This document shows, in pieces, positions 1 through 64,000 of a stretch of 64,000 bases of DNA. How positions within the stretch are numbered: position 1 is the stretch's first letter; every line of letters begins with the position of its first letter. The position numbers and the translations under genes were made by a program. Below the pieces are notes generated by a model. It made no database searches and was not told the origin of the DNA. It worked only from the letters and a program-made list of their open reading frames with translations. Origin of the DNA: a virus (Duplodnaviria; Heunggongvirae; Uroviricota; Caudoviricetes); IMG/VR virus record IMGVR_UViG_3300042535_000037, positions 36,031-100,030 of that record; one strand, given 5' to 3'.

Positions 1-698
1 TAGAATGCAGCTTTTTCACCAAGCTTATCCCCTCTCTTGATACTCAAAAGCTTATCATATGTAATTGTAAGTATGTCTGGTGCGTACACTTTTCCACTTG
101 TCATACTCTTGTTTTTCTCTTCCATCATTGTTTTGATGTAGCAATTTTCACAAGTGGAAAATGGTAGAATTGGTAAAAAGAATGTATCATATGCAGGAAT
201 TTCACATTCCTTACAATTCTCACTGAGAATAAAAGGTAACTCCTTGAGTGCCTTATTTGATTCTACCTTAGCCTTAGCCTTACTGCAACCCAACTGGTTA
301 GATGGAATCTGTCTTACAATCTTACTATAGTCACCTGTAGAATCCTGATACAATGAAAGTGCTGTTTTAACCGTTGACCTAGCTATTTCATTAGTAGGCT
401 CCACCACCAATATTCTTTTATTCCTAATCATGGCAGAAATAATGGTATTCGTAGTACAACTGGCTCTTGTCGTTTTAACCATGTTGTAGTACATTTCGAT
501 ATTTTCAGTTGTAATATCAATTATCTTGATGCACTTTGTCAGTTGCTCAACATAAACATGATTCTTTCGTTTTTCATTTCTTTCATCAATCACAATTGAT
601 TCTAAATCGTTATAATGCGCAACCAATTTCTTAAAAATTCCTTCGTCTATGGGCTTTTCCTTTAATGTTTCCATAAATTCGTGAATTTTTGGATGCAT
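1..698 (-). CDS. hypothetical protein, N-terminal 232 aa (gene runs off window start); Cys-rich C..C motifs
   Basis: ATG at 698 on minus strand (MHPKIHEFMETLKEK...), open to position 1; not in ORF track because truncated. Confidence 0.5.
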   Translation of the reverse strand, partial: MHPKIHEFMETLKEKPIDEGIFKKLVAHYNDLESIVIDERNEKRKNHVYVEQLTKCIKIIDITTENIEMYYNMVKTTRASCTTNTIISAMIRNKRILVVEPTNEIARSTVKTALSLYQDSTGDYSKIVRQIPSNQLGCSKAKAKVESNKALKELPFILSENCKECEIPAYDTFFLPILPFSTCENCYIKTMMEEKNKSMTSGKVYAPDILTITYDKLLSIKRGDKLGEKAAF

Positions 699-776
699 AG
701 ACAAGCTATTATGCGATTATCTTATTTTAACCTTTTCAAGAAAACTTCATATATATGAAACACCTATTAGTGACCA

Positions 777-941
777 ATGACCAAACTAGATACTTTCATT
801 CTAGAAAATTGCATTAATGTTTGTGGTCTTTACCATTCTCAAGATGATGGTGTTTTGTGCTTGATAGCAGACCACATTGTTGACGAATCAATAATGGAAA
901 AATGTTCTAAACGTCAAGAAGTACTTAGGAGTATATTTTAA
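777..941 (+). CDS. small Cys-containing protein (54 aa)
   Basis: canonical promoter-leader-like sequence catatatatgaaacacctattagtgacc precedes ATG; TAATG overlap with next gene. Confidence 0.4.
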   Translation: MTKLDTFILENCINVCGLYHSQDDGVLCLIADHIVDESIMEKCSKRQEVLRSIF

Positions 942-1357
942 TGATTGAAGTAGATGGAGTTTTTTGGAACTCAAAAGAGGATTACAGGGCAATACCTACC
1001 AACGCCATGTGCAAGAAAAACGGAAACCTAATCATGGGTGCAGGTACAGCACTCCAAGCATCTCAGAGATGTCCAAAACTTGCTAAAAAATTAGGCGAAC
1101 ACGTCAGGATACATGGGAATATTCCAGCATTCATAGAAGAATACATGATAGTCACTTTTCCTTCAAAACAAAATTGGCAATACCCATCTGACATAGACCT
1201 CATAGAAAAATCAGCAAGATACCTTCAGATGGCTCTACCTGAAGACAAGACCTGTGCAATAACAAGAGTAGGATGTGGCAATGGTGCTCTCCATTGGGAT
1301 ACAGTAAAGGCTCGCATTGCTCCAATCCTAGATGACCGTTTCCGTGTATACAAGTGA
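941..1357 (+). CDS. macro domain-like protein (ADP-ribose binding/processing fold)
   Basis: motifs PTNAM..GNLIMGAGTAL and VGCGNGALHW resemble the macro domain N..GGGV and G.G.G loops; SD AGGAG before ATG. Confidence 0.5.
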   Translation: MIEVDGVFWNSKEDYRAIPTNAMCKKNGNLIMGAGTALQASQRCPKLAKKLGEHVRIHGNIPAFIEEYMIVTFPSKQNWQYPSDIDLIEKSARYLQMALPEDKTCAITRVGCGNGALHWDTVKARIAPILDDRFRVYK

Positions 1358-1361
1358 TACC

Positions 1362-2462
1362 ATGAAAATATGCATGATTGCCGATGCCACATCAATCCAC
1401 TCTTTGAGATGGGCTAACTATTTTGTTTCTCAGGGCGATGAGGTTCACATAATCACATATGAATCGCCAAGAAAAGAAGTTCCAAACATAATATTTCATG
1501 TAGTAAAATCCAGATTTGGAAATCTCTATCTTGACTTTATTCCCCGCCAATTGAAAATTTCATCAATAATAGATGAAATAAAACCAGATATATTACATGC
1601 TCATTTCATCTCTAAGTTCGGCTTTCATGCTGCATTCATCAAACACAAACCAAGAATTATGAGTGCTTGGGGTAGTGATATTCTTGTCCTTCCTAACACA
1701 TCAAAATTCATCAAATTTTTCACTAAGCTTTCTCTCAAGAAAGCAGATGTCATCTATGCTGCATCCCACAACCTTCATGACAAGATAATCTCAGAATACA
1801 ACATCCCAGAATACAAAGTCAAATATGTACCAATTGGAGTAGACATAGACCTATTCCATCCTGAAGAAAAGAAATCCGAAACAATAACAATTCTATCTAA
1901 CAGAAACCTCATGCCTGTATACAACATTGAAACTTTTATCAATTCAATTTCATATGTAGTATATCGCCATCCAGAAGTAAGATTCATCATTGCAGGAAGC
2001 GGGATTCTCGAAGATTCACTAAAAGAAAAAGTAATAACTAAAAAGCTATCAGAATACGTTACATTCGTAGGAAATATAGAAAATATAGACATGCCAAAAC
2101 TTCTTAATGAATGCGACATATATGTTTCAACTTCACTATCAGATGGAACTCCAATTTCCATGATGGAAGCTATGGCTTGTGCTAAACCATGCATAATTTC
2201 AAACGTGGGTGGTACTTCCGAATACATAGAAAATGGAGTCAATGGATTTCTATTTACTCCAAAAAATTATGTAGAGTTAGCAGAAAAAATCAAATACTTG
2301 ATAGAAAACCCATCCATTAGAAAAGAATTTGGAGAAAAAGCTCTCATTACTATTCGTGAAAATGGAGACTTCAACAAACTCATGAAAAACATGAGAAAAA
2401 ACTACCATGAAGCAGACCTTCCCCAAAAGCTCAAAGGAACTCAGCTTTATTCAACGATGTGA
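1362..2462 (+). CDS. GT-B fold glycosyltransferase, family GT4-like
   Basis: C-terminal E-X7-E motif region GTPISMMEAMACAKPCIISNVGGTSEYIENGVNGFL; ORF-track ORF 1332..2462, start moved to MKICMI after the upstream stop. Confidence 0.85.
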   Translation: MKICMIADATSIHSLRWANYFVSQGDEVHIITYESPRKEVPNIIFHVVKSRFGNLYLDFIPRQLKISSIIDEIKPDILHAHFISKFGFHAAFIKHKPRIMSAWGSDILVLPNTSKFIKFFTKLSLKKADVIYAASHNLHDKIISEYNIPEYKVKYVPIGVDIDLFHPEEKKSETITILSNRNLMPVYNIETFINSISYVVYRHPEVRFIIAGSGILEDSLKEKVITKKLSEYVTFVGNIENIDMPKLLNECDIYVSTSLSDGTPISMMEAMACAKPCIISNVGGTSEYIENGVNGFLFTPKNYVELAEKIKYLIENPSIRKEFGEKALITIRENGDFNKLMKNMRKNYHEADLPQKLKGTQLYSTM

Positions 2463-2466
2463 AAAA

Positions 2467-2775
2467 ATGCCAACAATACATGAAGCCGTAAAATGTAAAT
2501 TCATGACTCTTACTGAAAGCAAAAAAGTAGTATGTGGTCAAGCTGATAACCCAGAAGAATATTGTAATTATGAAATTTGCTCCCTTTGGGAACAAAAAGA
2601 AGAAGAAAAAGTAATAGACTCTACATGTACACGTCATCTCGTATGTCCTCACTGTGGATATGAAGACGATGACTCTGAACTAGACGATTCAAGTGAAGAA
2701 TATGAGTGTCCAGTATGTGAAAAAACATTTTCATATGAACGCGAATACTCTGTGACTTACACAAGTTGGAAATAA
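2467..2775 (+). CDS. zinc-ribbon protein
   Basis: CPHCG...CPVCE pairs; internal ATG of track ORF 2407..2775 after the GT stop. Confidence 0.5.
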   Translation: MPTIHEAVKCKFMTLTESKKVVCGQADNPEEYCNYEICSLWEQKEEEKVIDSTCTRHLVCPHCGYEDDDSELDDSSEEYECPVCEKTFSYEREYSVTYTSWK

Positions 2776-2812
2776 CCAACACCTTTTTATATATAAAATT
2801 ATATGTGATATC
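2776..2812 (+). promoter_or_regulatory. promoter-leader cassette (TATA-like TTTTTATATATAAAA, GTGATATC before ATG)
   Basis: member of the window-wide conserved motif. Confidence 0.55.
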
Positions 2813-4351
2813 ATGAAAAAATTAGCCTCATTGATTGAATCCATAATGAATACATCTTCAACTAAAGCAAAGGAAGACCTTCTCGTTAACTTCCTGACAG
2901 AAAATCCATCTCCTGAATATATCCGTTTTCTTGGAAGTGAAATACTTCCGAAGCCTCAACCCTTAAACATAGGGAAAGCTACGGTCTCCAAAGCAATAGA
3001 AAACATTTCAGGTGCAAACATGAAAGAGCTCGTAAAAGAACATGGCTCCGTTTCACTTGCTACTTTCTATGCTTTCCAGAAAAGAAACACTAAGCCATCA
3101 ATATTTGATGACCTTCTGGTTCTTCCTTCCAAAAAATCAATTCTTACTATCCTTGAAAATATATCAAAGAATCAAAAGAAAGATGCTCAAGGAGAATACC
3201 TTTTCTCGATATTCAATGGACAAGACCCTCTATCTGCAATGGCTCTATCCCACTTCATTCTTGAAGACCTTCCCGTAGGCTATAACGACAAAATTCTCAT
3301 AAAAGCGATAGCTAGAGTCAAGTCTGTTCCAGCAGACCAAATAGAACTTGCTTACTACTTTACAAATTCATTTACAAAGTTAATGTATCTCAACAGTGTT
3401 GAGATTTCCTCTCTCATTGAAAAAGGTGCAGTAGTAGGATTTCCTGTAAAGTGTATGCTTTGTGAAACTCTCGAAAGTACATCATATCCTTGTATAACTC
3501 AACGTAAACTTGATGGCAACCGCTTACAAATTCACATTATATCTCCATCAATTTTCAAGTTATACTCCCGTAAGCTTGAAGATGTAACGGCATCACATCC
3601 CGACCTAGAGGAAGCAATCTCCAATTTCTACCATGACAATGTAAGTTACATGCCATGTATCTTAGATGGAGAAGCGATAATAGGTGGCAAGTTTACTGAT
3701 GGAATGACCCGCTTCCGAAGAAAACATGACATTGAAGAATATGCAGAAAAATATCCTGTGACTCTAAACATATTCGATATTATTGTGTGCTCAGGAGCCT
3801 CAATTGATAAAATGCCTCTTAGTGGTAGGATTGAATACCTTTCTACCTTCAAATTTAACGAAAGAATTCAACTAGTACCTCACATCATAACTAACTCTGA
3901 AGTGGAAATGCAGGAGTATTTCTCAATATGTCTTGAGGAAGGTTATGAAGGCATTATCATCAAAGACATAGAATCTCAATACCTCTTCAATTCAAGAGGC
4001 TCTGAATGGCAGAAACTCAAGCCTAAGTACACATACGACCTCATCTGCTACGATGGAAACTATGGAACCAACAAAAACAAAGATGTAATGTCATCCATCA
4101 AGCTTAAATCCTCTGAAGGCTTAGAATTAGGTAACTGCGCAGGTATATCCGAAGAGTCGATGCAGGAAATCACCAAGAGAATTGTTTCAGGTCAACAATT
4201 CGTTGTTGAAGTGGAGTTCGAATCTCTACAGAAAGGTGACACCTCTTCGGGTTACTCTCTTCGCTTCCCTCGCTTCATACGCATCCGTGATGACAAACAG
4301 TTATCTGAAGCAAACTCTATGAAAGACATAACCAAATGCAAGAGGACTTAA
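2813..4351 (+). CDS. lig: ATP-dependent DNA ligase
   Basis: motif I KLDGNR, motif IV EGIIIKD, motif V WQKLKPKY; 512 aa. Confidence 0.85.
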   Translation: MKKLASLIESIMNTSSTKAKEDLLVNFLTENPSPEYIRFLGSEILPKPQPLNIGKATVSKAIENISGANMKELVKEHGSVSLATFYAFQKRNTKPSIFDDLLVLPSKKSILTILENISKNQKKDAQGEYLFSIFNGQDPLSAMALSHFILEDLPVGYNDKILIKAIARVKSVPADQIELAYYFTNSFTKLMYLNSVEISSLIEKGAVVGFPVKCMLCETLESTSYPCITQRKLDGNRLQIHIISPSIFKLYSRKLEDVTASHPDLEEAISNFYHDNVSYMPCILDGEAIIGGKFTDGMTRFRRKHDIEEYAEKYPVTLNIFDIIVCSGASIDKMPLSGRIEYLSTFKFNERIQLVPHIITNSEVEMQEYFSICLEEGYEGIIIKDIESQYLFNSRGSEWQKLKPKYTYDLICYDGNYGTNKNKDVMSSIKLKSSEGLELGNCAGISEESMQEITKRIVSGQQFVVEVEFESLQKGDTSSGYSLRFPRFIRIRDDKQLSEANSMKDITKCKRT

Positions 4352-4352
4352 T

Positions 4353-4685
4353 TTGATATCCAAAGAAATATCAGACACAGACATTTCCTTTTTGGAAGGC
4401 GAATACATGAATACACAGACTGAACAAAATGAAAAGGTCACTAAGACCGACATAATAGACTTCATCAAAGAAAACGGTAATGGTCTCATACTCAGGCTCG
4501 TAGAGACATATGAAGCTGATGAAAAACGTAAATTCTACATGTTTATAGGGAAGACAGTTCTATGTCTCATCATAGCAATTCTTATCTACTTACTTGGAAA
4601 AGCAGCAATAATAACACCCGACAACATAGTAGTACTTCTCGCTTTCATAATAGGAGCACTATTAGGTGGCTATAAAACATCCTAA
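4353..4685 (+). CDS. small membrane protein
   Basis: C-terminal TM helices; ATG 2 nt after ligase stop. Confidence 0.45.
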   Translation: MISKEISDTDISFLEGEYMNTQTEQNEKVTKTDIIDFIKENGNGLILRLVETYEADEKRKFYMFIGKTVLCLIIAILIYLLGKAAIITPDNIVVLLAFIIGALLGGYKTS

Positions 4686-5065
4686 ACAGCCAATACCCCT
4701 GCTTCTATTTTTCCATTTCTAATTTCATAGACAACTGTATCATAAGTTGTCAAATTCCATTTTTCAGAATTTTCTAATTTTCCATCCAAATATACATCTA
4801 TTTGATAAGAATTATCATAAAATATTGTACATGTTTTTGGAGCCTTCACAAACCCATTACTTCCAAGTATATACATTTCAGTTTCATTAATTCCTTTTAT
4901 GTCAACAATTACTTCATGTGTTTCATTATCATTGTTCCTAACCTCATAGAATGACGTTGGAGCACCAGCAAAAACCATGAAAATAATCATATACATCGCT
5001 GTTATAGTAATAATTGTTACTAAACCTACTATCAATTTTGCTTTTCTTTTCATCTCAAGTAACAT
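4682..5065 (-). CDS. secreted/membrane-anchored small protein
   Basis: N-terminal hydrophobic segment; convergent 4-nt overlap with 4353..4685. Confidence 0.45.
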   Translation of the reverse strand: MLLEMKRKAKLIVGLVTIITITAMYMIIFMVFAGAPTSFYEVRNNDNETHEVIVDIKGINETEMYILGSNGFVKAPKTCTIFYDNSYQIDVYLDGKLENSEKWNLTTYDTVVYEIRNGKIEAGVLAV

Positions 5066-5224
5066 ATAACAATCACTATAAGAGCTTTTCTCTATTAAAA
5101 TAGCGAAAAAATTAATACCTATGCCGTCTTTATTTAAACGTTGTGGTAAAAGCTTAAATACTACGCAGCCAATTTACATCATAGAAGTGTAAGACTTCAC
5201 TTGAACAAATATGAGGTAATTCAA

Positions 5225-5620
5225 ATGAGTGAGAAACAGACTAAGAGAACTTTCATTGTATATAACGCTGAAGAATTTGATAACTCCGGTAAACTTGTGC
5301 CACTGAGAGGCGACAAGGGAACAGTCCGTAAGGTAACTGGTCGCTACCCAATCAATGCCGCAAATAAGGTCGCTGCAATGGGTCTCTCAGACATCATAAT
5401 CAGACAGACTCGTATAAGAAACAAGGTCAGGAGATACAAGGGAAGTATTGAGGAAGTCACCCTTGAAGAGAAGAATATTCCTGTATGGGCTATGGGTGCT
5501 GCTACCCTCGATGGTAACGGAAACAAGGTCTATAAGGCAAAGAAGGGCGTTGCAGACTATGTAGGTCTCGTAAAACTTCCAAAAGGAACCCTTCTGGATG
5601 CAACCGAAGACGAAGAGTAA
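5225..5620 (+). CDS. MC1-family archaeal chromatin (architectural DNA-binding) protein homolog
   Basis: VTGRYPINAANKVAAMG / DIIIRQTRIRNKV / PVWAMG match the MC1 motifs FTGKQPRQAALKAANRG / DIIRLRERGTKKV / PAWMP; SD GAGGT before internal ATG (track 5201..5620). Confidence 0.6.
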   Translation: MSEKQTKRTFIVYNAEEFDNSGKLVPLRGDKGTVRKVTGRYPINAANKVAAMGLSDIIIRQTRIRNKVRRYKGSIEEVTLEEKNIPVWAMGAATLDGNGNKVYKAKKGVADYVGLVKLPKGTLLDATEDEE

Positions 5621-5753
5621 CTCTCTTCATCGGTTTTTCTCCAATTACATTAACTAACTTTCTAAAAACCTTTTTATATTTTCGAGTTGACATTAGGTTG
5701 TGCGGTCATTCATCGCTCACTTTGTCAACTCACTCATTCAGGACCGCACTGCC

Positions 5754-6101
5754 TCAACACTGTCTACTTCTAACAGGACAAAAGACTATTTCTTTCATCA
5801 TATACTTGCATTCACAAAAAGAGCATCCACATTTAAAATGTTGGCAAGTCAACTTACTTTCCTCTGAACAGCAAACGCTTTGCATATTCAAAATATCCTG
5901 AGCATATATTGGCTTTATACATCCAATTATCTCTTCAATATTTTCATTTATTCCATACACTAATACTAAAAATGTTTTCATGGACTTTTCAAAAGAAAGT
6001 CCAACAAGGCTCTGGACAAAATACGATGACCTCTTAAAATCATCATACATATTCCTGAACATCTCTTCTTTGAATGACACTTGTGCCATTTGTACCACCA
6101 T
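5754..6101 (-). CDS. Cys-rich zinc-binding protein
   Basis: C-terminal CC..C..C.C.C cluster; canonical promoter on minus strand (tttatatacaataaaacacatt..ATG). Confidence 0.5.
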   Translation of the reverse strand: MVVQMAQVSFKEEMFRNMYDDFKRSSYFVQSLVGLSFEKSMKTFLVLVYGINENIEEIIGCIKPIYAQDILNMQSVCCSEESKLTCQHFKCGCSFCECKYMMKEIVFCPVRSRQC

Positions 6102-6138
6102 TTATATTACAAATGTGTTTTATTGTATATAAATATTA

Positions 6139-6336
6139 TCAATAAACCATTTCAAATCTGTATCTCTTTTTTAGCAATTTTACGCGAGCTCCATTTACTA
6201 AACCCTTTCCTGTATACACTTTCCATTCGTTTTCTGAGACTTGTTCCAACGTTACATTCGAACCATAGAAGAATTTTACAATTGCTCTATGTATCTGCTC
6301 TAATGAGCCTGCACTTGCTATTAACTTTGTTTCCAT
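6139..6336 (-). CDS. hypothetical small protein
   Basis: ORF only. Confidence 0.3.
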   Translation of the reverse strand: METKLIASAGSLEQIHRAIVKFFYGSNVTLEQVSENEWKVYTGKGLVNGARVKLLKKRYRFEMVY

Positions 6337-6424
6337 GTGTAAATACTAATTCTAATGTTATTTGAACTTTCTCATTACTATTTTTCAGATAAACTATATA
6401 TACAAATACATCATTTCCGAATTC

Positions 6425-7117
6425 ATGACTGAATACGTGATTGGAGATATACATGGTCGATACAATGCATTGGAGCAGTGTCTTGAACTATCGCAATTCG
6501 ATGAAAAAAACGACACCCTCATTCTTCTTGGAGACATTGTTGATGGTGGTCGCCAAACATATGAAGTCATAGAACGCTTACTAACGTTGAATACAAAATT
6601 CGTACTAGGAAACCACGATAGCTGGTTCATCAACTACATTAAAAATTCTGTAGAGCTTCCTATATGGACCTCTCAAGGTGGAATCAACACTCTCTATTCA
6701 TATCAGAAAAATAACAAAGGGGTCATTCCTGATTCTCATAAAGAATTCCTTTTTAATCATCTACCCTACTACGAATGTTCAAATGGGAACCCAAATAAAA
6801 TTTCCTACATATTTGTACATGGTGGTTTTGACCCTCTCAAACCAATTCACGAACAACCTATAGAAAAACTTCTTTGGGATAGGAGCCTTCCAGAATTTGC
6901 AAAAAAACAGTTCATACCTAACTACAAAAAAGTCTTCATAGGTCACACCACAACTCAATATCTTAACTCAACAACCCCTGTAAAACTCAACAACCTTATA
7001 ATGATGGATACAGGTGCAGGGTGGAGTGGTCGCCTTTCCATCATGAACATTCGTACTGAAGAATATTGGCAATCCAAAAAGCAAAAACCTTCCCGCTCAA
7101 ATGGTGGATACTGGTAA
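6425..7117 (+). CDS. calcineurin-like metallophosphatase (lambda-phosphatase/ApaH-like)
   Basis: GDIHGRY, GDIVDGG, GNHD motifs; TATA-like box ~30 nt upstream. Confidence 0.8.
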   Translation: MTEYVIGDIHGRYNALEQCLELSQFDEKNDTLILLGDIVDGGRQTYEVIERLLTLNTKFVLGNHDSWFINYIKNSVELPIWTSQGGINTLYSYQKNNKGVIPDSHKEFLFNHLPYYECSNGNPNKISYIFVHGGFDPLKPIHEQPIEKLLWDRSLPEFAKKQFIPNYKKVFIGHTTTQYLNSTTPVKLNNLIMMDTGAGWSGRLSIMNIRTEEYWQSKKQKPSRSNGGYW

Positions 7118-7149
7118 TCTTTAAATATCAAGCCAACCTATTTTCTCAC

Positions 7150-7437
7150 ATGTCAACAAGAATAACTTCAAAAAACTGCGAAGAACAGGTAGCCCGCCTC
7201 GCTCGTATTATGGGTAGACCTGTTCATGCATACAACAGAATGCCGGATGGTAGCTACAGAGCCAACACAGGTGCTCTCAAACTTCATTCATATCAAGGAT
7301 ACTACAGAGTTGTAGAAATTACTGGTGAAGGTGGGGGAGAAAGTGACTTCTTTGGCTCAACTGGTCTGAAAGCAGGCGACTTCTACACAGCTATGAATTG
7401 GGTAATGGAAGCAATTCGTGTTAACAGGAAGGGATAA
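7150..7437 (+). CDS. hypothetical protein, tandem paralog A (GYYR..EGGGxSD..GLKxGDF motif)
   Basis: shares motif block with the next gene. Confidence 0.5.
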   Translation: MSTRITSKNCEEQVARLARIMGRPVHAYNRMPDGSYRANTGALKLHSYQGYYRVVEITGEGGGESDFFGSTGLKAGDFYTAMNWVMEAIRVNRKG

Positions 7438-7438
7438 A

Positions 7439-7693
7439 ATGGCAACGAGAACCTCACAGAAAGACGTAGACCGTATGATACAATACTTCAATGATTCAAT
7501 GGGAACCCCTCAACATGGCAAAGGCTCCTTCACTTATGACATTAACTCAAATGGCTACTACAGGCTCATGCTTCAGACGACTGAAGGTGGCGGTGTATCC
7601 GATGTTGGCGGTGGACTCAAGATAGGAGACTTCTGCTCCGCGCTCAACATGGCTATGAGTGCAAGGAGAGCCAAGGAAAGATACGGCTTTTAA
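7439..7693 (+). CDS. hypothetical protein, tandem paralog B
   Basis: SD AGGAAGGG then ATG 1 nt after upstream stop; NGYYRLMLQTTEGGGVSDVGGGLKIGDF. Confidence 0.5.
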   Translation: MATRTSQKDVDRMIQYFNDSMGTPQHGKGSFTYDINSNGYYRLMLQTTEGGGVSDVGGGLKIGDFCSALNMAMSARRAKERYGF

Positions 7694-7733
7694 ATTAGGT
7701 AAATAAAAAGCCTAATTTTTACAAATTTTTTTC
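7694..7733 (+). terminator. hairpin ttagg..cctaa followed by T-runs
   Basis: immediately after the 7693 stop. Confidence 0.4.
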
Positions 7734-8159
7734 AAAAAACCAACTCTTCTGATAACGATTTTTATTTACTATACAAACACTATTTTCAAAATTACATAAA
7801 TTAAAGTTTGGTAAAAAATAGTATAGAAAAATATCCAAATATATTTAACGCCTTTTTAGTACATTCAAATATAAATTTCTAAATAGCCATTATTTTCACT
7901 TTAGAGCCTATCTTAGATGTCAAGTTATAAGTTTAAGAATTCGATATCTATTTTCAGCCAAGACGTTCTCAGCTCGTTTTGGAGCCTCATAGAAGCCACT
8001 TCTGACTCAGACTTACACCTTTTCATACGAAAGTACAATTAATATTACAAACATATATTACACTACAATTGATTAAATTATCAAATAAATAATCATCAAA
8101 ATTCAATACAGGTACTTTCACAAACCCTTAAATACTAGAAACACGTTTCATCTATCAAG

Positions 8160-8402
8160 TTGATTATTATGGAAGACAAATTAAATCTTGTATCTGAAAT
8201 TTTGGAAAAGCAAATTGCTAGTAACCTAAAGAAACTTGACAAAGCAATGAAGGAGAACGTCTGGAAAGCCACCAGAGTAAACACTGAAGAGTTAATCCGT
8301 CAACTCATGGTCACTAAACAACTCATTGCTCATTACGAAAGTGGAGAAATGGAAGACGATATCGACTCTAACCCAGAGATTGCTTCCCTCTTGGAAGACT
8401 AA
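8160..8402 (+). CDS. small acidic protein
   Basis: ORF with SD-like GTTGATT leader. Confidence 0.45.
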   Translation: MIIMEDKLNLVSEILEKQIASNLKKLDKAMKENVWKATRVNTEELIRQLMVTKQLIAHYESGEMEDDIDSNPEIASLLED

Positions 8403-8443
8403 CCTTCCATCACCTTTTTATACATAAATAACCGTATATATAC

Positions 8444-8539
8444 ATGGAAATTAATATGAGTATAGAAACAATTGTACCATTAATTAATGGAATTGTAACC
8501 TTTGTAATAGGCATTTCATTAATAATAATGATGTTGTGA
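8444..8539 (+). CDS. 31-aa hydrophobic peptide
   Basis: directly after canonical promoter at 8401-8443. Confidence 0.35.
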   Translation: MEINMSIETIVPLINGIVTFVIGISLIIMML

Positions 8540-8545
8540 TGATAA

Positions 8546-8746
8546 ATGTATACAAATATACTAAGAGTAGTTGTATTATTATTCTTCTTTTTACACATAG
8601 TATCTATGTACATTTTACATAGAAAAGTTGTCTTTGAACCAGATGTCAAAGTGATAAGAGAATTTGATTCATCATTCAAGATGACACAAATGTTTTTGAT
8701 GATGATAGCAGCTTACATAGCATTAAATAATTTTTTGTGTGTCTAA
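8546..8746 (+). CDS. small membrane protein
   Basis: hydrophobic 66 aa. Confidence 0.35.
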   Translation: MYTNILRVVVLLFFFLHIVSMYILHRKVVFEPDVKVIREFDSSFKMTQMFLMMIAAYIALNNFLCV

Positions 8747-8785
8747 CCTTCCATCACCTTTTTATACATAAATATCATTCTATTT

Positions 8786-9046
8786 TTGATGACACATACC
8801 ATCAGAGCATACAATAAATGGGCTAGAAGAGTATTTCATCCATACAAATATTTTTCCCATCCTTGGAAGCAGATTTGTATGGGTAAATGCCATCATTGCA
8901 GAGCTGATGAAGATGACTATCAACTCACTAGAAAAAGAAACCACATCTTGTTAAAAACTAAGAAATTTGATATCTTAGGAGAGGACATTCCAGAAGAATC
9001 TACACAAACCATAGCAGAAATCCTAGATGAGCAAGATTGGTCGTAA
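8786..9046 (+). CDS. small zinc-binding protein (C..C..HHC)
   Basis: second copy of the 30-bp promoter repeat (8745-8775) upstream. Confidence 0.45.
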   Translation: MMTHTIRAYNKWARRVFHPYKYFSHPWKQICMGKCHHCRADEDDYQLTRKRNHILLKTKKFDILGEDIPEESTQTIAEILDEQDWS

Positions 9047-9085
9047 CCTTTATATATACAAAACACCATTACTATATTGCTGGCA
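9047..9085 (+). promoter_or_regulatory. promoter cassette upstream of tRNA
   Basis: cctttatatatacaaaacaccattactatat. Confidence 0.45.
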
Positions 9086-9141
9086 TAAACAGCATAACAT
9101 GTCTTGTAAAGCGGGGAGTTATCAACCCCGCACCTCCTAAA

Positions 9142-9216
9142 GAGTCCGTAGCTCAGTTGGTAGTTAGCGTCTGACTGTTAATCAGAAGGTCGTAGGTTCG
9201 AACCCTGCCGGATTCG
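9142..9216 (+). tRNA. tRNA-Asn (GTT)
   Basis: cloverleaf: acceptor GAGTCCG/CGGATTC, U8, GG in D-loop, anticodon loop CUGUUAA, T-loop TTCGAAC, discriminator G; D-stem only 3 bp (TT insertion). Confidence 0.7.
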
Positions 9217-9267
9217 TAATATTTTTATACAGTTATCTTTTTATACTATATTCTCTTTTCTCCTTTT

Positions 9268-10560
9268 ATGAAAAAACTCGTAATAATTATGATAGCGTTA
9301 ATGCTAGTTCTCATACCAGTTTCAGCCAAGGCTCACGGTGAAGAGGAAACAGGCTCAAAGTGGGATGGTTTATTTGGTGGAGAAGACACTGTAGAGGAAA
9401 ATTCTACAGATGTTGTTGAAGAATCAACAGAAGATGTTTCTCAGGATGAAGAAGTAGAAGATATAAATTCTACAGAAGTAGAAGATGTAGAAGTTACAAG
9501 TGAAGGAAATGTATCTGAAGTTGAAGATATTCTTGAAGAAACAGAGGTAATAAAGTCTAGTGTACCAGTTGCTAATGAAAATTCCAGTGCTAAGAAGCTA
9601 CTTTTTATCTATGTTCTTAAAGATATAGATACCGATGCCAATACATTAATTCAAAATGTAGAAGGAATTCAACTTAAAAGCTACACAGATGAAGGTATCA
9701 CGGCTATAGTTCCAGAGTCACAATTTGATACACTTACAACTCTTGGGTTTACTTTCCTTACGAAAGAAGACTACAACAGATTAATTGCTAAAGAAAAGAC
9801 AATAATAGACTATGGAACCCGCGATATGAACAGAAAACAGCAGGAACTTTCATATAGCGAACTCCAAGCTGCCGAAGAATTAGCAGCCAAGGAGCTAGAA
9901 GAAGCAGGTGAAATCTATTCAAATCCATATACCTATTACTTCATGGATACAGCAGACCTTCCAGATGTATCAAATCCTTCAGCAGCATACAAAGAAGCAT
10001 CTGCAATAGTCTATGTCTCAGATGATGAACTTTGGCAAACATCAGAAAAGTGGGTCTCTCCAAACAATGTATATGCAATTACCCCATCACTTTCAAGTAA
10101 TCCAACTAATGATGATGAACCTGTTTCTGACTGTGAAGAACATGCAATGACTTTCGTACAGCTTTGTCGTCAAGCAGGGGTCAAAGCAACTGATGTTCGT
10201 GTAGTTACAGGTTATGTAGAAATTAACAATGAAAAATATGGTCATGCATGGGCGCAACTTAAAGTAGATGGAGAATGGGTCAATATTGAACCTACTTCCG
10301 GCTCATACTATGAAGATGGTAAAATCTATAGAGTAGACCCTATGGACATGTATTTCTATCAAGACCTTACCTATCCAGCAGTAGAAATTTGGTCATATTT
10401 CAATGACGAATATTATGTTTCCGCTAATGGTAGAGATGCACCCGATGATTGGATTATATCAGATACAGCATATTCCGCAGGAACAACCGACACTAGCTTT
10501 GCAGGATTTATTCAATACTGCATTAGTTACATAGAAAAGGAGTTATACAAGGTCTTGTGA
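9268..10560 (+). CDS. secreted transglutaminase-like cysteine protease with acidic repeat region
   Basis: signal peptide; C-terminal CEEHAMTF...GYVEIN..YGHAWAQL..EPTSG resembles Cys-His-Asp transglutaminase-like core. Confidence 0.55.
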   Translation: MKKLVIIMIALMLVLIPVSAKAHGEEETGSKWDGLFGGEDTVEENSTDVVEESTEDVSQDEEVEDINSTEVEDVEVTSEGNVSEVEDILEETEVIKSSVPVANENSSAKKLLFIYVLKDIDTDANTLIQNVEGIQLKSYTDEGITAIVPESQFDTLTTLGFTFLTKEDYNRLIAKEKTIIDYGTRDMNRKQQELSYSELQAAEELAAKELEEAGEIYSNPYTYYFMDTADLPDVSNPSAAYKEASAIVYVSDDELWQTSEKWVSPNNVYAITPSLSSNPTNDDEPVSDCEEHAMTFVQLCRQAGVKATDVRVVTGYVEINNEKYGHAWAQLKVDGEWVNIEPTSGSYYEDGKIYRVDPMDMYFYQDLTYPAVEIWSYFNDEYYVSANGRDAPDDWIISDTAYSAGTTDTSFAGFIQYCISYIEKELYKVL

Positions 10561-11019
10561 CCTTAATTTCTCCAACAAATTTTTCACTCTTGTTAATTTC
10601 TCTTTTCTTTCCCTCATAATAATGTCTATTTCTTCGGTTTCTCTTTCAATGTTCTTCTCTATTCTTTCGTAACCTAAAAGGATACATCTTTTCATGGCTC
10701 CAATCATTTCATCATATTGTTTTTGTACATTTTCCTCATTCTCATTCGACAATTCATGAGTCCATGACTTGAAATTCATGTGAGGAATATACAAAGTTTT
10801 CAACATTAGAAATGCTTCATCGGCAACAAAAGTTTCCATGTGAATTCCAATTACTTTTCCATTATTCAAACGTGCATAAGTATTTACGACACAATCTATT
10901 CCAATAATTTGTGTCAAATACTGGTTTCCAAGTAAAACATCCTTTCCACATGGAACAAAATGAGAATCTACTAAATCTTTGATTTCCATGAAAATATAAA
11001 AGGTGTTAAAGTATATCAA
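10543..11019 (-). CDS. hypothetical protein
   Basis: ATGA overlap with upstream minus-strand gene. Confidence 0.45.
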   Translation of the reverse strand: MIYFNTFYIFMEIKDLVDSHFVPCGKDVLLGNQYLTQIIGIDCVVNTYARLNNGKVIGIHMETFVADEAFLMLKTLYIPHMNFKSWTHELSNENEENVQKQYDEMIGAMKRCILLGYERIEKNIERETEEIDIIMRERKEKLTRVKNLLEKLRSQDLV

Positions 11020-11438
11020 ATTTTCGCTAACTCTTTTACTCTTTTCAAAATCTCCATATCATTATTCATATTTTCAATCTTTATAGGAGAAATTACACAT
11101 TTTCCACTGAAAACAGAATAATTGACCTTTCTTTTCAATTCGTCAATTGTATCGTCAATTGCATCTTCAAAATCATCATCTGTTTCTTTTAGAATTCTTT
11201 TTTTGTCTTTTTCAGAAAGACCTATCAAATTTATGCTTTTTGCATACAGTGGAGTTCTATTGATAACACAATGCTTATCAATCAACTTATTAATATCTTC
11301 GTCAACAATAGAAGAAATATACCAAATAGAATCCAACATTCCTTGCTCATTTTTAATACCAGCTATCCATTTTTTGCACTTAATTCCTCTTATCTCAAAG
11401 AACTCTTCGTTTTGACTTACTACTTCATTTAGTGCCAT
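11016..11438 (-). CDS. hypothetical protein
   Basis: ORF. Confidence 0.45.
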   Translation of the reverse strand: MALNEVVSQNEEFFEIRGIKCKKWIAGIKNEQGMLDSIWYISSIVDEDINKLIDKHCVINRTPLYAKSINLIGLSEKDKKRILKETDDDFEDAIDDTIDELKRKVNYSVFSGKCVISPIKIENMNNDMEILKRVKELAKI

Positions 11439-11513
11439 GTTCTTGTATATCTAATTTTCATTATATAAACCCTTTCACAAAGACTTATATACCACAAAAC
11501 CATTCTTCTCAAC

Positions 11514-12734
11514 ATGAAAAGTGTTTACATCGTATTATTGTTGCTATTAGCTATGGTAATTCCCGCGTGTGCTTCAGACGAAGAGTTGAAGCCTGCAAGA
11601 ATATCAGAGGTATACTTCTCTGACATATCTCAATATTTGTTCAATGATAACCCTACATACACATACGAAGTTGGACAACCTGTTAACATTCGTATATCCA
11701 TAGAAAATCAGTATCCAGAGTTTAGAACTTTTAACTATGCTGTTCATAAAAAGACGCTATCTAATGGAAAAACATATTGGGGTTCATCAGGAGCTACATA
11801 CCCAGAATGGAAATTTAGGCTCGGTCCTAACCAAATAAAAACTCAATACGTAACCATAAACCCACCAACTGAAGTAGGTCTTTACGAATATAGAATTGAA
11901 ACAGAAAAGAGAACAACTAGTAGTTCAGATTGGAAGAGTGACGAATACAGATACTTTAAAATTAATGTGATAAACCCTGTACAAGCTACCACTGACACTT
12001 CCGATTCATCAAGCACTACAGACTCTACTCCTACTGTTCAGGAACCAACTACAGCTTCACTTACTGTAAAAGCAAATGTACAAGACTTCTATGTAGCTTG
12101 CGAAAATGCCAAGTACTACGCTACAGGAAGTAACACTGTTACTGTATCAAATTTCAAAAAGAATTCAAACTATGTAATCGCTGTTTGTAAAGATGGATAC
12201 GATACAGTTACATTCCCTGCTTATCTTTCACAAGATACCAGTACAGAAGTTACATTAACTGAAACTCAGAAAGCTACGATTGTAGACTCCAATGAAGATG
12301 ATAGTGGAGAAGTAAATGCATCTGTTGACGTTGAAATTACAAAATCAGACACTATTGCACTAAAAGTTCTTGTACAAGATATGGATGAAAATTACTTACC
12401 ATATGCTCTCATTAACGTAGACGGTGCAGAACTTAAATCATCTAAACTAGGTTCAACCTTCTATCTTACAGATGGAGACTTCGATGTAGTAGTTACTAAG
12501 GAAGGCTATAACGCTGTAATTGAGTCATACTCAATCAAGGAAGATACAGAACTCATAATCACAATGGAAGAGACTGTAGAATCAGATGACTTACTTACAA
12601 CCAACGCAAATATAGAACTAATTAGTCCTACTATAACAAATAACTCAACATCTTCTACAACATACCTCTATGTAATCGCAACTATAGTGCTTTTAGTAAT
12701 GGGATTCCTAGTATATAAAATTAGGAAATCTTAA
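11514..12734 (+). CDS. cell-surface protein (signal peptide, Thr/Ser linker, C-terminal TM anchor)
   Basis: N-terminal MKSVYIVLLLLLAMV..A; C-terminal hydrophobic helix + KIRKS. Confidence 0.6.
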   Translation: MKSVYIVLLLLLAMVIPACASDEELKPARISEVYFSDISQYLFNDNPTYTYEVGQPVNIRISIENQYPEFRTFNYAVHKKTLSNGKTYWGSSGATYPEWKFRLGPNQIKTQYVTINPPTEVGLYEYRIETEKRTTSSSDWKSDEYRYFKINVINPVQATTDTSDSSSTTDSTPTVQEPTTASLTVKANVQDFYVACENAKYYATGSNTVTVSNFKKNSNYVIAVCKDGYDTVTFPAYLSQDTSTEVTLTETQKATIVDSNEDDSGEVNASVDVEITKSDTIALKVLVQDMDENYLPYALINVDGAELKSSKLGSTFYLTDGDFDVVVTKEGYNAVIESYSIKEDTELIITMEETVESDDLLTTNANIELISPTITNNSTSSTTYLYVIATIVLLVMGFLVYKIRKS

Positions 12735-12801
12735 TGAACTAAAACACTTTTCTTTTTCATTTAGAAACATTTATATACTCTGAAGTCTTTTTAGACAAAG
12801 T

Positions 12802-15800
12802 ATGAACCTTAAAAGCCTACTGATATTCCTATTCGTATTTCTTTTAACCATCAACGTAGGTTCCGCAGCTACACCGCCAATTGTGTACGTTGCTACTGAC
12901 GGAACAGGCGACTACAACTGTGATGGAACTGCCGACCAAGTACAATTAAACGATGCGTTATTATTTGCCTATAATAACAGAGCATCTGGATACACTACAG
13001 TCTACCTAAGAAGTGGAACTTACTGGATAGACTCTCAGATATTTCTCACCAACAACATAATTCTTACAGGTGATTCTACAGCTAAAATTAAGCTTATAGA
13101 CGACTGTCCTTGGCAAAGAACGTACACAGGTGCATTGGCATATTCATCTTCTGGTACTCAAACCTTGCCTATGATAATGGCTCGTAGTGGTCATAATACA
13201 GGTTTCACTATCACTAACATCATTATTGATGGAAACTCTCAAGGAAACACAGATGTACCATTTGGTCAGGGATGGTATAACCTCTTAAACTTCTACCAGT
13301 GTACACATGTTTCACTGGACCATGTTACGTTACAGTATGGTAAATCAGACGGATTTAAATTTCAGTCAGGCTCATACGCTTCAATGACAAACTGTAATGT
13401 CAACAAAATAGGTCACGATGCAGGGTATTTCCTATACTCAAACTACATAACGTTTACAAATAATACTGTATTTACTCGTACAAACTCTGCATGTCGTATC
13501 AGTAGCGGTGCTCACATAGTTATTGCTCACAACCATATTTACTCAGGAACCATTACCACTGCCGATGGTGGCGGCTCTTCAACCGGACCCGGAATTGAAA
13601 TAGATTTAGATGGCTCTGAATACTGTTATGATTGTGAAATATATGACAACGTAATTCATGACCTTAGAGGTTCAGGCATATGGATGACATCATCTAATGC
13701 AGATGGTGGAAGAGATGTTCACATCTATAACAATATAATTTATAATGTTGGTAAATATACTTACTTTAATGGTTACTCTATGGGTGGAATAACGCTCTTC
13801 CAATTCAACAATTCAATCATAGAGAACAATGTTTTTAATGAAGCAGGAGTGGGAGCACTCATTTACGCTGAAGGAACTGATTCTCCTACAGGTGGAAGCA
13901 AGCTTTATCATACTACTTTCAGAAACAACATAGTCATTAACACAAATGACCAACTACCAACTACTTCAGGTGGTTCAACTTACATATATGCAGTTCCAAT
14001 AATGAATCATGATGGAACTTACAGTAGAATCCATGCTTACAACAATGACTTCTACAACAACTACAACAACCTTGTCTACAAATCACACGTAGCTACAGAC
14101 TCTAACAACCTAGCAGTGGACCCTCAATTCGTAGATGCAACAAATCATAACTACCATCTAAAATCAACTGCTGGTCACTATAACAACGGAAATTGGGTAA
14201 TAGACGCTGTATCTTCATCACTCATAGATGCAGGTCTCTCTACTTCAGACTATTCCGATGAACCTGAACCCAACGGTAATCGCATCAACATAGATGCATA
14301 TGGAAATACTGCTCAGGCATCTAAATCTCCAACTGAGACAACACCTACCCCAGACCCAGACCCCGTTAATCCTGAGCCTGAACCTGTAGTAGTAGAGATA
14401 CAAGACCCTGTAGACAACCGCTTGCGCTCTCTATCTCCAACAACAGTATACTCTTCATCTACATACATAGATGCAGGAAATATAGCTTCTACGAGCTCTA
14501 CGGTGCGTGACCTGATTTGGTACGACCTAACAAATTACAACGATTCAAGCCAAGTAACTAGTGCCGAACTCAAATTGTTCTGGTATTATCAAACATCACG
14601 TACTTCAGATACAATCATAGAAATCTATAGACCTGCTGCAACATGGAGTACATCAACTGCAACATGGAACAATGCTAACACATGGTATGATGCTAACGGA
14701 GTGCTTGGTGGTTCAACACCATACGATTCAATCACATTCCCATCAACACAATCTCCAACAAACAGTTACTACTCATTTGATGTAACTGACCTTGTACAAG
14801 CATATGCAGAAGGAACCTACACTAACACAGGTTTCCTCATCAAAACACGTACAGAAAACAATGACTACGTTGCTTTCTACTCTCTAGACAACGGAAACTC
14901 TTCAAGGGTTCCAGTATTAGACATAAGTAGCACAGCAGTAAATATTGAAGCGTACTCTCCTACATCAAATCCAACGAAAACAGTAGGACAGTCACAAATT
15001 TTTACTACTCAATTAACTGCTACAGGAGATGTAGAATGGTCAGTTGATGGTATAATTAAGGAATATGACCTTAATACTCAACATGCATCATACACCTTCA
15101 CACCAACTGCTGCAAGAACCTATACGATAAGAGCAGAGACACCAACTGCTTACAAGTCTTGGTCTCTCACAGCTACATCAAATTCAACATCTAACCCTGC
15201 ATCTAACGTGACTACCTCAGTCTCAGGTATAGCCTACGTTGCTACTACAGGCTCCGACACTACAGGTAATGGTTCAATTTCTCTACCATATGCCACAATC
15301 ACAAAAGCCCTAACAACAACTGCACCTACAATCATGGTTAAAGGTGGTAACTATAACCTAGCTACCCCAATAACCCGTAGTAATGTAATAATTAAGGGAT
15401 ATAACGGCAATGCAGTATTTGACCATTCCGATGATACAGGAACAGCCTTCACGGTTACAGGTAGAACAAACATTACTCTACAGAATCTCATAATTCGTAA
15501 CTATGAATATGGTGTCTATGGAACAACTTCACTAACAAACTTGATAGTAGAGAACTGTTCAATCACAAATAATGCTCAGGACTCAATCTGGCTCGACCAG
15601 ATAAACGCCAACGGAATATACCTATATAACTCTACATTTGCAGACAATGAATATCACGGTGTCCATCTATCTAACCAAGAAGTAGGAAAACTAATCCAAA
15701 ATGTAGTCATAGAAAACAATGATTTCTATGATTGTCCAAGTAATCTATTGGACTTCCGTTCCAACGTTACGGATGTTACTTGCTCTGAAAATTATTACTA

Positions 15801-16824
15801 CTTCAACTCAGATGAAATCCAGCAGGTAGGAGTATATATCCACAATAACAACTTGGAGACATTTAGTTTCACTAATGAAGAATTCTATAACTGTGCTAGA
15901 CCTATGGAAATACTCAACGGTCAATCAGTTACAGTTACAAGTTCTCACTGGAACAATATTCACGATGCAACTGCACCACCAGTCTACGTCAATGGAGTTG
16001 AATTCCCTGTTACAGCTTCAGGTAGAGCAATTCTCTTCGGTGGTAACTCTCCAACTAACGAAGGAACTACATATACAGGATACAACAATGTATTCACTGA
16101 TATAGAGCAAACTCTATTTCCAACATACTCTGAAGCAGTAGGAACACCAGTTACAGTGCGTGAATATAACGCTACACTATCAAATGTATCTAAAATATTC
16201 TCTACTTCATCCTGCATAGAAAATATTGCAATACAAACATACCATAATTCACCAGTTAAAACCTTTGAATTTACAAATGCAAATGCTTTGACTTGGAAAT
16301 GGTATGTTAACAATACTTTGGTAGAAACAGACACTAATACGTACTTCCCATCACGTATTCAGAGCGGAATGACAACTGGAACCAATGTCTCAGCAATATG
16401 CACAGACAACGGTGATACACTCCGCATGACTTGGATTAGAGGAAATGGAACAGAAGTTAACGGTGTAATCTACACTAGATACCCGTATACAAGTTCTCCA
16501 AAGCAACTGAAGGGCAATGATGTTTCATTCTCTCTTACTCTCAATGGAAATGCAGACACAAAATGGTATGTAGATAATGTTCTTGTGGAAACAGATTCTT
16601 CCTCAAGTCCAACTTACATATACAATGCCACTGTATCTGGAACACATGTAGTAAAAGCAGTGACATCAGAAGAGACATACACTTGGAATCTTAACGTAGA
16701 AAACCCACAGCAAAAGTTCTACGTAGGTGTAATCACAAGAATAGGTCAAGTGCTATCTTGGGATACAAGAAAACCAACATATGACGACCAAGTTGTAGAC
16801 GGGTTCACCATAATTACAAGGTGA
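12802..16824 (+). CDS. giant secreted right-handed beta-helix (pectin-lyase-fold) repeat protein, adhesin/receptor-binding-like
   Basis: signal peptide; repeated NxxxxN/beta-helix turns (NNTVFTRTN, IAHNHIYSG, DNVIHDLRGSGIWM, ITNNAQDSIWLD); Pro/Thr linker. Confidence 0.75.
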   Translation: MNLKSLLIFLFVFLLTINVGSAATPPIVYVATDGTGDYNCDGTADQVQLNDALLFAYNNRASGYTTVYLRSGTYWIDSQIFLTNNIILTGDSTAKIKLIDDCPWQRTYTGALAYSSSGTQTLPMIMARSGHNTGFTITNIIIDGNSQGNTDVPFGQGWYNLLNFYQCTHVSLDHVTLQYGKSDGFKFQSGSYASMTNCNVNKIGHDAGYFLYSNYITFTNNTVFTRTNSACRISSGAHIVIAHNHIYSGTITTADGGGSSTGPGIEIDLDGSEYCYDCEIYDNVIHDLRGSGIWMTSSNADGGRDVHIYNNIIYNVGKYTYFNGYSMGGITLFQFNNSIIENNVFNEAGVGALIYAEGTDSPTGGSKLYHTTFRNNIVINTNDQLPTTSGGSTYIYAVPIMNHDGTYSRIHAYNNDFYNNYNNLVYKSHVATDSNNLAVDPQFVDATNHNYHLKSTAGHYNNGNWVIDAVSSSLIDAGLSTSDYSDEPEPNGNRINIDAYGNTAQASKSPTETTPTPDPDPVNPEPEPVVVEIQDPVDNRLRSLSPTTVYSSSTYIDAGNIASTSSTVRDLIWYDLTNYNDSSQVTSAELKLFWYYQTSRTSDTIIEIYRPAATWSTSTATWNNANTWYDANGVLGGSTPYDSITFPSTQSPTNSYYSFDVTDLVQAYAEGTYTNTGFLIKTRTENNDYVAFYSLDNGNSSRVPVLDISSTAVNIEAYSPTSNPTKTVGQSQIFTTQLTATGDVEWSVDGIIKEYDLNTQHASYTFTPTAARTYTIRAETPTAYKSWSLTATSNSTSNPASNVTTSVSGIAYVATTGSDTTGNGSISLPYATITKALTTTAPTIMVKGGNYNLATPITRSNVIIKGYNGNAVFDHSDDTGTAFTVTGRTNITLQNLIIRNYEYGVYGTTSLTNLIVENCSITNNAQDSIWLDQINANGIYLYNSTFADNEYHGVHLSNQEVGKLIQNVVIENNDFYDCPSNLLDFRSNVTDVTCSENYYYFNSDEIQQVGVYIHNNNLETFSFTNEEFYNCARPMEILNGQSVTVTSSHWNNIHDATAPPVYVNGVEFPVTASGRAILFGGNSPTNEGTTYTGYNNVFTDIEQTLFPTYSEAVGTPVTVREYNATLSNVSKIFSTSSCIENIAIQTYHNSPVKTFEFTNANALTWKWYVNNTLVETDTNTYFPSRIQSGMTTGTNVSAICTDNGDTLRMTWIRGNGTEVNGVIYTRYPYTSSPKQLKGNDVSFSLTLNGNADTKWYVDNVLVETDSSSSPTYIYNATVSGTHVVKAVTSEETYTWNLNVENPQQKFYVGVITRIGQVLSWDTRKPTYDDQVVDGFTIITR

Positions 16825-16837
16825 ACCAACACTTTTT

Positions 16838-17095
16838 TATATATGAAAGTACTATTACTACTTACTTGGAAAATGCATCCAAGTTGCCATAGTAAAAAAC
16901 TCCTCTAAGAAAACCTCGGTGTACAATCCACCGAGGTTCAACGAATCCCACAAGCATCAAGGCGATGCAACACAACTGGCGATGATGGAACGATGAGCGA
17001 AAGCATGTCCTAGCTGGTAAGTAGGCAAGTGCGCATAACCGAAATACCGTGTGTCCTTTGCAAAGGGCTTGGTTCAATTCCAAGGTGGGATACTT
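16838..17095 (+). ncRNA. candidate structured ncRNA driven by a canonical promoter
   Basis: promoter+leader then only an 11-codon ORF; ~50% GC segment with 10-bp hairpin (16911-16938), GAAA-loop helix, tRNA-T-arm-like hairpin cttggTTCAATTccaag, and a 7-nt pairing ATCCCAC(16945)/GTGGGAT(17086). Confidence 0.35.
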
Positions 17096-17124
17096 TTTTA
17101 TACATAAACCACTATTACTACAGC

Positions 17125-17460
17125 ATGGAAGAAAAAATAGTGGATTTCTCAGACCTTCTTTCTCCCGAAGCAAAACAGAAATTTGAAGAAGTTAAACTCG
17201 TTGAAAAAAAGATGGGTAAGCTTCACGAAGAACTTGCAGTCCTTTCCTCAGTAAGACTATCTCTTCAGGAGCAATATAGAGCTTTATGTCCACCACTCGT
17301 TGTTATGGTAGAAACAAAGCTCAAGTGTAGAGAATGTGAAAAATTTATAAGCATAAAAGGGCTTCATGTTAACTCAGAAATAACTTGCCCGCACTGCTCT
17401 GCAAAATTCGGAATCAGAGTAAGAGCAGATAAACCTTACTTTATGTTATACAGGTGGTAA
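17125..17460 (+). CDS. coiled-coil zinc-ribbon protein
   Basis: canonical promoter at 17088-17124; CRECEKF...CPHCSAKF. Confidence 0.55.
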   Translation: MEEKIVDFSDLLSPEAKQKFEEVKLVEKKMGKLHEELAVLSSVRLSLQEQYRALCPPLVVMVETKLKCRECEKFISIKGLHVNSEITCPHCSAKFGIRVRADKPYFMLYRW

Positions 17461-17463
17461 ATA

Positions 17464-17676
17464 GTGACTATAAACATTGATATTTTACTTAGAAGAGCAG
17501 CAGTAACCATAGTAGCAGGAACAGTTCTTCTCTTCATAATATCCATTTTCTACTACATTGGAACATGGATTGTAACCTTCAAATATGGAATTCAGGCAAT
17601 AGTAGCCTTCCTTGCAATTATCTACTACTTAGGCATTTTTGACTTAACGGGAAAGATGGGAAAAATTAAGGAGTAA
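17464..17676 (+). CDS. small membrane protein
   Basis: two TM helices. Confidence 0.45.
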   Translation: MTINIDILLRRAAVTIVAGTVLLFIISIFYYIGTWIVTFKYGIQAIVAFLAIIYYLGIFDLTGKMGKIKE

Positions 17677-17718
17677 CTTTTTATACATAAAACTCCTTTA
17701 TTCTTTTGGTGATTCAAA

Positions 17719-18252
17719 ATGACTATTGTACAAGATTATTTAGCTGCACAGGCAAAAATAAGCGAATATAAAAAACTATTCTCAGATATAGTAGTGTCTG
17801 CTCATCAAATCGTACAAAGTGAGTGCTCTACAGTTTTCGAGAGAAAATCATATACAATTAAGCAGATTGCTAAGGATGGAGCATCCAATGTATGTGTACT
17901 TGAAGATGATAATGACAAAATATGGATTTCAGTTGACTCCAATGATGCTTTTGATGAAGACGGAAATCTAGAACTTACAATTAAATCAAATCTAGTAGAT
18001 GCCTTCTTATATAATAAAGATGCTTTTAAAGCTGCAATTCTTTCTCAGTTCGAAGATGAAATCAAGGCTGCAAGAGAACTGGAAAAAATTCGTGAAGAAA
18101 GACATCAAGAATCTCTGAAGAGAAAGAAAAAAGAAGAACTTGCTGACCTAATCCTTAAAATTCAGAAGTACGAAAAGGAGTATGGTGTACTGGTATGTCA
18201 CGGACTAGAAGAACTTGGTTCTTTAATAGAAGAGGAAAATTCAGATACGTAG
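17719..18252 (+). CDS. hypothetical coiled-coil protein
   Basis: canonical promoter-leader (ggtgattcaaaATG). Confidence 0.55.
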   Translation: MTIVQDYLAAQAKISEYKKLFSDIVVSAHQIVQSECSTVFERKSYTIKQIAKDGASNVCVLEDDNDKIWISVDSNDAFDEDGNLELTIKSNLVDAFLYNKDAFKAAILSQFEDEIKAARELEKIREERHQESLKRKKKEELADLILKIQKYEKEYGVLVCHGLEELGSLIEEENSDT

Positions 18253-18434
18253 AAGGAAATAAAATCTACGCAACCGACAAGAAGCACGTTTCATGCATTC
18301 GAAAAGAAAGGTATATAAGAAAAGTATACCGTCATAAAATCAGAGCACATAACCGTATCAATGCTGCTAAAGGTCGTTATGACTATATGATTGCAAACTT
18401 CAACCAGACATCGGAGACTGAGTACTTTGACTAA
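18195..18434 (+). CDS. highly basic small protein (possible nucleic-acid binding)
   Basis: ORF overlapping previous gene end by 58 nt in another frame. Confidence 0.3.
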   Translation: MSRTRRTWFFNRRGKFRYVEGNKIYATDKKHVSCIRKERYIRKVYRHKIRAHNRINAAKGRYDYMIANFNQTSETEYFD

Positions 18435-18542
18435 AGAAGAGAAATACATAGAAAAGGAAGAATCTGAAATCATCAACATCGATTTATATACAATGGGAAC
18501 CCTAAACTTCAGACCTAGGGAAAATCATGGGTTCAGGATACT

Positions 18543-19223
18543 ATGAGTAGGAAATACTTGAAAATAGATACCCTCTGGAAGAGAAGAGAAGGAAAGAAAG
18601 GAGCAGTAATTCCAAATGACTACTCCAATCCAGTTTTTCCAAACATAAAAATGTGGATTGCCACAGAAAAAATCAATGGAGAAAACATTCGTATTATGTA
18701 CGATGGCTCTACAAAGACAGTTTCATATGCTGGAAAAACTGATGATGCAGAAATATTTCCAGAGATAATGGATTATCTTCAGGAAAAATTCAGCATAGAG
18801 AAATTCAGAGCTCTTGATAATTTTGACGAAGATACCGACATAACAATTTTCGCTGAGGCTTGCCATAAAAGAATATTAGATTCATATGTATATTTAAAAT
18901 CAGACGAAGTTGCCAAGGTCATCATTTTTGATGTTAAAATAGGCAAGTGGTGGCTGGAACACAACAATGTAATTTCAATTGCAACACATTTTGTTGTTGA
19001 TAATGCACCAGTTCGCTACATAGGAACCATTGAAGAATTGATTAAATTTGTAGTTAAGGAGCAGCAAAGTGTACTTACATATCCTAAAGAAGTAACATTC
19101 GAAGGAATTGTTTGTACTCCACATCCAATGGTGCTCAATCGTGACGGAACTCCCGTTAAGTTCAAGCTAAAGGTTGAAGATTTCCGCAAGCTAAAAGCCA
19201 TAGGCGAAGAATACAAGGTGTAA
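18543..19223 (+). CDS. minimal RNA-ligase-like nucleotidyltransferase (Rnl2-like core)
   Basis: motif I KINGEN, motif III FAEACH, motif IV EGIVC, motif V KFKLK. Confidence 0.55.
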   Translation: MSRKYLKIDTLWKRREGKKGAVIPNDYSNPVFPNIKMWIATEKINGENIRIMYDGSTKTVSYAGKTDDAEIFPEIMDYLQEKFSIEKFRALDNFDEDTDITIFAEACHKRILDSYVYLKSDEVAKVIIFDVKIGKWWLEHNNVISIATHFVVDNAPVRYIGTIEELIKFVVKEQQSVLTYPKEVTFEGIVCTPHPMVLNRDGTPVKFKLKVEDFRKLKAIGEEYKV

Positions 19224-19225
19224 AA

Positions 19226-19771
19226 ATGGTAATCGGATTTACAGGAACTCATTGTACAGGAAAGAGTACTCTTGTTAGACAATTAACTAAAATTGGCTAC
19301 CGCGAAGTATCAAACTCAATTCGTGACTATATAGCTAAGTTCCCGCAATATCAGGAACAATTCTTCAAGGGAGATGAGGCTCTTCAGTTTCACTTCTTAC
19401 ATCAACATATAAACAGAACATGTGCTCCCCATTATCCTTCAGCTTCAGACCGCACCTCAATAGACTATCTTGCTTACTACATGCGTCTACCCGAACAAAA
19501 GTTCCCTGAAATGTATAAGGAGCTCGCTATGTCTGCTCTCATCAACTACGATGTAATTTTCTATACTCCAATAGAGTTTGAATTCATAGATGATAATCTA
19601 CGATTTAAAGACGATTCGCGTGTTCAGGTAGATGAAAACATCTGCTCAATAATTCGTGAGATAAAAAAGGATGATACATACGTAGACATAATACCAGTGA
19701 CAGGCTCCATTCAAGAACGAATGAACACAATTGCAGATACTCTTAGAGAAATGAGAATGGTCATTCACTGA
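19226..19771 (+). CDS. P-loop kinase (polynucleotide/nucleotide kinase-like)
   Basis: Walker A GFTGTHCTGKST; starts 2 nt after ligase-like gene. Confidence 0.55.
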   Translation: MVIGFTGTHCTGKSTLVRQLTKIGYREVSNSIRDYIAKFPQYQEQFFKGDEALQFHFLHQHINRTCAPHYPSASDRTSIDYLAYYMRLPEQKFPEMYKELAMSALINYDVIFYTPIEFEFIDDNLRFKDDSRVQVDENICSIIREIKKDDTYVDIIPVTGSIQERMNTIADTLREMRMVIH

Positions 19772-20208
19772 CCACTCTTTTTACCCCATTTTCTAGCCCA
19801 ATATTCCTCAAATTCTCCTGTAGTGGGTTTATAACCTTTTATAACGGCTACAGGAACCAAAGTATTTCCTAATTTTCCATTATCAATTAACCATTTTACA
19901 GCCATTACTCTATGTCTTCCTTCCTGACCATTTCTATCATAATCAAGAATTGCAATAGGAAAAATGCTACCTTTTTGCATCTCTAAAGCATATTTTTCAA
20001 TAAGCTTTCCATTAAGCATAGCCATTTCTCTACTTATATTTCCTTTATGTACCTTAGAGCTCTCAATCAAATAAGAGTTAGGAGTCATATGCTTAATTTC
20101 AAGCACCCTTCCCTTTTCATACTTGAAATATTCCGGCTTCTCCAACATATCTTCTATGTCATAACCTGTACCAGTTATCTTGAAAAATTTATCTCCTTGA
20201 TATTCCAA
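19765..20208 (-). CDS. ParB/sulfiredoxin-fold (ParB-like nuclease domain) protein, paralog 1
   Basis: QEGRHRVMAV motif; paralog of 55707..56084. Confidence 0.55.
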   Translation of the reverse strand: MEYQGDKFFKITGTGYDIEDMLEKPEYFKYEKGRVLEIKHMTPNSYLIESSKVHKGNISREMAMLNGKLIEKYALEMQKGSIFPIAILDYDRNGQEGRHRVMAVKWLIDNGKLGNTLVPVAVIKGYKPTTGEFEEYWARKWGKKSGQ

Positions 20209-20209
20209 A

Positions 20210-20455
20210 TTACCACCTGAAAACTGCTTTTATGAACACTCTTGTCAAGACAATAATTGTTGAAACCATTATTAAAATAATGATTATAAAAATAACTATT
20301 CCCATTGGCAACCATAACGGAGAAAACACCCATATCCAGCTTATATCGGTGTACCCCATTATTTTTAACACCACTAACGCAATTGTCAAAAGTCCAAGGA
20401 ACCCTATTCCCTCTCTTTTGACGATAGTTCTTTCTATTATCGTGGTTTCAGTCAT
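20210..20455 (-). CDS. small membrane protein
   Basis: hydrophobic. Confidence 0.4.
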   Translation of the reverse strand: MTETTIIERTIVKREGIGFLGLLTIALVVLKIMGYTDISWIWVFSPLWLPMGIVIFIIIILIMVSTIIVLTRVFIKAVFRW

Positions 20456-20527
20456 AACAACAAATCATCAACCATGCTTATAAATCTTTCTAATAAGCTT
20501 TATATATCAAAAAATCAATTATTAACT

Positions 20528-20641
20528 ATGATGGAAATAGTATATTGTGAAAATTGTAAAAAGGTTAGGTTTGTATCAGTTTCAGGAAATAAATACCAAT
20601 GTACTGAATGTGGAAACATCTTTGAAATAAAAGACCAATAA
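20528..20641 (+). CDS. 37-aa zinc-ribbon mini-protein
   Basis: CENC...CTEC. Confidence 0.35.
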   Translation: MMEIVYCENCKKVRFVSVSGNKYQCTECGNIFEIKDQ

Positions 20642-20680
20642 TTTTTTATACATAAAACACCATTATTCATTGTGATTTAG

Positions 20681-21169
20681 ATGACATTTAATATAACTCA
20701 TTTTTTTTCAAAAATTCCTCATGATAAGGAAAGTGAGATAGAGTATCTCGGAGAAAAATGTACCTTACAAATAGATGGTTCAAAAAAGCCCATTGTATAT
20801 GTCAACGTAACTTCATTTCAAGGATTTGGATTTGCTAATCATGTTTATGCCACTTTGAGAGTACCTAGACTAATTTGTAACTCTAAATTAATAAGAGTTT
20901 ACAAAGAATTCAAAATGGATGTAAAATATCCCGCACCTAGATTAATAAAACATGGTAATAAAGTTGATGTGACAAAAGGTTCATTAACATCAAGATTCGA
21001 CTCAATAGAATCCCTAATTATTGCTGTGGAATCTCATTTTAATCAAATTTTCGGAGAGCCTTGGGAACTACAATCATACGATAACTATTTTAGGTATACA
21101 GATTTAGAAACATGGGAAACTACAAAATCATTACTTAGAAGCATATACGGTGAGACAGATGAACTTTGA
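20681..21169 (+). CDS. hypothetical protein
   Basis: canonical promoter at 20641-20680. Confidence 0.55.
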   Translation: MTFNITHFFSKIPHDKESEIEYLGEKCTLQIDGSKKPIVYVNVTSFQGFGFANHVYATLRVPRLICNSKLIRVYKEFKMDVKYPAPRLIKHGNKVDVTKGSLTSRFDSIESLIIAVESHFNQIFGEPWELQSYDNYFRYTDLETWETTKSLLRSIYGETDEL

Positions 21170-21815
21170 AAAAGAAATACCTAAATTTTTACACTCTACT
21201 GTTCAAAACTCAGATTTACGAACTAAAACAGTAGTTCAAACCCTGAGAGTAGGAAATTCCAACCTAGTTTTGTTTGGAAATATAGAAATGAAAACATATA
21301 ACCATATCAATGTTTTATCGGAGATAACCTACTCAGTAGTTCCCGCTAACTTCTTGGTAATTCCATACCAATATGTAATGGAAGCTAAAAAACCCATCTT
21401 ATTCAAGACACCAAATCTTGCTCACTTTCTCAACAGAGACATGCAAAAATTAATAGATGAAACACTTCTTGATTCTTCAAGATTCTTCATTGGTGTCATT
21501 GAAAAACTTCTCGTAAAAATCGATGAAGACTTAGTTGATGCAGAAAACTCAATTATCATTATAGGAAATGAACTTGATATTAAACTTGATGAAATGAGAA
21601 ATGATGAGTATATACCAAAAAGTATTTTAGGTGAAGTACAAGGTATAGAAATATGTGCTAGAAATAGTGATGCTATGACCCATAAAATTAGAATTGAAAA
21701 GCTAACGACCTTCAAAGACGCATTAAAGGAAAATCTGAATACTCTCAGGTCAAATTTCATAATTATAGAGTCTGAACAGGAGCATCTAACTAATGTTAGA
21801 AAAACTATTTCCTAA
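21150..21815 (+). CDS. hypothetical protein
   Basis: ORF overlapping upstream gene end. Confidence 0.45.
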   Translation: MRQMNFEKEIPKFLHSTVQNSDLRTKTVVQTLRVGNSNLVLFGNIEMKTYNHINVLSEITYSVVPANFLVIPYQYVMEAKKPILFKTPNLAHFLNRDMQKLIDETLLDSSRFFIGVIEKLLVKIDEDLVDAENSIIIIGNELDIKLDEMRNDEYIPKSILGEVQGIEICARNSDAMTHKIRIEKLTTFKDALKENLNTLRSNFIIIESEQEHLTNVRKTIS

Positions 21816-22032
21816 TAACGATGTGAAAGAAGAGGATGTTCTCTTCTTTGCAAACATATTACTTTTTGTAGCATCAATTATCTACAAAATTAGATATCAG
21901 ACCTTCCCAATAGTTGAATTCATAATTGTATACACTTCATACCAGTTTTACATAAAACACTATAAGAAAAACGTTATATACCTTTCACTCACAGCTATAT
22001 CTATAGTAATAATTACCCTACTACCATATTAA
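21793..22032 (+). CDS. small membrane protein
   Basis: hydrophobic. Confidence 0.4.
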   Translation: MLEKLFPNNDVKEEDVLFFANILLFVASIIYKIRYQTFPIVEFIIVYTSYQFYIKHYKKNVIYLSLTAISIVIITLLPY

Positions 22033-22704
22033 GTGATTATCATGACAAAAATTGTAGAAATTGAACGTGAAAACGGATGCATCGAATGTGTTTCTCATAG
22101 AGCAGTTAATGGAAATCCTCTTACTATTCTCGAAGATGGTAAAAGAATTAAGTACTCTGAACTAAAATGGAAAATGGAAAAAGGAGAGATACCAGCCGAT
22201 ATGTCTATTTCTTACTTATGTGGAAATCCTAATTGTGGAAATCCAGACCATATGACCCTTATTACTAAAAAAGAAAAATATAACTTCTTCTCAAGAAATG
22301 GTATAGACTTCTATATTGGAAAATCAAATCTCACTCCCGAAATAATCAGATACATCTATGTTGCACCAGCAGAAATGAGCAATAAAGATGTTTCTCAAGA
22401 CGTATTCTTCAAATTCGAAAGAAGAATAAAGACAGATACAATATCTGGAATTCGTAAAGGAAAGAGGTTTGTAGAAATGACTCAAGACCTTGAATCTCCA
22501 ATTCTAGGCAAAGGAATCCGTAGCGAGATGTCAACTGGTAAAAGTAAAAAGAAATTTAGAATTACGGTTGACCAATTAACTCCTGAGCAAATAGAAAAAA
22601 TCAAAGTAGAAGATGCTGTAATTAACCACTTCACCTCAAAATTCAATGTTTCCAAAAAAACCATTAAAGCTATTCGTAGTGGAAAATACTCAGTATCATT
22701 ATGA
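22033..22704 (+). CDS. HNH-like (HNH_3-type) endonuclease-related protein
   Basis: SHRAVNG...YLCGNPNCGNPDHM...resembles HNH_3 HR..DH.NG..N motifs. Confidence 0.4.
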   Translation: MIIMTKIVEIERENGCIECVSHRAVNGNPLTILEDGKRIKYSELKWKMEKGEIPADMSISYLCGNPNCGNPDHMTLITKKEKYNFFSRNGIDFYIGKSNLTPEIIRYIYVAPAEMSNKDVSQDVFFKFERRIKTDTISGIRKGKRFVEMTQDLESPILGKGIRSEMSTGKSKKKFRITVDQLTPEQIEKIKVEDAVINHFTSKFNVSKKTIKAIRSGKYSVSL

Positions 22705-23095
22705 TGAGATAAAACTCATCAACATCTTTTTATATGTATTTTTTCATTTTACCACTATGTTCATACAAAAAATCAAGTATCTAATATTATTCTACGTCAT
22801 CGGAGATTTAGCAACCACAATATACGCCATCAACAACGGTTTAGCGTATGAGGGAAACCCGCTAATGGCTCCATTGGTAGATTATTCAATATACCTTGCT
22901 CCACTTGCAGCAAAGATATTCATAATTGGACTGTTGTATGCTTGCTATATTTATACAACAAACGAACCTGTAACAAAACTTGGAAAGAAGACTTATACCA
23001 CTAAATCATTCTTTAATGGTGCAGTAGTAATAATAACAGTTATAGGTATCCTTGTCACCCTGAATAATATCATGGTGATATTCGACATCCTATAA
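22646..23095 (+). CDS. multi-pass membrane protein
   Basis: several TM helices. Confidence 0.4.
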   Translation: MFPKKPLKLFVVENTQYHYDEIKLINIFLYVFFHFTTMFIQKIKYLILFYVIGDLATTIYAINNGLAYEGNPLMAPLVDYSIYLAPLAAKIFIIGLLYACYIYTTNEPVTKLGKKTYTTKSFFNGAVVIITVIGILVTLNNIMVIFDIL

Positions 23096-23126
23096 CCTTT
23101 TATACTTCCTTTTCCTTCTCTTCTTC

Positions 23127-23273
23127 ATGGCAACACGAAGAAAAATTCAGCATGATTACAAACCTATCAAAACAAGAAACTCCCCTATGATTCCAGTAAT
23201 TGCAGGTGTAGTTTTTACGCTTATTTTCATTGGAATTATTTCAGTATTTATTTACATTATGGGTAATGTATAG
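23127..23273 (+). CDS. 48-aa membrane peptide
   Basis: single TM. Confidence 0.3.
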   Translation: MATRRKIQHDYKPIKTRNSPMIPVIAGVVFTLIFIGIISVFIYIMGNV

Positions 23274-23318
23274 TAAATTTTATATACTTTGAGCACCATT
23301 ACTCATATGGTGATTCAA

Positions 23319-24281
23319 ATGTCAAAGATTGTATCAATAATTGCAGTTTTAGTAATCGGAATGATTGCTGGAATTGCAGGATTCTATCTTTCTTCAAACT
23401 ATCAAATTGTACAGACTTCCGAACAACCAACAACTACAGTTACAACTTCAACTCCGGTAGTGAACACTCCCGAAGTAGTGGTTCCAGCAGTAGATGTAAC
23501 TGAGAATAGGGAATATGTAAATGAGCAGGATGATGTCTTCGGAAAGATTGAGGACTCAGAGCCAGTAATTGTAACTCCATCATATAAGACTGCATACATC
23601 GTAGACTCAGAAAAGGAGATTACAACCTACCTCGCAAGAAATCTCTACCCAACTGAGACATTCATATACTCAATCAATTACAACTCAACAACCTCTAAGT
23701 CAAACATTGCAGAATCATACAAGATTCTGATATTCAAGGAAATAGACTACGTGGATTGGAACCTCTCATCAAATGAGGAATACATATACAGTGACCAGTA
23801 TGTAGAATACATGTGCTCACAGAAAGACCTTGAGAGATATAAGAACCAGAAGACTACAACAAAGATTGTATACGTTGAGACCCCTGTATATGTCTCAACA
23901 GATGTAGCAACCCCACCGGAAGTAGGAGATGTAAGTGTTCCTACTACATCAATGCCAGCAGAGTTTGATGTATCATACTCTACTTGGTATAGTGTATACC
24001 CTGAAACCTCAGATGGAACATGTAAGATGGATGTGTATGTAGAATATGTCATAACAAATAGTGGTGACTCATTCGGAACTTATACATTTACATCGGACCT
24101 GATTACATACTCAATGGATGGATTCTCTCTAGGAATGGGAGACAAGATTATCAGTGTAGATTGCTACGGACATGAGTCTGTAACAACGATAAGTACATTC
24201 GAGGTATATGTGACTTCAGAGTCAGTAAGTGATTATGATTCTGGATTCAGAGGATTTAATGTAATAAACGAGGAAATCTAA
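23319..24281 (+). CDS. membrane-anchored Thr-rich protein, paralog 1
   Basis: canonical promoter (ccattactcatatggtgattcaaATG); N-terminal TM; paralog of 24399..25238. Confidence 0.55.
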   Translation: MSKIVSIIAVLVIGMIAGIAGFYLSSNYQIVQTSEQPTTTVTTSTPVVNTPEVVVPAVDVTENREYVNEQDDVFGKIEDSEPVIVTPSYKTAYIVDSEKEITTYLARNLYPTETFIYSINYNSTTSKSNIAESYKILIFKEIDYVDWNLSSNEEYIYSDQYVEYMCSQKDLERYKNQKTTTKIVYVETPVYVSTDVATPPEVGDVSVPTTSMPAEFDVSYSTWYSVYPETSDGTCKMDVYVEYVITNSGDSFGTYTFTSDLITYSMDGFSLGMGDKIISVDCYGHESVTTISTFEVYVTSESVSDYDSGFRGFNVINEEI

Positions 24282-24398
24282 ATGTTGAACCTGAGAATTT
24301 TCTTAGTGGGAATTCTCTTCACTCTTTTTCTTTGTGGAGTAGGATTCCTTAGCATACTTTTAAATACATAAAACACATACTTTATGTAGGTGACTTAA

Positions 24399-25238
24399 AT
24401 GTCCGAGGAAATAAATGATATAATTGACCTTAGAAGAGTTCCTAAGAAGAAGTCAAATTTACCATATACATTAGTAATGGTTATACTTGGCTTTGTACTT
24501 GGAGCAGGAGCCTTTTACATAGCATCTGACTACAATACAGTTGTGCCAATAAGCAGCCCTGTAGTGACTCAGACAGTAGATGACCTTGGAATAGTTTCAG
24601 GTAACGCAAATGTAATAACCAAGAGCGTTAACCAAGCCTATAATGTAGCTTACGTGGCTCCATCTATGGTTGATGTAACAGACTATCTATCCAGAAGTCT
24701 TGACTCTTCAGAGATATATATCCCATCAAGTTCATATACACAAGCAACCGCTCAGGCAAATCTTACGGTCCAATACAACATTATAATAACTGACCCTTCA
24801 GATGCGCCATCGTGGGTACTCGCGCCCAATGAGCAACTTTTGTATACAAATATTGACAACAACATAATTGGAACACAAGAATCTGAAACATCAGTAGAGC
24901 CTAACTTCATGGTTCTAACGGACCTGAAGTACTCTCAAGCACTTGATGTTGAACCATCTATGGAAGACAAGGTTCCAATTTACATCACAGTAACATACAA
25001 AATCAATAACTTGGGAGAAACAACTGACAGTTGTGTATTCTCATCAACAATTGATTATGTAAACGTTAACGATGGAGTTAGAAGTACAATGTATGATGAC
25101 TCCGTTGTAGTAAAAGACTTAGAATCTGACAAGATTAGAACAAAGGAAGTCACTTATAAGGGAGAAATGACCCTTCATGAGTGGGAATGCATACAAAATA
25201 ATCTTGCCACATTCGAGGTTACAACAGCGATGTTGTAA
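24399..25238 (+). CDS. membrane-anchored protein, paralog 2
   Basis: N-terminal TM, shared blocks with 23319..24281. Confidence 0.55.
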   Translation: MSEEINDIIDLRRVPKKKSNLPYTLVMVILGFVLGAGAFYIASDYNTVVPISSPVVTQTVDDLGIVSGNANVITKSVNQAYNVAYVAPSMVDVTDYLSRSLDSSEIYIPSSSYTQATAQANLTVQYNIIITDPSDAPSWVLAPNEQLLYTNIDNNIIGTQESETSVEPNFMVLTDLKYSQALDVEPSMEDKVPIYITVTYKINNLGETTDSCVFSSTIDYVNVNDGVRSTMYDDSVVVKDLESDKIRTKEVTYKGEMTLHEWECIQNNLATFEVTTAML

Positions 25239-25282
25239 CCAAAGCTTTTTATATATAAAACACCTTTTTAGTGTGGTGAACC

Positions 25283-26053
25283 ATGTTAGAAATCCAGCCA
25301 ATTGTATCTATCAATGCTCAGACATTCTCTGAAGCATACATGAAGGTTCTATGGAACATTAAAGAAGTTGGCGTAGAACACAAACCAGATTACAACGTTT
25401 CAACAAAAAGAATTTATCTTGCACTCTTTGTAAAAGACGTAAACTCTGACCAGTTAAGTCCAATCTGTCCTCTTAAAGAGGAATCTCTCAAGCTCTACAA
25501 AGATGAGCTTAAAGAAGAGTATGCAGAATGGTATGTCTCCCTTCCAGATGATGACAAACGCAAGTTTGACTATTGCTACGCCAAGCAGCTCTACAAGTTT
25601 GGTACAGAAGACATGAATACTCTCAGGATGAACCTTCTCAGTCTTCGCGTAGGCTCCCGAAGACATGCAGCCGCTCTATGGGATAACCGTCTTCACATCG
25701 AAAAATATGAAGACCAGCCATGTTGGGTCTTCTACAAGTTGGAGCTCCTGAGCGAAACAGACCTTCTCGTCTACATTACATATCGTTCATGGGATGCCTT
25801 TGGTGGACTTCCATTTAACCTTCCTGCAATTACTCATGGAATCCAAGACACCATTAAGAAACTCAACCTACCCTACAACATAGTTGGTTTCTTTGCAAAT
25901 GGCTACGATACTCACATATATGAAACTGACCAGAAGCAGGCATTTGATGGTCTCAAGAACTACTCCCCATGTTCAAAATGTGGAGAACCAACCCTTAAAT
26001 CACAAATGACCTTTAATTCAAAGGGTCTTTGTTGTAAAAGCTGCCTGAAGTGA
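25283..26053 (+). CDS. divergent thymidylate synthase (ThyA) family enzyme with C-terminal zinc ribbon; TS or pyrimidine hydroxymethylase
   Basis: SRRHAAALWD, PCWVFYKLEL (catalytic Cys), YITYRSWDAFGGLPFNLP (RS..D...N), GYDTHIY (H,Y) match ThyA cores; N-terminal third diverged; CSKCG...CCKSC tail. Confidence 0.7.
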   Translation: MLEIQPIVSINAQTFSEAYMKVLWNIKEVGVEHKPDYNVSTKRIYLALFVKDVNSDQLSPICPLKEESLKLYKDELKEEYAEWYVSLPDDDKRKFDYCYAKQLYKFGTEDMNTLRMNLLSLRVGSRRHAAALWDNRLHIEKYEDQPCWVFYKLELLSETDLLVYITYRSWDAFGGLPFNLPAITHGIQDTIKKLNLPYNIVGFFANGYDTHIYETDQKQAFDGLKNYSPCSKCGEPTLKSQMTFNSKGLCCKSCLK

Positions 26054-26081
26054 TAACATAGAAGTAGCCAAACGAAGTAAT

Positions 26082-26438
26082 ATGAAGGCAAATTATGACC
26101 TTCTTGATTTAATTTATAATATCAAGAAAAATCATAAGGACTTATCTATGCATAAGTCTTTTACATTTCAAGACCTAGTAAAAAATGAATGGATAAGAGA
26201 AAAGTTCACAGATGGCAAACTACGTGGAAAACTAATCCACTTGACACATACAGGCGTTTTAGACATTAAAAAAGAAAAATGTGTAAACTATTATAGTGTC
26301 AATGGTCACGTACATGCCTATTATGTAGAACATCGTGGAGTTAAATCATGTCAGACAACATCGAAGAGCAATTTGACGAATCAGGAGATTCCGAATCAGG
26401 AAAGAAAGAATCCAGAATCTCCCCACCAATCCATGTGA
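26082..26438 (+). CDS. hypothetical protein
   Basis: ORF; overlaps next. Confidence 0.35.
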   Translation: MKANYDLLDLIYNIKKNHKDLSMHKSFTFQDLVKNEWIREKFTDGKLRGKLIHLTHTGVLDIKKEKCVNYYSVNGHVHAYYVEHRGVKSCQTTSKSNLTNQEIPNQERKNPESPHQSM

Positions 26439-26872
26439 TAGATGCATATTGGATTGTAATAGCAGACAGGGAATTCAATGTACTCATCAAAAAAGATGAC
26501 AAGTTCATAACTACTTGGCATTACATAGAACCAGTTACAGCATTCAAAGCAATTCACCGCGAAATGCTCAAAGCTGCAATCCGCAATCATGCTCTTCAGA
26601 ATAAGAACGATACCCTACTCGGACTCATCCACATGATAAACAATTTCAATGAAAAATATCTCAATGAAGTTGTAAGCAGGATTGATACCCCAGAGTTCAG
26701 GGATACTTTTGCCGAACTCAACAAAGAACGCCTCGCCAGAGAAGCTATTCGTATCAAAGACTTAGAGGATACTAAGAAAAGTAAGAAGCGCGGAAAAGCG
26801 AAAGATATATCTGATGCTGACTTCATAGGTGTTACTGAGGAACCTGAAGAGCCTGAAGAGGACTCGGAGTAA
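26348..26872 (+). CDS. hypothetical acidic protein
   Basis: ORF. Confidence 0.45.
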   Translation: MSDNIEEQFDESGDSESGKKESRISPPIHVIDAYWIVIADREFNVLIKKDDKFITTWHYIEPVTAFKAIHREMLKAAIRNHALQNKNDTLLGLIHMINNFNEKYLNEVVSRIDTPEFRDTFAELNKERLAREAIRIKDLEDTKKSKKRGKAKDISDADFIGVTEEPEEPEEDSE

Positions 26873-26876
26873 TTTC

Positions 26877-27626
26877 ATGCAAAATACCCAAAGTATCATA
26901 GATTGTTGTGGTCACTGCGGAAATAAAATCAATGAGGATGCCTTCAATCGTGGCATCTTCAAACAACTATACGATGTACTTCCAGAATTCAAAAAAGACG
27001 AAGTTGACATCCAAAGAGAAGGAATTTGCCTAGATTGTTTCATGGAAATTTCTGAATTTTTCACGGATGTAGAAGTAGATGAAACAACAAACGAAGACCT
27101 TCTTATTCAGTTTGAAGAATCAGAGATTCTTGCAGGTGGATACCGCCTTTTTAATCAAGTGTTAGTTGGCTTGGGAGACAACCCATTTCCAATTATAGAC
27201 AAAATGCTTGAAATTCTAGAAAATAAATTTGGAGATTATGGTTACATATACCTATTTAACTCTACTCCAATTGGAAATCTAATTTCAATATCATTGTACT
27301 GTAAACCAGAGCAACCAATCATTCTTGATAACTACAAGAATGCTCACATAAAACTTCGTATGAAACTCCGTGAAATAAAAAATAATTATGGAGTTGAACT
27401 CAAATCAATAATTAATGGCAACAGAATAGAACTTCACATATTATCACCTATTAATACAATTATTTGCACTGCTGATTTCTTCCAAATCACGAACATAGAA
27501 AATCATATATTCTACTCAGAATTCTACACAGAAAAAGAAAAAACTGAAATTCTAAGTGGAATGCTCCAAATTAAAATCAACGACATTAACGAAGAAATCT
27601 ACGAAATCATAATGCAGCAAGTATAA
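26877..27626 (+). CDS. protein with N-terminal zinc ribbon
   Basis: CCGHCG...CLDC. Confidence 0.5.
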   Translation: MQNTQSIIDCCGHCGNKINEDAFNRGIFKQLYDVLPEFKKDEVDIQREGICLDCFMEISEFFTDVEVDETTNEDLLIQFEESEILAGGYRLFNQVLVGLGDNPFPIIDKMLEILENKFGDYGYIYLFNSTPIGNLISISLYCKPEQPIILDNYKNAHIKLRMKLREIKNNYGVELKSIINGNRIELHILSPINTIICTADFFQITNIENHIFYSEFYTEKEKTEILSGMLQIKINDINEEIYEIIMQQV

Positions 27627-27650
27627 ATACTTCTTTCTCTATTTCTATTT

Positions 27651-28529
27651 ATGCAGATTCCTGACTCATTTCCTAAAATTCCAGACTCCATCTCACACTT
27701 ACCTAGTTCTATCTCTAATTCAATTCCAAACCCATTTTCTCACGAAGACCCTGCTGACAAGTCCAGACGTATTAACAATGACTATGACTACTACTTAAAA
27801 CAACTAGCTCTTCATGAACATAACGCATTTTACGCAACGGATGACTCTAAAAAAGAGCAAATAATCAAAGAAATTAAACAAATGATTTATACTCCTAGAG
27901 AAGTTCCAGAGGAAAAACCAGTAGAGCGTGTACCAATTCCTCATGACACAACATATAATCCAAAAGAAGAGCAGAAGCTTCCTCAACCAATGACTTTCCG
28001 CCTAGATGATGCAACATATAAAAAGCTTAATGCCTACGGAATAGCCATAAAATCAATAAATAAAGGAAGAAAATATATGCTAACTTCCGTTGATGACCCA
28101 GATAAGCTCTCAAATATCCCAATATGGAGAAATGCATCTGTATCAGTTAGAGATGAAGGTACTAATTACATGATTATCCTCAATGTACCCGAAGTAAACT
28201 CTGACTCTATAAGGGTTCCTAAGCCAAAAGCACCAGTGACAATAGTCAAAGATTCCAACCCTACTCCTGTCATAACCTCTATACCTTCCATACAAGTACC
28301 TCAAGAGCCTTCTGCTATCAAGCAGGCTATACAAGCCTCACTTGAACCTTTACCTTCTCCTGAGACTCCCGCACAGACTCCACAAGAGCCAATTAAAGAA
28401 CCTAAAAAAGAAAAGGTTAGAGAGCTCAAGGTAAAACAACCACAACCCATTATATCTTCTGACATACCAGTTCAAAAACCTAAAAAGCAAAAAATACCTA
28501 AACTAGACTTCGCTAATCAAAAACCTTAA
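27651..28529 (+). CDS. Pro-rich hypothetical protein
   Basis: ORF. Confidence 0.45.
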   Translation: MQIPDSFPKIPDSISHLPSSISNSIPNPFSHEDPADKSRRINNDYDYYLKQLALHEHNAFYATDDSKKEQIIKEIKQMIYTPREVPEEKPVERVPIPHDTTYNPKEEQKLPQPMTFRLDDATYKKLNAYGIAIKSINKGRKYMLTSVDDPDKLSNIPIWRNASVSVRDEGTNYMIILNVPEVNSDSIRVPKPKAPVTIVKDSNPTPVITSIPSIQVPQEPSAIKQAIQASLEPLPSPETPAQTPQEPIKEPKKEKVRELKVKQPQPIISSDIPVQKPKKQKIPKLDFANQKP

Positions 28530-28562
28530 ATATATTCCCACCTATTAATCAAGTGATTATAT

Positions 28563-29204
28563 ATGAAGATTTCAGATACAGATATTAAATTAATCAAAGA
28601 TTTCGCAATAAGTGAATTACTTGCAAGCGAAAGGAAAGGGATTGAAAATCTCGTTGACTTCATGAATTCAAATGATTATTTTGATGCACCTGCATCTAAA
28701 GGACATCACCACAATTATGAAAATGGTCTTCTTATTCATTCTTATGATGTTCACATTAACTTCACTGTAAACTTATCCAAGTTTGGATTTGACCCATCAA
28801 GAATAAATCCAGCTATAGTGGCTTATGGTCATGATATCTGTAAACATAAACAATATCAGTTCCAATATGGTAATATAGCCTACAACAATGTTGAACTCGA
28901 TAAGGGTCATGGTAAATATTCAGTAGAAATACTTGAAAAATTCATCAAACTTACGTATGCAGAAAAAGCAATAATTCAATTTCATATGGGAGATTTCTAT
29001 ACTTCAGAACTTAATACTGAACATGGAGAATACCCAAGAAAGCTATTAAGCGCAACCCTTGGAGTACACCCAGAACTACTAACTTTCATATATGCAGATG
29101 TAAAATCTACTGGCGAAGTAAATAGAGAGATGCAAAATCATCTTAACTTACTACATGCAAACACTGAATCCACAGTTGAGGATTTCACCTTTATTGGAGA
29201 GTAA
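28563..29204 (+). CDS. HD-domain phosphohydrolase
   Basis: GHHHNYENGLLIHSYDV ... AYGHDICKH (H..HD..D). Confidence 0.55.
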   Translation: MKISDTDIKLIKDFAISELLASERKGIENLVDFMNSNDYFDAPASKGHHHNYENGLLIHSYDVHINFTVNLSKFGFDPSRINPAIVAYGHDICKHKQYQFQYGNIAYNNVELDKGHGKYSVEILEKFIKLTYAEKAIIQFHMGDFYTSELNTEHGEYPRKLLSATLGVHPELLTFIYADVKSTGEVNREMQNHLNLLHANTESTVEDFTFIGE

Positions 29205-30140
29205 ATGTTCCTTGCTACATGTGAGGTTTTCACAAAAAACGGATGGAAACTTCTACCCGAAGAACCTTGTTCTATCCCAGATGTATTTACATTTGACCCT
29301 AATTCTGGAAAGATAGAACTAGGAAAATTCACCTACAAAACAACTGAGTATGTAGGAAAAGTAGTTACTATTCAAAATCGTTTACTTGACTTGGTATTTC
29401 CAGAATTATCCATGTTCCTTACTAACCAGCAAGAAAAAATCAATTGTTATTGCCGTTTTCCAGTATATGCAATAAACAAAAAAAGTACTACATCTCTTCC
29501 AGTATCGGGATACTATGAAGGCTCGGAAATAGAAGACCCTTTACTTTTGTACTTGGTTGGTATCATCATTTCAAAAGGAAGACTATCTTCAGAAAACATA
29601 GAATTATTTATAGAAATGGAAGACTTAGCAGACCATATCTCCGATGTATTAACTGAATTAAGCATCTCTCATAAAAAGAATTCAATCCAAATAGGAGATA
29701 CAACTGCAACAGCCTTTAAGATTCAAAATTACAAGCAGTACGAATTTTCTAAATACTTCAACAATTCACTTCATCCAAATTCTATGCTACTTGAAATATC
29801 TATTCCAGAGAGACTAGCAATTATAGAAGCAATTATGGATACATGTTCATCTAAACGTGACCGTTTCATATTTACACATCCCGATAAACAAATTCATGAA
29901 TTCATAAGAGACCTGCTAACACTTAGCGGGATGAACTCTTATTACGTGAAAACTATGTACTCAGGTCTATCTTTATCAATAAAGCCTGAGCCATTCGCTA
30001 CCGTTCACCACTCAAATTTCGACAACTCAATATCAAAAGCCGAAATGAACAGCAAGTTTATAAGTGGTAAAAATAAGTTCAATACAGTAGTTGTGAAATG
30101 CGCAGACAAAATTTGCGTTGTTCATACAGACAATCCATGA
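29205..30140 (+). CDS. hypothetical protein (weak Hint/LAGLIDADG-like features, not supported)
   Basis: same frame as HD gene across a single TAA. Confidence 0.45.
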   Translation: MFLATCEVFTKNGWKLLPEEPCSIPDVFTFDPNSGKIELGKFTYKTTEYVGKVVTIQNRLLDLVFPELSMFLTNQQEKINCYCRFPVYAINKKSTTSLPVSGYYEGSEIEDPLLLYLVGIIISKGRLSSENIELFIEMEDLADHISDVLTELSISHKKNSIQIGDTTATAFKIQNYKQYEFSKYFNNSLHPNSMLLEISIPERLAIIEAIMDTCSSKRDRFIFTHPDKQIHEFIRDLLTLSGMNSYYVKTMYSGLSLSIKPEPFATVHHSNFDNSISKAEMNSKFISGKNKFNTVVVKCADKICVVHTDNP

Positions 30141-30150
30141 GGAAAATAAA

Positions 30151-30444
30151 ATGTTCAAACAAACATCTGCAAATGTAAAAGTTCTACATAAAGAACAAGC
30201 AGACCCTAAGACACCGGAACCTTTTCTGGTAAACATAGCAACACTGAAAACCATTTTGCCAAAACTTTCAGGAACTCTTGACATATCATACGAATTACTT
30301 CGTGAAAATACAAAGCTGAAAGACCTATGCCTTCTTTCTACACACTCACAAGTGAGTTTAATTCATGACAACCCTGAAGACGAAGAAAGAGCTTTTCAAA
30401 TTGCAGAGCTCATTCAGCATATGGTAAAAGAGAATGCCTACTAA
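30151..30444 (+). CDS. hypothetical protein
   Basis: SD GAGGAAAA before ATG. Confidence 0.45.
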   Translation: MFKQTSANVKVLHKEQADPKTPEPFLVNIATLKTILPKLSGTLDISYELLRENTKLKDLCLLSTHSQVSLIHDNPEDEERAFQIAELIQHMVKENAY

Positions 30445-30481
30445 GGCATTCTTTATATACTAAAAACTCTTTTTCTTAACT

Positions 30482-30826
30482 ATGAAGTCTACAATCATTC
30501 CATTCGTGGAATTACTGCTAGAAACACGCAAAAACGTGAAAGTAACGCTTAGGACCAAAGATAATCCATGTACTTTTTATCACATGTTATTTTTCAAAAA
30601 TAACAAACATGTAGGAATGTTCACCTGTATCACAAAAATACCAAGTATTACACCCGAAGATGCATTCTCATTAGCTTCAGATAATGCTTGTTGCTCAGTA
30701 GATGGCTTTCCAGTAAATGTAGTAGTACATGAAGTTAGTGGAAAACAATTTGAATTACCAAAGGATATTTCCTTCGACAGTATCTATAAAATTGACTACT
30801 CAAAACATGAAATAGTAAAAATCTAA
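30482..30826 (+). CDS. hypothetical protein
   Basis: ORF. Confidence 0.45.
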   Translation: MKSTIIPFVELLLETRKNVKVTLRTKDNPCTFYHMLFFKNNKHVGMFTCITKIPSITPEDAFSLASDNACCSVDGFPVNVVVHEVSGKQFELPKDISFDSIYKIDYSKHEIVKI

Positions 30827-31044
30827 TTTTTGCATTCTGAAGACTTGACGTTTAAAACACGTTCAGTTTTCAAATATTTTCTCATTCTAGGTATCTTGTT
30901 ATCTTCAACAAGAACAATAAATCCCCTAACCCTCAAGCTATCTGCTGTATGTGCGGAAACCTCAGAAGTCACTATCTTTGGTTCTGTAAAACTTAAACTC
31001 ATCAATGCCTTTCTTTGCGCTTCACTCAAAGAGATTTGACTCAT
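30823..31044 (-). CDS. small minus-strand protein (possible DNA-binding regulator)
   Basis: isolated minus-strand ORF in a plus-strand block. Confidence 0.35.
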   Translation of the reverse strand: MSQISLSEAQRKALMSLSFTEPKIVTSEVSAHTADSLRVRGFIVLVEDNKIPRMRKYLKTERVLNVKSSECKN

Positions 31045-31136
31045 TGCTTAATAATAGATTTCCATATATATAAAGGATTTCCTACAAGCATTAACGTTAA
31101 ATACTTAATCAACACTATCATAATAGTGGTTCATTT

Positions 31137-31340
31137 ATGGAAAAATTCAAGATGAAGTCCATTGATGAAAAGGAAATTGTCTTATCTAATTGTGGCGAAT
31201 TAGACAAAATGTATTCGCTCATAGTGAAAGATGAACCTTTCATAGCAGACTTTGGAGATGGAAAAGCCAAAGTAATTGTATCGAGTCTTTTGTCATCGAG
31301 AGTAAAATCAGGTGACATAGCAATAAGAGCAGAGGAATAA
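31137..31340 (+). CDS. small protein upstream of SPFH gene (possible NfeD-like beta-barrel)
   Basis: abuts SPFH gene start; weak similarity only. Confidence 0.35.
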   Translation: MEKFKMKSIDEKEIVLSNCGELDKMYSLIVKDEPFIADFGDGKAKVIVSSLLSSRVKSGDIAIRAEE

Positions 31341-32663
31341 ATGTTAGACACAATAATGAATCTAGCTTTAGGCTTGTTACCAAGCTTCGTACAGATGTTG
31401 CTTATAATAATTCTTATCATCTTAATTGGTGCTAATTTCTACGTAATTGTGGATGTATCTGAAGCACATGTAGTAGTCACACCAAAAGGGAAAATGATTA
31501 TATCTTCAGACCCCAATATTTCTAGTAAAAATTGGTATATAAGGATACCAAAAAGAATACCTTTTATTGGGCGTTCGGTAAGGATTATAGATGTTTCTGT
31601 ACATGAAACAATCATTGAACAGGAAACATATGAAAAAGAGCAAGCGCGTTACCTCGTTAAGTCTTCTACAAAATACAGAGTAGTAGATGTAGCAGTAGCA
31701 GCAGAGACCTTCCGTACCCCAAAAGAACTCGAAGCTATGCTTTTTGAAATTATCCAATCTGCTGTTCGTGCAGTTACAGTAAAGTACGAAATTACTACAG
31801 CCAGAGCGGAAAAAAGTAAAATAGAATCTGATATTTGTGCTGAAATGTCCGATGATTTCAAAAAGTACGGTCTAGAAATCTACAACTTTAACTTAGTAGA
31901 CTTCAAAGATACACCACAAAGTAAAGCCGTGTCTTCAATATCAGAGAGGCGTGAAGCACAAATCACATCAGACACAGCTATTGAGGTTGCAGGTCGCCTA
32001 CAAGCTTCCAGAGTTAAGCAAGCTGAAGCAGACCAAACGGCTTCTCTACGTGAAACTGAAGCAAATCAAATCAAAGAACAGCGTGTCCAAGAGTCTGAAA
32101 TGTACATACAAAAGAAGAGAGCCGAATCAGAAAAGGCTAGACTAGAAGTAGTACAGGTTCAAACTATAATGCAGCAAAATATAGACAAGGAAAAAGCTAT
32201 AATTCTTGCTGAACAAGAAAAGGTTATCGCTGAAATCAATAAAGATAAACTTAGAGAAGAGGGTGCAGGTCAACGCCTTAAACTTGAAGAAATCGCAAAA
32301 GGTGAAGCTGCTGCAATCCGTGAAAACTTAGTAGCAGAAGCAGAAGGTAAACAAAGACTTCAGGAAGCTCTCTCTAAGTTCACACCAGAAGCAATCAACG
32401 CAATGGTAGCACCACAAGTCGTTGAAGCCTATAAACTCATTGGAGTAGCTTCTGCTGAAGCCCTGAAGACCGCAGACTTCCGTGTATTTGCTGGTAGTGG
32501 TGGAGAATCTGGATTTGACATTGGAAAAGTAATCTCAGCAACTATGGTTTCAAATGAAGAAACCGCAGGTGCTATTCTCAATAGAATCTCAAAACCACAT
32601 GACCTTGGCATTGGTTCAGTTAAAGTTGATAAACAAACCTTAGCTGAAAAATTGGAAGGGTAA
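31341..32663 (+). CDS. SPFH/band-7 (flotillin/stomatin-like) membrane protein with long coiled coil
   Basis: N-terminal TM, SPFH-like core, Ala/Glu/Gln-rich coiled coil. Confidence 0.6.
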   Translation: MLDTIMNLALGLLPSFVQMLLIIILIILIGANFYVIVDVSEAHVVVTPKGKMIISSDPNISSKNWYIRIPKRIPFIGRSVRIIDVSVHETIIEQETYEKEQARYLVKSSTKYRVVDVAVAAETFRTPKELEAMLFEIIQSAVRAVTVKYEITTARAEKSKIESDICAEMSDDFKKYGLEIYNFNLVDFKDTPQSKAVSSISERREAQITSDTAIEVAGRLQASRVKQAEADQTASLRETEANQIKEQRVQESEMYIQKKRAESEKARLEVVQVQTIMQQNIDKEKAIILAEQEKVIAEINKDKLREEGAGQRLKLEEIAKGEAAAIRENLVAEAEGKQRLQEALSKFTPEAINAMVAPQVVEAYKLIGVASAEALKTADFRVFAGSGGESGFDIGKVISATMVSNEETAGAILNRISKPHDLGIGSVKVDKQTLAEKLEG

Positions 32664-32705
32664 TCCTTCCAATACCTTTTTATACTTTAATGCTAAGTAA
32701 ATGTT

Positions 32706-34694
32706 GTGATGGTTATGAAAAAATACTTTATTTTATTTTTACTCCTACTCATATCAACGGCAAGTGCAGTTGATGTGAACCCACCCTTAGTATTTGCGGG
32801 TAATACAACTTCAGTTACTCTCAATTACTCAACTACAGTTGATGCCTTAACATTCTATTCTCAAAACAATACCCTAGTAATGGATGATATATCTCATCAG
32901 TTTACTACTACAGGAACGATGAATGTTACTTTCAACGGTTTATTAGAGCTTACTCATACAGGTAGCACAGGTACTTGGACCGTTGGCGGGCTACAGGATG
33001 GAAACTATTCTCTATACATAGACGACTCCTTCTATGAAACAATTTCAAATGGAGATGCTGTATCCCTTAATTCTATAGCAAAATATGAAATTCAACCAGC
33101 AGACGATGTTATGACTTTGAACATGACTTATTGGGAACCTCTCAATGAAACATGTGCTAAATTCACCATCTCAAATGTCTATACAGCATGGTATCCACAG
33201 CTTTCATACACAGTAGCAGACCATACATATTTCCTTTACCGTGACTCAACAGGAACTCTCCTTGCAACTAACGCTACTACATCAACAAACCAAACCATCA
33301 CACTTATAGGAGACTCCATACTTACTTCAGGAAATTATACCATCACTCACATTTTAACATCACTTGTAGGAGTAACTGTTCCAGAAATTACATCATACTC
33401 ACCATCTACACCATCATTCTCAATATTACCAAGTGGTCAAACATCTCAGAGAACATTTACAATTTCATCTGCCAATGACCCCAACTTAGACGTAAAATGG
33501 TATTATGGTGACAAATTCTACAGTTCATACGCCAATGATGAAAATTACATATCTACTTATGGATATACATTAGTAGACACTGTAGAAGTCAATTCTACAT
33601 CAACAACACATACATTCACAACTGATGAACCTGAAACAATAGGTGTAATTGCTCGTCTTATGAATGAGTCAAGTGGTCTCTATGAAGACAAAATCTGGAA
33701 TTGGGTAGTTCAGGAACCAGACTTTGATGAATCTATGGAATATAGTAGTGTTCCTACAGAGAAACCAAACACTATCATCCTTACATCTTCAAATGAGCAC
33801 ATATCAAGTGTAATCTTAGAGTATGAAATTGATGGGGAATACACTAACGTAACAATGGAATCTACATACTCTAATTATGAATATGGAGAAACCATTAACA
33901 ATGAAACTTCATACACATATACTGAAATATTTGAATGTGAAATTAACCCAATGGAAGAAGGAACCTATAACATTGCATCATACTATGTAACTCAGGATGG
34001 AGTTCAATACTCTATAGATGGAAATCTTGAGTTTACAGCAGCAGTAGATGGTTCCACAGTTCAATATACAACTCGTTCTTCCGGTGGCTCATCTTCCGGT
34101 GGTAGTGGTGGAAGTTCAAAGACAACTCAGACCCAAGAAATCATAGAAAAACTCGTAGTTAAAGATGGAGTGGAAACATTCAAGAAGACTTCAGAACACT
34201 CTCTATATTCAGTTTCATCATCAGATGAATCATTTACTGTGCTTGTAAAAGATATAGACAGTGAATTAGAAGATGAATCCGTCTACAAAGAAATGGACAT
34301 TTCAACAACTGAAAACGAAACAGTTGACATAACATTCCTTGTAGATACCTCTTGGCTTAACGAAAATGGCGGCTCTGTAAAACTCCTTCATTATACAAAC
34401 GATGAATGGGTAGAAGTTCCAGTAAAGATGCTCTCAAAGACAGATGACTATGTTAAATATGGAGCAACATTAACTTCATACTCTCCATATGCAATCGTGG
34501 CATCCAACGCCAACGTAGGAACCTCTACGAGCGACTCAGACGTAGGAACCTACATTATCATAGCAGTACTTGTAATAGGAGCTCTAGCGTACCTAAGATT
34601 CAAGCCAAGGTCAAAGAAACCCTTTAGTCTTAAATCCCTAAACAAGACTAAACAAAAATCAAAGCCAAAAAAGAGAAATTGGACAGAATTATGA
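32706..34694 (+). CDS. cell-surface protein (signal peptide, Gly/Ser linker, C-terminal TM + basic tail)
   Basis: canonical promoter; S/T-rich. Confidence 0.6.
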   Translation: MMVMKKYFILFLLLLISTASAVDVNPPLVFAGNTTSVTLNYSTTVDALTFYSQNNTLVMDDISHQFTTTGTMNVTFNGLLELTHTGSTGTWTVGGLQDGNYSLYIDDSFYETISNGDAVSLNSIAKYEIQPADDVMTLNMTYWEPLNETCAKFTISNVYTAWYPQLSYTVADHTYFLYRDSTGTLLATNATTSTNQTITLIGDSILTSGNYTITHILTSLVGVTVPEITSYSPSTPSFSILPSGQTSQRTFTISSANDPNLDVKWYYGDKFYSSYANDENYISTYGYTLVDTVEVNSTSTTHTFTTDEPETIGVIARLMNESSGLYEDKIWNWVVQEPDFDESMEYSSVPTEKPNTIILTSSNEHISSVILEYEIDGEYTNVTMESTYSNYEYGETINNETSYTYTEIFECEINPMEEGTYNIASYYVTQDGVQYSIDGNLEFTAAVDGSTVQYTTRSSGGSSSGGSGGSSKTTQTQEIIEKLVVKDGVETFKKTSEHSLYSVSSSDESFTVLVKDIDSELEDESVYKEMDISTTENETVDITFLVDTSWLNENGGSVKLLHYTNDEWVEVPVKMLSKTDDYVKYGATLTSYSPYAIVASNANVGTSTSDSDVGTYIIIAVLVIGALAYLRFKPRSKKPFSLKSLNKTKQKSKPKKRNWTEL

Positions 34695-36860
34695 TTCTGT
34701 CTCATACATATTTCTTATTTCAATAATATTCTTGTGACAAATATATGGCATCTTTTCTTTCTTTCTTAATAGCCATCCATAGAACTCATTGTCTTCCTTC
34801 GTGAACAACTTATTCTCATGAACACTTCTACTCTTCTTTAATTTGTGAGCAACATCTCTAGCCTTCTTCCATCTCCTATAATACGCGCCCTTGATTTTTA
34901 CCATCTTTCCTTCTGCATCCTCAAGGACATAACCTTCAATGTACTCTCCGTTCCTCTTGAATTCCATAGCAGTAGACTCTTCTACAAACTTAGTGAATTC
35001 ATTGGAATCATTAATTTCCCCATCATACTCCTTTACTTCTGCTCCAATCAACTTTCCAAGACTAACCAACTGTTCATATGGTAATCTCTCAAGCTTGAAG
35101 TCATTCTTTACTACATCGAGTAAAATTACTTCCTTTCTTTCATACTCTATTATATGTGGGTCATTTTCAGGGTCAAGAACCTCAAACACAAAGGTTACAT
35201 TGAAGTCCTTGATATATTGCTCAAGTGCATCTATGTTAAGACTCTTGGTTGCAATATGCTTGAACCAATCCGCGTATATACCTTCGGTAGTACTCTTACT
35301 TGCATAAAGCATTCCCAACTCTTCATCTCTTCCTATAAGCCCTAGGAACCCATTATACTTCACGAACTTATGTATCGGGTACTTAGCATTTACACTTATC
35401 TTTTGGAACGATGCAGACTCATTTTCATCAATATTAAAGAACTTCTCATAAGCTCTCATGACTATCTTGCCTGTTTGGACATTGACAAATAATCCTCTTG
35501 CCTTGATTGTCTGCTCATTCCAAATCTTCTTCCTAAATACCTCTCTGTCAAAATTATAGCTTACAATCTTGCCATCACACATGAAAACCTTGTTTATATT
35601 GTCATTTGCGTTCAGCTTTTCAAGCATTTCTCCCTCTGGAAGAACCTTTTCTTCATATTGCCTGAATACCGTATTAACTGTATAAACAAAGTCATATCCA
35701 TTTTCACTAATCTCAAATGCCCTGAGATTATCTCCCTTTTCTACTTCAGAATCTACTATGAAGCATCTTTCATTCATTACGGGTAACTTTGCTATATTTC
35801 TATGACCAAATACCTGATAATGATTCTCAGGAGCATTTTCATTGAAGGACTTAACTACTTCTCCTATTGACTTGTACTGACCGACACCATTTATCATCTG
35901 CTCAGTACTAATCAAAGCCAAGAACTGCGGAATATTGCTTAATCCACCGTGAGTACAAAGGAACCTTTCTCCATTATATTCATAATAGAAACACTCAAGC
36001 AGCTTCCTACACAACATTCTGACCTGCTTCTTAGTAACCCCATTAGGTTCCAAGTCCTTTGGCAAAGTCCTGTAAGTAAACTCCCTGCTCTGACAACTAA
36101 ATGGTACATTATCAGGTGAATTTCCCCACAACCAGAGCCATCTCTCATGGTTTCCTTCTAGCAAAACTACGTTCTTCTTTTCTGCAATTTCACAAAGGAA
36201 CTTAACGACCTTGGCATTCTCGATGCCTCTATCAATATAATCCCCTGTGAATATATAGAATTCATCATCTCTGATTTCACCATCTAGATACTCCATCAAT
36301 GCAGTGTGACATCCATGAATATCTCCGATATGGTGAATCTTCTTATATCCATTCAAATTTACACAAATATTCTTAACTTCTCCAAAGAAGTTATCCTTGT
36401 CAATAAACTTGACATACTTCTGTGTTTCAAAGTTATCGAATCTTGAGTACATCCTGTCAATTACATCTTCAGGCACGAACTTGTATGCATCTCTACTTCT
36501 ATTCCTTTCCTTGCAAATTTCAATTGGAACATCTGTAAAGTCAACACATCTCAATCTGTACCTATACTTTTCACAAAGAGTCTTATATCTGGTGAAATCT
36601 GTTCTCTTGCTATGGGTAGCATCAATTACTATAAAGTCTCCCCTATCCATTCTCTTCTCAAGAATCTCGAACATTAAATCCCAAACGTAATTATCATTCC
36701 TCTGGCTAATTCCCATATTTCCTTCAGCCGTAAGTTCAGGACTCTGACACAGGAGCCTTATATCATCAAGACAAATAGTATATGGCTCTAATCCATTCTC
36801 CCTAATCCAAGTGCTCTTTCCACTTGCAGGGCTACCTCTTGTAACTATTAAATATCTCAT
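34689..36860 (-). CDS. pnkp: polynucleotide kinase-phosphatase-ligase (bacterial Pnkp-like trifunctional end-healing/sealing enzyme)
   Basis: N-terminal P-loop GSPASGKST; central GDIHGCH, GDYIDRG, GNHE phosphoesterase; C-terminal nucleotidyltransferase motif I KYNGF. Confidence 0.7.
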   Translation of the reverse strand: MRYLIVTRGSPASGKSTWIRENGLEPYTICLDDIRLLCQSPELTAEGNMGISQRNDNYVWDLMFEILEKRMDRGDFIVIDATHSKRTDFTRYKTLCEKYRYRLRCVDFTDVPIEICKERNRSRDAYKFVPEDVIDRMYSRFDNFETQKYVKFIDKDNFFGEVKNICVNLNGYKKIHHIGDIHGCHTALMEYLDGEIRDDEFYIFTGDYIDRGIENAKVVKFLCEIAEKKNVVLLEGNHERWLWLWGNSPDNVPFSCQSREFTYRTLPKDLEPNGVTKKQVRMLCRKLLECFYYEYNGERFLCTHGGLSNIPQFLALISTEQMINGVGQYKSIGEVVKSFNENAPENHYQVFGHRNIAKLPVMNERCFIVDSEVEKGDNLRAFEISENGYDFVYTVNTVFRQYEEKVLPEGEMLEKLNANDNINKVFMCDGKIVSYNFDREVFRKKIWNEQTIKARGLFVNVQTGKIVMRAYEKFFNIDENESASFQKISVNAKYPIHKFVKYNGFLGLIGRDEELGMLYASKSTTEGIYADWFKHIATKSLNIDALEQYIKDFNVTFVFEVLDPENDPHIIEYERKEVILLDVVKNDFKLERLPYEQLVSLGKLIGAEVKEYDGEINDSNEFTKFVEESTAMEFKRNGEYIEGYVLEDAEGKMVKIKGAYYRRWKKARDVAHKLKKSRSVHENKLFTKEDNEFYGWLLRKKEKMPYICHKNIIEIRNMYETES

Positions 36861-36909
36861 CTAAATCACAAGAGGTTTTATAGGTACTACACCTATATAA
36901 CCTTTGTTA

Positions 36910-37143
36910 TCAAAAAATCATCACGTTTTCTACAACACTAACAGGGTTGTAGTAGCACCACTGACTAATCAGAGTATCAACTTCTTCCTTATTCCAAGAT
37001 GGAATAACCAGCTTTACATACAAAAATTCACCATCATTACCTTCTTCACAGTCAACATCCAAATCTTCTAACTCCGATATCATAGCCTTGTAGCTATCTC
37101 TCATCATCTCTCCATCTACTTTTAGGAACGTTGTTTTCTTCAT
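36910..37143 (-). CDS. small acidic protein
   Basis: ORF. Confidence 0.4.
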   Translation of the reverse strand: MKKTTFLKVDGEMMRDSYKAMISELEDLDVDCEEGNDGEFLYVKLVIPSWNKEEVDTLISQWCYYNPVSVVENVMIF

Positions 37144-37227
37144 GCTTTTATTAATGTAATTTTTTATATATCAATGTTTCCCACCAACCTTATATACTAA
37201 AAACCCATCCTCTCACTGAGGAACATC

Positions 37228-40200
37228 ATGAAAACTATTTCGTTTGTATTGCTTTTACTTCTAATATCAGGAGTAGCTTCTGCTATGACAGACTACAAAG
37301 GTATTATTGAACTGAATAACGCTGACCCTACACGTATTAATCAAACTTTAAAGCTTGCTATTCCTTATTCTACTGGAATGGACTCAGACTTTTCAAACGT
37401 AGCTTTTTACGATGATAGCGGTACGCTTCTAAAAGCATTCAGAATGGAATATACTGCCTCTTCTACTGCAACTTATTATGTTCAGGTTCCAGAGGTAAAA
37501 CATGGTTATAGTAAAATTTACATCGCATTAGATGAGTCTTTGTCAACATCTTACGCAACCGATGACTCCGTATTTATTTTCTATGACCCACTTATTGCAA
37601 ATACTACTACATTTACTCAGTACACTGCATCTGGTTCTAACTCAGTTTCATATGATACAAACGGAATGTATATTACTGGTTCTGGCAAGTCCTTGTTCCT
37701 CACGTCAGTAGACCTTAATTCCTCAGTACCAATGGTCCTAGAAGTAGAAGCAAAATCAACAGACGAAACAAATAGAATGTATACACAAGACCTATATTTA
37801 ACACCATTTTATCTAAACACTACTGCATACAGAAGTTTCCCTGCGTTGTTCGGAGACTATAATGATGCCGTAACCTTAGCTTACGGTAGTGCTCGTTCAA
37901 ATGACAAGCAAATTACAGAAATAGATATGACAAATGGAGTAGACGTATCTCTCAAGCCATTATCATACATAGATAACCTCGAAGATGTGAGTCATGACCT
38001 CATGGAAGTATACGAACCCACCTCTCCAAATGGTAACTACTATGGTATATATTCAGGCTCCGCTACTGGTGTACACTACGCTTTCAATACAAATCAATAT
38101 CTATTGACAGATTGGGCTACATCATCAGGTGATATCAATGATGCCACTCAGTATGGATACCTAACATGTACAAATGAATGGAGTAAGTATGGAGATTCAA
38201 TATACTTTAATGGTATAAATGGATTTACTCAAACTACTTACAAGTTTGACCCCTATGATGCAGGAACAGATATAAGTTTCTGGATTAATCCATCTTTATC
38301 TACATATTCATCAGATATAATTTTCTACGGTGTCAACTCTACCTCTGGAAGTCGCCTAGCTGTACAAATCAACTCCAATACCTTATCTTTATATGGTAAA
38401 AATAGTACAGGCTCAACATTTACTTCATCCACAACTACATTTAGCCCAAAAACAGAATACTTCATCCAAGTAAAAACAGTTAGTGAAAGTGGTCAAAATC
38501 ACATGAAGTTCTACGTCAACAACGTACTCATAGATGACGATGTAGTAGTAGGAGATGCTACTCTTGACTACTTCAGACTTGGATATGGACTATCATCTAA
38601 CACAAACTACAATGGTTTCATGGATGAGCTTAGAATCAACTATAAGGTTCCTACCCAAAATGCTTATCTCATGGCAACTGATTGTTCAGGAGCCTATTCA
38701 ACTCCTTCACTTACAGCATATGTAGATAATGTATATCTTGGAACAATAGGATTACGTGACCAATCAAAGCTTTCAAACAATGAAATAGGATTCCTGTCAA
38801 AAGGTCTTCCAACAAAGTACAAGAATCTCATAGTTACAAAGTACAACTTCAACAATGTAGACTACGATGTAACTTACTTTACAGTAGATACGGATGAAGT
38901 CTTGTTCCCTGAAGTATCTACGACCCTTAACTTCAGCGAAGCACATGACTCTTACGTTGTAAGAACTACAATTCCAAAGACATCCAACATAGATAGTGAC
39001 TTCTCTAATGTCAAAATAACAAATGGTGCAGGCGTTAGTTTACCATTTTATGTTGAATCCACAAGCACAAATTCTGCAATAATTAACGTAAAACTTACCA
39101 ACGTAGCAGAAGGAGAAAACCAAATCTATGTCTATGCTGGTGACTCTTCAATGAGTTCAGAATCAAGTGCTCTTAAAACATATGACTTTTATGATGAATT
39201 TAGCGAATTAAGTACTGTTAAATGGGATTATCCAACAGAAGATGTCTCAGTATCAGAAGGTCAACTATGTTTAGCAGAAGATGGTGTATATGCCACATCT
39301 AAATATAGAACAAATGAAAGTAATGAATTAACTACATATATTGAATTCAATGATGATTATTTCCTTACTCATAGCTTTGGTATGACTAGATACTTAGGCG
39401 ATGTAACAGAAATTACAGGATATTCATCATCTTCATTCCCATATTCGTTTAGAATGGTAGAATTTGAGATGGCTATTGGAGAAGATGTTAGAGATATAAT
39501 TCCATATTTAAGAGCAGGTGGAGATACATACAACTCAGCTACAGGTACTCAGAAAAATGCATATACATTAGAAAATGCCAAGTATAATATTACATATAAT
39601 TATACTTCTAATGTTTTAATAGCAGACTCTTCAAGTGGAAATTTTGTAGTTTCACAACTTTCAAATAATCTAAATAGTCAAGAAGTATCTCCTTTCTTTG
39701 CTTCAAAATCAAATACTCAACCTACACGAATTAACTATGTATATGTAAGAGCTCTTACTGATGAACCTACAGTTTCATCATCTACTGACTTGGTAACTCT
39801 TACATCTGAAGACATAGCAGACGATACAATAGTCATAGGAAACTATGCTCACGTAGCTGTAGAACTTGGAGATGTACCTACAGACTTCGACATATCTTCT
39901 GTCAAAATCAATATTACAACTCCATCAACTACAACATTATATCCAATGGAAGAAGACTCAAACACTGAATGGGCGTTATGGATTCCATATCAAACATCTG
40001 GTGACTATACAATTAATGGATATGTAATCAACGATGACAAAGAATTGTCATCCAACATAACTTTTAAGATAGCACTAGCAGGTGGCTCAGGTGGCGGCTC
40101 TTCAGGCGGCTCTTCTTCCGGTGGTTCATCTAGTGATGACGAATCAACTGATACAACTTCAGAAGAGGAAACTGAAGCATCTGCTTCAGAAGAAACGGTT

Positions 40201-40749
40201 AAGACAGAACTTTTAGATGGTCAAGCTGTAGCAGAATTCACAAACTACGATGAGACAGGTCTCTCAAAAGCGACTATAGATTCAAATCTTATCTATAGTA
40301 TAACTGCATATGAGTATTCACCTACAATTGAGAACTACCTAGTATACAAAGGTTTCAAATTAGAGTCTAATAGGGAAGTCACAGAGCCAATAACTCTAGA
40401 GCTCAAGGTACTAAAGTCATGGGTAGAAGCAAATAACGCCAAAGAGCCTGTAATTCAATCCTATAGCTCAGGAATATGGACCGCGTTAGAAATTACCTCT
40501 TCTTCAGAAACCAGCGAGTACTATGTCTATGAAGTCCAAATAGACAATATTGATAATCCAATTGCAATTACGTACTCTCAGGGCGGTTGGTCTCAATACA
40601 TACCATCCATAGACACAAGTGCATTACCTGAAGCTATAACAGGTTCATTCTTGGCTCAATTTGCAATTGCAGGAGCAGTTTTCATAGGAGCAATAGTTCT
40701 CCTTACCAGAAAACCAAAAAAGAAAGGTAAAAAGAACGTCAACTTCTGA
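37228..40749 (+). CDS. giant cell-surface protein with LamG/concanavalin-like domain, Gly/Ser linker and C-terminal TM anchor
   Basis: signal peptide; YFRLGYG...NGFMDELRI LamG-like; GGSGGGSSGGSSSGGSSS linker. Confidence 0.7.
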   Translation: MKTISFVLLLLLISGVASAMTDYKGIIELNNADPTRINQTLKLAIPYSTGMDSDFSNVAFYDDSGTLLKAFRMEYTASSTATYYVQVPEVKHGYSKIYIALDESLSTSYATDDSVFIFYDPLIANTTTFTQYTASGSNSVSYDTNGMYITGSGKSLFLTSVDLNSSVPMVLEVEAKSTDETNRMYTQDLYLTPFYLNTTAYRSFPALFGDYNDAVTLAYGSARSNDKQITEIDMTNGVDVSLKPLSYIDNLEDVSHDLMEVYEPTSPNGNYYGIYSGSATGVHYAFNTNQYLLTDWATSSGDINDATQYGYLTCTNEWSKYGDSIYFNGINGFTQTTYKFDPYDAGTDISFWINPSLSTYSSDIIFYGVNSTSGSRLAVQINSNTLSLYGKNSTGSTFTSSTTTFSPKTEYFIQVKTVSESGQNHMKFYVNNVLIDDDVVVGDATLDYFRLGYGLSSNTNYNGFMDELRINYKVPTQNAYLMATDCSGAYSTPSLTAYVDNVYLGTIGLRDQSKLSNNEIGFLSKGLPTKYKNLIVTKYNFNNVDYDVTYFTVDTDEVLFPEVSTTLNFSEAHDSYVVRTTIPKTSNIDSDFSNVKITNGAGVSLPFYVESTSTNSAIINVKLTNVAEGENQIYVYAGDSSMSSESSALKTYDFYDEFSELSTVKWDYPTEDVSVSEGQLCLAEDGVYATSKYRTNESNELTTYIEFNDDYFLTHSFGMTRYLGDVTEITGYSSSSFPYSFRMVEFEMAIGEDVRDIIPYLRAGGDTYNSATGTQKNAYTLENAKYNITYNYTSNVLIADSSSGNFVVSQLSNNLNSQEVSPFFASKSNTQPTRINYVYVRALTDEPTVSSSTDLVTLTSEDIADDTIVIGNYAHVAVELGDVPTDFDISSVKINITTPSTTTLYPMEEDSNTEWALWIPYQTSGDYTINGYVINDDKELSSNITFKIALAGGSGGGSSGGSSSGGSSSDDESTDTTSEEETEASASEETVKTELLDGQAVAEFTNYDETGLSKATIDSNLIYSITAYEYSPTIENYLVYKGFKLESNREVTEPITLELKVLKSWVEANNAKEPVIQSYSSGIWTALEITSSSETSEYYVYEVQIDNIDNPIAITYSQGGWSQYIPSIDTSALPEAITGSFLAQFAIAGAVFIGAIVLLTRKPKKKGKKNVNF

Positions 40750-40785
40750 CGTTACCTTTTTATACACTCCTTGCCTTCTCTTTTT

Positions 40786-40974
40786 ATGTCAAAACAAAAA
40801 TGCCCTGAATGTGTTATTGGCGTATTGACAAAACTTTCTCCCGAAGAAACGGGAAATTCTAACCAAACTCAACCACAATATATTTGTGAGAATTGCGGTT
40901 GTATTTGCGTGGCATCAAAAATCAAAAAAGTCTACTCGACTATAAACATAAAAGGCTTTAACCTGCACCAGTGA
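40786..40974 (+). CDS. zinc-ribbon protein
   Basis: CPEC...CENCGC; promoter 40750-40785. Confidence 0.45.
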   Translation: MSKQKCPECVIGVLTKLSPEETGNSNQTQPQYICENCGCICVASKIKKVYSTINIKGFNLHQ

Positions 40975-40979
40975 TATAA

Positions 40980-41216
40980 ATGGAACCCATAAAATGTCCA
41001 TCCCCAAAATGTAGAAAAGGAATACTCTCACCATGCAACGATAGAGAGTATAGACAATTCCAATATTCAAAAGACATTACATCTGACAAAGTTGTTCAAT
41101 CCAGCAACGGATTTTTCAACACACTGCTCTTTACACATCTTGCAGATGAAATACTCGTTGCCTGCAATTGCTGTACACATCACCATGTAGTAAAAAAATC
41201 AAGGATTGGATTATGA
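40980..41216 (+). CDS. zinc-ribbon protein
   Basis: CPSPKC...CNCC. Confidence 0.45.
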   Translation: MEPIKCPSPKCRKGILSPCNDREYRQFQYSKDITSDKVVQSSNGFFNTLLFTHLADEILVACNCCTHHHVVKKSRIGL

Positions 41217-41572
41217 CCATCTTCAAGCAAATCAAAGAAGACCTTCAAGATGTCTTCTTTATTTTACAAAATCCACACCTCTATTATGACCATATGCCTT
41301 CAGAAATAGTAGACTTTACAGATACTCAAATGACTTTCCACTTGAATTCAACGGTGGGAAAGTATCTTTCTGCTATGAAAATTCCCATAATAAAAACAGA
41401 TTTAGATGTCTTTAAGGTTTCTGACCTTTATGCCTTCCTTGCATCAGAAGAAAACATGAAAAAATTATCTGTTTTTTACGAACGCATTGACCTAGTTGAT
41501 TCAGGCTTGGAGAAGGAAATCAAAAGCTACACCGAGAATATGCACAAAATACTTCTCTCAATAATGTTTTAA
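41168..41572 (+). CDS. hypothetical protein
   Basis: ORF. Confidence 0.45.
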   Translation: MLYTSPCSKKIKDWIMTIFKQIKEDLQDVFFILQNPHLYYDHMPSEIVDFTDTQMTFHLNSTVGKYLSAMKIPIIKTDLDVFKVSDLYAFLASEENMKKLSVFYERIDLVDSGLEKEIKSYTENMHKILLSIMF

Positions 41573-41793
41573 CATATGCAAACAACATCGGTATACACAA
41601 ATTAACTTTGTAAACAGTCTAAAGAACCTCGCCTAAAAAATCTCGGTTTTTTCGTTATCTAGCTAAACTGTGTATATACCTTAATTTTCTTTTTTAAAAA
41701 ACTTATTCGTTATGCATCGGCAACTGTATAAACCAAAATCCTGAGAAATTGCCTATAATAGTATATCTGAAAGATAACTCAAAATATACTATT

Positions 41794-41882
41794 TTTTCTT
41801 ATTTTCATAAGTAATCTCTATTCTACTATATAAATACTATCTAATTTTTTATTTTTTTCTTATTTTCATAAGTAATCTCTAT
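41794..41882 (-). repeat. two copies of a 28-bp repeat carrying minus-oriented leader motif ATTACTTATG + ATG start fragment (orphan promoter/gene-start copies)
   Basis: ttcttattttcataagtaatctcta x2, 60 bp apart; no ORF follows. Confidence 0.5.
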
Positions 41883-41973
41883 ACATGTATATAACTATTA
41901 TCTAACCTCAAAAAACACACAAAAACTAAAAACACTATCTGTAAAGAACATTGCAAATAAAAGTCCTGAAAAA

Positions 41974-42696
41974 TTACTTACAATTAGACTCACGTATAAA
42001 CTTCAAGGTCTCTTCGTGACCAAGATAAGTCCTGAATCCAGTTATATCATCAAGATTTCTTCCTTGCATAACAAGTTGATATCTACTCTTCTCAGTTCTT
42101 CCAAACTTATGTAGCTTATCACCATATTTTCTATGTATACTCTTCATCTGTTTCCCGCCAGCATACACTAGGTACTTGTCTCCACATTTCCTACATATCC
42201 CTTCAGCTATAGGAAAGTCCATTATTGTTTCAAAAATTAATGAACTAAAATTAACTTTCTCTTCATTTAGCTTTTTGCAAAGATTTGTAGCACATTCATT
42301 TGAATAAAATGCCTTACTTCCCTTGTAAGCACAATCCATTTCTATTTTTGTGAAATAGCCAAACCCTCTTACATAATTAGCAGAATAATTTGATTCTCCC
42401 AAGATAGAATCCCAAGCTACGATGAACTCATCCTTTAGAGAACACACAATTATTTCATACAACTTTTCATCTTCAGCCTCTTCCTTCATCATTCTCTTTG
42501 CTTCTACAACAATCTCTTCTCCTACTAACTGAGGCTCCATCTCTTCTACTATCTCTATATAAGTTTCAAGAGTCATAGGTTCAGCTACTTCTTCACCATT
42601 ACCAGTATAATTGTGTCCAAATTCCTTTAAAGCAGCTTTATCATCATTAGTATAATCTGTTTCCTTTTCTTCTTCGTATGAATGCTTATAAACCAT
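41974..42696 (-). CDS. hypothetical protein with C-terminal Cys/His cluster
   Basis: minus-strand canonical promoter at 42697-42760. Confidence 0.55.
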   Translation of the reverse strand: MVYKHSYEEEKETDYTNDDKAALKEFGHNYTGNGEEVAEPMTLETYIEIVEEMEPQLVGEEIVVEAKRMMKEEAEDEKLYEIIVCSLKDEFIVAWDSILGESNYSANYVRGFGYFTKIEMDCAYKGSKAFYSNECATNLCKKLNEEKVNFSSLIFETIMDFPIAEGICRKCGDKYLVYAGGKQMKSIHRKYGDKLHKFGRTEKSRYQLVMQGRNLDDITGFRTYLGHEETLKFIRESNCK

Positions 42697-42811
42697 GTAA
42701 TCACTTAATTTTAATTTTTACATAAGTAATAGCTATTCAAATATTTAAAACTTTGTATACAAAAATGCCTCAAAAATAAGTAATCGCTAAAAAAGTATAA
42801 AAAGGTTTTCT

Positions 42812-42955
42812 TTAGAGCATATTTGCTGCTTGCTCCACTAAGTTTTCCTTATTCTCTTTCTTAGTAAAGAACTGCTTTCTATCTCTAATTGCTATATATC
42901 CAATTACCATCACAAAAATTGTGACACTAAACCAGAAGAATTCTATTGAATCCAT
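42812..42955 (-). CDS. 47-aa membrane peptide
   Basis: minus-oriented canonical promoter at 42960-43010. Confidence 0.35.
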   Translation of the reverse strand: MDSIEFFWFSVTIFVMVIGYIAIRDRKQFFTKKENKENLVEQAANML

Positions 42956-43020
42956 TTTCTATTCTCCAAATAAGTAATAGTTATTTAAATATTTAAGCTT
43001 ATCCATAAGTGCGAAACACT

Positions 43021-43330
43021 TATATATGCTAAAACACATTACTTACTATTGGTACGAAATGAGCATTCGTACTACGGCTCTTGAGTGAGTTACAGACTGC
43101 TCACCCAATATAAACATACATTGTATATTTTCTATATACTTTGCATGTAAGTCTGACAGGAAACGCCACTGGTAGACCACAGTAAAATCTCGGTGCAGAC
43201 CGCGCCAGCTATTATTTAGCAACGATGAGATAAATTGAGCAACCAAGTGCATTGCGTACAGAGGGGTTAAGTAGTGAAATGGTCGAACTTCACATAAATC
43301 TTACACAACTCAGGCGTTTCCTGTAAACCA
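43021..43330 (+). ncRNA. candidate structured ncRNA driven by canonical promoter
   Basis: promoter-leader then 9-codon ORF only; GC-rich segment with several hairpins (gtacg..cgtac, gtgag..ctcac); antisense ORF looks spurious. Confidence 0.35.
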
Positions 43331-43365
43331 TAACTTTTTTATACATAAAACACCTATTAACCTTC

Positions 43366-43977
43366 ATGTCATCAATTTCAGAGTTAGCATCTTACTTTCA
43401 CGCTCAGGTGCTAAGAATCCCACACGAAGGAACTAACCCAACTAAACGCTTCCTCACAGAAGACCAAATCTTAAAGCTCTTCACTGGAACCGTTTCTATC
43501 CAAGAAAAAGTAGATGGTAAGCTTTGCTTCCGTGAAGCTTTTGACTACGAATTCTCAGGAAAGGGTAAATTAGCTTTTATGTGGGAAGACTTCAATGCAA
43601 AAAAGTCTGTACACACTCACATAAAAAGTTACAACAGACCACCAGTAAATCTAAGAGTTTACTTAGATGCAGTTCTTGAAGTAGAGGGTTATACACCTTT
43701 CATAATTCCACATACAGATAAAGACCTTACAATTGCAACTATAAAGTTCAATGAGCCAAACATTGATGACATATACACAATACTAGAAAAACTTGCTAAT
43801 CGCAAATCCATCTACGGAGACACTAAAATAGAGGGTCTTGTAATAAAGAACTTTGGAGTCATCAACAATGTTTCAATACAAGAAATAATCCGTACTCCAC
43901 ACCTATTTCCATCCCGCCCTCTCTTCGGAAAGTACATAAACACAGAATTTGAGGATGCTTTACATGAACGAGTATAA
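43366..43977 (+). CDS. minimal covalent nucleotidyltransferase (RNA/DNA ligase-like core)
   Basis: motif I EKVDGKL, motif IV EGLVIKN, motif V FGKY. Confidence 0.5.
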   Translation: MSSISELASYFHAQVLRIPHEGTNPTKRFLTEDQILKLFTGTVSIQEKVDGKLCFREAFDYEFSGKGKLAFMWEDFNAKKSVHTHIKSYNRPPVNLRVYLDAVLEVEGYTPFIIPHTDKDLTIATIKFNEPNIDDIYTILEKLANRKSIYGDTKIEGLVIKNFGVINNVSIQEIIRTPHLFPSRPLFGKYINTEFEDALHERV

Positions 43978-44332
43978 AGAAATTACCAAGACCTTATCAT
44001 TTGAAGACTTCAAAAACATTATCTACCGTTCTAAAATGAACGGTGCTACTTTTTCAGTTGAAACAGATTTTGAAGATGCTCCAATAGAAGATGAATTAGA
44101 CTTAGAACTCCACAACGAATTCTCAGAAGTTATCCATAGAAACAACATATTTGAAATTATAGGTTTCCTTTACATTGAAGGTATAGAAATTCGTAACCTT
44201 AGTGTTCAAGTTAAACCATTCGGAACAGTAACATTCTTCAAAAATCACATTTACTACAACACAGAATCAAAAATAGAAACTCTTCTTCGCATTTGTGGCT
44301 ACATGCCTACCATAATCAAGGAGTCAACATGA
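43949..44332 (+). CDS. hypothetical protein
   Basis: ORF. Confidence 0.45.
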   Translation: MRMLYMNEYKEITKTLSFEDFKNIIYRSKMNGATFSVETDFEDAPIEDELDLELHNEFSEVIHRNNIFEIIGFLYIEGIEIRNLSVQVKPFGTVTFFKNHIYYNTESKIETLLRICGYMPTIIKEST

Positions 44333-44787
44333 GACCATCTCAAGATGAATACTACATGAACATCGCAAAGGTCGTAGCGACCCGCTCAACATGCGTTCGT
44401 AGACAAATAGGTACAGTACTTGTCCGTTACAATTCAATCCTTGCTACAGGCTACAACGGAGCTCCCAGAGGCTTACCACACTGCATAGATGTAGGCTGTA
44501 TCCGTGAACAACTCAATATCCCCTCTGGAACCCAACATGAGCGTTGCCAAGCTATTCACAGTGAAGTTAATGCAATTTTACAATGTGCTCTTCATGGAAT
44601 CTCTACAAAAGGAGCTATCCTCTATTGTACAAATCAACCATGCTCAATTTGTGCTCGCATAATTATTAATGCAGGTATCTCAAGAATCATCTATGAAGGT
44701 TCCTATCCCGATGAAGCAACTATAAATCTCTTCAAACAAGCCAACATTCCTCTTGTAAAAATGCAAGTAAAACCTTTTATACATTAA
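44329..44787 (+). CDS. dCMP deaminase (cytidine/deoxycytidylate deaminase family)
   Basis: HSEVNAI and PCSICA zinc motifs; SD AAGGAGT. Confidence 0.85.
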   Translation: MRPSQDEYYMNIAKVVATRSTCVRRQIGTVLVRYNSILATGYNGAPRGLPHCIDVGCIREQLNIPSGTQHERCQAIHSEVNAILQCALHGISTKGAILYCTNQPCSICARIIINAGISRIIYEGSYPDEATINLFKQANIPLVKMQVKPFIH

Positions 44788-44803
44788 CCACCTTTAATCT
44801 TTC

Positions 44804-45004
44804 ATGTTTGAAGAAATAAGATTCTACATAAAATACTGTAATGATAAAGGAATTCCAGTTACAAAAAATTCCATAATCAAGGAGTTCAACTTATTTCCGG
44901 TACAATTTCAAACACTAATAGATAAACTATATTCCTCAAACTCACTTTCCCAATCTTGGGATAGAATAGATAATCAACTACAACAGTGCTTCTACATAAG
45001 ATAA
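44804..45004 (+). CDS. hypothetical small protein
   Basis: ORF. Confidence 0.4.
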   Translation: MFEEIRFYIKYCNDKGIPVTKNSIIKEFNLFPVQFQTLIDKLYSSNSLSQSWDRIDNQLQQCFYIR

Positions 45005-45315
45005 ACATGTCATACGATATTGAATTAGTTTGTCCTTGCTGTGGAACTTCCATAGAAGGAACCCACGTTAAGGAAACATTTAACAGACATAAAATCTATT
45101 ACGACAAACTTGACAAAGAACAAGGAATTCGTTGGCTCTACGGAAAATCCTATGCTCAAATAAAAGACCGTTGCCATTATTTCATCAAAGAAGTAGGAAC
45201 TGACATAAACGGTTATTTCTACGATGGTGAAGATGTAGGCTATGCAGGCATAATTATCCAAAAAATTCTTACATACGCAAAGGAATATCCATTCGCTGTA
45301 ATCAAAGGTGACTAA
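44986..45315 (+). CDS. zinc-ribbon protein
   Basis: CPCCG. Confidence 0.45.
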   Translation: MLLHKINMSYDIELVCPCCGTSIEGTHVKETFNRHKIYYDKLDKEQGIRWLYGKSYAQIKDRCHYFIKEVGTDINGYFYDGEDVGYAGIIIQKILTYAKEYPFAVIKGD

Positions 45316-45640
45316 ATTGACTAAACTCTCCCGCAACTTAATTACACGTTTTGACAACATGAGAAACGTTCGTATTGCCATAAATCACAACTTTATTCAA
45401 TGTGAAGAAACAACAGAAGGCTTCTCAATCTTTGCAGGTGAACGTGAATCTTACGTACAACTCTCTTTTAATAAGCGTTGGGAACCCACATTTTATAACA
45501 TAATAGGTGTTCCACTACCCATCGCTAAGTACTGCTATGCCACATCTCCAAATTTCCAGCAATACTTAGAGAAAATCGAAGAGTACGTTCTCGAAAAATA
45601 CAACATAATAAAATCAGATGCACAAACCCTATTAAAATGA
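45308..45640 (+). CDS. hypothetical protein
   Basis: ORF. Confidence 0.45.
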   Translation: MTKLTKLSRNLITRFDNMRNVRIAINHNFIQCEETTEGFSIFAGERESYVQLSFNKRWEPTFYNIIGVPLPIAKYCYATSPNFQQYLEKIEEYVLEKYNIIKSDAQTLLK

Positions 45641-45996
45641 TTCAAAAATCAAGACCCAAACAAATAATAAATTTGACACCTTCATTATCTCCTGAACTAA
45701 AATCTCTTGGAGTCGTAGACATACCTGCTCTTTCAAAGCAAATTCTACCTCTTCTTTTATTTACATCTCTACCTACAGAAAAGATACTTACAGTAAGAGC
45801 AAATGACATAGTTTCCCTTCTCAACCAACAATTCTCAAAAGAAACAGGAGAAATCTACGTTCTTATCTCGGCTCCACAATTCTTTACTCCATTTCTTCAA
45901 GAAACCCTCATTCGTCATTGTTATCATCCCCTCTATTCCTACACAGTAAAAACATCCGAAGGTTTCAAACATAAAGGCTTCATTGACCCAATGTAA
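45637..45996 (+). CDS. hypothetical protein
   Basis: ATGA coupling. Confidence 0.45.
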   Translation: MIQKSRPKQIINLTPSLSPELKSLGVVDIPALSKQILPLLLFTSLPTEKILTVRANDIVSLLNQQFSKETGEIYVLISAPQFFTPFLQETLIRHCYHPLYSYTVKTSEGFKHKGFIDPM

Positions 45997-46028
45997 CCTT
46001 TTTATACATCTTTTTCCTTTTATTTATC

Positions 46029-46625
46029 ATGAAAATTAAATTAATAAACGTACTTGCAGCACTAGTTTCACTTATAATCATCTACCTAATAGGAAAACCG
46101 ATATATCAATCATTAATGGACTTTACTTTATTCTCAGTTACATCCATTACTCTTTACGTTATAGTTATAGCATTATCAATTAAGTTCTTCTATAAACCAA
46201 CAAGAGCTTCTCCCAAAGATGCATCCATCATCTCCAAGTTCCTAGAATCTGAAGTTCAACTCCGTTACGGTATCAATAAAATCGAAAAAGACTATCAGCA
46301 AGACCTTGAACAAGCCCTGCTTTTACTCAAGGAACGTCACAAATACCAAATCAAATATGAATCTACCCACAACGATAACCGCATAGACTTTCTCATAAAC
46401 AATAAAATTGGCATAGAGATGAAACTCCACAAAGGCGGCTCCCACACTCGCAGAGAGCTTTACTCTCAAGTCACTGAGTACTCCCGTTACTGTTCTTTCA
46501 TCATATGTCTCGTAATAAATGTCACTGAAGAAGACAACCTTGCCCTCAAAACATCAATACTTGAACAACTTTCCCATCAACACGCCACTAGAAACTACAA
46601 AGTAATAGTAGTTTCTACTATCTAA
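46029..46625 (+). CDS. membrane-anchored protein with PD-(D/E)xK-like motif
   Basis: two N-terminal TM helices; E...IDFLINNKIGIEMK. Confidence 0.35.
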   Translation: MKIKLINVLAALVSLIIIYLIGKPIYQSLMDFTLFSVTSITLYVIVIALSIKFFYKPTRASPKDASIISKFLESEVQLRYGINKIEKDYQQDLEQALLLLKERHKYQIKYESTHNDNRIDFLINNKIGIEMKLHKGGSHTRRELYSQVTEYSRYCSFIICLVINVTEEDNLALKTSILEQLSHQHATRNYKVIVVSTI

Positions 46626-46747
46626 TTTCACAATTTATTCCTTTTTTGGTCATTCAATTGACAACTCATTTATATACCCATTGTCAAAGCCTTGACAAGA
46701 CCTTAATTTTACATAAACTATAAATATAATTACAACATTTCCTCTTC

Positions 46748-46930
46748 ATGAAACTTAGTGTAATAATCATATTCTCTTTTCTATTTGCTTTCACTTTCCT
46801 ATATCTCAATCCCGTTATTCCAATTCTTCTAAAACTAAAACCTCTTCTCTACACATTCTCCCTAGTTTACATTATCTTCTGCTACATGATTTACATCTCG
46901 CTTACTCAAAAACCAACCAAAAAGAAATAG
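46748..46930 (+). CDS. small membrane protein
   Basis: hydrophobic. Confidence 0.4.
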   Translation: MKLSVIIIFSFLFAFTFLYLNPVIPILLKLKPLLYTFSLVYIIFCYMIYISLTQKPTKKK

Positions 46931-46951
46931 CCTTTTATACCAAAACAACAT

Positions 46952-47074
46952 CATTATTAACATGACAAAATCAGTTAAGAAAAATAAATATGAAAATATC
47001 ATGGGTATAGATATCCAAGATGCAATATTTGGTATAATTTTAGGTTTATTATTAATTATAATGTGGAAAGCTAC
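46952..47074 (+). CDS. 40-aa membrane peptide
   Basis: hydrophobic. Confidence 0.3.
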
Positions 47075-47087
47075 AATGGGGTAAAAG

Positions 47088-47435
47088 ATGAATAAAAATA
47101 GAGTATTCTACCCAAAAGAAGTAAATAATACTAAAAGATTCTTAACTATTGGTTTTATAGCATGTACTATGCTTGTTTTGTTTTTAATTTTTAATAAATT
47201 AAATAATATAGATTTTGCATATAAAGCAACTTTTCTCATTGTATCTATCTTTATAGTGATTTCAGCTTCTTATACAAAACCAGACTCTAATAATGAGAAG
47301 TTTGAAATACTCACAAGAACCATAGAAACAATAATGTTATTATTTGGTGGTTATATTTTATGGAAAGAATTTGTTTTAGACCATAACCTAACTGCTTCTG
47401 TAATACAAACTATTGCATCAATTATTAACTTCTAA
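47088..47435 (+). CDS. membrane protein
   Basis: TM helices. Confidence 0.45.
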   Translation: MNKNRVFYPKEVNNTKRFLTIGFIACTMLVLFLIFNKLNNIDFAYKATFLIVSIFIVISASYTKPDSNNEKFEILTRTIETIMLLFGGYILWKEFVLDHNLTASVIQTIASIINF

Positions 47436-47454
47436 CTTTTATTTTTGAGGCATT

Positions 47455-48267
47455 ATGAAGAAAATTATATTAATACTTATAATTATATCTATATCAGGTT
47501 GTATAGAACTCGAAGAGCCTACCGAACCAGCATTTAAATCCAACGGAGAACTCCTAACTATGTACGTTTTAGACGTAGGTCAAGGAGATTCTATCATTCT
47601 TCATTCACAAAATTCTACAGCTCTTATAGATGCAGGCGACACCAATAAATATCCAATCATATCTTCAAAACTCGAAGAACTCAACGTAGGAGAACTTGAT
47701 TACATCTTCTTAACTCATCATCATCAGGACCATTTAGGTTCCATGCGACCCGTTCTTACTGATTACAAAGTAAACCTTTTCGTAGACACTGCATCATTCT
47801 ACTCAACTAAATCCTATGAAACTCTCATGGATACAGTTTCCGAAGAAAATATTCCCTATCGCATAACTTCCACAGGTGAAACCTACAAATTCGACAAAAA
47901 CATCCTCATTACAGTTCTCAATCCTTCAGAACCAAACTCCAACCCAAACGATGACTCCATAGTCCTGAAAATCCAAGCAGGAGACCAAGTATTCCTACTT
48001 ATGGGTGACTACGAAAATGAAGAAACCATCTCAGTAGATTGTGACGTTCTAAAAGTAGGTCATCATGGCTCTCGAAACGCCAACTCTAAAGACTTCCTCA
48101 TAACATCTTCCCCAGACATCTCTATCATCTCACTTTCATCCGACAACTCCTACGGACTCCCTGACGAAGAAGTAGTAGGCTACCTAGACCTAAATTCTGA
48201 CCTCTACCAAACTACATCAGGTACTATCACAGTAGTCACCGATGGTTCTACCTCATGGGTAGAATAA
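47455..48267 (+). CDS. secreted lipoprotein, ComEC/Rec2-type metallo-beta-lactamase-fold hydrolase
   Basis: lipobox ISISGC; HHHQDHLG and VGHHGS motifs. Confidence 0.75.
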   Translation: MKKIILILIIISISGCIELEEPTEPAFKSNGELLTMYVLDVGQGDSIILHSQNSTALIDAGDTNKYPIISSKLEELNVGELDYIFLTHHHQDHLGSMRPVLTDYKVNLFVDTASFYSTKSYETLMDTVSEENIPYRITSTGETYKFDKNILITVLNPSEPNSNPNDDSIVLKIQAGDQVFLLMGDYENEETISVDCDVLKVGHHGSRNANSKDFLITSSPDISIISLSSDNSYGLPDEEVVGYLDLNSDLYQTTSGTITVVTDGSTSWVE

Positions 48268-48307
48268 CTTTTTATACATAAACCACTATTACTCATCTAG
48301 TGATTAC

Positions 48308-48919
48308 ATGGACTTCAAAAAACTTTTCCACAAAAAAGAGCCTATTGCACAAAAAGAAGAAATCATAATTCCATACGACATTTCTTCAAAACTCATAGAA
48401 GTAAACTATCTTCTTGAATATCTTAACGACCTATCTCGTTTAGATGACTCCCTAGAAGAAGATTTAAGCGACTTAACAAAAGCCCTAATGCAAAACATAC
48501 AATCACTAAATAGTGGTGCTCAAATTCTCGTAAACATTGGACAATACCCAGAAACATACAAACTACTAAGTGACGAACTTAGCAGAATAAACAGAAACAA
48601 TGTAAAACTCCACAAAGACATTGAATCTCTCCGCACAAAAATAGATGCAAACGCAGACCACCTCAAGTTATGTCTTCACATTTTCGAGCATCTTCCTGAC
48701 TTAAAAATCAAAAAATCAATTATAAACAAAACCAGAGATGCTGACTATCAAACTTACAGCATCGAATTCTACTCATATCGCATATACAAAAATGAAGTCT
48801 ACCACAATAAAAACCTCAATCCAATTTGCCATATCAATTCTCTCAGAGAAAAATTCTACTGCATAAACCTCGAAAAAACCCTAATAAAATATGACTTCCC
48901 AATCCCACCAGAAACTTAA
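48308..48919 (+). CDS. hypothetical protein
   Basis: canonical promoter. Confidence 0.5.
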   Translation: MDFKKLFHKKEPIAQKEEIIIPYDISSKLIEVNYLLEYLNDLSRLDDSLEEDLSDLTKALMQNIQSLNSGAQILVNIGQYPETYKLLSDELSRINRNNVKLHKDIESLRTKIDANADHLKLCLHIFEHLPDLKIKKSIINKTRDADYQTYSIEFYSYRIYKNEVYHNKNLNPICHINSLREKFYCINLEKTLIKYDFPIPPET

Positions 48920-48946
48920 TATACAATCCCAACTATTACTTATCTG

Positions 48947-49240
48947 GTGATTCAAATGGAATTCGAAAAGTTCAGCAGAGTGCCAGAAGAGCTTATTAAG
49001 GAACTAGTTTCCTTCTGTAACGCCCACTCCGACAACGATTGTGCATCTTGCCAACACAGAAACGGTGGTAGGTGCGTTATCTCAAAAATCATAGGAATAG
49101 GCTTCAAGGCTCCTTCCGAATGTCAATATTGTGACCACTACATACTTGACCTATGTGATGGATATGTTTGCATGGAAAGAGATAACATTCCAGTAAAAGC
49201 AACATTCTCCTGCAAGAAATTCACTCCAAGGGTAGATTAA
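48947..49240 (+). CDS. Cys-rich small protein
   Basis: canonical promoter; CASCQHRNGGRC. Confidence 0.5.
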   Translation: MIQMEFEKFSRVPEELIKELVSFCNAHSDNDCASCQHRNGGRCVISKIIGIGFKAPSECQYCDHYILDLCDGYVCMERDNIPVKATFSCKKFTPRVD

Positions 49241-49265
49241 CCCTTAACATTTTTCAAGTGATATT

Positions 49266-49910
49266 ATGCCTTCATATACAGAAATTTTCAAAGACATCCC
49301 AACTTCCGATGTCAACAAAATGACCAAAGAATACCTAACCGAAATGTCAAAATTCTATCACATCTCGGAGCTCTCAAAACTAACATCTCTTTTCAAGTGT
49401 CCACCATCTTGTACACATTGCTGTAAGACCCTTCGCCCTAACGTAACATACTTTGATGTTCGTAACATAGAACTGCAAAATCCATCAGTAATACCCAAAG
49501 TAACTGCTCTCAGGGTAGGCAAAGATACCCGTATCTCTCTCGATTCTCCCTGTATCTTCCTAAAAGACAACTGCTCAATCTATCCAGACCGCCCTTTTGT
49601 TTGTCAAACCTACCCATTTGTCTTCCGTGATTCAATTCCAGACCACATCCAATTGATGCCTTGCCCTCTTGGAATCCAAATAATCAACCACATAATGCCT
49701 ACTGTTATCTCAGAGTACACTAAAATACTCCATTTGAACACATCTTCACAATCAACCATAGATAACTTCGTTTCAGCTACAAACCAACTCCAAGAAAAGC
49801 TTAATTCCTACCATGAATCCGGCAAATTCTTCCATGAAAAATACGGCTCAAGAATAATTTGCCTACAATTCCAGAAATCCATTATTTCATCCCTTGTACC
49901 AAAAACTTGA
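49266..49910 (+). CDS. Cys-cluster protein (CxxxCxxCC, YkgJ-like?)
   Basis: CPPSCTHCCK. Confidence 0.4.
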   Translation: MPSYTEIFKDIPTSDVNKMTKEYLTEMSKFYHISELSKLTSLFKCPPSCTHCCKTLRPNVTYFDVRNIELQNPSVIPKVTALRVGKDTRISLDSPCIFLKDNCSIYPDRPFVCQTYPFVFRDSIPDHIQLMPCPLGIQIINHIMPTVISEYTKILHLNTSSQSTIDNFVSATNQLQEKLNSYHESGKFFHEKYGSRIICLQFQKSIISSLVPKT

Positions 49911-49942
49911 TATACAATCAAACACATTACTCATGTGGTACT

Positions 49943-50686
49943 ATGTATACAAAAATAGTCTCAATCCTCATGCTTGCCTTAATGGTAAGCACCGCATCGG
50001 CAGCAGAAAACGATGTCAACGGCTCCATCGAAAACACTCTCCCCGTTATAGAAGGCTTCACAGTGTCTTCCAACTCATCTCAATCCGGTTCAACAATCTC
50101 ATTTGATGCTCGCATCAGAGATGACAATGGAGCACCAACCATCAACAATATTCAATTCACTGTAATCCAAGAGTCTCCAAATGATGACGCACCTGAAGAA
50201 ATCCTCACTCGCGTATTCTCATCTTGGTCTACAATCGCACCCCTCGCATCTCTCCGTGATTCATCATCCTTTGACTTCAACTCTCCATCTTACTCTATAC
50301 CAGCAGGAACATACCTTTGCTCCCTGAATGTCTACGACAACACAGGTGCTAACGCCTACACAGACGTTAAAAACTTTGTAGTCTCACCATACGTAGATTA
50401 TTCCGTGACACCTGTATCATTCCCAAAGACAAAGGTAACTCAAACAGTCTCATCGACCTTCACAGTAACCAACCCTTCAACCTCACCATGTCGCGTGACC
50501 TCAATAACCTTCACAAACCTTCGTGTGGGTTCACAATCCATTCCAGACACATCAATCACAGCAGACTCTCTCCCCACTATTCCAGCAGGAGCATCCTCAA
50601 CAATAACTTGCCACCTGACCGTACCTTCCGGCATTAGTGCGGGAACCCTTACAGGAACAGGAGTAGTTAACATTGAAGCTGCTTAA
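49943..50686 (+). CDS. secreted protein, module copy 1
   Basis: canonical promoter; signal peptide; paralog of 51139..51930. Confidence 0.55.
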   Translation: MYTKIVSILMLALMVSTASAAENDVNGSIENTLPVIEGFTVSSNSSQSGSTISFDARIRDDNGAPTINNIQFTVIQESPNDDAPEEILTRVFSSWSTIAPLASLRDSSSFDFNSPSYSIPAGTYLCSLNVYDNTGANAYTDVKNFVVSPYVDYSVTPVSFPKTKVTQTVSSTFTVTNPSTSPCRVTSITFTNLRVGSQSIPDTSITADSLPTIPAGASSTITCHLTVPSGISAGTLTGTGVVNIEAA

Positions 50687-51083
50687 CCTCTTAGCAATCT
50701 TCATATTGCTTGTATCGCCAGTAGCAGCCCAAACCATCACCTTTAACATCTCCGGTGAAGTTGCAAAATCTTCATCTTCATCAGGCGGTGGGGGTGGTGG
50801 CGGAAGCTGGTCTTCCTACTATACAAAAACATCATCTGCTGTCACAACAGTCATAACCAACCTTACAAACTCAACAAATTCAACAAACGTAACTCCATCA
50901 GTACTCTCAACTCTACTTGCCAACTCTACTCCAATGGATGCAGACATTAGTCTTGAGATAATACCGGATACAAAGGAAAGTAGATTCACAATCTACACTT
51001 TCCTAATTCCAGCAATTGTCTTGGCTTTCTTATTCGTAGGGCGTAATCTCTACAAGAAAGAACCAAAGGAAGAGGAAAAGTAA
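50673..51083 (+). CDS. small Ser/Gly/Thr-rich secreted protein with C-terminal TM, module copy 1
   Basis: signal peptide + TM + KKEPKEEEK. Confidence 0.5.
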   Translation: MKLLNLLAIFILLVSPVAAQTITFNISGEVAKSSSSSGGGGGGGSWSSYYTKTSSAVTTVITNLTNSTNSTNVTPSVLSTLLANSTPMDADISLEIIPDTKESRFTIYTFLIPAIVLAFLFVGRNLYKKEPKEEEK

Positions 51084-51138
51084 TTCCTCAACCAATCCCT
51101 TTTTATACTCAAAAAACTATCTATCTACAGGTGAAACC

Positions 51139-51930
51139 ATGAAAGCAGTAACTATATTCATAGCTATCTTTCTCTTAGTGGGTACAGCCTTTGCTTGCAG
51201 CGCAACCACAAATGACACTCCCTCTGGTGGAATATCCGGTGGAGTAGTATCAGGTGGTTCTAAAAACTCTGCTCCATGCATCGAAATAACCCCAATTTCA
51301 GACTCCAACTTCAAGCTCGTAAACGGGAAGAACGTAACCTTCTCCTACAAAGTTGTAGTAACTGATGACAACGGTATAGACACTCTCGACAACATACAGC
51401 TCTATTATCAGGGTCCATCTCCTTCAACAACCAAGAAGGACTCAATAGTCCTAACCCTCAAAGAAATTCTTGGCTTTGACGGAACCATCATAGATAACTG
51501 TACCTATGAATTCGAGGTAGACTCAAAGACCCCTATCACATCTACAGGAACATACTACTTCTATGGAGTAGTCCAAGATGCAAACGGTGGTTCTGACTCA
51601 GACTCATACAACATCAAGGTATCAGAAACAGATGGTCTCTTCACAGTTTCAAACATAGCATTCTCCTATGTAAAGCCAAAAGAGACTTCAACTGCAACAT
51701 TCACCATAAAGAATGTAGCAGGTTCTCCATGTGTCATAAAGTCAATAACCTTCGCTGACCTCAAGATAGGAACAGACAGCATACCCTCATCCCTCATGAA
51801 TGTCACGTTCCCAACTACAACCCTTAAAGTAGGCGAAACTGCCACCATCAAAGCTTCTTACGTAGTTCCAGCAGGAACCCAAGTAGGAGCGTTGACAGGG
51901 AAATGTATAATAACGTTGGAAGACGTATAA
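51139..51930 (+). CDS. secreted protein, module copy 2
   Basis: shared blocks SPC.V.SITF..L..G..SIP. Confidence 0.55.
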   Translation: MKAVTIFIAIFLLVGTAFACSATTNDTPSGGISGGVVSGGSKNSAPCIEITPISDSNFKLVNGKNVTFSYKVVVTDDNGIDTLDNIQLYYQGPSPSTTKKDSIVLTLKEILGFDGTIIDNCTYEFEVDSKTPITSTGTYYFYGVVQDANGGSDSDSYNIKVSETDGLFTVSNIAFSYVKPKETSTATFTIKNVAGSPCVIKSITFADLKIGTDSIPSSLMNVTFPTTTLKVGETATIKASYVVPAGTQVGALTGKCIITLEDV

Positions 51931-51931
51931 G

Positions 51932-52486
51932 GTGATTACCATGAAATCCCTTACACTTCTTCTTATTTTATTAGTGCTCATCTCACCCGTTTCCGCAGGA
52001 ACATACACCGTAGTTGTAGACTTTGATGACAATTCAACCACTTCAGACACTTACACAAGCGTAGACGATGACGATTCATCCTCTTCAGGCTCATCCGGTA
52101 ATTCCGGCACAGGCTCCGCAAAAGTCGTAACATCATCATCCTCATCAGATGACTCCGATGAAACATATGAAGAATTCCTTGCCTCATCAACTGACTACGA
52201 AGAAGAATCAAAATACGAATATGACGAAACTCCAACAGCAGAAGTGACATCCACTACATTAACAGCAGATGAAACAACTGTCTCCGAAACTTCATCAAAA
52301 TTCAATACATCCTACCTTTACATCGGTGCAGCAGTACTCTTGTTAGTAGGCTTATATTACATGAATAATAAACCAAAGTCCAAGCCAAAAACTTCATCTA
52401 AGGCTCGTTCTTCAACCCGTAAAACAAAAGCATCATTCGACATGCCAACTAAATCCAAACCCCGCAAACCTAAATTCGAATATTGA
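51932..52486 (+). CDS. small Ser/Asp-rich secreted protein with C-terminal TM and basic tail, module copy 2
   Basis: signal peptide + TM. Confidence 0.5.
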   Translation: MITMKSLTLLLILLVLISPVSAGTYTVVVDFDDNSTTSDTYTSVDDDDSSSSGSSGNSGTGSAKVVTSSSSSDDSDETYEEFLASSTDYEEESKYEYDETPTAEVTSTTLTADETTVSETSSKFNTSYLYIGAAVLLLVGLYYMNNKPKSKPKTSSKARSSTRKTKASFDMPTKSKPRKPKFEY

Positions 52487-52523
52487 GAGTTACCTTTTTA
52501 TCCTCTCAATCCTTCTTTTCTTC

Positions 52524-52658
52524 ATGGCATGTAAATTCTTCAAACGCTGTCCTAACAAAGACCCTGACTCCGAAACCTGTATCACAGGTCTTACTTCAGA
52601 AAAAGGCTTCGCATATTGTGGAACATACAGACACCTTAGAGGCATCAAATATGTTTAG
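52524..52658 (+). CDS. 44-aa Cys-rich small protein
   Basis: promoter at 52490; replaces the first part of track ORF 52483..52950. Confidence 0.4.
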   Translation: MACKFFKRCPNKDPDSETCITGLTSEKGFAYCGTYRHLRGIKYV

Positions 52659-52950
52659 ATGGCGAAATGTTGACCCCGTTGAAACAAACCTCATCTATCT
52701 AATTTTCCACTGTAATCAATCCAATACTCCCATCTATCTCTCCAAAATTATCTCTTGTCCTAACTCAACTCCTTCTCGCCTCTCCCAAGCTATAGACTCT
52801 CTTCTCTCAATGCAAATCATAACCCCTCATCCTCAACTCATCTCCAACCACTACGAAACATGCTTCCTTCTCCGTCAAAACTACATAGACTACATCTCAA
52901 CAAAAAATGCCATCCCTGCAACTTCAACCCTTACCTACGCAACCCTCTAA
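52651..52950 (+). CDS. hypothetical protein (99 aa)
   Basis: TATGTTTAG stop-start overlap. Confidence 0.35.
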   Translation: MFRWRNVDPVETNLIYLIFHCNQSNTPIYLSKIISCPNSTPSRLSQAIDSLLSMQIITPHPQLISNHYETCFLLRQNYIDYISTKNAIPATSTLTYATL

Positions 52951-52961
52951 AAAGTGATAAA

Positions 52962-53045
52962 ATGGATAAATCTCGATTCATAATTCTAATGTTAACATTT
53001 ATGATTATGTTAACTTTTACAATAATAAAAATAATTTTAAAATAA
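52962..53045 (+). CDS. 27-aa membrane peptide
   Basis: hydrophobic. Confidence 0.3.
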   Translation: MDKSRFIILMLTFMIMLTFTIIKIILK

Positions 53046-53048
53046 AAA

Positions 53049-53378
53049 TTAGGCATTTGGCGCAAAACCAAACGCTACATTCTCTTTTTCATAAAAAGCA
53101 AACATGATAAAATCATCAGTATAAATCATACTGTCAGGAATTCTCATCTTAGTATTATTTCTAAACTTCTTGAAACTATGATACCTTCTCTCCATAGGAG
53201 CAGCCTTATATTCCGCTCTTAAAGTCTTATGATAATACGAACTTACTCTGTCCATCACTCTTTTCATCTGAGGAACAGTACCCTGCATCACAGTACCATA
53301 GTCATTAACCAAAATATCTTCCCCATGAAAACTAAGAGGCTTACTTGGAGTTATCATACTCTTTGCTGAATTTTCCAT
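53049..53378 (-). CDS. hypothetical protein
   Basis: divergent 75-bp promoter region shared with 53453. Confidence 0.45.
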   Translation of the reverse strand: MENSAKSMITPSKPLSFHGEDILVNDYGTVMQGTVPQMKRVMDRVSSYYHKTLRAEYKAAPMERRYHSFKKFRNNTKMRIPDSMIYTDDFIMFAFYEKENVAFGFAPNA

Positions 53379-53452
53379 ACCACTTCATTCTCTTTTACCC
53401 ATAAAAGCCTTTCTCCAACACCTTTTTATATCTCCATCCCCTTCTTTCCTCT

Positions 53453-53698
53453 ATGACTTGGAAAAAGACAATGAATGCACCCATCAAACAAGTATGGAAA
53501 CAAGGCGAAGACCTTATCGTATTACTCTCAGGTTCTCAAAAAACCAAAGCCGGAGACCATAAATATGAAGTCCTATACGTCAGCAATGGCACTTTAAAGA
53601 TGCGTGGTAAACACAACACCAAAAAAGACGCAACTGACACCGTATCTGTCTTTAAAAAGATAGACCCTTCAGTAGTCTCAAAAATGCCTAACCTGTGA
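53453..53698 (+). CDS. hypothetical small protein
   Basis: promoter cacctttttatatctcc. Confidence 0.5.
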   Translation: MTWKKTMNAPIKQVWKQGEDLIVLLSGSQKTKAGDHKYEVLYVSNGTLKMRGKHNTKKDATDTVSVFKKIDPSVVSKMPNL

Positions 53699-53755
53699 TT
53701 ACCCAATCACAACTTTTTTATACATTGAACACCTTTATACTCTTGGTGATTCAAA

Positions 53756-54037
53756 ATGAATGTTAATTCATTGAAAAACATTAACTTAGAAGAATTCACA
53801 GAAACATGTATTAATGGAGAAAATAAGAAATTCGTAGACTTTGCTAGTAATTACTTTGGAATAGAAAAGTCGTATGTTATTAAATGTATTTTTGAACATA
53901 TTGAATATTTATTTGCACTAGATAAAACTATGACAATGGAACGGTTAGTTGAGAACTCTAAAAATTCCACTATAGTTAAACTACATAACATAAATATCAT
54001 TAATAATTTTAACGATGAATTCGAAAAGAGTAGATAA
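53756..54037 (+). CDS. hypothetical protein
   Basis: canonical promoter. Confidence 0.5.
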   Translation: MNVNSLKNINLEEFTETCINGENKKFVDFASNYFGIEKSYVIKCIFEHIEYLFALDKTMTMERLVENSKNSTIVKLHNINIINNFNDEFEKSR

Positions 54038-54039
54038 CC

Positions 54040-54639
54040 ATGTACTCCGAATACAAAGTATCTATCCCTTCCGGCACTTCAGGCAAGTGGTCAGTCTCTC
54101 CACTCATAGTCTCTCATGAAAACTCAATACGTGACCATCTTTTCTCCAAGGATGGTCGCTATACACCTGAAGGAACCTATACAGTCCTAAAGTGTGGTTC
54201 AGAAATCATCATGTCTGACACTCCTGACGAAATACGTGACCACCTTCACTTCATCCGTCAAGCCCAAGGCGACATCCTCATCAATGGTCTAGGTCTTGGT
54301 ATGGTCGCAAAAGCCTGTCTCTCCAAGCCCTCAGTAACTTCCGTTACAGTCATAGAGCTCTCCCCAGATGTCATCTCCCTAGTCGCTCCACACATCGCAG
54401 ACCCTCGTCTTACCATCATTCAAGCAGATGCCTTCACCTACAAACCAACACGCCATTACGACTCAGTTTGGCACGATATTTGGTCTTACATCTGCACAGA
54501 TAACCTTCCAGAGATGACAAAACTCCACAGAAAATACGGCAAGTTCACCAATTATCAAGATTCTTGGTCTCGCTCAGAATGTCTACGCCACCGCAGAGAA
54601 GAAAAGCGTGATGAATCCCGCTTCAGACTCTTCCATTAA
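54040..54639 (+). CDS. spermidine-synthase-fold (class I SAM/dcSAM-dependent transferase) protein
   Basis: DILINGLGLGMVAK, VIELSPDV, ADPRLTIIQADAF, YDSVWHDIW match the aminopropyltransferase core; GGGDGG Asp absent. Confidence 0.5.
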   Translation: MYSEYKVSIPSGTSGKWSVSPLIVSHENSIRDHLFSKDGRYTPEGTYTVLKCGSEIIMSDTPDEIRDHLHFIRQAQGDILINGLGLGMVAKACLSKPSVTSVTVIELSPDVISLVAPHIADPRLTIIQADAFTYKPTRHYDSVWHDIWSYICTDNLPEMTKLHRKYGKFTNYQDSWSRSECLRHRREEKRDESRFRLFH

Positions 54640-54670
54640 CCTTTTATATCATCTCTTCCTTCTTTTTTCT

Positions 54671-54955
54671 ATGACAGACAAACCATTCGAAATAATAACT
54701 GGTAAAACTTCAGGTTTAGGAATAAGTATCGTTGAACCTATTTCTCAAACAGCGATGATAAAATACGCAAAACAATTACTCAAACTTAACAAAGAATTAG
54801 GTGTAGACATAGAACTTAAAGCAAAAGACCTTGATAATCCAATGAATGCATGGGGTTACATTCTAACATACGGAAAAGGCATAGATATAGGTCATATGTG
54901 GAGACAATCAAACGGAAAATACATATATTTAGGAACGAGAGGTTACAGGCAATGA
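54671..54955 (+). CDS. hypothetical protein
   Basis: promoter at 54640. Confidence 0.45.
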   Translation: MTDKPFEIITGKTSGLGISIVEPISQTAMIKYAKQLLKLNKELGVDIELKAKDLDNPMNAWGYILTYGKGIDIGHMWRQSNGKYIYLGTRGYRQ

Positions 54956-55037
54956 GTTACAGGCAATGAGTCTCGCTTCAGACTCTTCTACTAACTTTTT
55001 AGTTAACTTTATATATCATCATTTCTTATCTATTCAC

Positions 55038-55292
55038 ATGAGTAAAGAAACATTTTGGATAAGTGTACCTTCGGCTATGAACGAGGTTGACGCATCGGGA
55101 GTACTTAGAAAGCTTAGAGAACAAGGTATCAAAGTAGAAGGATACCTAAGAATAAAAACTGTATATTACAAATGTACAGGCGAGAAAGAAGTAGCAAGGC
55201 AAATAATCAATAGATATGATAAATTTGGTCACTATAAGTTCCTGAAAAATAGACCAGATGTAAACAAATTTGACAGAAGATATAGCATGTAA
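55038..55292 (+). CDS. hypothetical protein
   Basis: promoter-like tatatatcatcatttc. Confidence 0.45.
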   Translation: MSKETFWISVPSAMNEVDASGVLRKLREQGIKVEGYLRIKTVYYKCTGEKEVARQIINRYDKFGHYKFLKNRPDVNKFDRRYSM

Positions 55293-55306
55293 TTTTTTGA
55301 AAGATT

Positions 55307-55325
55307 AGTCAGCAATTTGCTGACT
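55307..55325. terminator. perfect palindrome agtcagcaa-t-ttgctgact between convergent genes
   Basis: 9-bp stem. Confidence 0.4.
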
Positions 55326-55579
55326 CAATCAACTCTTAATTCACAAATTGGAAAACTATTATCATTTAATTCAACATACATATTTCCACCTATTTCTCCA
55401 TCAACTCTTGCTTCAATCATTCCCTGAATAAAACCAACATTAATTAACTTCAAAATAATAACATCATCGTCATCTTTTTCATCTATATCAATTCTCATTC
55501 CTGTATCAAAATTATCATTTACAGTAAACCCTTCTTCCTCGTTTCCCCAAACATCTAAACTTCTTACTTGATACAACAT
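55325..55579 (-). CDS. acidic small protein
   Basis: ORF. Confidence 0.4.
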   Translation of the reverse strand: MLYQVRSLDVWGNEEEGFTVNDNFDTGMRIDIDEKDDDDVIILKLINVGFIQGMIEARVDGEIGGNMYVELNDNSFPICELRVD

Positions 55580-55706
55580 TTAATATACCTCTTTGACATT
55601 CTTTAATTATGCCTCAATGGATTTTCGACAACTCATGGATATTTCTCTGTATCGTTATCTTAGCAATTCTCTCTATGTTCATGCATTGGCTCTTAGAGAA
55701 AAACAA

Positions 55707-56084
55707 TTAAGCCTCTTTTATTATCGCAACTGGCACAAGTGTAGGTTCTATCCACTGCATTTCAATCATATAAAAAACCGCCCTAACTCTATACCTACCT
55801 TCCTGCTGCTTATTTTTATAATCTAACCAAGGTAATCCAACCATTCTTCCATCATACATCACTTCAGCATATCTTTTTACCTTAGCCTTATCAATTAACA
55901 TAGTTTCCCTTATTACCGTACTTCCATGTATCTTAGCACTCTCTTTCAAGTAAGTCTCAGGAGTCATATGTACAATTTCACATTTCACCCCACCTTTCAT
56001 TCTATAATGCTCAGGATTCTTCAGCATATGCGTAATAAAAGTAGGGTCTTCAAAATTAAAGAACTCATCGCCACGATAACGCAT
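55707..56084 (-). CDS. ParB/sulfiredoxin-fold protein, paralog 2
   Basis: QEGRYRVRAV; shared blocks with 19765..20208. Confidence 0.55.
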   Translation of the reverse strand: MRYRGDEFFNFEDPTFITHMLKNPEHYRMKGGVKCEIVHMTPETYLKESAKIHGSTVIRETMLIDKAKVKRYAEVMYDGRMVGLPWLDYKNKQQEGRYRVRAVFYMIEMQWIEPTLVPVAIIKEA

Positions 56085-56150
56085 ACATTACTATAATCCC
56101 TTCTCATATATAACCATTACTTTTTTATACCCAAACCACTATTATTAATC

Positions 56151-56510
56151 ATGGACCCCGAAACAAAACAAGCTCTAACAGCAGAACTCCTTATTGGTCT
56201 TAACATTTACGAAATCACCGTCATCCAAAACTCTCAAGTCTGCTTCTCGGACCTCGTTACTCTCTTAAAACCTGACCTAACTCGTCATCAAATTAACCTC
56301 ACGATAGACCGTATGTTTGATATGAGAATGATTTACGGTGAATGGGAAATATGTAAAAAAGAAGGTGGATGGATGCGATGTCTTTATCTATCAAGGATAT
56401 TCAAAGATTACTTCGCTCAAATCTACTCCAAAATTAAACCACTCTCTCCTTCAGCAAGTCAAACCTCTGATGACCCCATTGTTCCAATTGCTCATTGCGG
56501 TAGAATTTAA
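56151..56510 (+). CDS. hypothetical protein
   Basis: canonical promoter. Confidence 0.5.
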   Translation: MDPETKQALTAELLIGLNIYEITVIQNSQVCFSDLVTLLKPDLTRHQINLTIDRMFDMRMIYGEWEICKKEGGWMRCLYLSRIFKDYFAQIYSKIKPLSPSASQTSDDPIVPIAHCGRI

Positions 56511-56652
56511 AAGCTCTCGGATAACCCATTGGTGCTAAAGGCAACTTTTCAATATACACCAATGCATCTTTTTTTCTATCAAAACTTTTAGCATCATATA
56601 AATGCCTACTATCGACTCCGCTCAATACGGAATACCAAACTTTCTTTGCCAT
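56434..56652 (-). CDS. hypothetical small protein (uncertain)
   Basis: convergent overlap with 56151..56510. Confidence 0.3.
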   Translation of the reverse strand: MAKKVWYSVLSGVDSRHLYDAKSFDRKKDALVYIEKLPLAPMGYPRAFKFYRNEQLEQWGHQRFDLLKERVV

Positions 56653-56723
56653 ATTTATTAATTCACTCCATCCTATAAAAACCTATCAAAATCTTTTTAT
56701 ATATAAAATTCCATCACTCATTT

Positions 56724-57020
56724 ATGCAATTGAATTTACATGGACCCGAAGGCTACAATCTATACAAGCGTAGCCTAGAACTAGAACGTGAACACATCTC
56801 AAAACACATCATCTCAGACCTCTTCTCATTCATGATGGCTTGGAGTATTAGCGGTCTCCTTCTTTATGCCGCTCTCCCATCTCAAACAACTTTCGTGGGT
56901 CTCTTTCTCTCACTAACCCTAATAATAGCCCTCTCCCACACCTACTACATCCTCGATAAAGGTCACACTCACTACAAAACCCACCAGTACTACCTTAACC
57001 AGTACAAGAAAAATCAATGA
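56724..57020 (+). CDS. membrane protein
   Basis: promoter; TM helices. Confidence 0.5.
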   Translation: MQLNLHGPEGYNLYKRSLELEREHISKHIISDLFSFMMAWSISGLLLYAALPSQTTFVGLFLSLTLIIALSHTYYILDKGHTHYKTHQYYLNQYKKNQ

Positions 57021-57274
57021 GGAATAACATGACTCATGAACTAGTAAAAACGGCACTATTAGGTAAATGGGAAGTATCTAAAGTAGGAAAAGATGGATTG
57101 ATTTCTCAACATGGAAAAGAAATTTCTGATTTACAAATGCAAGAAATATGTTTTGATTTCCTATCTAAAAAGCTAAAAGAAATGCCAGATGGTTTCAAAG
57201 TTAAGCCAACAGGTTATCACATGGTAATCATTGTCAATCAATTTGATTTAGAGGTAACAAAATGCAAAAAATAA
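57017..57274 (+). CDS. hypothetical small protein
   Basis: ATGA coupling. Confidence 0.45.
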   Translation: MRNNMTHELVKTALLGKWEVSKVGKDGLISQHGKEISDLQMQEICFDFLSKKLKEMPDGFKVKPTGYHMVIIVNQFDLEVTKCKK

Positions 57275-57423
57275 TCTTCGGAACCCACCTCTCCGAACAA
57301 TCAGCACTTTTCATCTATGATGACAAAATCATCAGCACAGAACACACTTACATCGACAATAAACCCGCCACCATCGTTAAAACCACCGACTAATTTTTAT
57401 ACCATCACATCTTTTTTCTTTTC

Positions 57424-57663
57424 ATGACAATGGCAAAAGAGTCAACCCTCAAGGGTTACAAATCAAAAATAAAATGGACCACCGACAAAACACTCCCGAT
57501 GATGCAAGGAATGGCTATCAACGAGGTCATTAAAAGATACAACATCCCTGCTAAATCATGGGGTTATTCCGGCTCCATCATTGGTGTCGAAACTTCCAAA
57601 CAATACCTCTTCTGGAAAGACCTAGGTTCCCACTTAGAATTCAAGGGCATTCTTGACAAATGA
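57424..57663 (+). CDS. hypothetical small protein
   Basis: promoter at 57390. Confidence 0.5.
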   Translation: MTMAKESTLKGYKSKIKWTTDKTLPMMQGMAINEVIKRYNIPAKSWGYSGSIIGVETSKQYLFWKDLGSHLEFKGILDK

Positions 57664-57709
57664 CCCATTACTTTTTTATACATTAAAGTCCTTTTATCAT
57701 TGTGATTAC

Positions 57710-59257
57710 ATGGAATACTCAGAATATCAACTCAAAATTTTCGATTTCATAAAAAATAAAAATGGCAATGCAATTATAGAAGCAGTCGCGGGGTCTGGAA
57801 AAACTACAACTGTAGTAACTTCTTTAGAAATGATTCCACCCACAAAAAGAGCAGTCTTCTTAGCATTCAATGTTCACATAGCAGAGCATCTCAAGACAAA
57901 GGTTCCAAAAGGTGTAGATGTTATGACTCTCCATTCTCTAGGTAGACGCATCCTTGTCCAAAACAAATTCATAACCTTTGATAACAAAGCCGACTCATTA
58001 AAAGTATTCAGAATAGTCGATGCAGTACTTCAATCAAAAAATACTTCCCAAGGTATTCCTTTTCAATCTCAATTTATAAGAAAGGAAGACAAAGCCAATC
58101 TTAGAAAATTCAAATCATCAATTGTTAAAATAGTTGAAAAACTAAAGAGTAGTATGATTCTACCCAATTCTCCATCTTTCTCTAAAGAAGTAATGCATTT
58201 AATCGATTTCTATGAAATAGAACTAGCAGGTTTTCTAAACAAGAATCCGACATCAATGCAGTTCTCAGAAGAAGAATTAATTTCCATAGTAAAAAACACA
58301 TATCTCCAATCATCCCTACAGAAATCCATAATCAATTTTGATGACATGATTTTCATGCCATCTCTCTATAATCTTAAACCATCAAAACTTTATGATTACG
58401 TTTTCGTAGATGAAGTCCAAGACTTAAATAAGTGTCAATCCCACTTACTCAGAAACATCCTCTCTACCACAGGTCGCATAATTGTAGTAGGCGACACAAA
58501 TCAAGCCATCATGGGCTTCGCAGGAGCCAACACAGAGTCTATGAAGTACCTCTCTGAAATGTTCTCTGCTCAATCACTCGAATTATCCATATGCTATAGA
58601 TGTCCAAAATCCCACATCTCTCTAGCACAAACCATAGTTCCTAGAATTAAAGCCCGCGAAAATGCACCCGAAGGCATTATAGAAGACATAAATACATCTC
58701 AAGCGGTACATCTAGCCCAAGATAAAGACCTTATAATTTGTCGTAATAACTCACCTCTAATTTCCATGTGCTTAAAGTTCATCTCATCTGGTAGAAAAGC
58801 TAACATCAGAGGAACTGACCTAGCTACAACCCTTATCTCTCTCATTGAAGACTTCAACGTTCGTAATATTGAAGACCTTCGTGAATCCCTCATAATTTGG
58901 AAAAAGAAAGAGGTAGAAAATTGTAAAGATTTCAACATAAATCCTCAACCAATTATTGACCGTTATGAATGTATTATGTGCCTCATAAATGAGTCAGGAG
59001 CCTCTACATCAATTGAATTAATCCAAACCATTAAACATATCTTCTCAGATGAGAATGGCTCAGGAGTTACCTTATCTTCAATCCATAAAGCTAAAGGACT
59101 TGAAGCAAACTCTGTCTTCATCCTTCAACCCCACTTAATGCCATCTATCTATGCAACAAAAGATTGGGAAATGGAGCAAGAGAAAAACCTTATGTATGTA
59201 GCATACACTCGTTCAAAGAACGCTCTTTATTTCATCCATTCGGAGAAAATACAATGA
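57710..59257 (+). CDS. UvrD/Rep/PcrA-like superfamily 1 DNA helicase
   Basis: AVAGSGKTTT, VFVDEVQDLN, VVGDTNQAI, YVAYTRSKN; canonical promoter. Confidence 0.85.
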   Translation: MEYSEYQLKIFDFIKNKNGNAIIEAVAGSGKTTTVVTSLEMIPPTKRAVFLAFNVHIAEHLKTKVPKGVDVMTLHSLGRRILVQNKFITFDNKADSLKVFRIVDAVLQSKNTSQGIPFQSQFIRKEDKANLRKFKSSIVKIVEKLKSSMILPNSPSFSKEVMHLIDFYEIELAGFLNKNPTSMQFSEEELISIVKNTYLQSSLQKSIINFDDMIFMPSLYNLKPSKLYDYVFVDEVQDLNKCQSHLLRNILSTTGRIIVVGDTNQAIMGFAGANTESMKYLSEMFSAQSLELSICYRCPKSHISLAQTIVPRIKARENAPEGIIEDINTSQAVHLAQDKDLIICRNNSPLISMCLKFISSGRKANIRGTDLATTLISLIEDFNVRNIEDLRESLIIWKKKEVENCKDFNINPQPIIDRYECIMCLINESGASTSIELIQTIKHIFSDENGSGVTLSSIHKAKGLEANSVFILQPHLMPSIYATKDWEMEQEKNLMYVAYTRSKNALYFIHSEKIQ

Positions 59258-59370
59258 GATACTCAAACGAAAAATCCCCAAAAAACCTTTCAGCCAAAAA
59301 GCTACTCGAAGACCACGACAAAAACTGCAAAGAAACCCCTATTGACTTAATCCCTCGGAGAATTAAATGA
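59254..59370 (+). CDS. 38-aa basic peptide
   Basis: ATGA overlap with helicase stop. Confidence 0.3.
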   Translation: MRYSNEKSPKNLSAKKLLEDHDKNCKETPIDLIPRRIK

Positions 59371-59621
59371 TAAAAAATTCACTTCGTAGAATTTCATTCC
59401 TATCATTTTTAATAGGTTTCGTTGACTCAATCACAGGCTACCATATCTACAATTACATGCTAACAATATTCTCATCCACAACTATATTCCTATTCTTTGC
59501 ATTCCTAATGCTCTTCTCACTACTAGACATGTTTTCCAAACCTGTTCCACAAATAAACGGAACTCCTGTACCAGAAATCCTCGCATTCTCCCGCGACCTT
59601 TACAACAATCCAAGGAAGTAA
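59367..59621 (+). CDS. membrane protein
   Basis: TM helices. Confidence 0.45.
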   Translation: MIKNSLRRISFLSFLIGFVDSITGYHIYNYMLTIFSSTTIFLFFAFLMLFSLLDMFSKPVPQINGTPVPEILAFSRDLYNNPRK

Positions 59622-59624
59622 ATC

Positions 59625-59837
59625 ATGCGCACAATCATAACTAACGGCATAATCGAAGCATCGTGTCTCGAAAAAACAATCCAAATCAAAGACGTTGTAA
59701 ATAAAACCTACATAGGTCTTTCCACTGAAGAGTTCATCTCCATTATGAAACTTGCAGTAGACTCCCTCTCCAATGACCCAGAATTTGATTCCGGTATGAA
59801 AGAAGTCATATCCCGCTACCTAAAATCCAAAATCTGA
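59625..59837 (+). CDS. hypothetical small protein
   Basis: ORF. Confidence 0.45.
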   Translation: MRTIITNGIIEASCLEKTIQIKDVVNKTYIGLSTEEFISIMKLAVDSLSNDPEFDSGMKEVISRYLKSKI

Positions 59838-59841
59838 TACC

Positions 59842-60021
59842 ATGTTCGAAATTACAGAAGATTCAGAAAACGTAACAATTGTACATGACTCAGGCTCCAT
59901 AAAACTAACTAAATCCGAAGCCATAAAATTAGCAGACTACTTCATAAATGATTATTTATCAGAAGAATGTCCTGAGTGCGGCATGAAAACGAACCCAAAT
60001 GTAGACCATGAGTGTTTATAA
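59842..60021 (+). CDS. 59-aa zinc-ribbon protein
   Basis: CPECG...HEC. Confidence 0.4.
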   Translation: MFEITEDSENVTIVHDSGSIKLTKSEAIKLADYFINDYLSEECPECGMKTNPNVDHECL

Positions 60022-60371
60022 TGTTCACCCACAAAACCACAGAACCCACCCTCTGCCTTGTCAAACACAAGTGCGGAGACATATTCATAGGTCACATCTC
60101 ATTCCCAACTTCAAAATTTACCATAGAAGAATACGAAGTTTGGGAAAATCAATCCACTCCAAACATGCTATGCCTCACAGATAAATACCCACCTGAAGCC
60201 ATAAACCATTACAACATGATTGAAATAGCATTTCTTCAATCAACTGCAAAACTCTACTCAGGAATAGACTTCCGTAAACTCCTTTCAATCATATTTGCCC
60301 TCAACTCTAAAGACTTCTACGTTATAAAACATGCAGCAGAAGACTACATAAAACAATTCGAGGAACCATGA
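60021..60371 (+). CDS. hypothetical protein
   Basis: TAATG coupling. Confidence 0.45.
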   Translation: MFTHKTTEPTLCLVKHKCGDIFIGHISFPTSKFTIEEYEVWENQSTPNMLCLTDKYPPEAINHYNMIEIAFLQSTAKLYSGIDFRKLLSIIFALNSKDFYVIKHAAEDYIKQFEEP

Positions 60372-60943
60372 TTCAAATAGACTACAAGAACATTCATCCC
60401 CTTTCCGACTCTGAACTCGAAGAAATGTTCTCACAACCTCACACTATAGAACTTCTTCACACAAGCGCATCTATGATTTCCGACATGCACCCACAAACAA
60501 AAGAAACCATCATCACTCAATTCAAAAAATCCTTCCAATTCATCTGGAATGACCTATCCAAGTACACAACCACTTTCCACGATGAAAAACTATTAGGCGA
60601 CTTCATTACCTTCACCGTTCGCTATAGTTGCCTCAAGCTCGTCTTAGCATTCACTCTCAACTCTCCTGAAATTCCTCTTCCAATCATCATCCCTAAAGAA
60701 ATAGTGAAAAAAGCAATAACAAAAGTAGAACAACCAAAATATTGTAACTACGATGTAAATGTCATAATAGACATGTTCACTTCAGACATAACATCTGTAT
60801 CTCAAGACATTTCAAACAACAACCTAACAATAGAAGCATTATATCTAGAAATCGTCATGAAATTCATCGAAGACTACTCAAACTTTAAATTCAGCATTAT
60901 AACTTGTAGAGGAACGCAATTTAACGCGCAACTCTTCTCATAA
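60368..60943 (+). CDS. hypothetical protein
   Basis: ATGA coupling. Confidence 0.45.
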   Translation: MIQIDYKNIHPLSDSELEEMFSQPHTIELLHTSASMISDMHPQTKETIITQFKKSFQFIWNDLSKYTTTFHDEKLLGDFITFTVRYSCLKLVLAFTLNSPEIPLPIIIPKEIVKKAITKVEQPKYCNYDVNVIIDMFTSDITSVSQDISNNNLTIEALYLEIVMKFIEDYSNFKFSIITCRGTQFNAQLFS

Positions 60944-60975
60944 CCTTTTTATACATTCAATTCATTTTTTATTAC

Positions 60976-61491
60976 ATGAAAATTAACAACTCCAATATTT
61001 CTCAATCTGACTTCATAAAAGTACTAAAGGACCATAAATCTAAAAACTTATTTCTCTACCTAAGTTTCAATCCTGTAGAAGTCACAGTCAAAGAAATAAA
61101 TGGAAACGTTGTTAAAAAATACATTATCCAAGAGCCTGTATCCGACTCATTTTTCTCAAAGTTAGAATCTACCTGCAAAAACAAAACCACATTAACTCTT
61201 CAAGAATTTACAACACTCTATGACCAAACTCCAAAAAACTATTCCATAGGGAACCTTGACCCTAAAGCCAATTTCTATCCATCAGTAATAAAAGAATACA
61301 TGCTAATGCCAGTTTTCAACTTAACTCCTGAAGAAAAACAACATGAAAGAGCCTTACACCATTTCGTTAAAATCCAGAGCTCTAACTTTCCACAATTAAC
61401 TCAAACATACGAAAATCTTCTCTACAAAAGCTCAACAGACAAGCAAAAAGAAACAATTCTCTTCAGAGTAGAAGTCACCTCTATCACATAA
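60976..61491 (+). CDS. hypothetical protein
   Basis: canonical promoter. Confidence 0.5.
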   Translation: MKINNSNISQSDFIKVLKDHKSKNLFLYLSFNPVEVTVKEINGNVVKKYIIQEPVSDSFFSKLESTCKNKTTLTLQEFTTLYDQTPKNYSIGNLDPKANFYPSVIKEYMLMPVFNLTPEEKQHERALHHFVKIQSSNFPQLTQTYENLLYKSSTDKQKETILFRVEVTSIT

Positions 61492-61523
61492 CATTTTTAT
61501 ACTCATTTTTACAATCTATATTC

Positions 61524-61685
61524 ATGGATAAACAACAATTAATAATGTATCCAATTAAAGCAGCTTCAAGTGTAAAAATGATAACAGACCCACACGAAAA
61601 GTACGAAAGTGATAAAAAAGCAGGCAAAACAACCTTCTGGCAACGCCTAAAATATGAATACATTCCATACCTCTACTCCCTATAA
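61524..61685 (+). CDS. 53-aa hypothetical protein
   Basis: promoter at 61490. Confidence 0.35.
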   Translation: MDKQQLIMYPIKAASSVKMITDPHEKYESDKKAGKTTFWQRLKYEYIPYLYSL

Positions 61686-61716
61686 CTTTTTATACCACTT
61701 CATCCTTCTATCAATC

Positions 61717-61953
61717 ATGACAATAAAAAATTGGAAGAAAACTTCCGACAGACCTAACTTTGAAGCATGGCACAACAAAGAATTAGGTATCCTCATGACC
61801 CTAAACAAACAAATGCCCTTTGCCGGAAAACACAAAGAATATCTTGTTCAAGTCCGTTTCGAAAACTCCACAAGACCCATAGATAACGAATACACAAGAA
61901 AAGAAGATGCTCAAAAATTCATCTCCACCTTCCAAAACCACAACATTGAGTAA
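61717..61953 (+). CDS. hypothetical protein
   Basis: promoter at 61680. Confidence 0.5.
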   Translation: MTIKNWKKTSDRPNFEAWHNKELGILMTLNKQMPFAGKHKEYLVQVRFENSTRPIDNEYTRKEDAQKFISTFQNHNIE

Positions 61954-62010
61954 CTTACCCACTGGTAAGCTACCACTATCTTTTTATACATAAAACACCA
62001 TTACTTATCT

Positions 62011-62217
62011 ATGCAACAAATAATATACAAATTACGTTCGGCTAGAATGATGACCCTCTTAGCAGTCTCAGTATTCATAGGACTCCTTTGCGACATTGAA
62101 TACTACGCCAAGCAAACAACAAAAAAGTCTGCTACCCTCATGGCATACCCTATCGCAGCCATCTTCACGCTTTTCTTCATGCTCTCCCTTCCTATATCTA
62201 TAAATACCAAGAAGTGA
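62011..62217 (+). CDS. small membrane protein
   Basis: canonical promoter. Confidence 0.5.
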   Translation: MQQIIYKLRSARMMTLLAVSVFIGLLCDIEYYAKQTTKKSATLMAYPIAAIFTLFFMLSLPISINTKK

Positions 62218-62227
62218 ATCTTTCATC

Positions 62228-62407
62228 ATGCAAGGAAGTTTAATAGGCAAAGATGGCGAAATGGTTCGCATACAAGGATATTCGTACATAATTACTTGTG
62301 GAACAGACTCTTTTTTCTATATGGGAAATAAGACAGGTCTCAAGGAAGCACTCAGGAGAGCAGATGCCCTCTCACCCGGAAGCAAAGTTCGCTACAAGAG
62401 CGTCTAA
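62228..62407 (+). CDS. 59-aa hypothetical protein
   Basis: ORF. Confidence 0.35.
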   Translation: MQGSLIGKDGEMVRIQGYSYIITCGTDSFFYMGNKTGLKEALRRADALSPGSKVRYKSV

Positions 62408-62448
62408 CCTTCCACAACTTTTTTATACATAAAACTCCATTACTTACT

Positions 62449-62748
62449 ATGCAATTTAAAATAGGTATCCATATATACCCAAATCTTCCACCTTCTATAA
62501 TTACCATAGTAAACAATCAAATTATGGATAATTTTCTATCTAAATTCGAAACACTAAATCCACACCTAATAGTAGAAGCATCCTTCAAATTTACAGATGT
62601 ATTCACTGGATTTTACGTATTCACGGTAGACATACAACCAATTCATGAAACACCAATTAATTCTATGTCAATTAACATCACTAAAGGCGTAAATAGAGCC
62701 TTAGCATCATTCAACTCATCAAACTACGAAGTAGTAAAAATAGCTTAA
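62449..62748 (+). CDS. hypothetical protein
   Basis: canonical promoter. Confidence 0.5.
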   Translation: MQFKIGIHIYPNLPPSIITIVNNQIMDNFLSKFETLNPHLIVEASFKFTDVFTGFYVFTVDIQPIHETPINSMSINITKGVNRALASFNSSNYEVVKIA

Positions 62749-62749
62749 C

Positions 62750-62890
62750 ATGTACAAAATTACCATCCTTAACTCAGAGGGTAGACAAATCAATGTCTAC
62801 TCATGTGAACATCTTCTCGAAGACGAAATCACATACACATTGAAAAAAACAACACCACTATTTCAATCCCAAAATCCCTCTTTATCGTAG
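62750..62890 (+). CDS. 46-aa hypothetical protein
   Basis: ORF. Confidence 0.3.
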   Translation: MYKITILNSEGRQINVYSCEHLLEDEITYTLKKTTPLFQSQNPSLS

Positions 62891-62951
62891 AAATAGAAAA
62901 AATTGAGTAAATTTTATATACTATCCCAACTATTACTTATTTTGTGATTAT

Positions 62952-63374
62952 ATGTTACCCCAAGAATTTGAAAAACTAACACACTTTCAACACAACTTTG
63001 ACCCATCCCTTATTCAAAATCGTGCAGACCGCACCCTTTTATATGGCTACGACTTCGAACGCAATTCTATTCATCTTTTCATGTACAAAGGAGAAGTCCA
63101 TCTCTTACGCTACTCACATGAGGTAGAAACCATCATAGATGGTGTCAGGTTCATCAGCAACTACATGAAACATATTCACATAGACAAACCAATTTCATAT
63201 GATGAAATAGTTCCTTCAAAGCGTCTTTATCCAGAATCATGTGACTTCGAGACCTGCAATCTCATAATCACTGCCGGAGAATCCCTTTCATTCACAAAGT
63301 TCGACCTAGACCGCATGAGCATGTCATCAAACAAAAAGTTCCAAGGATGTTTACCATCATGCCTGAACTACTAA
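62952..63374 (+). CDS. hypothetical protein
   Basis: canonical promoter. Confidence 0.5.
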   Translation: MLPQEFEKLTHFQHNFDPSLIQNRADRTLLYGYDFERNSIHLFMYKGEVHLLRYSHEVETIIDGVRFISNYMKHIHIDKPISYDEIVPSKRLYPESCDFETCNLIITAGESLSFTKFDLDRMSMSSNKKFQGCLPSCLNY

Positions 63375-63682
63375 AATCCCTTCCAGATAACACTCCCATC
63401 TCTTTAGGTGAAATTCGCATAGTCAAGGACATCTCACCTGAAGGAACAGTCCTAATTTACGAACAAGACATGCTGATGTACTCCATAGTCTACGAAGATT
63501 TCAAACCCATTCTTTGTTCAATGGAAACCTACGAAGAAAAGAATGGCTACAGGGTCATCAAAAAATACTCAGAATTCAGCCCATCCAACCCAGACTTCAA
63601 AAACATGGTCTCAACTCTTGAAAACATCATCAAGAACGCCCTCATCATCATCAAGGACACCATCTCAAAAATAGAGGTCTAA
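63347..63682 (+). CDS. hypothetical protein
   Basis: ORF. Confidence 0.45.
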   Translation: MFTIMPELLKSLPDNTPISLGEIRIVKDISPEGTVLIYEQDMLMYSIVYEDFKPILCSMETYEEKNGYRVIKKYSEFSPSNPDFKNMVSTLENIIKNALIIIKDTISKIEV

Positions 63683-63684
63683 CA

Positions 63685-64000
63685 ATGTACATACGCACAG
63701 AAAAACAAGAATCAGTCTCTCAATCCAAAGGCAAGAAGATAACTACAATTACAGAAATGGATGTTCACTCATGCGACATCTGTAAAGATGAAGTCTTCAC
63801 TATCTACAATTGCAAACTTTGTAACAAAGAGCTCTGTGGAAACTGCATCAAGTACAACTATTGCCCTGAGTGCTTCTCTTCAAATTCAATTGCAGCAGAG
63901 GTTATCTCCTTCATAAACACCCGCGAAGTCCAATGTGGTTACTCCTGTCGTGATGAAAAGTTCAAAGACTACAAACTTGAATTTGACGAATACAAATACT
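63685..64000 (+). CDS. Cys-rich zinc-finger protein, N-terminal part (runs off window end)
   Basis: CDICKD...CKLCNKELCGNC...CPEC; open to 64000. Confidence 0.45.
   Translation, partial: MYIRTEKQESVSQSKGKKITTITEMDVHSCDICKDEVFTIYNCKLCNKELCGNCIKYNYCPECFSSNSIAAEVISFINTREVQCGYSCRDEKFKDYKLEFDEYKY

Follow-up and report, generated by a model that had tools for sequence, protein, structure and literature searches.

Repeated promoters of this kind are already known from other archaeal viruses, and the intergenic-repeat promoters of halovirus HF2 and the early-gene consensus of rudiviruses are close precedents for a cassette that recurs in front of many genes. Here, we describe such a cassette in an uncultivated archaeal virus-like element of at least 183 kb that encodes PolB and whose host is probably a member of the Methanosarcinaceae. 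The window, a stretch of 64 kb of this element, carries about 60 copies of a compact, degenerate motif composed of BRE, TATA box and -10 element, and the spacing within the copies agrees with the archaeal TATA-to-start rule.

To count the copies, we collected all matches to a position weight matrix (PWM) scoring at least 12 bits and took dinucleotide shuffles of the sequence as the chance level. This yielded 59 sites (48 on the plus strand and 11 on the minus strand), against 0.6-2.5 in the shuffles. The string TTTTTATA was likewise enriched on the plus strand (31 occurrences against a shuffle mean of 3.2), with 6 against 7.6 on the minus strand. A start codon opening an ORF lies at a fixed distance from 53 of the 59 sites, which bears out an earlier sequence-only reading that had placed the cassette before more than 35 starts, including the minus-strand genes 5754-6101, 41974-42696 and 42812-42955, each of which has a copy. 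The same reading called the copies near-identical over some 45 nt, which overstates their likeness: the 28-mer that it quoted is found with at most 3 mismatches at just 4 sites (a single mismatch at 61972..62013) and with at most 8 at 18, and GGTGATTCAAA occurs only 4 times. We therefore rejected a near-identical 45-mer. The copies at 8406..8446 and 8750..8791 are identical from -14 to +16. All copies are listed in the table below.

Table. Cassettes, orphan copies and RNA genes in the window. ATG offsets are counted from the T that opens the TATA box. LL, predicted leaderless; SD, Shine-Dalgarno class.
Span	Strand	TATA box	Bits	ATG	Downstream gene or feature	ATTAYT at +19	Class and remarks
737..779	+	746-753	16.1	+31	gene 777-941 (54 aa)		LL
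2775..2815	+	2784-2791	20.8	+29	gene 2813-4351 (512 aa, DNA ligase)		LL
6087..6142	-	6126-6133	21.0	+32 (6101) or +44 (6089), in frame	gene 5754-6101		class ambiguous; GGTGGT between the ATGs
6386..6427	+	6395-6402	20.3	+30	gene 6425-7117 (230 aa, metallophosphatase)		LL
7111..7152	+	7120-7127	16.8	+30	gene 7150-7437 (95 aa)		LL
8118..8171	+	8127-8134	18.3	+42	gene 8169-8402 (77 aa)		~12-nt leader without clear SD
8406..8446	+	8415-8422	24.0	+29	small ORF 8444-8539 (31 aa)		LL
8750..8791	+	8759-8766	28.9	+30	gene 8789-9046 (85 aa)		LL
9040..9081	+	9049-9056	30.8		tRNA-Asn	yes	RNA gene
9142..9216	+				tRNA-Asn(GTT)		ARAGORN; Rfam RF00005, 61.2 bits
9229..9270	+	9238-9245	21.4	+30	gene 9268-10560 (430 aa, transglutaminase-like)		LL
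10987..11028	-	11012-11019	23.8	+30	gene 10543-10989 (148 aa)		LL
11475..11516	+	11484-11491	16.5	+30	gene 11514-12734 (406 aa)		LL
12687..12728	-	12712-12719	14.1			yes	orphan, antisense within gene 11514-12734
12761..12804	+	12770-12777	21.1	+32	gene 12802-16824 (1340 aa, disaggregatase-like)		LL
16825..16866	+	16834-16841	18.9		ORF-less RNA segment containing tRNA-like gene		RNA gene
16945..17092	+				tRNA-like gene		sequence and fold
17086..17127	+	17095-17102	29.0	+30	gene 17125-17460 (111 aa, Zn-ribbon)	yes	LL
17669..17721	+	17678-17685	29.0	+41	gene 17719-18252 (177 aa)		SD GGTGATTCAAAATG
20490..20530	+	20499-20506	23.1	+29	small ORF 20528-20641 (37 aa)	yes	LL
20634..20683	+	20643-20650	30.6	+38	gene 20681-21169 (162 aa)	yes	SD
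22718..22759	+	22727-22734	13.2	+30	ORF 22757-23095 (112 aa)		LL
23088..23129	+	23097-23104	19.9	+30	ORF 23127-23273 (48 aa)		LL; all-pyrimidine spacer
23270..23321	+	23279-23286	21.4	+40	gene 23319-24281 (320 aa)	yes	SD GGTGATTCAAATG
24350..24401	+	24359-24366	19.6	+40	gene 24399-25238 (279 aa)		SD
25237..25285	+	25246-25253	29.2	+37	gene 25283-26053 (256 aa, thymidylate-synthase-like)		SD
28516..28565	+	28525-28532	21.7	+38	gene 28563-29204 (213 aa)		SD
30443..30484	+	30452-30459	22.2	+30	gene 30482-30826 (114 aa)		LL
31042..31083	-	31067-31074	21.4	+30	gene 30823-31044 (73 aa)	yes	LL
32668..32717	+	32677-32684	12.2	GTG +29, ATG +32 or ATG +38	gene ending 34694 (~660 aa)		weakest copy; start ambiguous
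37141..37183	-	37167-37174	17.6	+31	gene 36910-37143 (77 aa)		LL; back-to-back with plus copy at 37180
37180..37230	+	37189-37196	21.2	+39	gene 37228-40749 (1173 aa, DUF2341)		SD (GAGGA)
40748..40788	+	40757-40764	24.4	+29	gene 40786-40974 (62 aa, Zn-ribbon)		LL
41794..41905	-						two tandem orphan cassette-like copies; repeat families D1-D3; under PWM threshold
42694..42758	-	42742-42749	13.3	+53	gene 41974-42696 (240 aa)	yes	longer leader, AAGTGATTACATG
42771..42812	-	42796-42803	20.5			yes	orphan
42953..43006	-	42990-42997	16.0	+42	ORF 42812-42955 (47 aa)	yes	SD (GGAGA)
43010..43051	+	43019-43026	18.5		ORF-less structured RNA	yes	RNA gene
43049..43335	+				predicted 287-nt structured RNA		flanked by a cassette on either side; fold statistics
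43327..43368	+	43336-43343	29.7	+30	gene 43366-43977 (203 aa)		LL
44765..44806	+	44774-44781	27.7	+30	gene 44804-45004 (66 aa)		LL
45990..46031	+	45999-46006	20.7	+30	gene 46029-46625 (198 aa)		LL
46710..46750	+	46719-46726	16.6	+29	gene 46748-46930 (60 aa)		LL
46923..46964	+	46932-46939	17.1	+30	ORF 46962-47084 (40 aa)		LL
48260..48310	+	48269-48276	30.2	+39	gene 48308-48919 (203 aa)	yes	SD AGTGATTACATG
48907..48958	+	48916-48923	19.1	+40	gene 48956-49240 (94 aa)	yes	SD GGTGATTCAAATG
49898..49945	+	49907-49914	23.0	+36	gene 49943-50686 (247 aa)	yes	SD-like (GGTAC)
51091..51141	+	51100-51107	24.6	+39	gene 51139-51930 (263 aa)		SD
52486..52526	+	52495-52502 (TTTTTATC)	17.8	+29	small ORF 52524-52658 (44 aa)		LL
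53414..53455	+	53423-53430	27.1	+30	gene 53453-53698 (81 aa)		LL; all-pyrimidine spacer
53706..53758	+	53715-53722	29.2	+41	gene 53756-54037 (93 aa)		SD GGTGATTCAAAATG
54632..54673	+	54641-54648	22.7	+30	gene 54671-54955 (94 aa)		LL; all-pyrimidine spacer
54999..55040	+	55008-55015	17.9	+30	gene 55038-55292 (84 aa)		LL
56113..56153	+	56122-56129	28.4	+29	gene 56151-56510 (119 aa)	yes	LL
56685..56726	+	56694-56701	27.6	+30	gene 56724-57020 (98 aa)		LL
57385..57426	+	57394-57401	21.6	+30	gene 57424-57663 (79 aa)		LL
57664..57712	+	57673-57680	29.1	+37	gene 57710-59257 (515 aa, UvrD-like helicase)		SD GTGATTACATG
60937..60978	+	60946-60953	30.2	+30	gene 60976-61491 (171 aa)		LL
61485..61526	+	61494-61501	14.3	+30	ORF 61524-61685 (53 aa)		LL
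61678..61719	+	61687-61694	21.2	+30	gene 61717-61953 (78 aa)		LL
61972..62013	+	61981-61988	29.9	+30	gene 62011-62217 (68 aa)	yes	LL
62411..62451	+	62420-62427	31.0	+29	gene 62449-62748 (99 aa)	yes	LL
62904..62954	+	62913-62920	21.5	+39	gene 62952-63374 (140 aa)	yes	SD GTGATTATATG

The consensus has a BRE-like CCA..A(-3)NC, followed by the TATA core TTTWTATA and a C, and continues into a spacer that is nearly devoid of G and has a conserved C at +17 and T at +20. Conservation beyond the TATA box, which had been pointed out before, was evident among 68 sites chosen by the 8-nt core alone: C+17 was present in 46 (p=1.5e-16), T+20 in 48, A-3 in 51 and C+8 in 37. Similarly, ATTAYT begins at exactly +19 in 18 of the 59 matrix sites and at any other offset in at most 2. 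Position ~+30 holds either the ATG itself (35 genes) or (G)GTGAT with the ATG 7-14 nt downstream (17 genes). Against the earlier estimate of a TATA box ~35-40 nt before the ATG, the distance is 36-44 nt at the 17 sites of the Shine-Dalgarno class (with 53 nt at one more site), and at the majority of 35 sites it is 29-32 nt and exactly 30 in 24. The assignment of GGTGAT as a Shine-Dalgarno sequence agrees with its placement, 13 of the 41 plus-strand GTGAT lying 5-15 nt ahead of a called start, and the stop-start couplings reported alongside it are present (5 ATGA and 2 TAATG).

Several cassettes precede RNA genes. The tRNA-Asn begins ~63 nt past the transcript start predicted for its cassette, and 8 nt beyond its end comes the T5 run (9224) of the following TATA core. 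The tRNA-like gene has a 7-bp acceptor stem, a D arm, a long variable arm and a GGTTCAATTCC T arm, with 75 nt separating the ACACA and TGTGT strands of its anticodon stem; ARAGORN calls it only once 16984-17047 is deleted, a search against Rfam was negative, and its end lies 3 nt ahead of the T6 run in the following TATA box. Downstream of the cassette at 43010..43051, the only ORF has 9 codons, and the RNA predicted there folds with an MFE of -82.2 kcal/mol (z -4.67, with none of 200 shuffles equally stable) and had no Rfam match at E<=1; the T6 run belonging to the following TATA box lies at its 3' end.

The sequence-only reading had also reported orphan copies and cassettes ahead of ORF-less GC-rich segments. 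Both orphans and ORF-less segments exist, the latter being RNA segments; the GC-richer stretch 50687-51083, in contrast, encodes protein (ORF 50673-51083, starting with TTG) and lacks a cassette of its own. The tandem orphans lie 61 nt apart as minus-strand TTTATATA-N11-ATTACTTATG within an ORF-less gap of 400 nt and 25% GC, and the orphan at 42771..42812 is 54 nt upstream of the copy with its TATA box at 42749, an arrangement of tandem promoters.

Could the conserved CCATTACTCAT segment instead be a shared, transcribed 5' leader used for translational control, as had been suggested? Counted from the TATA start, the segment covers +17..+27; with respect to the predicted start site this corresponds to -13..-3, so that it would be untranscribed. 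Because it lies upstream of that site, we regard it as promoter DNA, located where archaeal promoters have their promoter-proximal element, and favor a promoter over a leader. Moreover, three cassettes serve RNA genes, one of them a tRNA, and this speaks against a leader for translational control as well; the leader explanation is not supported. Nor is a virus polymerase of distinct specificity, since the canonical TATA box and BRE A-3 point to host TBP and TFB. A dedicated virus-encoded specificity factor may still read the C-13/ATTAYT element; a search of the 64-kb window for the TBP, TFB and HTH families found none.

Overall, the cassettes are best read as strong BRE/TATA/PPE/Inr promoters used by the host TBP, TFB and RNA polymerase, which supports the initial proposal of archaeal-type promoters with very short or absent leaders. 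The transcript would start on the ATG itself or begin with a very short Shine-Dalgarno leader, and the 35 genes with an ATG at ~+30 are predicted to be leaderless.

The motif TTTTTATA occurs 31 times on the plus strand of the window against 3.2 expected from dinucleotide shuffles, and six times on the minus strand, where shuffles gave 7.6. The sequence-only reading had described the copies of a promoter-leader unit of about 45 nt as near-identical, which overstated their likeness: the 28-mer it quoted matches four sites at up to three mismatches and 18 at up to eight. Because exact or near-exact matching of this 28-mer recovered only these 4-18 sites, we replaced it with an iterated matrix and with tests on sites selected by their TATA core alone. 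The matrix, iterated from seeds with the start-codon columns blanked, yielded 59 sites at a threshold of at least 12 bits (48 on the plus strand, 11 on the minus strand), whereas shuffled sequence gave 0.6 at this threshold and 2.5 when it was lowered to 9 bits. Within 53 nt downstream of 54 of these sites lies a start codon that opens an ORF on the same strand; three of the remaining five precede RNA genes, again on the same strand, and two are orphans. The proposed enrichment upstream of ORFs thus stood against shuffled sequence, and the three minus-strand genes singled out by that reading each carry a matrix site. Overall, cassettes occur about once per 1.1 kb and precede about half of the genes in the window.

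To avoid circularity in describing the motif, we chose 68 plus-strand sites on the 8-nt TATA core only and then tested the flanking columns, with index 0 at the first T of the core. The TATA box reads TTTWTATA, with positions 5-7 (ATA) invariant in all sites but one and T at position 1 in 57 of 59. Directly upstream lies a BRE-like element, CCA..A(-3)NC(-1). Its A at index -3, the base preferred by TFB (PMC11065993), is present in 51 of the 68 core-only sites (p=2e-11) and C at -7 in 34; C at -1 is also significant, and G at -6, reported for the Sulfolobus BRE, is not enriched in these sites. The base after the TATA box is C or T by consensus, with C at +8 in 37/68. Further downstream, C at +17 (-13 from the inferred start) occurs in 46/68 sites (p=1.5e-16) and T at +20 (-10, the position of the promoter proximal element, PPE) in 48/68 (p=1.6e-12), and G at +32 forms another significant column. 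The same column test on 28 minus-strand core sites, most of which are chance sites, gave no signal.

The region between the TATA box and the start is patterned as well. The spacer from +8 to +29 is nearly free of G and leads into a pyrimidine-purine initiator at about +29/+30. The hexamer ATTAYT begins at exactly +19 (extending to +24, that is, -11 to -6 from the inferred start) in 18 of 59 sites, and at no other offset within 120 nt in more than two. Ten sites are all-pyrimidine from -15 to -1, nine of them in the leaderless class described below. Allowing one mismatch, ATTAYT is found in 14 of the 22 non-leaderless and RNA-gene cassettes against 10 of the 37 others (Fisher p=0.007). These two flavours of spacer are intermixed throughout the window and do not group into modules. 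Average-linkage clustering of the TATA-to-start spacers produced no classes, and explicit features were used instead. The motif contains no dyad symmetry or inverted repeat.

Start codons are phased to the TATA core. Among 59 core-only plus-strand sites, ATG lies at offset 30 in 21 and at offset 29 in six, and any other offset accounts for zero to five. Two architectures can be distinguished. In the leaderless class (n=35), ATG follows the first T of the core by 29-32 nt (exactly 30 in 24 of 35), and the base at -1 is C or T in 32. In the Shine-Dalgarno (SD) class (n=17), a (G)GTGAT or weaker GGAG-type motif begins at 28-32 and ATG follows at 36-44. Indeed, (G)GTGAT begins at index 28-32, the ATG position of the leaderless class, in 16 of 18 SD-class sites defined by regular expression. 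Two single sites have a 23-nt leader and a 12-nt leader without a clear SD, respectively. The placement of the TATA box 35-40 nt upstream of the ATG, as had been claimed from sequence inspection, therefore describes the smaller SD class and not the majority, the 35 sites at 29-32. The predicted leaderless share amounts to 35 of the 54 cassette-driven protein genes (65%); several of these "leaderless" ORFs encode only 31-48 aa and, being very short, may not be genes.

The sequences at SD-class starts are stereotyped. On the plus strand, GGTGATTCAAA occurs in four copies and GTGATT..ATG in 11, all preceding starts. In 17 cassettes, and in many internal genes as well, GGTGAT, GTGAT or GGAG precedes the ATG by 7-12 nt; this putative SD would pair with the end of archaeal 16S rRNA, ...GAUCACCUCC-3'. 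GGAGG is absent from the plus strand. Genes without a cassette are operon-internal, and their starts usually lie 8-12 nt downstream of GGTGA, GGAG or GAGG or overlap the stop codon before them. Stop-start couplings, which had also been reported, were found at five ATGA and two TAATG junctions.

In most sites, 22 nt separate the end of the TATA box from the ATG or GGTGAT. This distance fits Methanolobus psychrophilus (Methanosarcinaceae), whose mapped start sites are 19-22 nt away from BRE/TATA (PMC5378194). It also fits the arrangement general in archaea, where the TATA box is located at about -27 and the BRE at about -33, with an A/T-rich PPE near -10 and a pyrimidine at -1 (PMC5316973). Taken with this published spacing, the 22-nt gap places the inferred +1 at the A of ATG or at the first base of the SD, the latter giving a leader of 7-14 nt. 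The spacing thus suggests that transcripts of the 35 predicted leaderless genes would begin at the AUG itself. With BRE and TATA at archaeal spacing and (G)GTGAT in the SD position, the archaeal promoter and SD interpretation of the sequence-only reading is probably right. In cellular archaea, leaderless genes are mainly single or first in their operons, and SD motifs occur only on leadered mRNAs (PMC5316973), the same division as in the window. M. psychrophilus, however, has about 15% leaderless mRNAs and a median UTR of 55 nt (PMC5378194), so the 65% among the window's cassettes would be atypical if the host belongs to the Methanosarcinaceae.

Cassettes also precede three RNA genes: a tRNA-Asn, a tRNA-like gene and a 287-nt RNA predicted to be structured. 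Their presence before the tRNA and two ORF-less RNA segments argues that the element acts at transcription. The earlier suggestion that the unit fronts GC-rich segments lacking ORFs was borne out by these RNA genes, but the GC-richer stretch at 50687-51083 proved coding. The tRNA-like gene has a D arm, a long variable arm (CCTT-TGCA-AAGG) and a canonical T arm (CTTGGTTCAATTCCAAG). In its anticodon stem, ACACA and TGTGT are separated by 75 nt instead of the expected 7-nt loop, and this stretch is predicted to form a long hairpin and contains a C-box-like AUGAUGG. ARAGORN calls a tRNA-Ala(GGC) once 16984-17047 is deleted, although the G3:U70 pair is absent; neither ARAGORN nor Rfam names the intact gene. 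The 287-nt segment folds far better than its shuffles and includes a predicted 12-bp long-range helix (ACAGGAAACGCC / GGCGTTTCCTGT). It has no Rfam match at E<=1 and receives no name from ARAGORN, and it is probably a new structured RNA. Directly 3' of the tRNA-Asn, at 9224-9245 on the plus strand, two TATA cores (TTTTTATAC at 9224 and 9238) stand 14 nt apart. Only the one at 9238 is phased to an ATG, at 9268; the core at 9224 may serve as a tRNA terminator or a second start.

Signals are tightly packed around the cassettes. In 11 plus-strand cassettes the stop codon of the gene before ends 1-3 nt short of the TATA box, and in three it overlaps the box, so that the "TAAC" of the originally proposed consensus is often a stop codon within the BRE. 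Intergenic positions account for 66 of the 123 T5 runs, and 28 are the TATA box itself. In all three RNA genes, the T run of the next TATA box lies within 3-8 nt downstream. Together, the stop-codon packing, the intergenic T5 runs and the T runs behind the RNA genes point to a dual role, in which the T5-6 run of the TATA box probably doubles as an oligo-T terminator of the upstream unit. The depletion of T5 runs inside plus-strand genes is modest once base composition is allowed for, and this count therefore gives little independent support to a terminator.

Genes and RNA features of the window discussed in the text, with their relation to the cassette
Feature	Coordinates	Strand	Cassette	Remarks
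Paralogue pair	7150-7437 / 7439-7693		on 7150-7437 only	
tRNA-like gene	16945-17092	+	precedes gene	7-bp acceptor stem ATCCCAC/GTGGGAT; discriminator A
Paralogous genes	19765-20148, 55707-56084	-	none	shared motifs HMTP..YL.ES.K.H and QEGR.RV.AV
HNH endonuclease	22042-22704			
Paralogue pair	23319-24281 / 24399-25238		on each	predicted membrane/secreted, Ig-like
Kinase-phosphatase-RNA ligase (Pnkp-Rnl1) fusion	34689-36860	-	none	
Predicted structured RNA	43049-43335	+	between two cassettes	287 nt, ORF-less; MFE -82.2 kcal/mol, z -4.67
Paralogue pair	49943-50686 / 51139-51930		on each	predicted membrane/secreted, Ig-like
TTG-start ORF	50673-51083	+	in operon of cassette 49907	Ser/Thr/Gly-rich; C-terminal membrane anchor

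Several loci stand out from this pattern. The three adjacent paralogue pairs suggest local gene duplication, with the promoter included in two cases. The two minus-strand paralogues, which run against the plus-strand flow, may be selfish or homing-type insertions. Thousands of proteins encoded in gut and Firmicute genomes and on a 182-kb jumbo-phage contig share 43-46% identity with the Pnkp-Rnl1 fusion, which points to transfer between mobile elements of bacteria and those of archaea. At 41573-43360 lies a control-like region with a 400-nt gap of 25% GC, inside which two tandem orphan copies of the cassette occur 61 nt apart on the minus strand (41794-41905). Four further ATTACTTAT-type copies, on both strands, surround three small minus-strand ORFs. 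The whole region is a possible origin or a site of divergent regulation.

The window has a GC content of about 36%, genes nearly all on the plus strand and a negative GC skew throughout. Among the Pfam matches are an ATP-dependent DNA ligase, a UvrD-like helicase, an HNH endonuclease, two RNA ligases (one of them fused with polynucleotide kinase-phosphatase), a thymidylate-synthase-like protein, a dCMP deaminase, an SPFH protein, a glycosyltransferase and a 1340-aa disaggregatase/beta-helix protein. Most remaining proteins belong to no family, and PHROGs returned no match for ten large unknown ones. An identical copy of the DNA ligase is encoded on a 183,084-bp JGI contig; its best non-self matches are archaeal ligases at about 30% identity, and the search returned nothing between its own 100% copy and 31% identity. 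The disaggregatase-like protein (12802-16824, plus strand) is 40-43% identical, over about half its length, to surface proteins of Methanomethylovorans and Methanosarcina; it is a candidate depolymerase or receptor-binding protein. Taken together, the archaeal ligase matches and the disaggregatase homologues point to a large unclassified archaeal virus-like element, probably with a host among the Methanosarcinaceae, the disaggregatase-like protein being the one clue to the host.

A Logan contig that is 100% identical to the first 8.4 kb of the window extends 7.2 kb further upstream. This adjoining sequence (L002, positions 1-7188) is a replication block that encodes a family B DNA polymerase, an XPD-like helicase, an AAA+ protein and a 1061-aa protein on the minus strand. 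It holds one good cassette in 7.2 kb, compared with about one per 1.1 kb in the window, and cassette density thus varies by genome region.

Searches for relatives returned little. Neither megablast nor tblastn matched any of the phage records, scans of viral contigs seeded with proteins, including two other than the ligase, found no relatives, and exact-protein look-ups for the 3' end of the window and two further proteins were likewise negative. Motif scans gave no match in viral or metagenome contigs and one chance match in genome contigs (a Porphyromonadaceae MAG), and a looser TATA+ATTAYT pattern gave single chance matches only. A Borg or mini-Borg identity, suggested by the low GC, the one-strand coding and a possible Methanoperedens link, was not adopted: tandem repeats are almost absent, and the best matches of the disaggregatase-like protein are in Methanosarcinaceae. 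The Borg and jumbo-ECE papers do not discuss promoters. The Firmicute jumbo-phage contig (182 kb; L124/L125), found via Pnkp-Rnl homologues and carrying a 45%-identical gene, was rejected as a relative since it uses bacterial expression signals (AGGAGG and TTGACA/TATAAT). As a negative control, its coding strand had no cassette, and its other strand had one weak matrix match.

We also examined 48 kb of a Methanomethylovorans-like chromosome (L122 and L123) as a candidate host. It contains 44 TATA-core sites, one of which exceeds a matrix score of 9 bits, and at least one has ATG at +30 (L122 site 3006, gene 3036-3329). Neither ATTAYT at +19 nor a G-free spacer occurs at any of the 44, so the extended pattern does not appear generic for this candidate host, as far as a small sample and an uncertain host can tell.

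We consider it likely that the cassettes are compact, near-consensus archaeal core promoters read by host TBP, TFB and RNA polymerase, an interpretation that builds on the enrichment, orientation, phasing and column conservation observed here. Host TBP and TFB would be recruited to the BRE and TATA box, and host RNA polymerase would initiate some 30 nt downstream of the box's first T. In 35 genes, +1 would be the A of ATG, producing an mRNA translated without a leader; in 17, it would be the first base of (G)GTGAT, leaving a leader of 7-14 nt that scarcely extends beyond a 5'-terminal SD; and in three cases the transcript would be the product of an RNA gene. Genes without cassettes would ride in operons, relying on their own SD or on stop-to-start coupling, and the upstream unit would end in the T5-6 run that belongs to the next TATA box. 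The lack of dyad symmetry, together with the lack of TBP, TFB or HTH families in the window, favours host basal factors. A bacterial sigma-70 reading was rejected given the missing -35 partner, the archaeal homologues and the phasing to ATG.

The main rival to this interpretation is a protein of the element, such as a TFB/TFE-like initiation factor, an activator or a repressor, that reads C(-13)/ATTAYT(-11..-6), and perhaps the all-pyrimidine spacer, on top of a host-type TATA box. Such a factor could define promoter classes, for example early and late, and redirect the host polymerase. We regard this as rather unlikely, although C-13 and ATTAYT show much less variation than a generic A/T-rich PPE does, the two spacer flavours differ in their association with leaderless and non-leaderless cassettes, and class I/II repeats of halovirus HF2 and rudivirus early motifs have been proposed to bind viral regulators (PMC8707807, PMC11065993). 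The absence of the extended pattern from the 48 kb of candidate-host chromosome adds to this, and host basal factors alone may thus be insufficient to explain the whole motif, as far as a small sample and a host call from one protein can tell. On the other hand, the dyad expected for the usual dimeric archaeal regulators is missing, no TBP, TFB, TFE, HTH or RHH family was found among the window's proteins (about one third of the element), the flavours are interspersed rather than modular, and the -10 region is a basal PPE position anyway (PMC5316973). In its boldest form, C(-13)/ATTAYT would be a virus-specific "-10-like" element through which an element-encoded initiation factor reprograms the host polymerase to make mostly leaderless or 5'-SD mRNAs in a Methanosarcinaceae virus, a proposal that we hold to be distinctly improbable. 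If true, it would amount to a sigma-like takeover, so far undescribed for archaeal viruses, in a host lineage with mostly long 5' UTRs.

The other explanations fit the data less well. A shared 5' leader RNA for translational control, as had been envisaged for CCATTACTCAT, has an analogue in the start-associated sequences of cluster K mycobacteriophages, and the short transcribed part of SD-class cassettes is indeed stereotyped beyond the SD core. Under the TATA spacing rule (PMC5378194), however, everything up to +29 would stay untranscribed, and CCATTACTCAT, at +17..+27 (-13..-3), would be promoter DNA in the PPE position; moreover, the 35 predicted leaderless genes have no room for a leader, and cassettes also stand before tRNA and other RNA genes. 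We therefore judge a leader function very improbable as the main role of the unit. Still less credible is a dispersed repeat, such as a mobile intergenic cassette or module boundary, spread by duplication or recombination and resembling a promoter only secondarily. The copies at 8406-8446 and 8750-8791 match at every base between index -14 and +16, beyond the constrained columns, four copies share CCTTCCA..ACC upstream of their TATA box, and the tandem copies 61 nt apart would also fit, but agreement among most copies is confined to specific columns, with variation in between, which indicates selection on function rather than recent copying; their orientation is strictly that of the downstream gene, they are locked in phase with its ATG, and terminal inverted repeats and target duplications are absent. 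A polymerase encoded by the element itself, single-subunit or multisubunit, with a long specific promoter in the manner of T7, N4 or giant viruses, would be a great surprise. A near-consensus promoter before every second gene does recall T7 class promoters and the mimivirus AAAATTGA, and the roughly 71 kb covered are part of an element of at least 183 kb; yet the conserved core is a canonical archaeal TATA box with a BRE A-3 at textbook distance, neither the 64-kb window nor the genes called in the 7 kb upstream include an RNA polymerase family, and archaeal viruses are not known to encode an RNA polymerase (PMC5569661). The idea of a dedicated polymerase, raised from the sequence at the outset, accordingly lost ground.

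Compared with known systems, the cassette shares with the archaeal core promoter, including the methanogen "box A" TTTATATA, an 8-bp A/T TATA box whose centre lies some 26-27 nt upstream of the inferred start, the BRE A-3, a T-rich element at about -10, a pyrimidine at -1 and a purine at +1, as well as predicted ATG-only leaderless first genes and putative GGDGRD-type SDs on leadered and internal genes (PMC5316973). It differs from cellular promoters in being far less degenerate, and in its near-fixed C-13, the ATTAYT present in a third of copies and the G-free spacer. HF2 carries nine intergenic repeats, of class I (56-58 bp) and class II (29 bp), which were shown to be promoters and hold BRE, TATA, PPE and INR together with extra conserved blocks (PMC8707807). 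The likeness extends to gene-oriented, virus-specific intergenic repeats in a large archaeal virus, conservation beyond the basal elements, and a neighbourhood with PolB, helicase and tRNA/RNA repair genes. HF2 repeats, however, are longer and closer to identical, drive transcripts of 0.5-35 kb where the approximately 59 window cassettes mostly serve one to three genes, and fall into classes that track genome arms and infection time; their activity and start sites were measured, while those of the window cassettes are predicted from sequence.

Similarly, rudiviruses and many crenarchaeal viruses have a virus-specific consensus around a near-identical BRE/TATA before early genes (PMC11065993). 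Their core, TTTAWATA, is nearly the same as that of the window, with virus-specific flanks; it too is common to many single genes, mostly small ORFans, and can be found by motif searches upstream of starts. The rudivirus motif marks only a subset of genes (early or anti-defence, often at genome termini) and may include inverted-repeat repressor sites, whereas the window cassette lacks an inverted repeat and precedes about half of all genes, including those for DNA ligase, a helicase and the 1340-aa surface-protein homologue, and the RNA genes. Giant-virus promoter motifs and T7-type promoters are read by virus-encoded polymerases or factors. They likewise place one short motif before many genes with very short 5' UTRs, but the core in the window is a host-type TATA/BRE, and no polymerase gene was seen there or in the 7 kb upstream. 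The window cassette is thus of the same kind as the HF2 and rudivirus promoters, set apart by its density, its single-base phasing to ATG, its two start architectures and its fixed C-13/ATTAYT.

For an element made up mostly of ORFans, the cassette provides base-precise gene starts and transcription units, with at least five starts corrected here, and it flags three RNA genes that annotation would overlook. The approximately 59 natural variants of a strong archaeal promoter, in two start architectures, are usable in methanogen genetics. They also illustrate an extreme packing of signals, with stop codons in the BRE and a likely terminator in the T run that forms part of the TATA box. Knowledge of archaeal transcription is unchanged by these results unless the -13/-10 element needs a viral factor. 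If the host call holds, this virus would use leaderless expression in a clade in which it is the minority mode.

Follow-up and report, generated by a model that had tools for sequence, protein, structure and literature searches.

Gene content of the region

The region lies in a 64-kb window (the whole stretch of DNA analyzed) and contains five ORFs, all on the + strand, at positions 777–941, 941–1357, 1362–2462, 2467–2775 and 2813–4351. A preliminary description had claimed five co-directional ORFs here; all five are present, and the products of the macrodomain (941–1357), GT4 glycosyltransferase (1362–2462) and DNA ligase (2813–4351) genes show strong homology to database proteins. Coding density across the five-ORF region is 98.7%, with spacers of −1, 4, 4 and 37 nt in order and a TAATG stop/start overlap at 939–943 between the first ORF and the macrodomain gene. 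Short gaps and 4-nt overlaps are the rule throughout the window (for example at 45637/45640, 52483/52486, 60368/60371 and 29204/29205), so that spacing alone is weak evidence of shared function. A contig from a second collection, possibly from the same sample as the JGI one, shares 8,428 bases with this DNA at 100% identity (Logan assembly, SRA run SRR35175267).

The region most likely belongs to a large virus-like element of methylotrophic Methanosarcinaceae, at least 183 kb in size, whose genes are closely packed here. The archaeal signs are the TATA-box spacing, a disaggregatase-domain protein and a GT4 gene that comes from Methanosarcinaceae, and sigma-70-like sites in the window were no more frequent than in shuffles. 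The 64-kb window yielded no hallmark genes for viral structural proteins, and the label of virus therefore rests on phage-like gene content. Just upstream of the five ORFs the element encodes a PolB, a Rad3-like helicase and an RFC/Rad17-like ATPase. It also encodes a Pnkp-like kinase-phosphoesterase-Rnl1 fusion, an Rnl2-like ligase, a divergent ThyA-like protein and a dCMP deaminase. Downstream, the last co-directional ORF (4407–4685, + strand) encodes a predicted membrane protein of 92 aa with two hydrophobic helices and no Pfam, PHROG or PADLOC family match, and it is followed by a convergent gene on the minus strand (4682–5065).

Two of the five products are small cysteine-containing proteins. 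The 54-aa ORF at 777–941 (+ strand) has cysteines at positions 12, 16, 28 and 43 and gave no match in Pfam, PHROG, NCBIfam or PADLOC; it is taken as a gene only from its position, a gene call in the contig L001 and the TATA-like box upstream. The ORF at 2467–2775 (+ strand) encodes an acidic protein of 102 aa with a C-terminal zinc ribbon (phrog_6504, E = 3.3e-8; C60-x2-C63-x17-C81-x2-C84), which gave weak, sub-threshold matches only to the zinc-ribbon models of Pfam and NCBIfam and an unusable single-sequence AF2 model (pLDDT 49). Its likely start is ATG 2467, in agreement with the independent gene call in L001.

The macrodomain protein and its relatives

The 138-aa product of 941–1357 (+ strand) had been described as a macro-like domain, and this assignment was upheld. 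Structure prediction with AF2 gave a three-layer alpha/beta/alpha macro fold with a pLDDT of 91.8 and a pTM of 0.85, and a Foldseek search with this model returned 68 PDB chains at E ≤ 1e-3, of which the best 50 are all macrodomains or macro-scaffold designs. DarG ranks first and TARG1 next, with a TM of about 0.77 to both, and Poa1p is also among the next-best structural matches. At the sequence level, the best PDB matches by phmmer are the DarG macrodomains 5m31 (7.6e-8) and 5m3i (7.4e-6), and DarG is the sole significant family both in NCBIfam (antitoxin_DarG, 4.4e-13, covering only positions 25–137 of 338 of the model) and in PADLOC (3.7e-14). The product is thus confidently predicted to be a macro fold of the DarG/TARG1 type, and a likely ADP-ribosyl glycohydrolase.

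Both Gly-rich ADP-ribose phosphate-binding loops are present (M32-G-A-G35 and G111-C-G-N-G115) and align with the DarG loops. In an alignment of 13 sequences comprising orphan viral macrodomains, PhiKZ AdfM and DarT-linked DarGs, residues N21, MGAG 32–35, K76, W79, G111 and G115 are invariant. The counterpart of K76 (within F-P-S-K-Q-N-W) in Thermus aquaticus DarG (TaqDarG) is K80, within F-P-T-K-K-H-W; the other TaqDarG equivalents are N22 for N21, W83 for W79 and the 117–122 loop for G113/G115. The TaqDarG K80A mutant is inactive, its lysine being the catalytic residue that corresponds to TARG1 K84, and W83 of DarG is proposed to stack on thymine, whereas TARG1 has an alanine at the same position (PMC5179494). 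The Pfam Macro model gave no match at E ≤ 0.1.

Given a macro fold of the DarG/TARG1 type with intact catalytic residues, a role against DarT-like DNA ADP-ribosylation, as suggested in the preliminary description, is the best reading of this predicted enzyme. The fold does not fix the substrate, because TARG1-type macrodomains act on several: they are also active on protein Glu/Asp-ADP-ribose and on nucleic-acid-end ADP-ribose, and the names of the matched PDB entries add O-acetyl-ADP-ribose. Human TARG1/OARD1 (C6orf130) is of the same macrodomain class and has its catalytic lysine at the same position, but its sequence similarity is marginal (E of about 0.5) and it has Ala where DarG and the present protein have Trp.

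The DarG proteins of DarTG2 systems (T. aquaticus and Mycobacterium tuberculosis; 5M31, 5M3E and 5M3I) are the best match in sequence, profile and fold, with K80, N22, W83 and the 117–122 loop each having an equivalent here. In contrast to the present protein, however, they are about 350 aa long, have a C-terminal DarT-binding domain and belong to a cellular defense locus with an adjacent DarT (DUF4433). The best 80 cellular matches are all bacterial, and at 71 of the 80 best cellular genome loci the homologous macrodomain forms the N terminus of a protein of roughly 350 aa whose gene directly follows that of a DarT2 homologue. With a DarT profile made from 72 sequences, the six-frame ORFs of the 64-kb window and of L001 gave no match at E ≤ 10, a search covering 64 kb of the 183-kb contig and 9 kb upstream, and neither did a further 83 loci, viral or phage-like, that carry a macrodomain gene of this family. 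At 138 aa, with neither the DarT-binding domain nor a DarT homologue nearby, the protein is therefore an orphan DarG-type enzyme.

It is not alone in this respect. The family comprises 9,682 cluster representatives, mostly stand-alone and of about 145–155 aa, and is found in 88 GenBank phage records. Its behavior is that of a free-standing gene that moves horizontally among many unrelated phages. PHROG 335 and many of the GenBank records label these homologues as a phosphatase or an ADP ribose binding protein. The closest relatives, with 40–45% identity, include contigs with sigma-70 genes, and the gene appears to have passed between phages of bacteria and viruses of archaea. A characterized stand-alone enzyme of this type is AdfM (anti-DarT factor macro), the name given to PhiKZ gp104 and its chimallivirus homologues; PhiKZ gp104 strips DarT2 marks from DNA and relieves DarT2 toxicity (PMC13309987, Cell Rep 2026). 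Both AdfM and the present protein are stand-alone viral DarG2-type macrodomains that lack the DarT-binding domain; they are 26% identical (E = 2e-9 to PhiKZ gp104) and have in common the Gly loops, the lysine that is catalytic in DarG and an asparagine (N23 in gp104, N21 here) whose mutation reduces AdfM activity. The sequence kinship is nevertheless distant, the present subfamily carries 7 extra residues after N21 that both DarG and AdfM lack, and its activity is predicted. AdfM, moreover, works in a Pseudomonas host in the context of a phage nucleus, whereas the host here is of the Methanosarcinaceae type and there is no phage nucleus.

Glycosyltransferase, ligase and transcription signals

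The product of 1362–2462 (+ strand) is a GT4-family (GT-B) glycosyltransferase with an N-terminal Glyco_trans_4 domain (Glyco_trans_4_2, 7.3e-25) and a C-terminal Glycos_transf_1 domain (2.5e-37). It is 50–57% identical end to end to chromosomal gene products of Methanomethylovorans, Methanococcoides and Methanolobus, and because it is collinear with the host orthologue from residue 1, ATG 1362 is the real start. On two Methanomethylovorans contigs and in Methanococcoides burtonii, STT3/AglB is encoded one or two genes away from the orthologue, after which come either epimerase, NTP-transferase and NeuB genes or genes of the GT2 family. Since the host orthologues adjoin AglB (STT3) and nucleotide-sugar genes, we assign the GT4, on homology and context, as a recent copy of a host gene and a predicted protein N-glycosylation transferase, not a DNA enzyme. 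The earlier suggestion that it might glycosylate DNA fares poorly against these aglB-linked orthologues and against its best PDB relatives, which are BshA, TarM and a PglA-type bacillosamine GalNAc-transferase and include no DNA glucosyltransferases. It shares the GT4 family with archaeal Agl transferases such as Agl16 (NCBIfam Agl16, 1e-16, well below the model cut-off), from which the viral copy differs in being detached from an agl cluster. We know of no Methanosarcinaceae GT4 orthologue that has been characterized.

The ORF at 2813–4351 (+ strand) encodes an ATP-dependent DNA ligase of the archaeal Lig1 type (Pfam DNA_ligase_A_N, _M and _C, 1.2e-34; NCBIfam LigA_Halo, 6.5e-55). The DBD, NTase and OB domains are all present, and motifs I, III, IV, V and VI are intact (K232-LDGNR, ILDGE, EGIIIK, WQKLK and RFPR). 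Its nearest relatives are archaeal cellular ligases, about 30% identical, and it is likely to be the replicative ligase of the element.

A consensus archaeal-type TATA box, TTTATATA (2786–2793, + strand; putative promoter P2), lies 27 nt upstream of where the ligase starts. This motif occurs 14 times on the + strand of the window, against 5.6 expected, and 7 of the 14 sites precede, by 27–35 nt, the ATG of an ORF that encodes 50 aa or more; the spacing between P2 and the ligase is the same as that of TTTATATA boxes at other gene starts in the window. P2 would give a leaderless or very short-leader ligase mRNA. A second putative promoter, P1 (748–755, + strand), is a TATA-like box, CATATATA, that precedes ATG 777 by 29 nt and has TGAAACACCTATTAGT behind it; its likeness to the window-wide motif was judged by eye against the TTTATATA sites. 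Two terminator-like elements flank the ligase on the + strand. Right behind the zinc-ribbon stop, a T5 tract follows the short hairpin GTTGG-AAATAA-CCAAC (2765–2788), and 38 nt beyond the ligase stop another T5 tract (4389–4393) sits within the small inverted repeat TTCC TTTTT GGAA. T5 runs are found inside genes too.

Whereas the first four genes are at most 4 nt apart, the hairpin with its T5 tract and the TTTATATA box precede the ligase. Since the ligase has this box to itself and is bracketed by T5 tracts, it is probably transcribed separately from the four preceding genes. On these motifs alone we propose two putative transcription units, unit 1 with the genes at 777–2775 (box at 748) and unit 2 with the gene at 2813–4351 (TATA at 2786).

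Proposed function of the region and its archaeal setting

The preliminary description had joined macrodomain, GT4 and ligase in one DNA damage/modification-reversal module, in which the macrodomain would strip ADP-ribose from DNA, the glycosyltransferase would modify DNA and the ligase would seal the product. We regard this as very improbable. The co-directional genes with their TAATG overlap and 4-nt spacers would fit it, but such packing is universal in the window, and the ligase comes with a separate TATA box and with flanking T5 tracts. The macrodomain is indeed of the DNA-acting DarG type, but DarG-type hydrolysis yields intact thymidine and no nick, which leaves the ligase nothing to seal (PMC5179494). 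The ThyA-like protein and the dCMP deaminase could in principle supply a DNA base modification; the GT4, however, is 54–57% identical to host genes of the AglB/STT3 and sugar-nucleotide neighborhood and collinear with them from residue 1, and its best PDB relatives are not DNA glucosyltransferases. Adjacency of the macrodomain gene to either partner is essentially absent elsewhere, with a GT4 nearby in 1 and a ligase (a weak match) in 1 of the 83 other loci.

Two further possibilities concern the target of the macrodomain. It might reverse ADP-ribosylation that a host defense places on protein or RNA, or process ADP-ribose-1''-phosphate or O-acetyl-ADP-ribose, possibly in connection with the RNA-repair genes; we think this unlikely. 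Consistent with such a target are the structural matches to TARG1 and Poa1p, the phosphatase and ADP ribose binding labels of the homologues, the Pnkp-like fusion and Rnl2-like ligase of the element, and the lack of a demonstrated host DarT; the profiles, however, pick DarG and not the MacroD or Poa1p families, W79 is conserved as the equivalent of the DarG-specific W83, and the closest cellular relatives are overwhelmingly DarT2-linked. To our knowledge T4-type Pnkp/Rnl1 repair yields no ADP-ribose-1''-phosphate, which also counts against this alternative. Alternatively, the protein might be the antidote to an ADP-ribosyltransferase that is encoded elsewhere on the 183-kb element and modifies DNA or proteins of the host or of competitors; it would then protect the element or control replication of the element or the host, as speculated for a DarG-like core protein of Borgs. 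That protein, subfam2258 of the Methanoperedens elements (best match 5M3E), has a proposed replication-control role (Nat Commun 2024, PMC11208441); going by its published description, it is likewise a DarG-fold protein without sequence-based annotation on a large mobile element of Methanosarcinales-related archaea, and PolB, the Rad3-like helicase and T4-like RNA-repair genes (RNA ligase, Pnkp) overlap the Borg core. Borgs differ in their typical pervasive tandem repeats, which the window lacks, and in being far larger than this contig. We consider an element-encoded pair improbable, as no DarT-like gene was found in the window, in the 9 kb upstream or beside the 83 other viral copies, and the family is stand-alone and mobile in many unrelated phages.

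As a whole, the region is best explained, with reasonable probability, not as a single biochemical module but as two putative transcription units that hold an orphan macrodomain of DarG type, a GT4 taken from the host and the likely replicative ligase. This explanation builds on the observed fold, conserved residues, homologies, gene neighborhoods and positions of motifs, while the substrate, the timing, the division into transcription units and the presence of an ADP-ribosyltransferase in the host are inferred. Unit 1 would encode the 54-aa Cys protein, the macrodomain, the GT4 and the zinc-ribbon protein. The macrodomain would bind ADP-ribose on a base of single-stranded DNA in the manner of DarG and phage AdfM, with K76 used for hydrolysis of the base-ribose bond and N21 and W79 positioning the substrate, and the DNA, restored to its unmodified state, would allow the element to replicate despite a host ADP-ribosyltransferase defense. 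As the DarT-binding C-terminal domain is missing, it would act only enzymatically. The GT4 would most likely add a sugar in the dolichol-linked N-glycan pathway, for virion protein glycosylation or remodeling of the host S-layer, and the ligase would seal Okazaki fragments together with PolB, the Rad3-like helicase and the RFC/Rad17-like ATPase.

Orphan DarG-type macrodomains are an experimentally established kind of phage counter-defense, as with AdfM, and the interest here lies in the archaeal setting. DarT-like DNA ADP-ribosylation defense has not been described in Archaea so far: we found no paper reporting a DarTG in archaea and no literature evidence of a DarT in Methanosarcinaceae. An intact macrodomain copy in an element with putative promoters, a ligase and host-derived genes of archaeal type hints at DNA ADP-ribosylation immunity in methanogens. 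We tentatively propose, as possible rather than probable, that Methanosarcinaceae use such a defense, that this virus-like element, like Borgs, counters it with an orphan DarG-type macrodomain, and that the gene moved between bacterial phages and archaeal viruses. If true, the DarT/anti-DarT arms race would extend across domains. The macrodomain also suggests a concrete function to test for the DarG-like core gene of Borgs. The practical value is modest. The tight packing of genes in this element is a reminder that spacing should not be taken as functional coupling. The GT4 points to a methylotrophic Methanosarcinaceae host, and the annotation of the macrodomain can be corrected from hypothetical or phosphatase to predicted DarG-type ADP-ribosyl glycohydrolase.

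The macro protein and its catalytic residues

The preliminary description had proposed a macro fold for the 138-aa product of the gene at 941-1357 (+ strand). The Pfam Macro model gave no match to this protein at E<=0.1, and with Pfam negative we established the fold by searches of PDB, NCBIfam and PADLOC together with a structure model. Using phmmer against the PDB, we recovered the DarG macrodomains of Thermus aquaticus (5m31, 7.6e-8) and Mycobacterium tuberculosis (5m3i, 7.4e-6), followed by Thermosipho DarTG and then, weakly, TARG1. The sole match in NCBIfam was antitoxin_DarG (4.4e-13, macro part only), and the sole match in PADLOC was DarG (3.7e-14). An AlphaFold2 model built from a five-sequence input reached a pLDDT of 91.8, and a Foldseek search of the PDB with this model returned the same DarG structures at the top, then TARG1, Poa1p and coronavirus macrodomains. 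These several lines agree in predicting a DarG-type macrodomain, and the proposed macro fold is borne out.

Residue equivalences to the T. aquaticus protein (TaqDarG) were taken from the phmmer alignment and from a 13-sequence alignment. By these alignments, K76 of the macro protein corresponds to TaqDarG K80, N21 to N22, W79 to W83 and G113/G115 to the 117-122 loop. In TaqDarG the K80A mutant is inactive, N22 gives the second-strongest mutant, W83 (Ala in TARG1) is proposed to stack on thymine, and residues 117-122 form the ligand-grasping loop (PMC5179494). In the 13-sequence alignment the equivalents of all these residues are invariant among viral orphans, PhiKZ gp104 and DarT-linked DarGs. 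The HMM and catalytic-residue check suggested earlier has been run, with DarG profiles matching and K76, N21 and W79 retained.

Relatives of the macro protein and the absence of DarT

A profile made from the five closest sequences retrieved 9,682 cluster representatives at E<=1e-3, of which the best 150 are mostly 140-160 aa long and match along their whole length. Homologues are present in 158 IMG/VR stretches and in 88 GenBank phage records, where they are usually labeled "phosphatase" or "ADP ribose binding protein"; the phages include Moorella phage MTATph1, Bacillus SP-15, several ~70-kb Klebsiella/Salmonella phages and large (~165-kb) Proteus/Shigella phages. The closest relatives (40-45% identity), drawn from Logan contigs (L002-L004) and IMG/VR loci (L005-L084), include contigs with sigma-70 region genes, ThyX and amidoligases, and this phage-like gene content suggests that the macro gene has passed between bacterial and archaeal viruses. 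We also considered Rctr197k, a virus with a macro homologue and a genome of similar size, as a possible relative and set it aside, since its local gene order is unrelated.

The best 80 matches in one-genome-per-species contigs were bacterial without exception (80/80). In 71 of them the macrodomain forms the N terminus of a ~350-aa protein whose gene immediately follows that of a DarT2 homologue (phmmer, 1e-5 to 1e-39), and because of this arrangement we take the 71 loci to be genuine DarTG2 systems. A DarT HMM built from 72 sequences of the cellular loci detected no DarT in the window, in the overlapping contig that extends 9 kb farther upstream (L001), or in the flanks of the 83 viral/phage-like copies. 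The macro protein has the fold and catalytic residues of the DarG class, and it has neither of the two features that define DarTG, an adjacent DarT and a C-terminal binding domain. Given the absence of DarT by HMM from the window, L001 and the viral flanks, it is predicted to be an orphan antitoxin-like enzyme.

PhiKZ gp104, recently named AdfM, strips DarT2-made ADP-ribose from DNA and rescues DarT2 toxicity (PMC13309987), and Methanoperedens Borgs are reported to carry a DarG-fold protein among their core genes (PMC11208441). AdfM and the macro protein share 26% identity (E 2e-9). An orphan DarG-type, AdfM-like macrodomain is a kind already known, and its archaeal setting alone is notable. 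The connection drawn earlier between the macro gene and DarT-like toxins was right, as judged by DarG-type identity, residues and AdfM homology. Our literature search returned no distribution data for DarTG in archaea or methanogens; the archaeal setting of the macrodomain implies that methanogens may use DNA ADP-ribosylation in defense.

The gene array at 777-4351 and the question of a repair module

Five consecutive + strand ORFs occupy 777-4351: a 54-aa protein with Cys at positions 12, 16, 28 and 43 (777-941), the macro protein (941-1357), a 366-aa GT4 glycosyltransferase (1362-2462), a 102-aa zinc-ribbon protein (2467-2775) and a 512-aa ligase (2813-4351). The ORF read-out, the spacers (a 1-nt overlap, 4 nt, 4 nt and 37 nt), a coding density of 98.7% and the second contig all uphold the array as originally described. 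The 1-nt overlap of the 54-aa ORF and the macro gene is a TAATG at about 938-943, and a Logan contig (SRA run SRR35175267) is 100% identical to window positions 1-8428. Although the longest possible reading frames of the GT4 and zinc-ribbon genes begin at 1332 and 2407, neither position is a true start. We placed the GT4 start at 1362 because the protein is collinear with its host orthologue from residue 1 (MKICMIAD), and the zinc-ribbon start at 2467 because an independent gene call on L001 begins there. Spacers of 0-4 nt and 4-nt overlaps are usual throughout the window, so gene spacing alone is weak evidence for a common function.

We counted 14 copies of the archaeal TATA consensus TTTATATA on the + strand, where 5.6 would be expected; 7 of the 14 precede the ATG of a sizeable ORF by 27-35 nt. 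Across the window, boxes are present for example at 2786, 9049, 12770, 23279, 25248, 30452, 55008, 56696 and 62913 on the + strand and at 6133, 11469 and 31074 on the - strand. Sigma-70-like sites show no excess (20 in the window versus 19.7 in shuffled sequence). TTTATATA looks like an archaeal-type promoter of the element, which would give leaderless or very short-leader mRNAs. An AAACACC/ATTACT-like motif often lies ~10-20 nt after the box, and the box at 9049 is ~90 nt upstream of a tRNA-Asn gene. A perfect TTTATATA at 2786 stands 27 nt upstream of the ligase ATG, a spacing common to many window genes. By sequence read-out, a small hairpin with a T5 tract precedes the ligase (2765-2788, +), and another T5 tract lies past it (4389, +). 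A variant box, CATATATA at 748, precedes the ATG at 777 by 29 nt and has an AAACACC...ATTA motif downstream as at other sites. We consider a four-gene unit at 777-2775 and a ligase with its own promoter the most probable arrangement.

GT4 matches both GT-B halves strongly in Pfam. Its best solved relatives, BshA, TarM and a PglA-type bacillosamine GalNAc-transferase, are all GT4 enzymes, with no DNA glucosyltransferase among them. Apart from itself, GT4 is most similar to proteins encoded on the chromosomes of Methanomethylovorans (54-57%), Methanococcoides burtonii (52%) and Methanolobus (50%), and it is collinear with them starting at residue 1. In three genomic contexts, the orthologue is found 1-2 genes away from AglB/STT3 and in the opposite orientation, with epimerases, nucleotidyltransferases and NeuB, or else GT2 genes, downstream; this neighborhood is the archaeal N-glycosylation cluster. 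Because the closest matches are collinear, AglB-linked chromosomal genes of Methanosarcinaceae, the viral GT4 is a fairly recent acquisition from the host, and it points to the host lineage. Most plausibly it acts on a dolichol-linked glycan in virion decoration or S-layer remodeling. Of the two substrates first proposed for GT4, proteins and DNA, the AglB/STT3 neighborhood favors a protein-glycan pathway. A DNA glycosyltransferase had been considered on account of ThyA-like and dCMP-deaminase genes in the window, and we reject it on agl-cluster orthology and on the BshA, TarM and PglA-type relatives. The GT4 homologues and their contexts revealed no link to DNA or ADP-ribose.

The ligase carries DNA-binding, nucleotidyltransferase and OB domains with motifs I, III, IV, V and VI, and it most resembles cellular archaeal Lig1-type enzymes, at ~30% identity (Archaeoglobales, Methanoperedens, Methanosarcinaceae and Methanomicrobiales). 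The 9 kb of L001 upstream of the window (L001 1-9060) encode a family-B DNA polymerase, a Rad3/XPD-like helicase and an RFC/Rad17-like AAA protein, as well as a divergent 1,061-aa gene. With polymerase, helicase and clamp-loader-like genes nearby, the ligase is best read as the replicative ligase of the element. The DarG reaction regenerates the unmodified base without leaving a nick (PMC5179494). Among 83 other macro-bearing viral/phage-like loci, scanned by phmmer/HMM over ~5-10 kb of flank per side where the contig was long enough, a GT4 was found in one (L050) and a weak ATP-ligase match in one (L072). Taken together, the absence of a nick, the glycoprotein-pathway GT4, the inferred ligase promoter and the 83 loci do not support the idea that macro protein, GT4 and ligase form an integrated repair module.

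The 102-aa protein has a classical ribbon at its C terminus (C60-x2-C63-x17-C81-x2-C84), and its matches are confined to PHROG families without known function; its single-sequence AlphaFold2 model (pLDDT 49.3) is too poor for use of the fold. A search for homologues of the 54-aa protein found none.

The element and its other genes

Gene content, promoter motifs and homologies suggest a large, virus-like element whose hosts are methylotrophic Methanosarcinaceae: GT4 is closest to proteins of that family and the ligase to archaeal proteins. A 183,084-bp JGI contig encodes the macro and ligase proteins. Inspection of the 64 kb revealed neither a capsid nor a terminase gene, and blastn of 700-4700 found no similar DNA in GenBank phages. 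Single-sequence scans gave no close relative of the ligase or GT4 in IMG/VR, nor of the ligase in JGI metagenomes, and the element appears to be an orphan within these collections. A Borg origin was considered, as the published Borg core set overlaps the element in PolB, a Rad3-like helicase, a DarG-like protein, a T4-like RNA ligase and Pnkp. However, the window nearly lacks the tandem repeats that characterize Borgs (4 short arrays in 64 kb), and we did not adopt this origin.

A 1,340-aa right-handed beta-helix protein (12802-16824, +) with disaggregatase-associated and disaggregatase-repeat domains and CBM96 is plausibly receptor-binding or envelope-depolymerizing, and a host marker for Methanosarcinales-type envelopes. 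The 723-aa fusion at 34689-36860 (-) joins a P-loop kinase (AAA_33), a calcineurin-like phosphoesterase and a T4 Rnl1-type RNA ligase. Its domains identify it as a predicted single-chain Pnkp-plus-Rnl1-style RNA (tRNA) repair enzyme, which presumably counters host anticodon nucleases. An Rnl2/RNA_ligase-family protein (18543-19223, +; Pfam 2.2e-10, phrog_548 2.3e-17) and, 2 nt past it, an AAA_28 P-loop protein (19226-19771, +; 5e-14) may form either another RNA-repair pair or one related to NAD.

The highly divergent ThyA-like protein (25283-26053, +; Pfam 1.8e-8) retains the catalytic Cys (QPCW) and the Asn of the RSxD...LPFN motif, and a dCMP deaminase is encoded elsewhere in the window (6.6e-23). 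As this Asn is typical of dUMP-binding enzymes, it fits a synthase and a hydroxymethylase (DNA hypermodification) alike. The window also encodes a UvrD helicase, an HNH endonuclease, tRNA-Asn and a NinI-like Ser/Thr phosphatase (6362-7117, +; phrog_246, 8.9e-54). Two small adjacent ORFs (7066-7437 and 7418-7693, +) are paralogues by alignment (37% identity) that share T(G/T)EGGG-x-SD...GDF and have no family assignment. An SPFH/flotillin-like protein (31341-32663, +; Band_7, 6.2e-16) is unusual cargo in viruses. Almost every gene is encoded on the + strand, with negative GC skew across the whole window.

What the first reader, a model, noticed from the sequence alone, without database searches (positions are those of the whole stretch)
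5201..5620. MC1-family archaeal chromatin protein encoded on the element
The protein has the signature blocks of Methanosarcina chromosomal protein MC1 (TG-basic-P-x-x-AA-K-x-A-x-x-G, DIIR, P-x-W) in the right order. MC1 is an architectural DNA-bending protein of a subset of Euryarchaeota. A mobile-element copy would imply the element packages or organises its own DNA with a host-type chromatin protein, and it constrains the host range.
Basis: partly seen in the sequence, partly recalled or inferred. Interest (0 to 1): 0.6.

Follow-up and report, generated by a model that had tools for sequence, protein, structure and literature searches.

The report
Divergent MC1-like DNA-bending protein gene
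A large virus-like archaeal mobile element carries its own distant, enlarged relative of MC1, the DNA-bending chromatin protein of Methanosarcina; it belongs to a small lineage found so far only on mobile elements, which makes it a modest extension of known biology.

Summary
One ORF (most likely start ATG 5225, stop 5620, 131 aa) carries the MC1 blocks TG-R-x-P-x-x-AA-x-K-x-A-x-x-G, DII(I)R and P-V-W in MC1 order. The first block occurs once in the six-frame translation, against 3e-8 expected by chance.

The family link is distant. The protein alone gets no Pfam or PDB hit. Its relatives P0007, P0009 and P0012 pass the Pfam MC1 cut-off. A profile of its four-member clade matches a canonical MC1 alignment at 96.8% hhalign probability. 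The AlphaFold model (pLDDT 79) has the MC1 order of strands and helix. Its best matches among predicted viral structures are giant-virus MC1-domain proteins.

It is not a recent host copy. Identity to 112 canonical MC1 proteins is about 27%. It sits in a 13-cluster clade; every member whose context I could read lies on mobile-element-like DNA, and three lineages have an ATP-dependent DNA ligase nearby.

It differs from MC1 in four ways: 22-residue insert, longer arm, acidic tail, and Ile where MC1 has the bending-critical Arg25.

Most likely it is a DNA-bending architectural protein that acts on the element's own DNA; this is inferred. MC1 on archaeal elements and giant viruses is already published, so this is a new variant of a known kind.

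The parts
5225..5620 (+). Coding sequence of the 131-aa MC1-like protein (stop codon included). Calculated pI 9.63, 14.5 kDa.
   Evidence: ORF list and sequence. Identical 131-aa product on record from JGI and called on a Logan contig. dN/dS 0.10 against the L002 homologue. Charge calculation.
5201..5224 (+). Probably 5' UTR, not coding.
   Evidence: The JGI-sourced protein and the Logan gene call are both 131 aa, starting at ATG 5225. Homologue P0002 aligns from that ATG.
5149..5163 (+). Candidate archaeal BRE/TATA promoter box AAAGCTTAAATACTA, about 65 nt upstream of the start codon.
   Evidence: The box AAAG[C/T]TTA[A/T]ATACTA is shared by the window and L002; L005 (P0003, 45% identity) keeps only the TTATATACTA part. 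All three lie in otherwise diverged intergenic DNA upstream of the homologous genes. Promoter function is inferred from the known archaeal TATA consensus.
5213..5217 (+). Shine-Dalgarno-like GAGGT, 7 nt before ATG 5225.
   Evidence: Read directly from the sequence.
5336..5383 (+). TGRYPINAANKVAAMG (aa 38-53): end of strand beta2, loop LP2 and the single MC1 helix. R40 corresponds to MC1 K22, I43 to R25, K48 to K30.
   Evidence: hhalign and HMMER alignments to MC1. Helix 42-51 in the model. Residue roles from PMC3928310.
5264..5329 (+). Insert of 22 residues (aa 14-35) in place of MC1's 5-residue loop LP1. Contains a short predicted helix (aa 15-21).
   Evidence: Alignments A1/A2. hhalign leaves a gap here. 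Model secondary structure.
5468..5524 (+). Lengthened 'arm' (aa 82-100, against 11 residues in MC1 loop LP5). Carries P86-V87-W88, equivalent to MC1 P72-A73-W74. It is the most variable part of the protein.
   Evidence: Alignments. Model. Variability between the window and P0002. Trp invariant in the seven closest homologues, which define the long forms.
5540..5545 (+). K106-K107, placed opposite MC1 K85-K86 on strand beta5 (DNA-contact residues).
   Evidence: MAFFT alignment only. hhalign does not extend this far. Strand 101-116 in the model.
5591..5617 (+). Acidic, predicted-disordered C-terminal tail LLDATEDEE (net charge -5), absent from MC1.
   Evidence: Charge by segment. pLDDT below 50 for residues 127-131. 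Acidic ends also in P0002, P0003 and P0006.
5612..5638 (+). Terminator-like hairpin overlapping the stop codon, followed by a T-run.
   Evidence: Pattern scan: 2 such sites found in 4900-6200 against 0.5 expected. Function is inferred.
2813..4351 (+). ATP-dependent DNA ligase, a recurring neighbour of the MC1-like gene in related elements (context, not part of the gene).
   Evidence: Pfam. In L006/L007 the same 512-aa ligase lies directly upstream of the homologue. In L003 it lies 7 kb upstream. The ligases are about 35% identical.
5754..6101 (-). Convergent Cys-rich 115-aa gene, a conserved downstream neighbour (context).
   Evidence: 50% identical to the gene downstream of P0002 in L002. No Pfam family.

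Best explanation
The gene encodes a small basic protein with the MC1 fold: a beta pseudo-barrel body with one helix and a protruding beta4-beta5 arm. It is a distant, enlarged relative of the archaeal chromatin protein MC1. By analogy with MC1, it should bind double-stranded DNA with little sequence preference and bend it. The arm (P86-V-W88) and the strand-beta5 lysines would sit in the minor groove, and the basic core (aa 31-70, net charge +10) would lie against the backbone. It appears to be transcribed as its own unit from an archaeal-type promoter. Most likely it coats and compacts the element's own genome during replication, and possibly for packaging, as the MC1-like protein gp275 does in mimivirus. 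Because the equivalent of MC1 Arg25 is Ile43, bending geometry or affinity probably differs from MC1. The acidic disordered tail may modulate DNA binding or recruit a partner. Shown here: homology, fold, charge, purifying selection, restriction of the clade to mobile-element contigs, and synteny. Inferred: DNA binding, bending, and the target DNA.
For: Homology to MC1:
- BLASTP against MC1 gives 32% identity over 68 aa in register.
- An exhaustive HMMER search finds six real relatives. P0007, P0009 and P0012 score 35.8, 24.1 and 36.4 bits on Pfam MC1, above the cut-off of 23.
- The clade profile has MC1 1T23 as its top PDB hit, E = 5e-6.
- hhalign of the strict four-member clade against 113 canonical MC1 sequences gives 96.8% probability, E = 2.7e-10. 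The seven-member clade gives 98.5%.

Fold:
- The AF2 model has pLDDT 79 and pTM 0.68, with the MC1 element order beta1-beta2-alpha-beta3-beta4-arm-beta5.
- The top 23 Foldseek matches in BFVD are all giant-virus proteins. Several are named 'Chromosomal protein MC1 domain-containing'. One is an Acanthamoeba polyphaga mimivirus protein that I did not identify further. The best has E = 1.2e-5.

DNA-binding character:
- pI 9.63, with a core of net charge +10.
- Equivalents of K22, K30, P72, W74 and K85/K86 are conserved.

Real and functional gene:
- dN/dS is 0.10.
- A conserved promoter-like box lies upstream and a terminator-like hairpin lies downstream.

Element association:
- Homologues recur near a DNA ligase in three diverged lineages.
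- The window is full of phage-type nucleic-acid genes and unknown ORFs.

Precedent:
- Mimivirus gp275 is MC1-like, packaged in the virion and essential.
- Methanoperedens jumbo elements encode MC1.
Against: - The protein alone gets no Pfam MC1 hit even at E <= 10, and scores only 16.4 bits on a canonical MC1 HMM I built.
- Arg25 is replaced by Ile43. In MC1, R25A lowers affinity about 130-fold and abolishes bending.
- Homology of the C-terminal third (aa 95-131) rests only on MAFFT and the model.
- No capsid, portal or terminase gene was found in the window. Virion packaging is therefore speculative, and it is not established that the element is a virus.
- No experiment supports DNA binding.
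Confidence: 0.55

Rival explanations
1. The protein has the MC1 fold and binds DNA, but its target is the host. It would remodel or displace host MC1/histone chromatin, or act as a global transcription modulator during takeover, rather than organise the element's own DNA.
For: It is highly diverged from host MC1 (about 27% identity). It has altered contact residues (I43 in place of R25) and an added acidic tail, as expected for a competitor or modulator. It appears to be a stand-alone transcription unit among nucleic-acid metabolism genes rather than among recognisable structural genes.
Against: Nothing speaks directly for a host target. Recurring proximity to a DNA ligase fits replication or repair of the element's own DNA equally well. 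The best-studied viral precedent, gp275, acts on viral DNA.
Confidence: 0.2
2. The MC1 scaffold has been repurposed for a role that is not architectural DNA bending, such as binding a protein partner, RNA or a damaged or modified DNA structure, or countering a host defence.
Confidence: 0.12
3. The gene lies in a host chromosomal region or island and is simply a divergent cellular MC1 paralogue, not part of a mobile element.
For: No capsid, terminase, relaxase or integrase gene was identified in the 64-kb window. I could not read the remainder of the 183-kb contig.
Against: There are no housekeeping genes. Most ORFs have no family. Genes run almost all on one strand. Phage-type genes are present: a kinase-phosphatase-RNA-ligase fusion 39% identical to proteins of large Bacillus phages, a second RNA ligase, an HNH endonuclease, dCMP deaminase, a thymidylate-synthase-like gene and a lone tRNA. 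Pattern scans found no relative in 185,579 species-representative genomes.
Confidence: 0.08
4. The resemblance to MC1 is chance or convergent. For example, the TG-x-x-P-x-x-AA motif could be ankyrin-like.
For: The only PDB sequence hit for the single protein is a Notch ankyrin repeat (E = 1.6). Ankyrin chains are the second-best hits of the clade profile (E = 0.004).
Against: MC1 outranks ankyrin by three orders of magnitude. The match covers beta1 through the arm, not only the helix motif. The predicted fold is beta-rich and matches MC1-domain proteins. Relatives pass the Pfam MC1 cut-off.
Confidence: 0.03

Closest known systems
Chromosomal protein MC1 of Methanosarcina thermophila (PDB 1T23/2KHL/2NBJ; Pfam PF05854)
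   Same: Same order of secondary-structure elements. Identical spacing of the TG-[KR]-x-P-x-x-AA-x-K-x-A-x-x-G helix block. P-x-W in the arm and a KK pair on strand beta5. Small and basic.
   Different: 131 aa against 93. About 24-32% identity. Below the Pfam cut-off. LP1 replaced by a 22-residue insert. LP3 shortened by 6 residues. Arm of about 19 residues against 11. Added C-terminal segment with an acidic tail. Ile in place of Arg25, and Ala in place of Met75. Encoded on a mobile-element-like contig rather than a chromosome.
MC1 proteins of Methanoperedens jumbo circular extrachromosomal elements (Nat Commun 2026, PMC13444090)
   Same: An MC1-family gene carried by a large extrachromosomal element of a Methanosarcinales-related archaeon, and proposed to organise that element's genome.
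   Different: Those proteins group phylogenetically with host Methanoperedens MC1, and their models align well with 2NBJ. The elements have 38-42% GC and many host-like genes. Here the protein is a deep-branching long form. The window has about 35% GC and holds mostly unknown ORFs plus phage-type genes.
Mimivirus gp275 (R252) and other MC1-like proteins of Nucleocytoviricota (bioRxiv 10.1101/2024.02.22.580433)
   Same: Virus-encoded, divergent MC1-fold proteins in which the critical Arg is substituted (Lys in gp275). They are the best structural matches to this model in BFVD.
   Different: They come from viruses of eukaryotes. gp275 is longer, reported as a tetramer, and shown experimentally to be packaged and essential. 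Nothing is shown experimentally here, and Ile rather than Lys replaces the Arg.
Short MC1-like proteins (92-107 aa; P0012, P0014, P0015) of integrase-bearing archaeal elements
   Same: They fall in the same 13-member divergent clade as the window protein in my NJ tree. They also lie on mobile-element-like DNA.
   Different: They lack the LP1 insert and the long arm. They pass or approach the Pfam cut-off. They sit beside a GP88/DUF459 module with MT-A70 methylases and, in one case, an integrase, not beside a ligase.

Membership tests
MC1 (Pfam PF05854, non-histone chromosomal protein MC1) | Sequence scores above the curated Pfam gathering cut-off (23 bits) | tested here: not met
   No hit for the window protein even at E <= 10. 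16.4 bits on a canonical MC1 HMM built here with filters off. Clade relatives P0007, P0009 and P0012 do pass, at 35.8, 24.1 and 36.4 bits.
MC1 superfamily (homology in the wider sense) | Statistically supported profile-level homology to canonical MC1 | tested here: met
   hhalign of the four-sequence clade against 113 canonical MC1 sequences: 96.8%, E = 2.7e-10. Seven-sequence clade: 98.5%, E = 1.9e-15. The clade profile's top PDB hit is 1T23, E = 5.2e-6. Transitive link: window to P0007 at E = 1.8e-10 in 1.84 billion proteins, and P0007 to Pfam MC1 at E = 1e-8.
MC1 superfamily | Fold: beta1-beta2-alpha1-beta3-beta4-(arm LP5)-beta5 pseudo-barrel | tested here: met
   The AF2 model (pLDDT 79.1) has the elements in that order, plus two extra short helices in the inserts. 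The top 23 BFVD matches are all giant-virus proteins, several named MC1 domain-containing, with probability 1.00 for most. The element definition comes from PMC3928310.
MC1 superfamily | Superposition on the solved MC1 structure | tested here: inconclusive
MC1 | Arg25 at the start of the helix (R25A: about 130-fold weaker binding, no bending) | tested here: not met
   The aligned residue is Ile43. Relatives have I, K, G or S at this position. The mutant data are in PMC3928310.
MC1 | Arm residues Pro72 and Trp74, and the basic contacts K22, K30, K85/K86 | tested here: met
   P86-V-W88, R40, K48 and K106/K107. Trp and K48 are invariant in the seven closest homologues, the set that defines the long forms. 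Met75 is not conserved (Ala89). The K85/K86 equivalence rests on MAFFT only.
MC1 | Small (about 90-100 aa), strongly basic protein | tested here: inconclusive
   pI 9.63 and net charge +7, against pI 10.32 and +10 for MC1. Length 131 aa, against 88-104 aa for canonical members. The protein is basic but about 40% longer.
MC1 | Monomeric, non-specific, high-affinity dsDNA binding with sharp bending; an abundant nucleoid component | not testable with these tools
   Requires gel-shift, AFM or NMR assays and proteomics.
Ankyrin repeat | Tandem helix-turn-helix repeats of about 33 residues | tested here: not met
   Only one partial motif match (Notch, E = 1.6 for the single protein and 0.004 for the profile). 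No Pfam ankyrin hit. The model is beta-rich with one core helix.

The most novel reading that the evidence does not exclude
The 13-cluster divergent clade could be an old lineage of MC1-like proteins that is specific to mobile elements and has circulated among archaeal viruses and integrative elements. The long, ligase-linked forms would then be packaged 'viral chromatin' of a so far undescribed group of large (140-183 kb or more) viruses of Methanosarcinales. That would be the first chromatin protein of this type in a prokaryotic virus. Such a lineage could also be the missing link between archaeal MC1 and the MC1-like proteins of giant eukaryotic viruses.
Probability: 0.15. Interest if true: 0.7.

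Novelty: new variant of a known kind. Interest (0 to 1): 0.42.

Why it matters
How viruses and large extrachromosomal elements of archaea organise their DNA is little studied. MC1 on mobile elements has been reported only for giant eukaryotic viruses and, in 2026, for Methanoperedens jumbo elements, whose copies resemble the host's.

This locus adds a deep-branching, structurally elaborated MC1-like form. The form is conserved under purifying selection and recurs near a DNA ligase in several large virus-like archaeal contigs. That pattern suggests some archaeal elements have kept their own architectural DNA protein for a long time rather than borrowing the host's.

The locus also offers a natural variant, with Ile at the Arg25 position, a longer arm and an acidic tail. 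This variant can be used to test which MC1 features are needed for bending. The finding does not overturn anything known.

Tried and rejected
Searches with the single protein that found nothing:
- Pfam, PHROGs and PDB sequence searches.
- tblastn of the protein, of MC1 and of P0007 against deposited phage genomes, and of the protein against plasmid records.

Structure searches:
- Foldseek against the PDB gave nothing below E = 0.3.
- The AFDB50 library was unavailable.

Collection scans for relatives of the MC1-like protein, none found:
- JGI metagenome contigs.
- GTDB genomes.

Collection scans with other window proteins, none found:
- GTDB genomes with the disaggregatase-like segment, to name a host.
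- IMG/VR with a ligase alignment, to find related viruses.

Searches for viral hallmark genes:
- Pfam and PHROGs scans of about 50 window ORFs found no capsid, portal, terminase, integrase or relaxase.

Rejected results and readings:
- The high-scoring long 'homologues' P0004, P0005, P0008, P0010 and P0011 from the exhaustive search are cadherin, SSSPR-51 and RCC1 repeat proteins. They are summed weak repeat matches and I discarded them.
- I considered and rejected an ankyrin-like reading of the helix motif.
- I considered that the element might be a Borg or a Methanoperedens jumbo element. The window has almost no tandem repeats, and its GC content and gene content differ from the published jumbo elements.
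- I considered tRNA-Asn as an integration boundary. Both flanks have the same composition and element-like genes, so I rejected this.

Technical failure:
- An offline all-against-all comparison of the window with loci L002, L003 and L005 failed because those files were not on the script machine. I used pairwise tool calls instead.

Full report
**1. The observation**

ORF 5201..5620 on the + strand exists. The TTG at 5201 is only the first possible start. The ATG at 5225 follows GAGGT (5213-5217) by seven bases. An identical 131-aa protein (P0001) is on record from JGI, and the same 131-aa product is called as a gene on a Logan contig.

The protein carries three blocks in this order: TGRYPINAANKVAAMG (aa 38-53), DIIIR (aa 56-60) and PVW (aa 86-88). 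I recalled the sequence of Methanosarcina thermophila MC1 from memory and confirmed it as identical to PDB 1T23/2KHL/2NBJ. Its TGKQPRQAALKAANRG block has exactly the same spacing.

The first block occurs once in the six-frame translation of the window, where 3.2e-8 occurrences are expected. The ordered three-block pattern also occurs once.

The gene is real. Against an 80%-identical homologue from another sample (P0002, locus L002), dN/dS is 0.10, with dS about 1.6.

**2. Is it MC1?**

- The single sequence has no Pfam hit, even at E <= 10.
- It has no PHROGs hit.
- Its only PDB sequence hit is a Notch ankyrin repeat at E = 1.6.
- Pairwise BLASTP against MC1 gives 32% identity over 68 residues in register. 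The E-value of 0.002 applies to that single comparison only.

An exhaustive HMMER search of 1.84 billion cluster representatives found few relatives:

| Protein | E-value | Length |
|---|---|---|
| P0002 | 5e-60 | 129 aa |
| P0003 | 5e-23 | 137 aa |
| P0006 | 6e-12 | 128 aa |
| P0007 | 2e-10 | 124 aa |
| P0009 | 2e-8 | 124 aa |
| P0012 | 8e-4 | 100 aa |

Five longer proteins in that list matched through many weak stretches. They are cadherin, SSSPR-51 and RCC1 repeat proteins, and I discarded them.

P0007, P0009 and P0012 score 35.8, 24.1 and 36.4 bits on Pfam MC1, above its 23-bit cut-off. P0003 and P0006 fall below it.

Profile comparisons confirm the link.
- A profile of seven clade members has MC1 1T23 as its best PDB hit, at E = 5.2e-6. 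Ankyrin chains are next, at 0.004.
- To avoid relying on the members that already match Pfam, I aligned only the window protein, P0002, P0003 and P0006. I compared that profile with an alignment of 113 canonical MC1 sequences gathered. hhalign gives 96.8% probability and E = 2.7e-10 over residues 36-93.
- With seven long forms, hhalign gives 98.5% and E = 1.9e-15 over residues 6-94.
- A canonical MC1 HMM scores the window protein at only 16.4 bits.

The protein is therefore a distant homologue of MC1. It does not meet the family's curated threshold.

**3. Fold**

AlphaFold2, run on the seven-sequence alignment, gives mean pLDDT 79.1 and pTM 0.68. The predicted elements are: strand 8-13, short helix 15-21, strand 36-39, helix 42-51, strand 56-61, strand 68-81, short helix 87-92 and strand 101-116. 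This is the MC1 order beta1-beta2-alpha-beta3-beta4-arm-beta5 (definition in PMC3928310), with extra elements inside two inserts.

Comparison with solved structures is weak.
- Foldseek against the PDB finds nothing below E = 0.3.

Comparison with predicted viral structures (BFVD) is clear. The top 23 hits are all giant-virus proteins. Several are named 'Chromosomal protein MC1 domain-containing', and one is an Acanthamoeba polyphaga mimivirus protein that I did not identify further. The best E-value is 1.2e-5, and target-normalised TM-scores reach 0.66. The AFDB library was not available.

I take the fold as MC1-like. The direct superposition on the NMR structure remains inconclusive.

**4. 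How it differs from MC1**

These differences come from the alignments.
- Loop LP1 (5 residues in MC1) is replaced by a 22-residue insert, aa 14-35.
- Loop LP3 is 6 residues shorter.
- The arm is about 19 residues long, against 11.
- About 15 residues follow strand beta5. They end in LLDATEDEE, which has net charge -5 and is predicted to be disordered.

The protein is basic overall (pI 9.63), and the core (aa 31-70) has net charge +10.

MC1's DNA-contact residues, as mapped by NMR and mutagenesis (PMC3928310), compare as follows.

| MC1 residue | Window protein | Conserved? |
|---|---|---|
| K22 | R40 | yes |
| K30 | K48 | yes |
| P72 | P86 | yes |
| W74 | W88 | yes |
| K85/K86 | K106/K107 (MAFFT alignment only) | yes |
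| M75 | A89 | no |
| R25 | I43 | no |

In MC1, the R25A mutant raises Kd from 1.2 to 161 nM and abolishes bending. Relatives of the window protein have I, K, G or S at that position.

**5. Relationship to cellular MC1, and genomic setting**

A profile search recovered 1,376 MC1-family proteins. The canonical ones are 88-104 aa long. NCBI names them non-histone chromosomal MC1 family protein, from Methanosarcinaceae, Methanohalophilus, Methanococcoides, Methanosalsum and ANME-2.

The window protein is 21.6-34.1% identical to 112 of these (median 26.7%). M. thermophila MC1 is 56-89% identical to them (median 79.6%). In a neighbour-joining tree, the window protein falls in a clade of 13 divergent clusters, apart from the canonical proteins.

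Wherever I could read the context of that clade, it looks like a mobile element.
- P0006 lies immediately downstream of a 512-aa ATP-dependent DNA ligase and a 1,060-aa minus-strand ORF. This arrangement resembles the window and its upstream extension L001.
- P0009 lies on a 140-kb scaffold of small, same-strand, unknown ORFs. A ligase 35% identical to the window's sits 7 kb upstream. A radical-SAM enzyme, a MoxR/VWA pair and a MazG-like gene are nearby.
- P0002 has the same neighbours on both sides as the window gene.
- The short forms P0012, P0014 and P0015 sit beside a GP88/DUF459 module. In some cases MT-A70 methylases, an SNF2 helicase and, once, a phage-type integrase are also present.

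Pattern scans found no relative in GTDB species-representative genomes, IMG/VR or JGI metagenome contigs. No deposited phage record matches the protein, MC1 or P0007, and no plasmid record matches the protein.

**6. The element**

The window has about 35% GC. Almost all genes are on the + strand, and GC skew is negative throughout. Tandem repeats are nearly absent, which argues against a Borg.

Identified genes:
- a family-4 glycosyltransferase and an ATP-dependent DNA ligase. The ligase's closest match among deposited viruses is Halogranum tailed virus 1, at 28% identity.
- a metallophosphatase and tRNA-Asn.
- a 1,340-aa beta-helix protein with disaggregatase-related domains.
- two RNA ligases. 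One is a kinase-phosphatase-ligase fusion that is 39% identical over its full length to proteins of large Bacillus phages and matches 505 phage records.
- an HNH endonuclease, a thymidylate-synthase-like protein, dCMP deaminase, a PD-(D/E)XK nuclease, a metallo-beta-lactamase-fold protein, an SPFH protein and a UvrD helicase.

I found no housekeeping genes. I also found no capsid, portal, terminase, integrase or relaxase gene.

I read this as part of a large virus-like element. From my own knowledge, disaggregatase domains are typical of Methanosarcina, which suggests a Methanosarcinales host. Neither 'virus' nor the host is demonstrated.

The element differs from the published Methanoperedens jumbo elements. 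Those have 38-42% GC, many host-like genes and host-like MC1.

**7. Expression signals**

The box AAAG[C/T]TTA[A/T]ATACTA (window 5149-5163) is shared by the window and the L002 homologue, and the more distant L005 locus keeps its TTATATACTA part, in otherwise diverged intergenic DNA. It fits an archaeal BRE/TATA element. That assignment is an inference from the known consensus. A hairpin followed by a T-run overlaps the stop codon (5612-5638). The gene therefore looks like an independent transcription unit.

**8. Mechanism**

*Most likely (0.55).* The protein is an MC1-fold, non-specific DNA-bending protein that organises the element's own genome. The substitution at the Arg25 position probably alters its bending. 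The acidic tail may tune binding or contact a partner.

*Rivals.*
- Host chromatin remodelling or global regulation (0.2).
- A repurposed scaffold with a role other than architectural bending (0.12).
- A chromosomal paralogue rather than an element gene (0.08).
- Chance resemblance (0.03).

Shown here: homology, predicted fold, charge, selection, clade and synteny. Inferred: DNA binding, bending and the target DNA.

**9. Novelty**

MC1-like proteins are already described in giant viruses of eukaryotes. Mimivirus gp275 is packaged in the virion and essential, and the MC1 fold was noted as shared between archaea and eukaryotic viruses in 2017. MC1 genes are also described on Methanoperedens jumbo elements.

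I found no report of MC1 in head-tailed or other viruses of archaea in the searchable literature.

This locus is a new variant of a known kind. It is a long, deep-branching form restricted to mobile-element-like DNA. It is interesting to specialists but does not surprise in principle.

Noticed in passing
window 34689-36860 (-): A 723-aa fusion of polynucleotide kinase (AAA_33), metallophosphatase and T4-type RNA ligase 1 lies on the minus strand of an otherwise + strand region. It is 39% identical over its full length to proteins of Bacillus SPbeta-like phages, and about 37% to those of Twort-like phages. It matches 505 phage records. This suggests exchange between bacterial phages and this archaeal element, and a tRNA-repair counter-defence role.
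   Followed up: partly
window 12802-16824 (+): A 1,340-aa protein with a right-handed beta-helix, Disaggr_assoc, Disaggr_repeat and CBM96 domains. It could be a depolymerase or receptor-binding protein aimed at a Methanosarcina-type cell envelope, and it is the main clue to the host. A GTDB pattern scan with part of it found no close relative.
   Followed up: partly
window 25283-26053 (+) and 44293-44787 (+): A weak thymidylate-synthase-family protein (34 bits) and a dCMP deaminase. Together they could mean that the element makes a modified pyrimidine for its DNA, which might bear on why it carries its own DNA-binding protein.
   Followed up: no
window 9142-9216 (+): A single tRNA-Asn (GTT) lies between element-like genes. 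Composition and gene type are the same on both sides, so it looks element-encoded rather than an integration site.
   Followed up: partly
window 1-64000: GC skew is negative in every 2-kb bin and becomes more negative after about 34 kb (around -0.25 to -0.39). Nearly all ORFs are on the + strand. No skew switch, and so no origin or terminus, is visible in the window.
   Followed up: no
window 5754-6101 (-); L002 1161-1493 (-): A Cys-rich 115-aa protein convergent with the MC1-like gene is conserved (50% identity) at the same position in the P0002 contig. It has no Pfam family and may be functionally linked.
   Followed up: partly
L008 8001-12083; L009 10001-13382; L010 3296-7244: Short MC1-like proteins (92-107 aa) recur next to a conserved minus-strand module of a DUF459/GDSL-like protein and a large GP88 (PF17338) protein. 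In L008 and L009 there are also MT-A70 methylases; L009 additionally has an SNF2 helicase and a phage-type integrase. This looks like a second family of archaeal mobile elements with its own MC1-like gene.
   Followed up: partly
window 29205-30137 (+); 22033-22704 (+): A 311-aa ORF whose sequence looks, by eye only, like a Hint/homing-endonuclease protein. It has no Pfam or PHROGs hit. An HNH endonuclease lies nearby. Together they hint at selfish-element activity inside the element.
   Followed up: no
window 11514-12734, 23289-25238, 32706-34694 (+): Several ORFs encode proteins with an N-terminal or C-terminal hydrophobic segment and long Ser/Thr-rich linkers. They resemble archaeal surface glycoproteins and have no family assignment.
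   Followed up: no
L001 2289-5474 (-); L006 1990-5172 (-): A minus-strand ORF of about 1,060 aa with no Pfam family lies upstream of the ligase in two diverged relatives of the element (just outside the window in L001). It appears to be a conserved core gene of unknown function.
   Followed up: no
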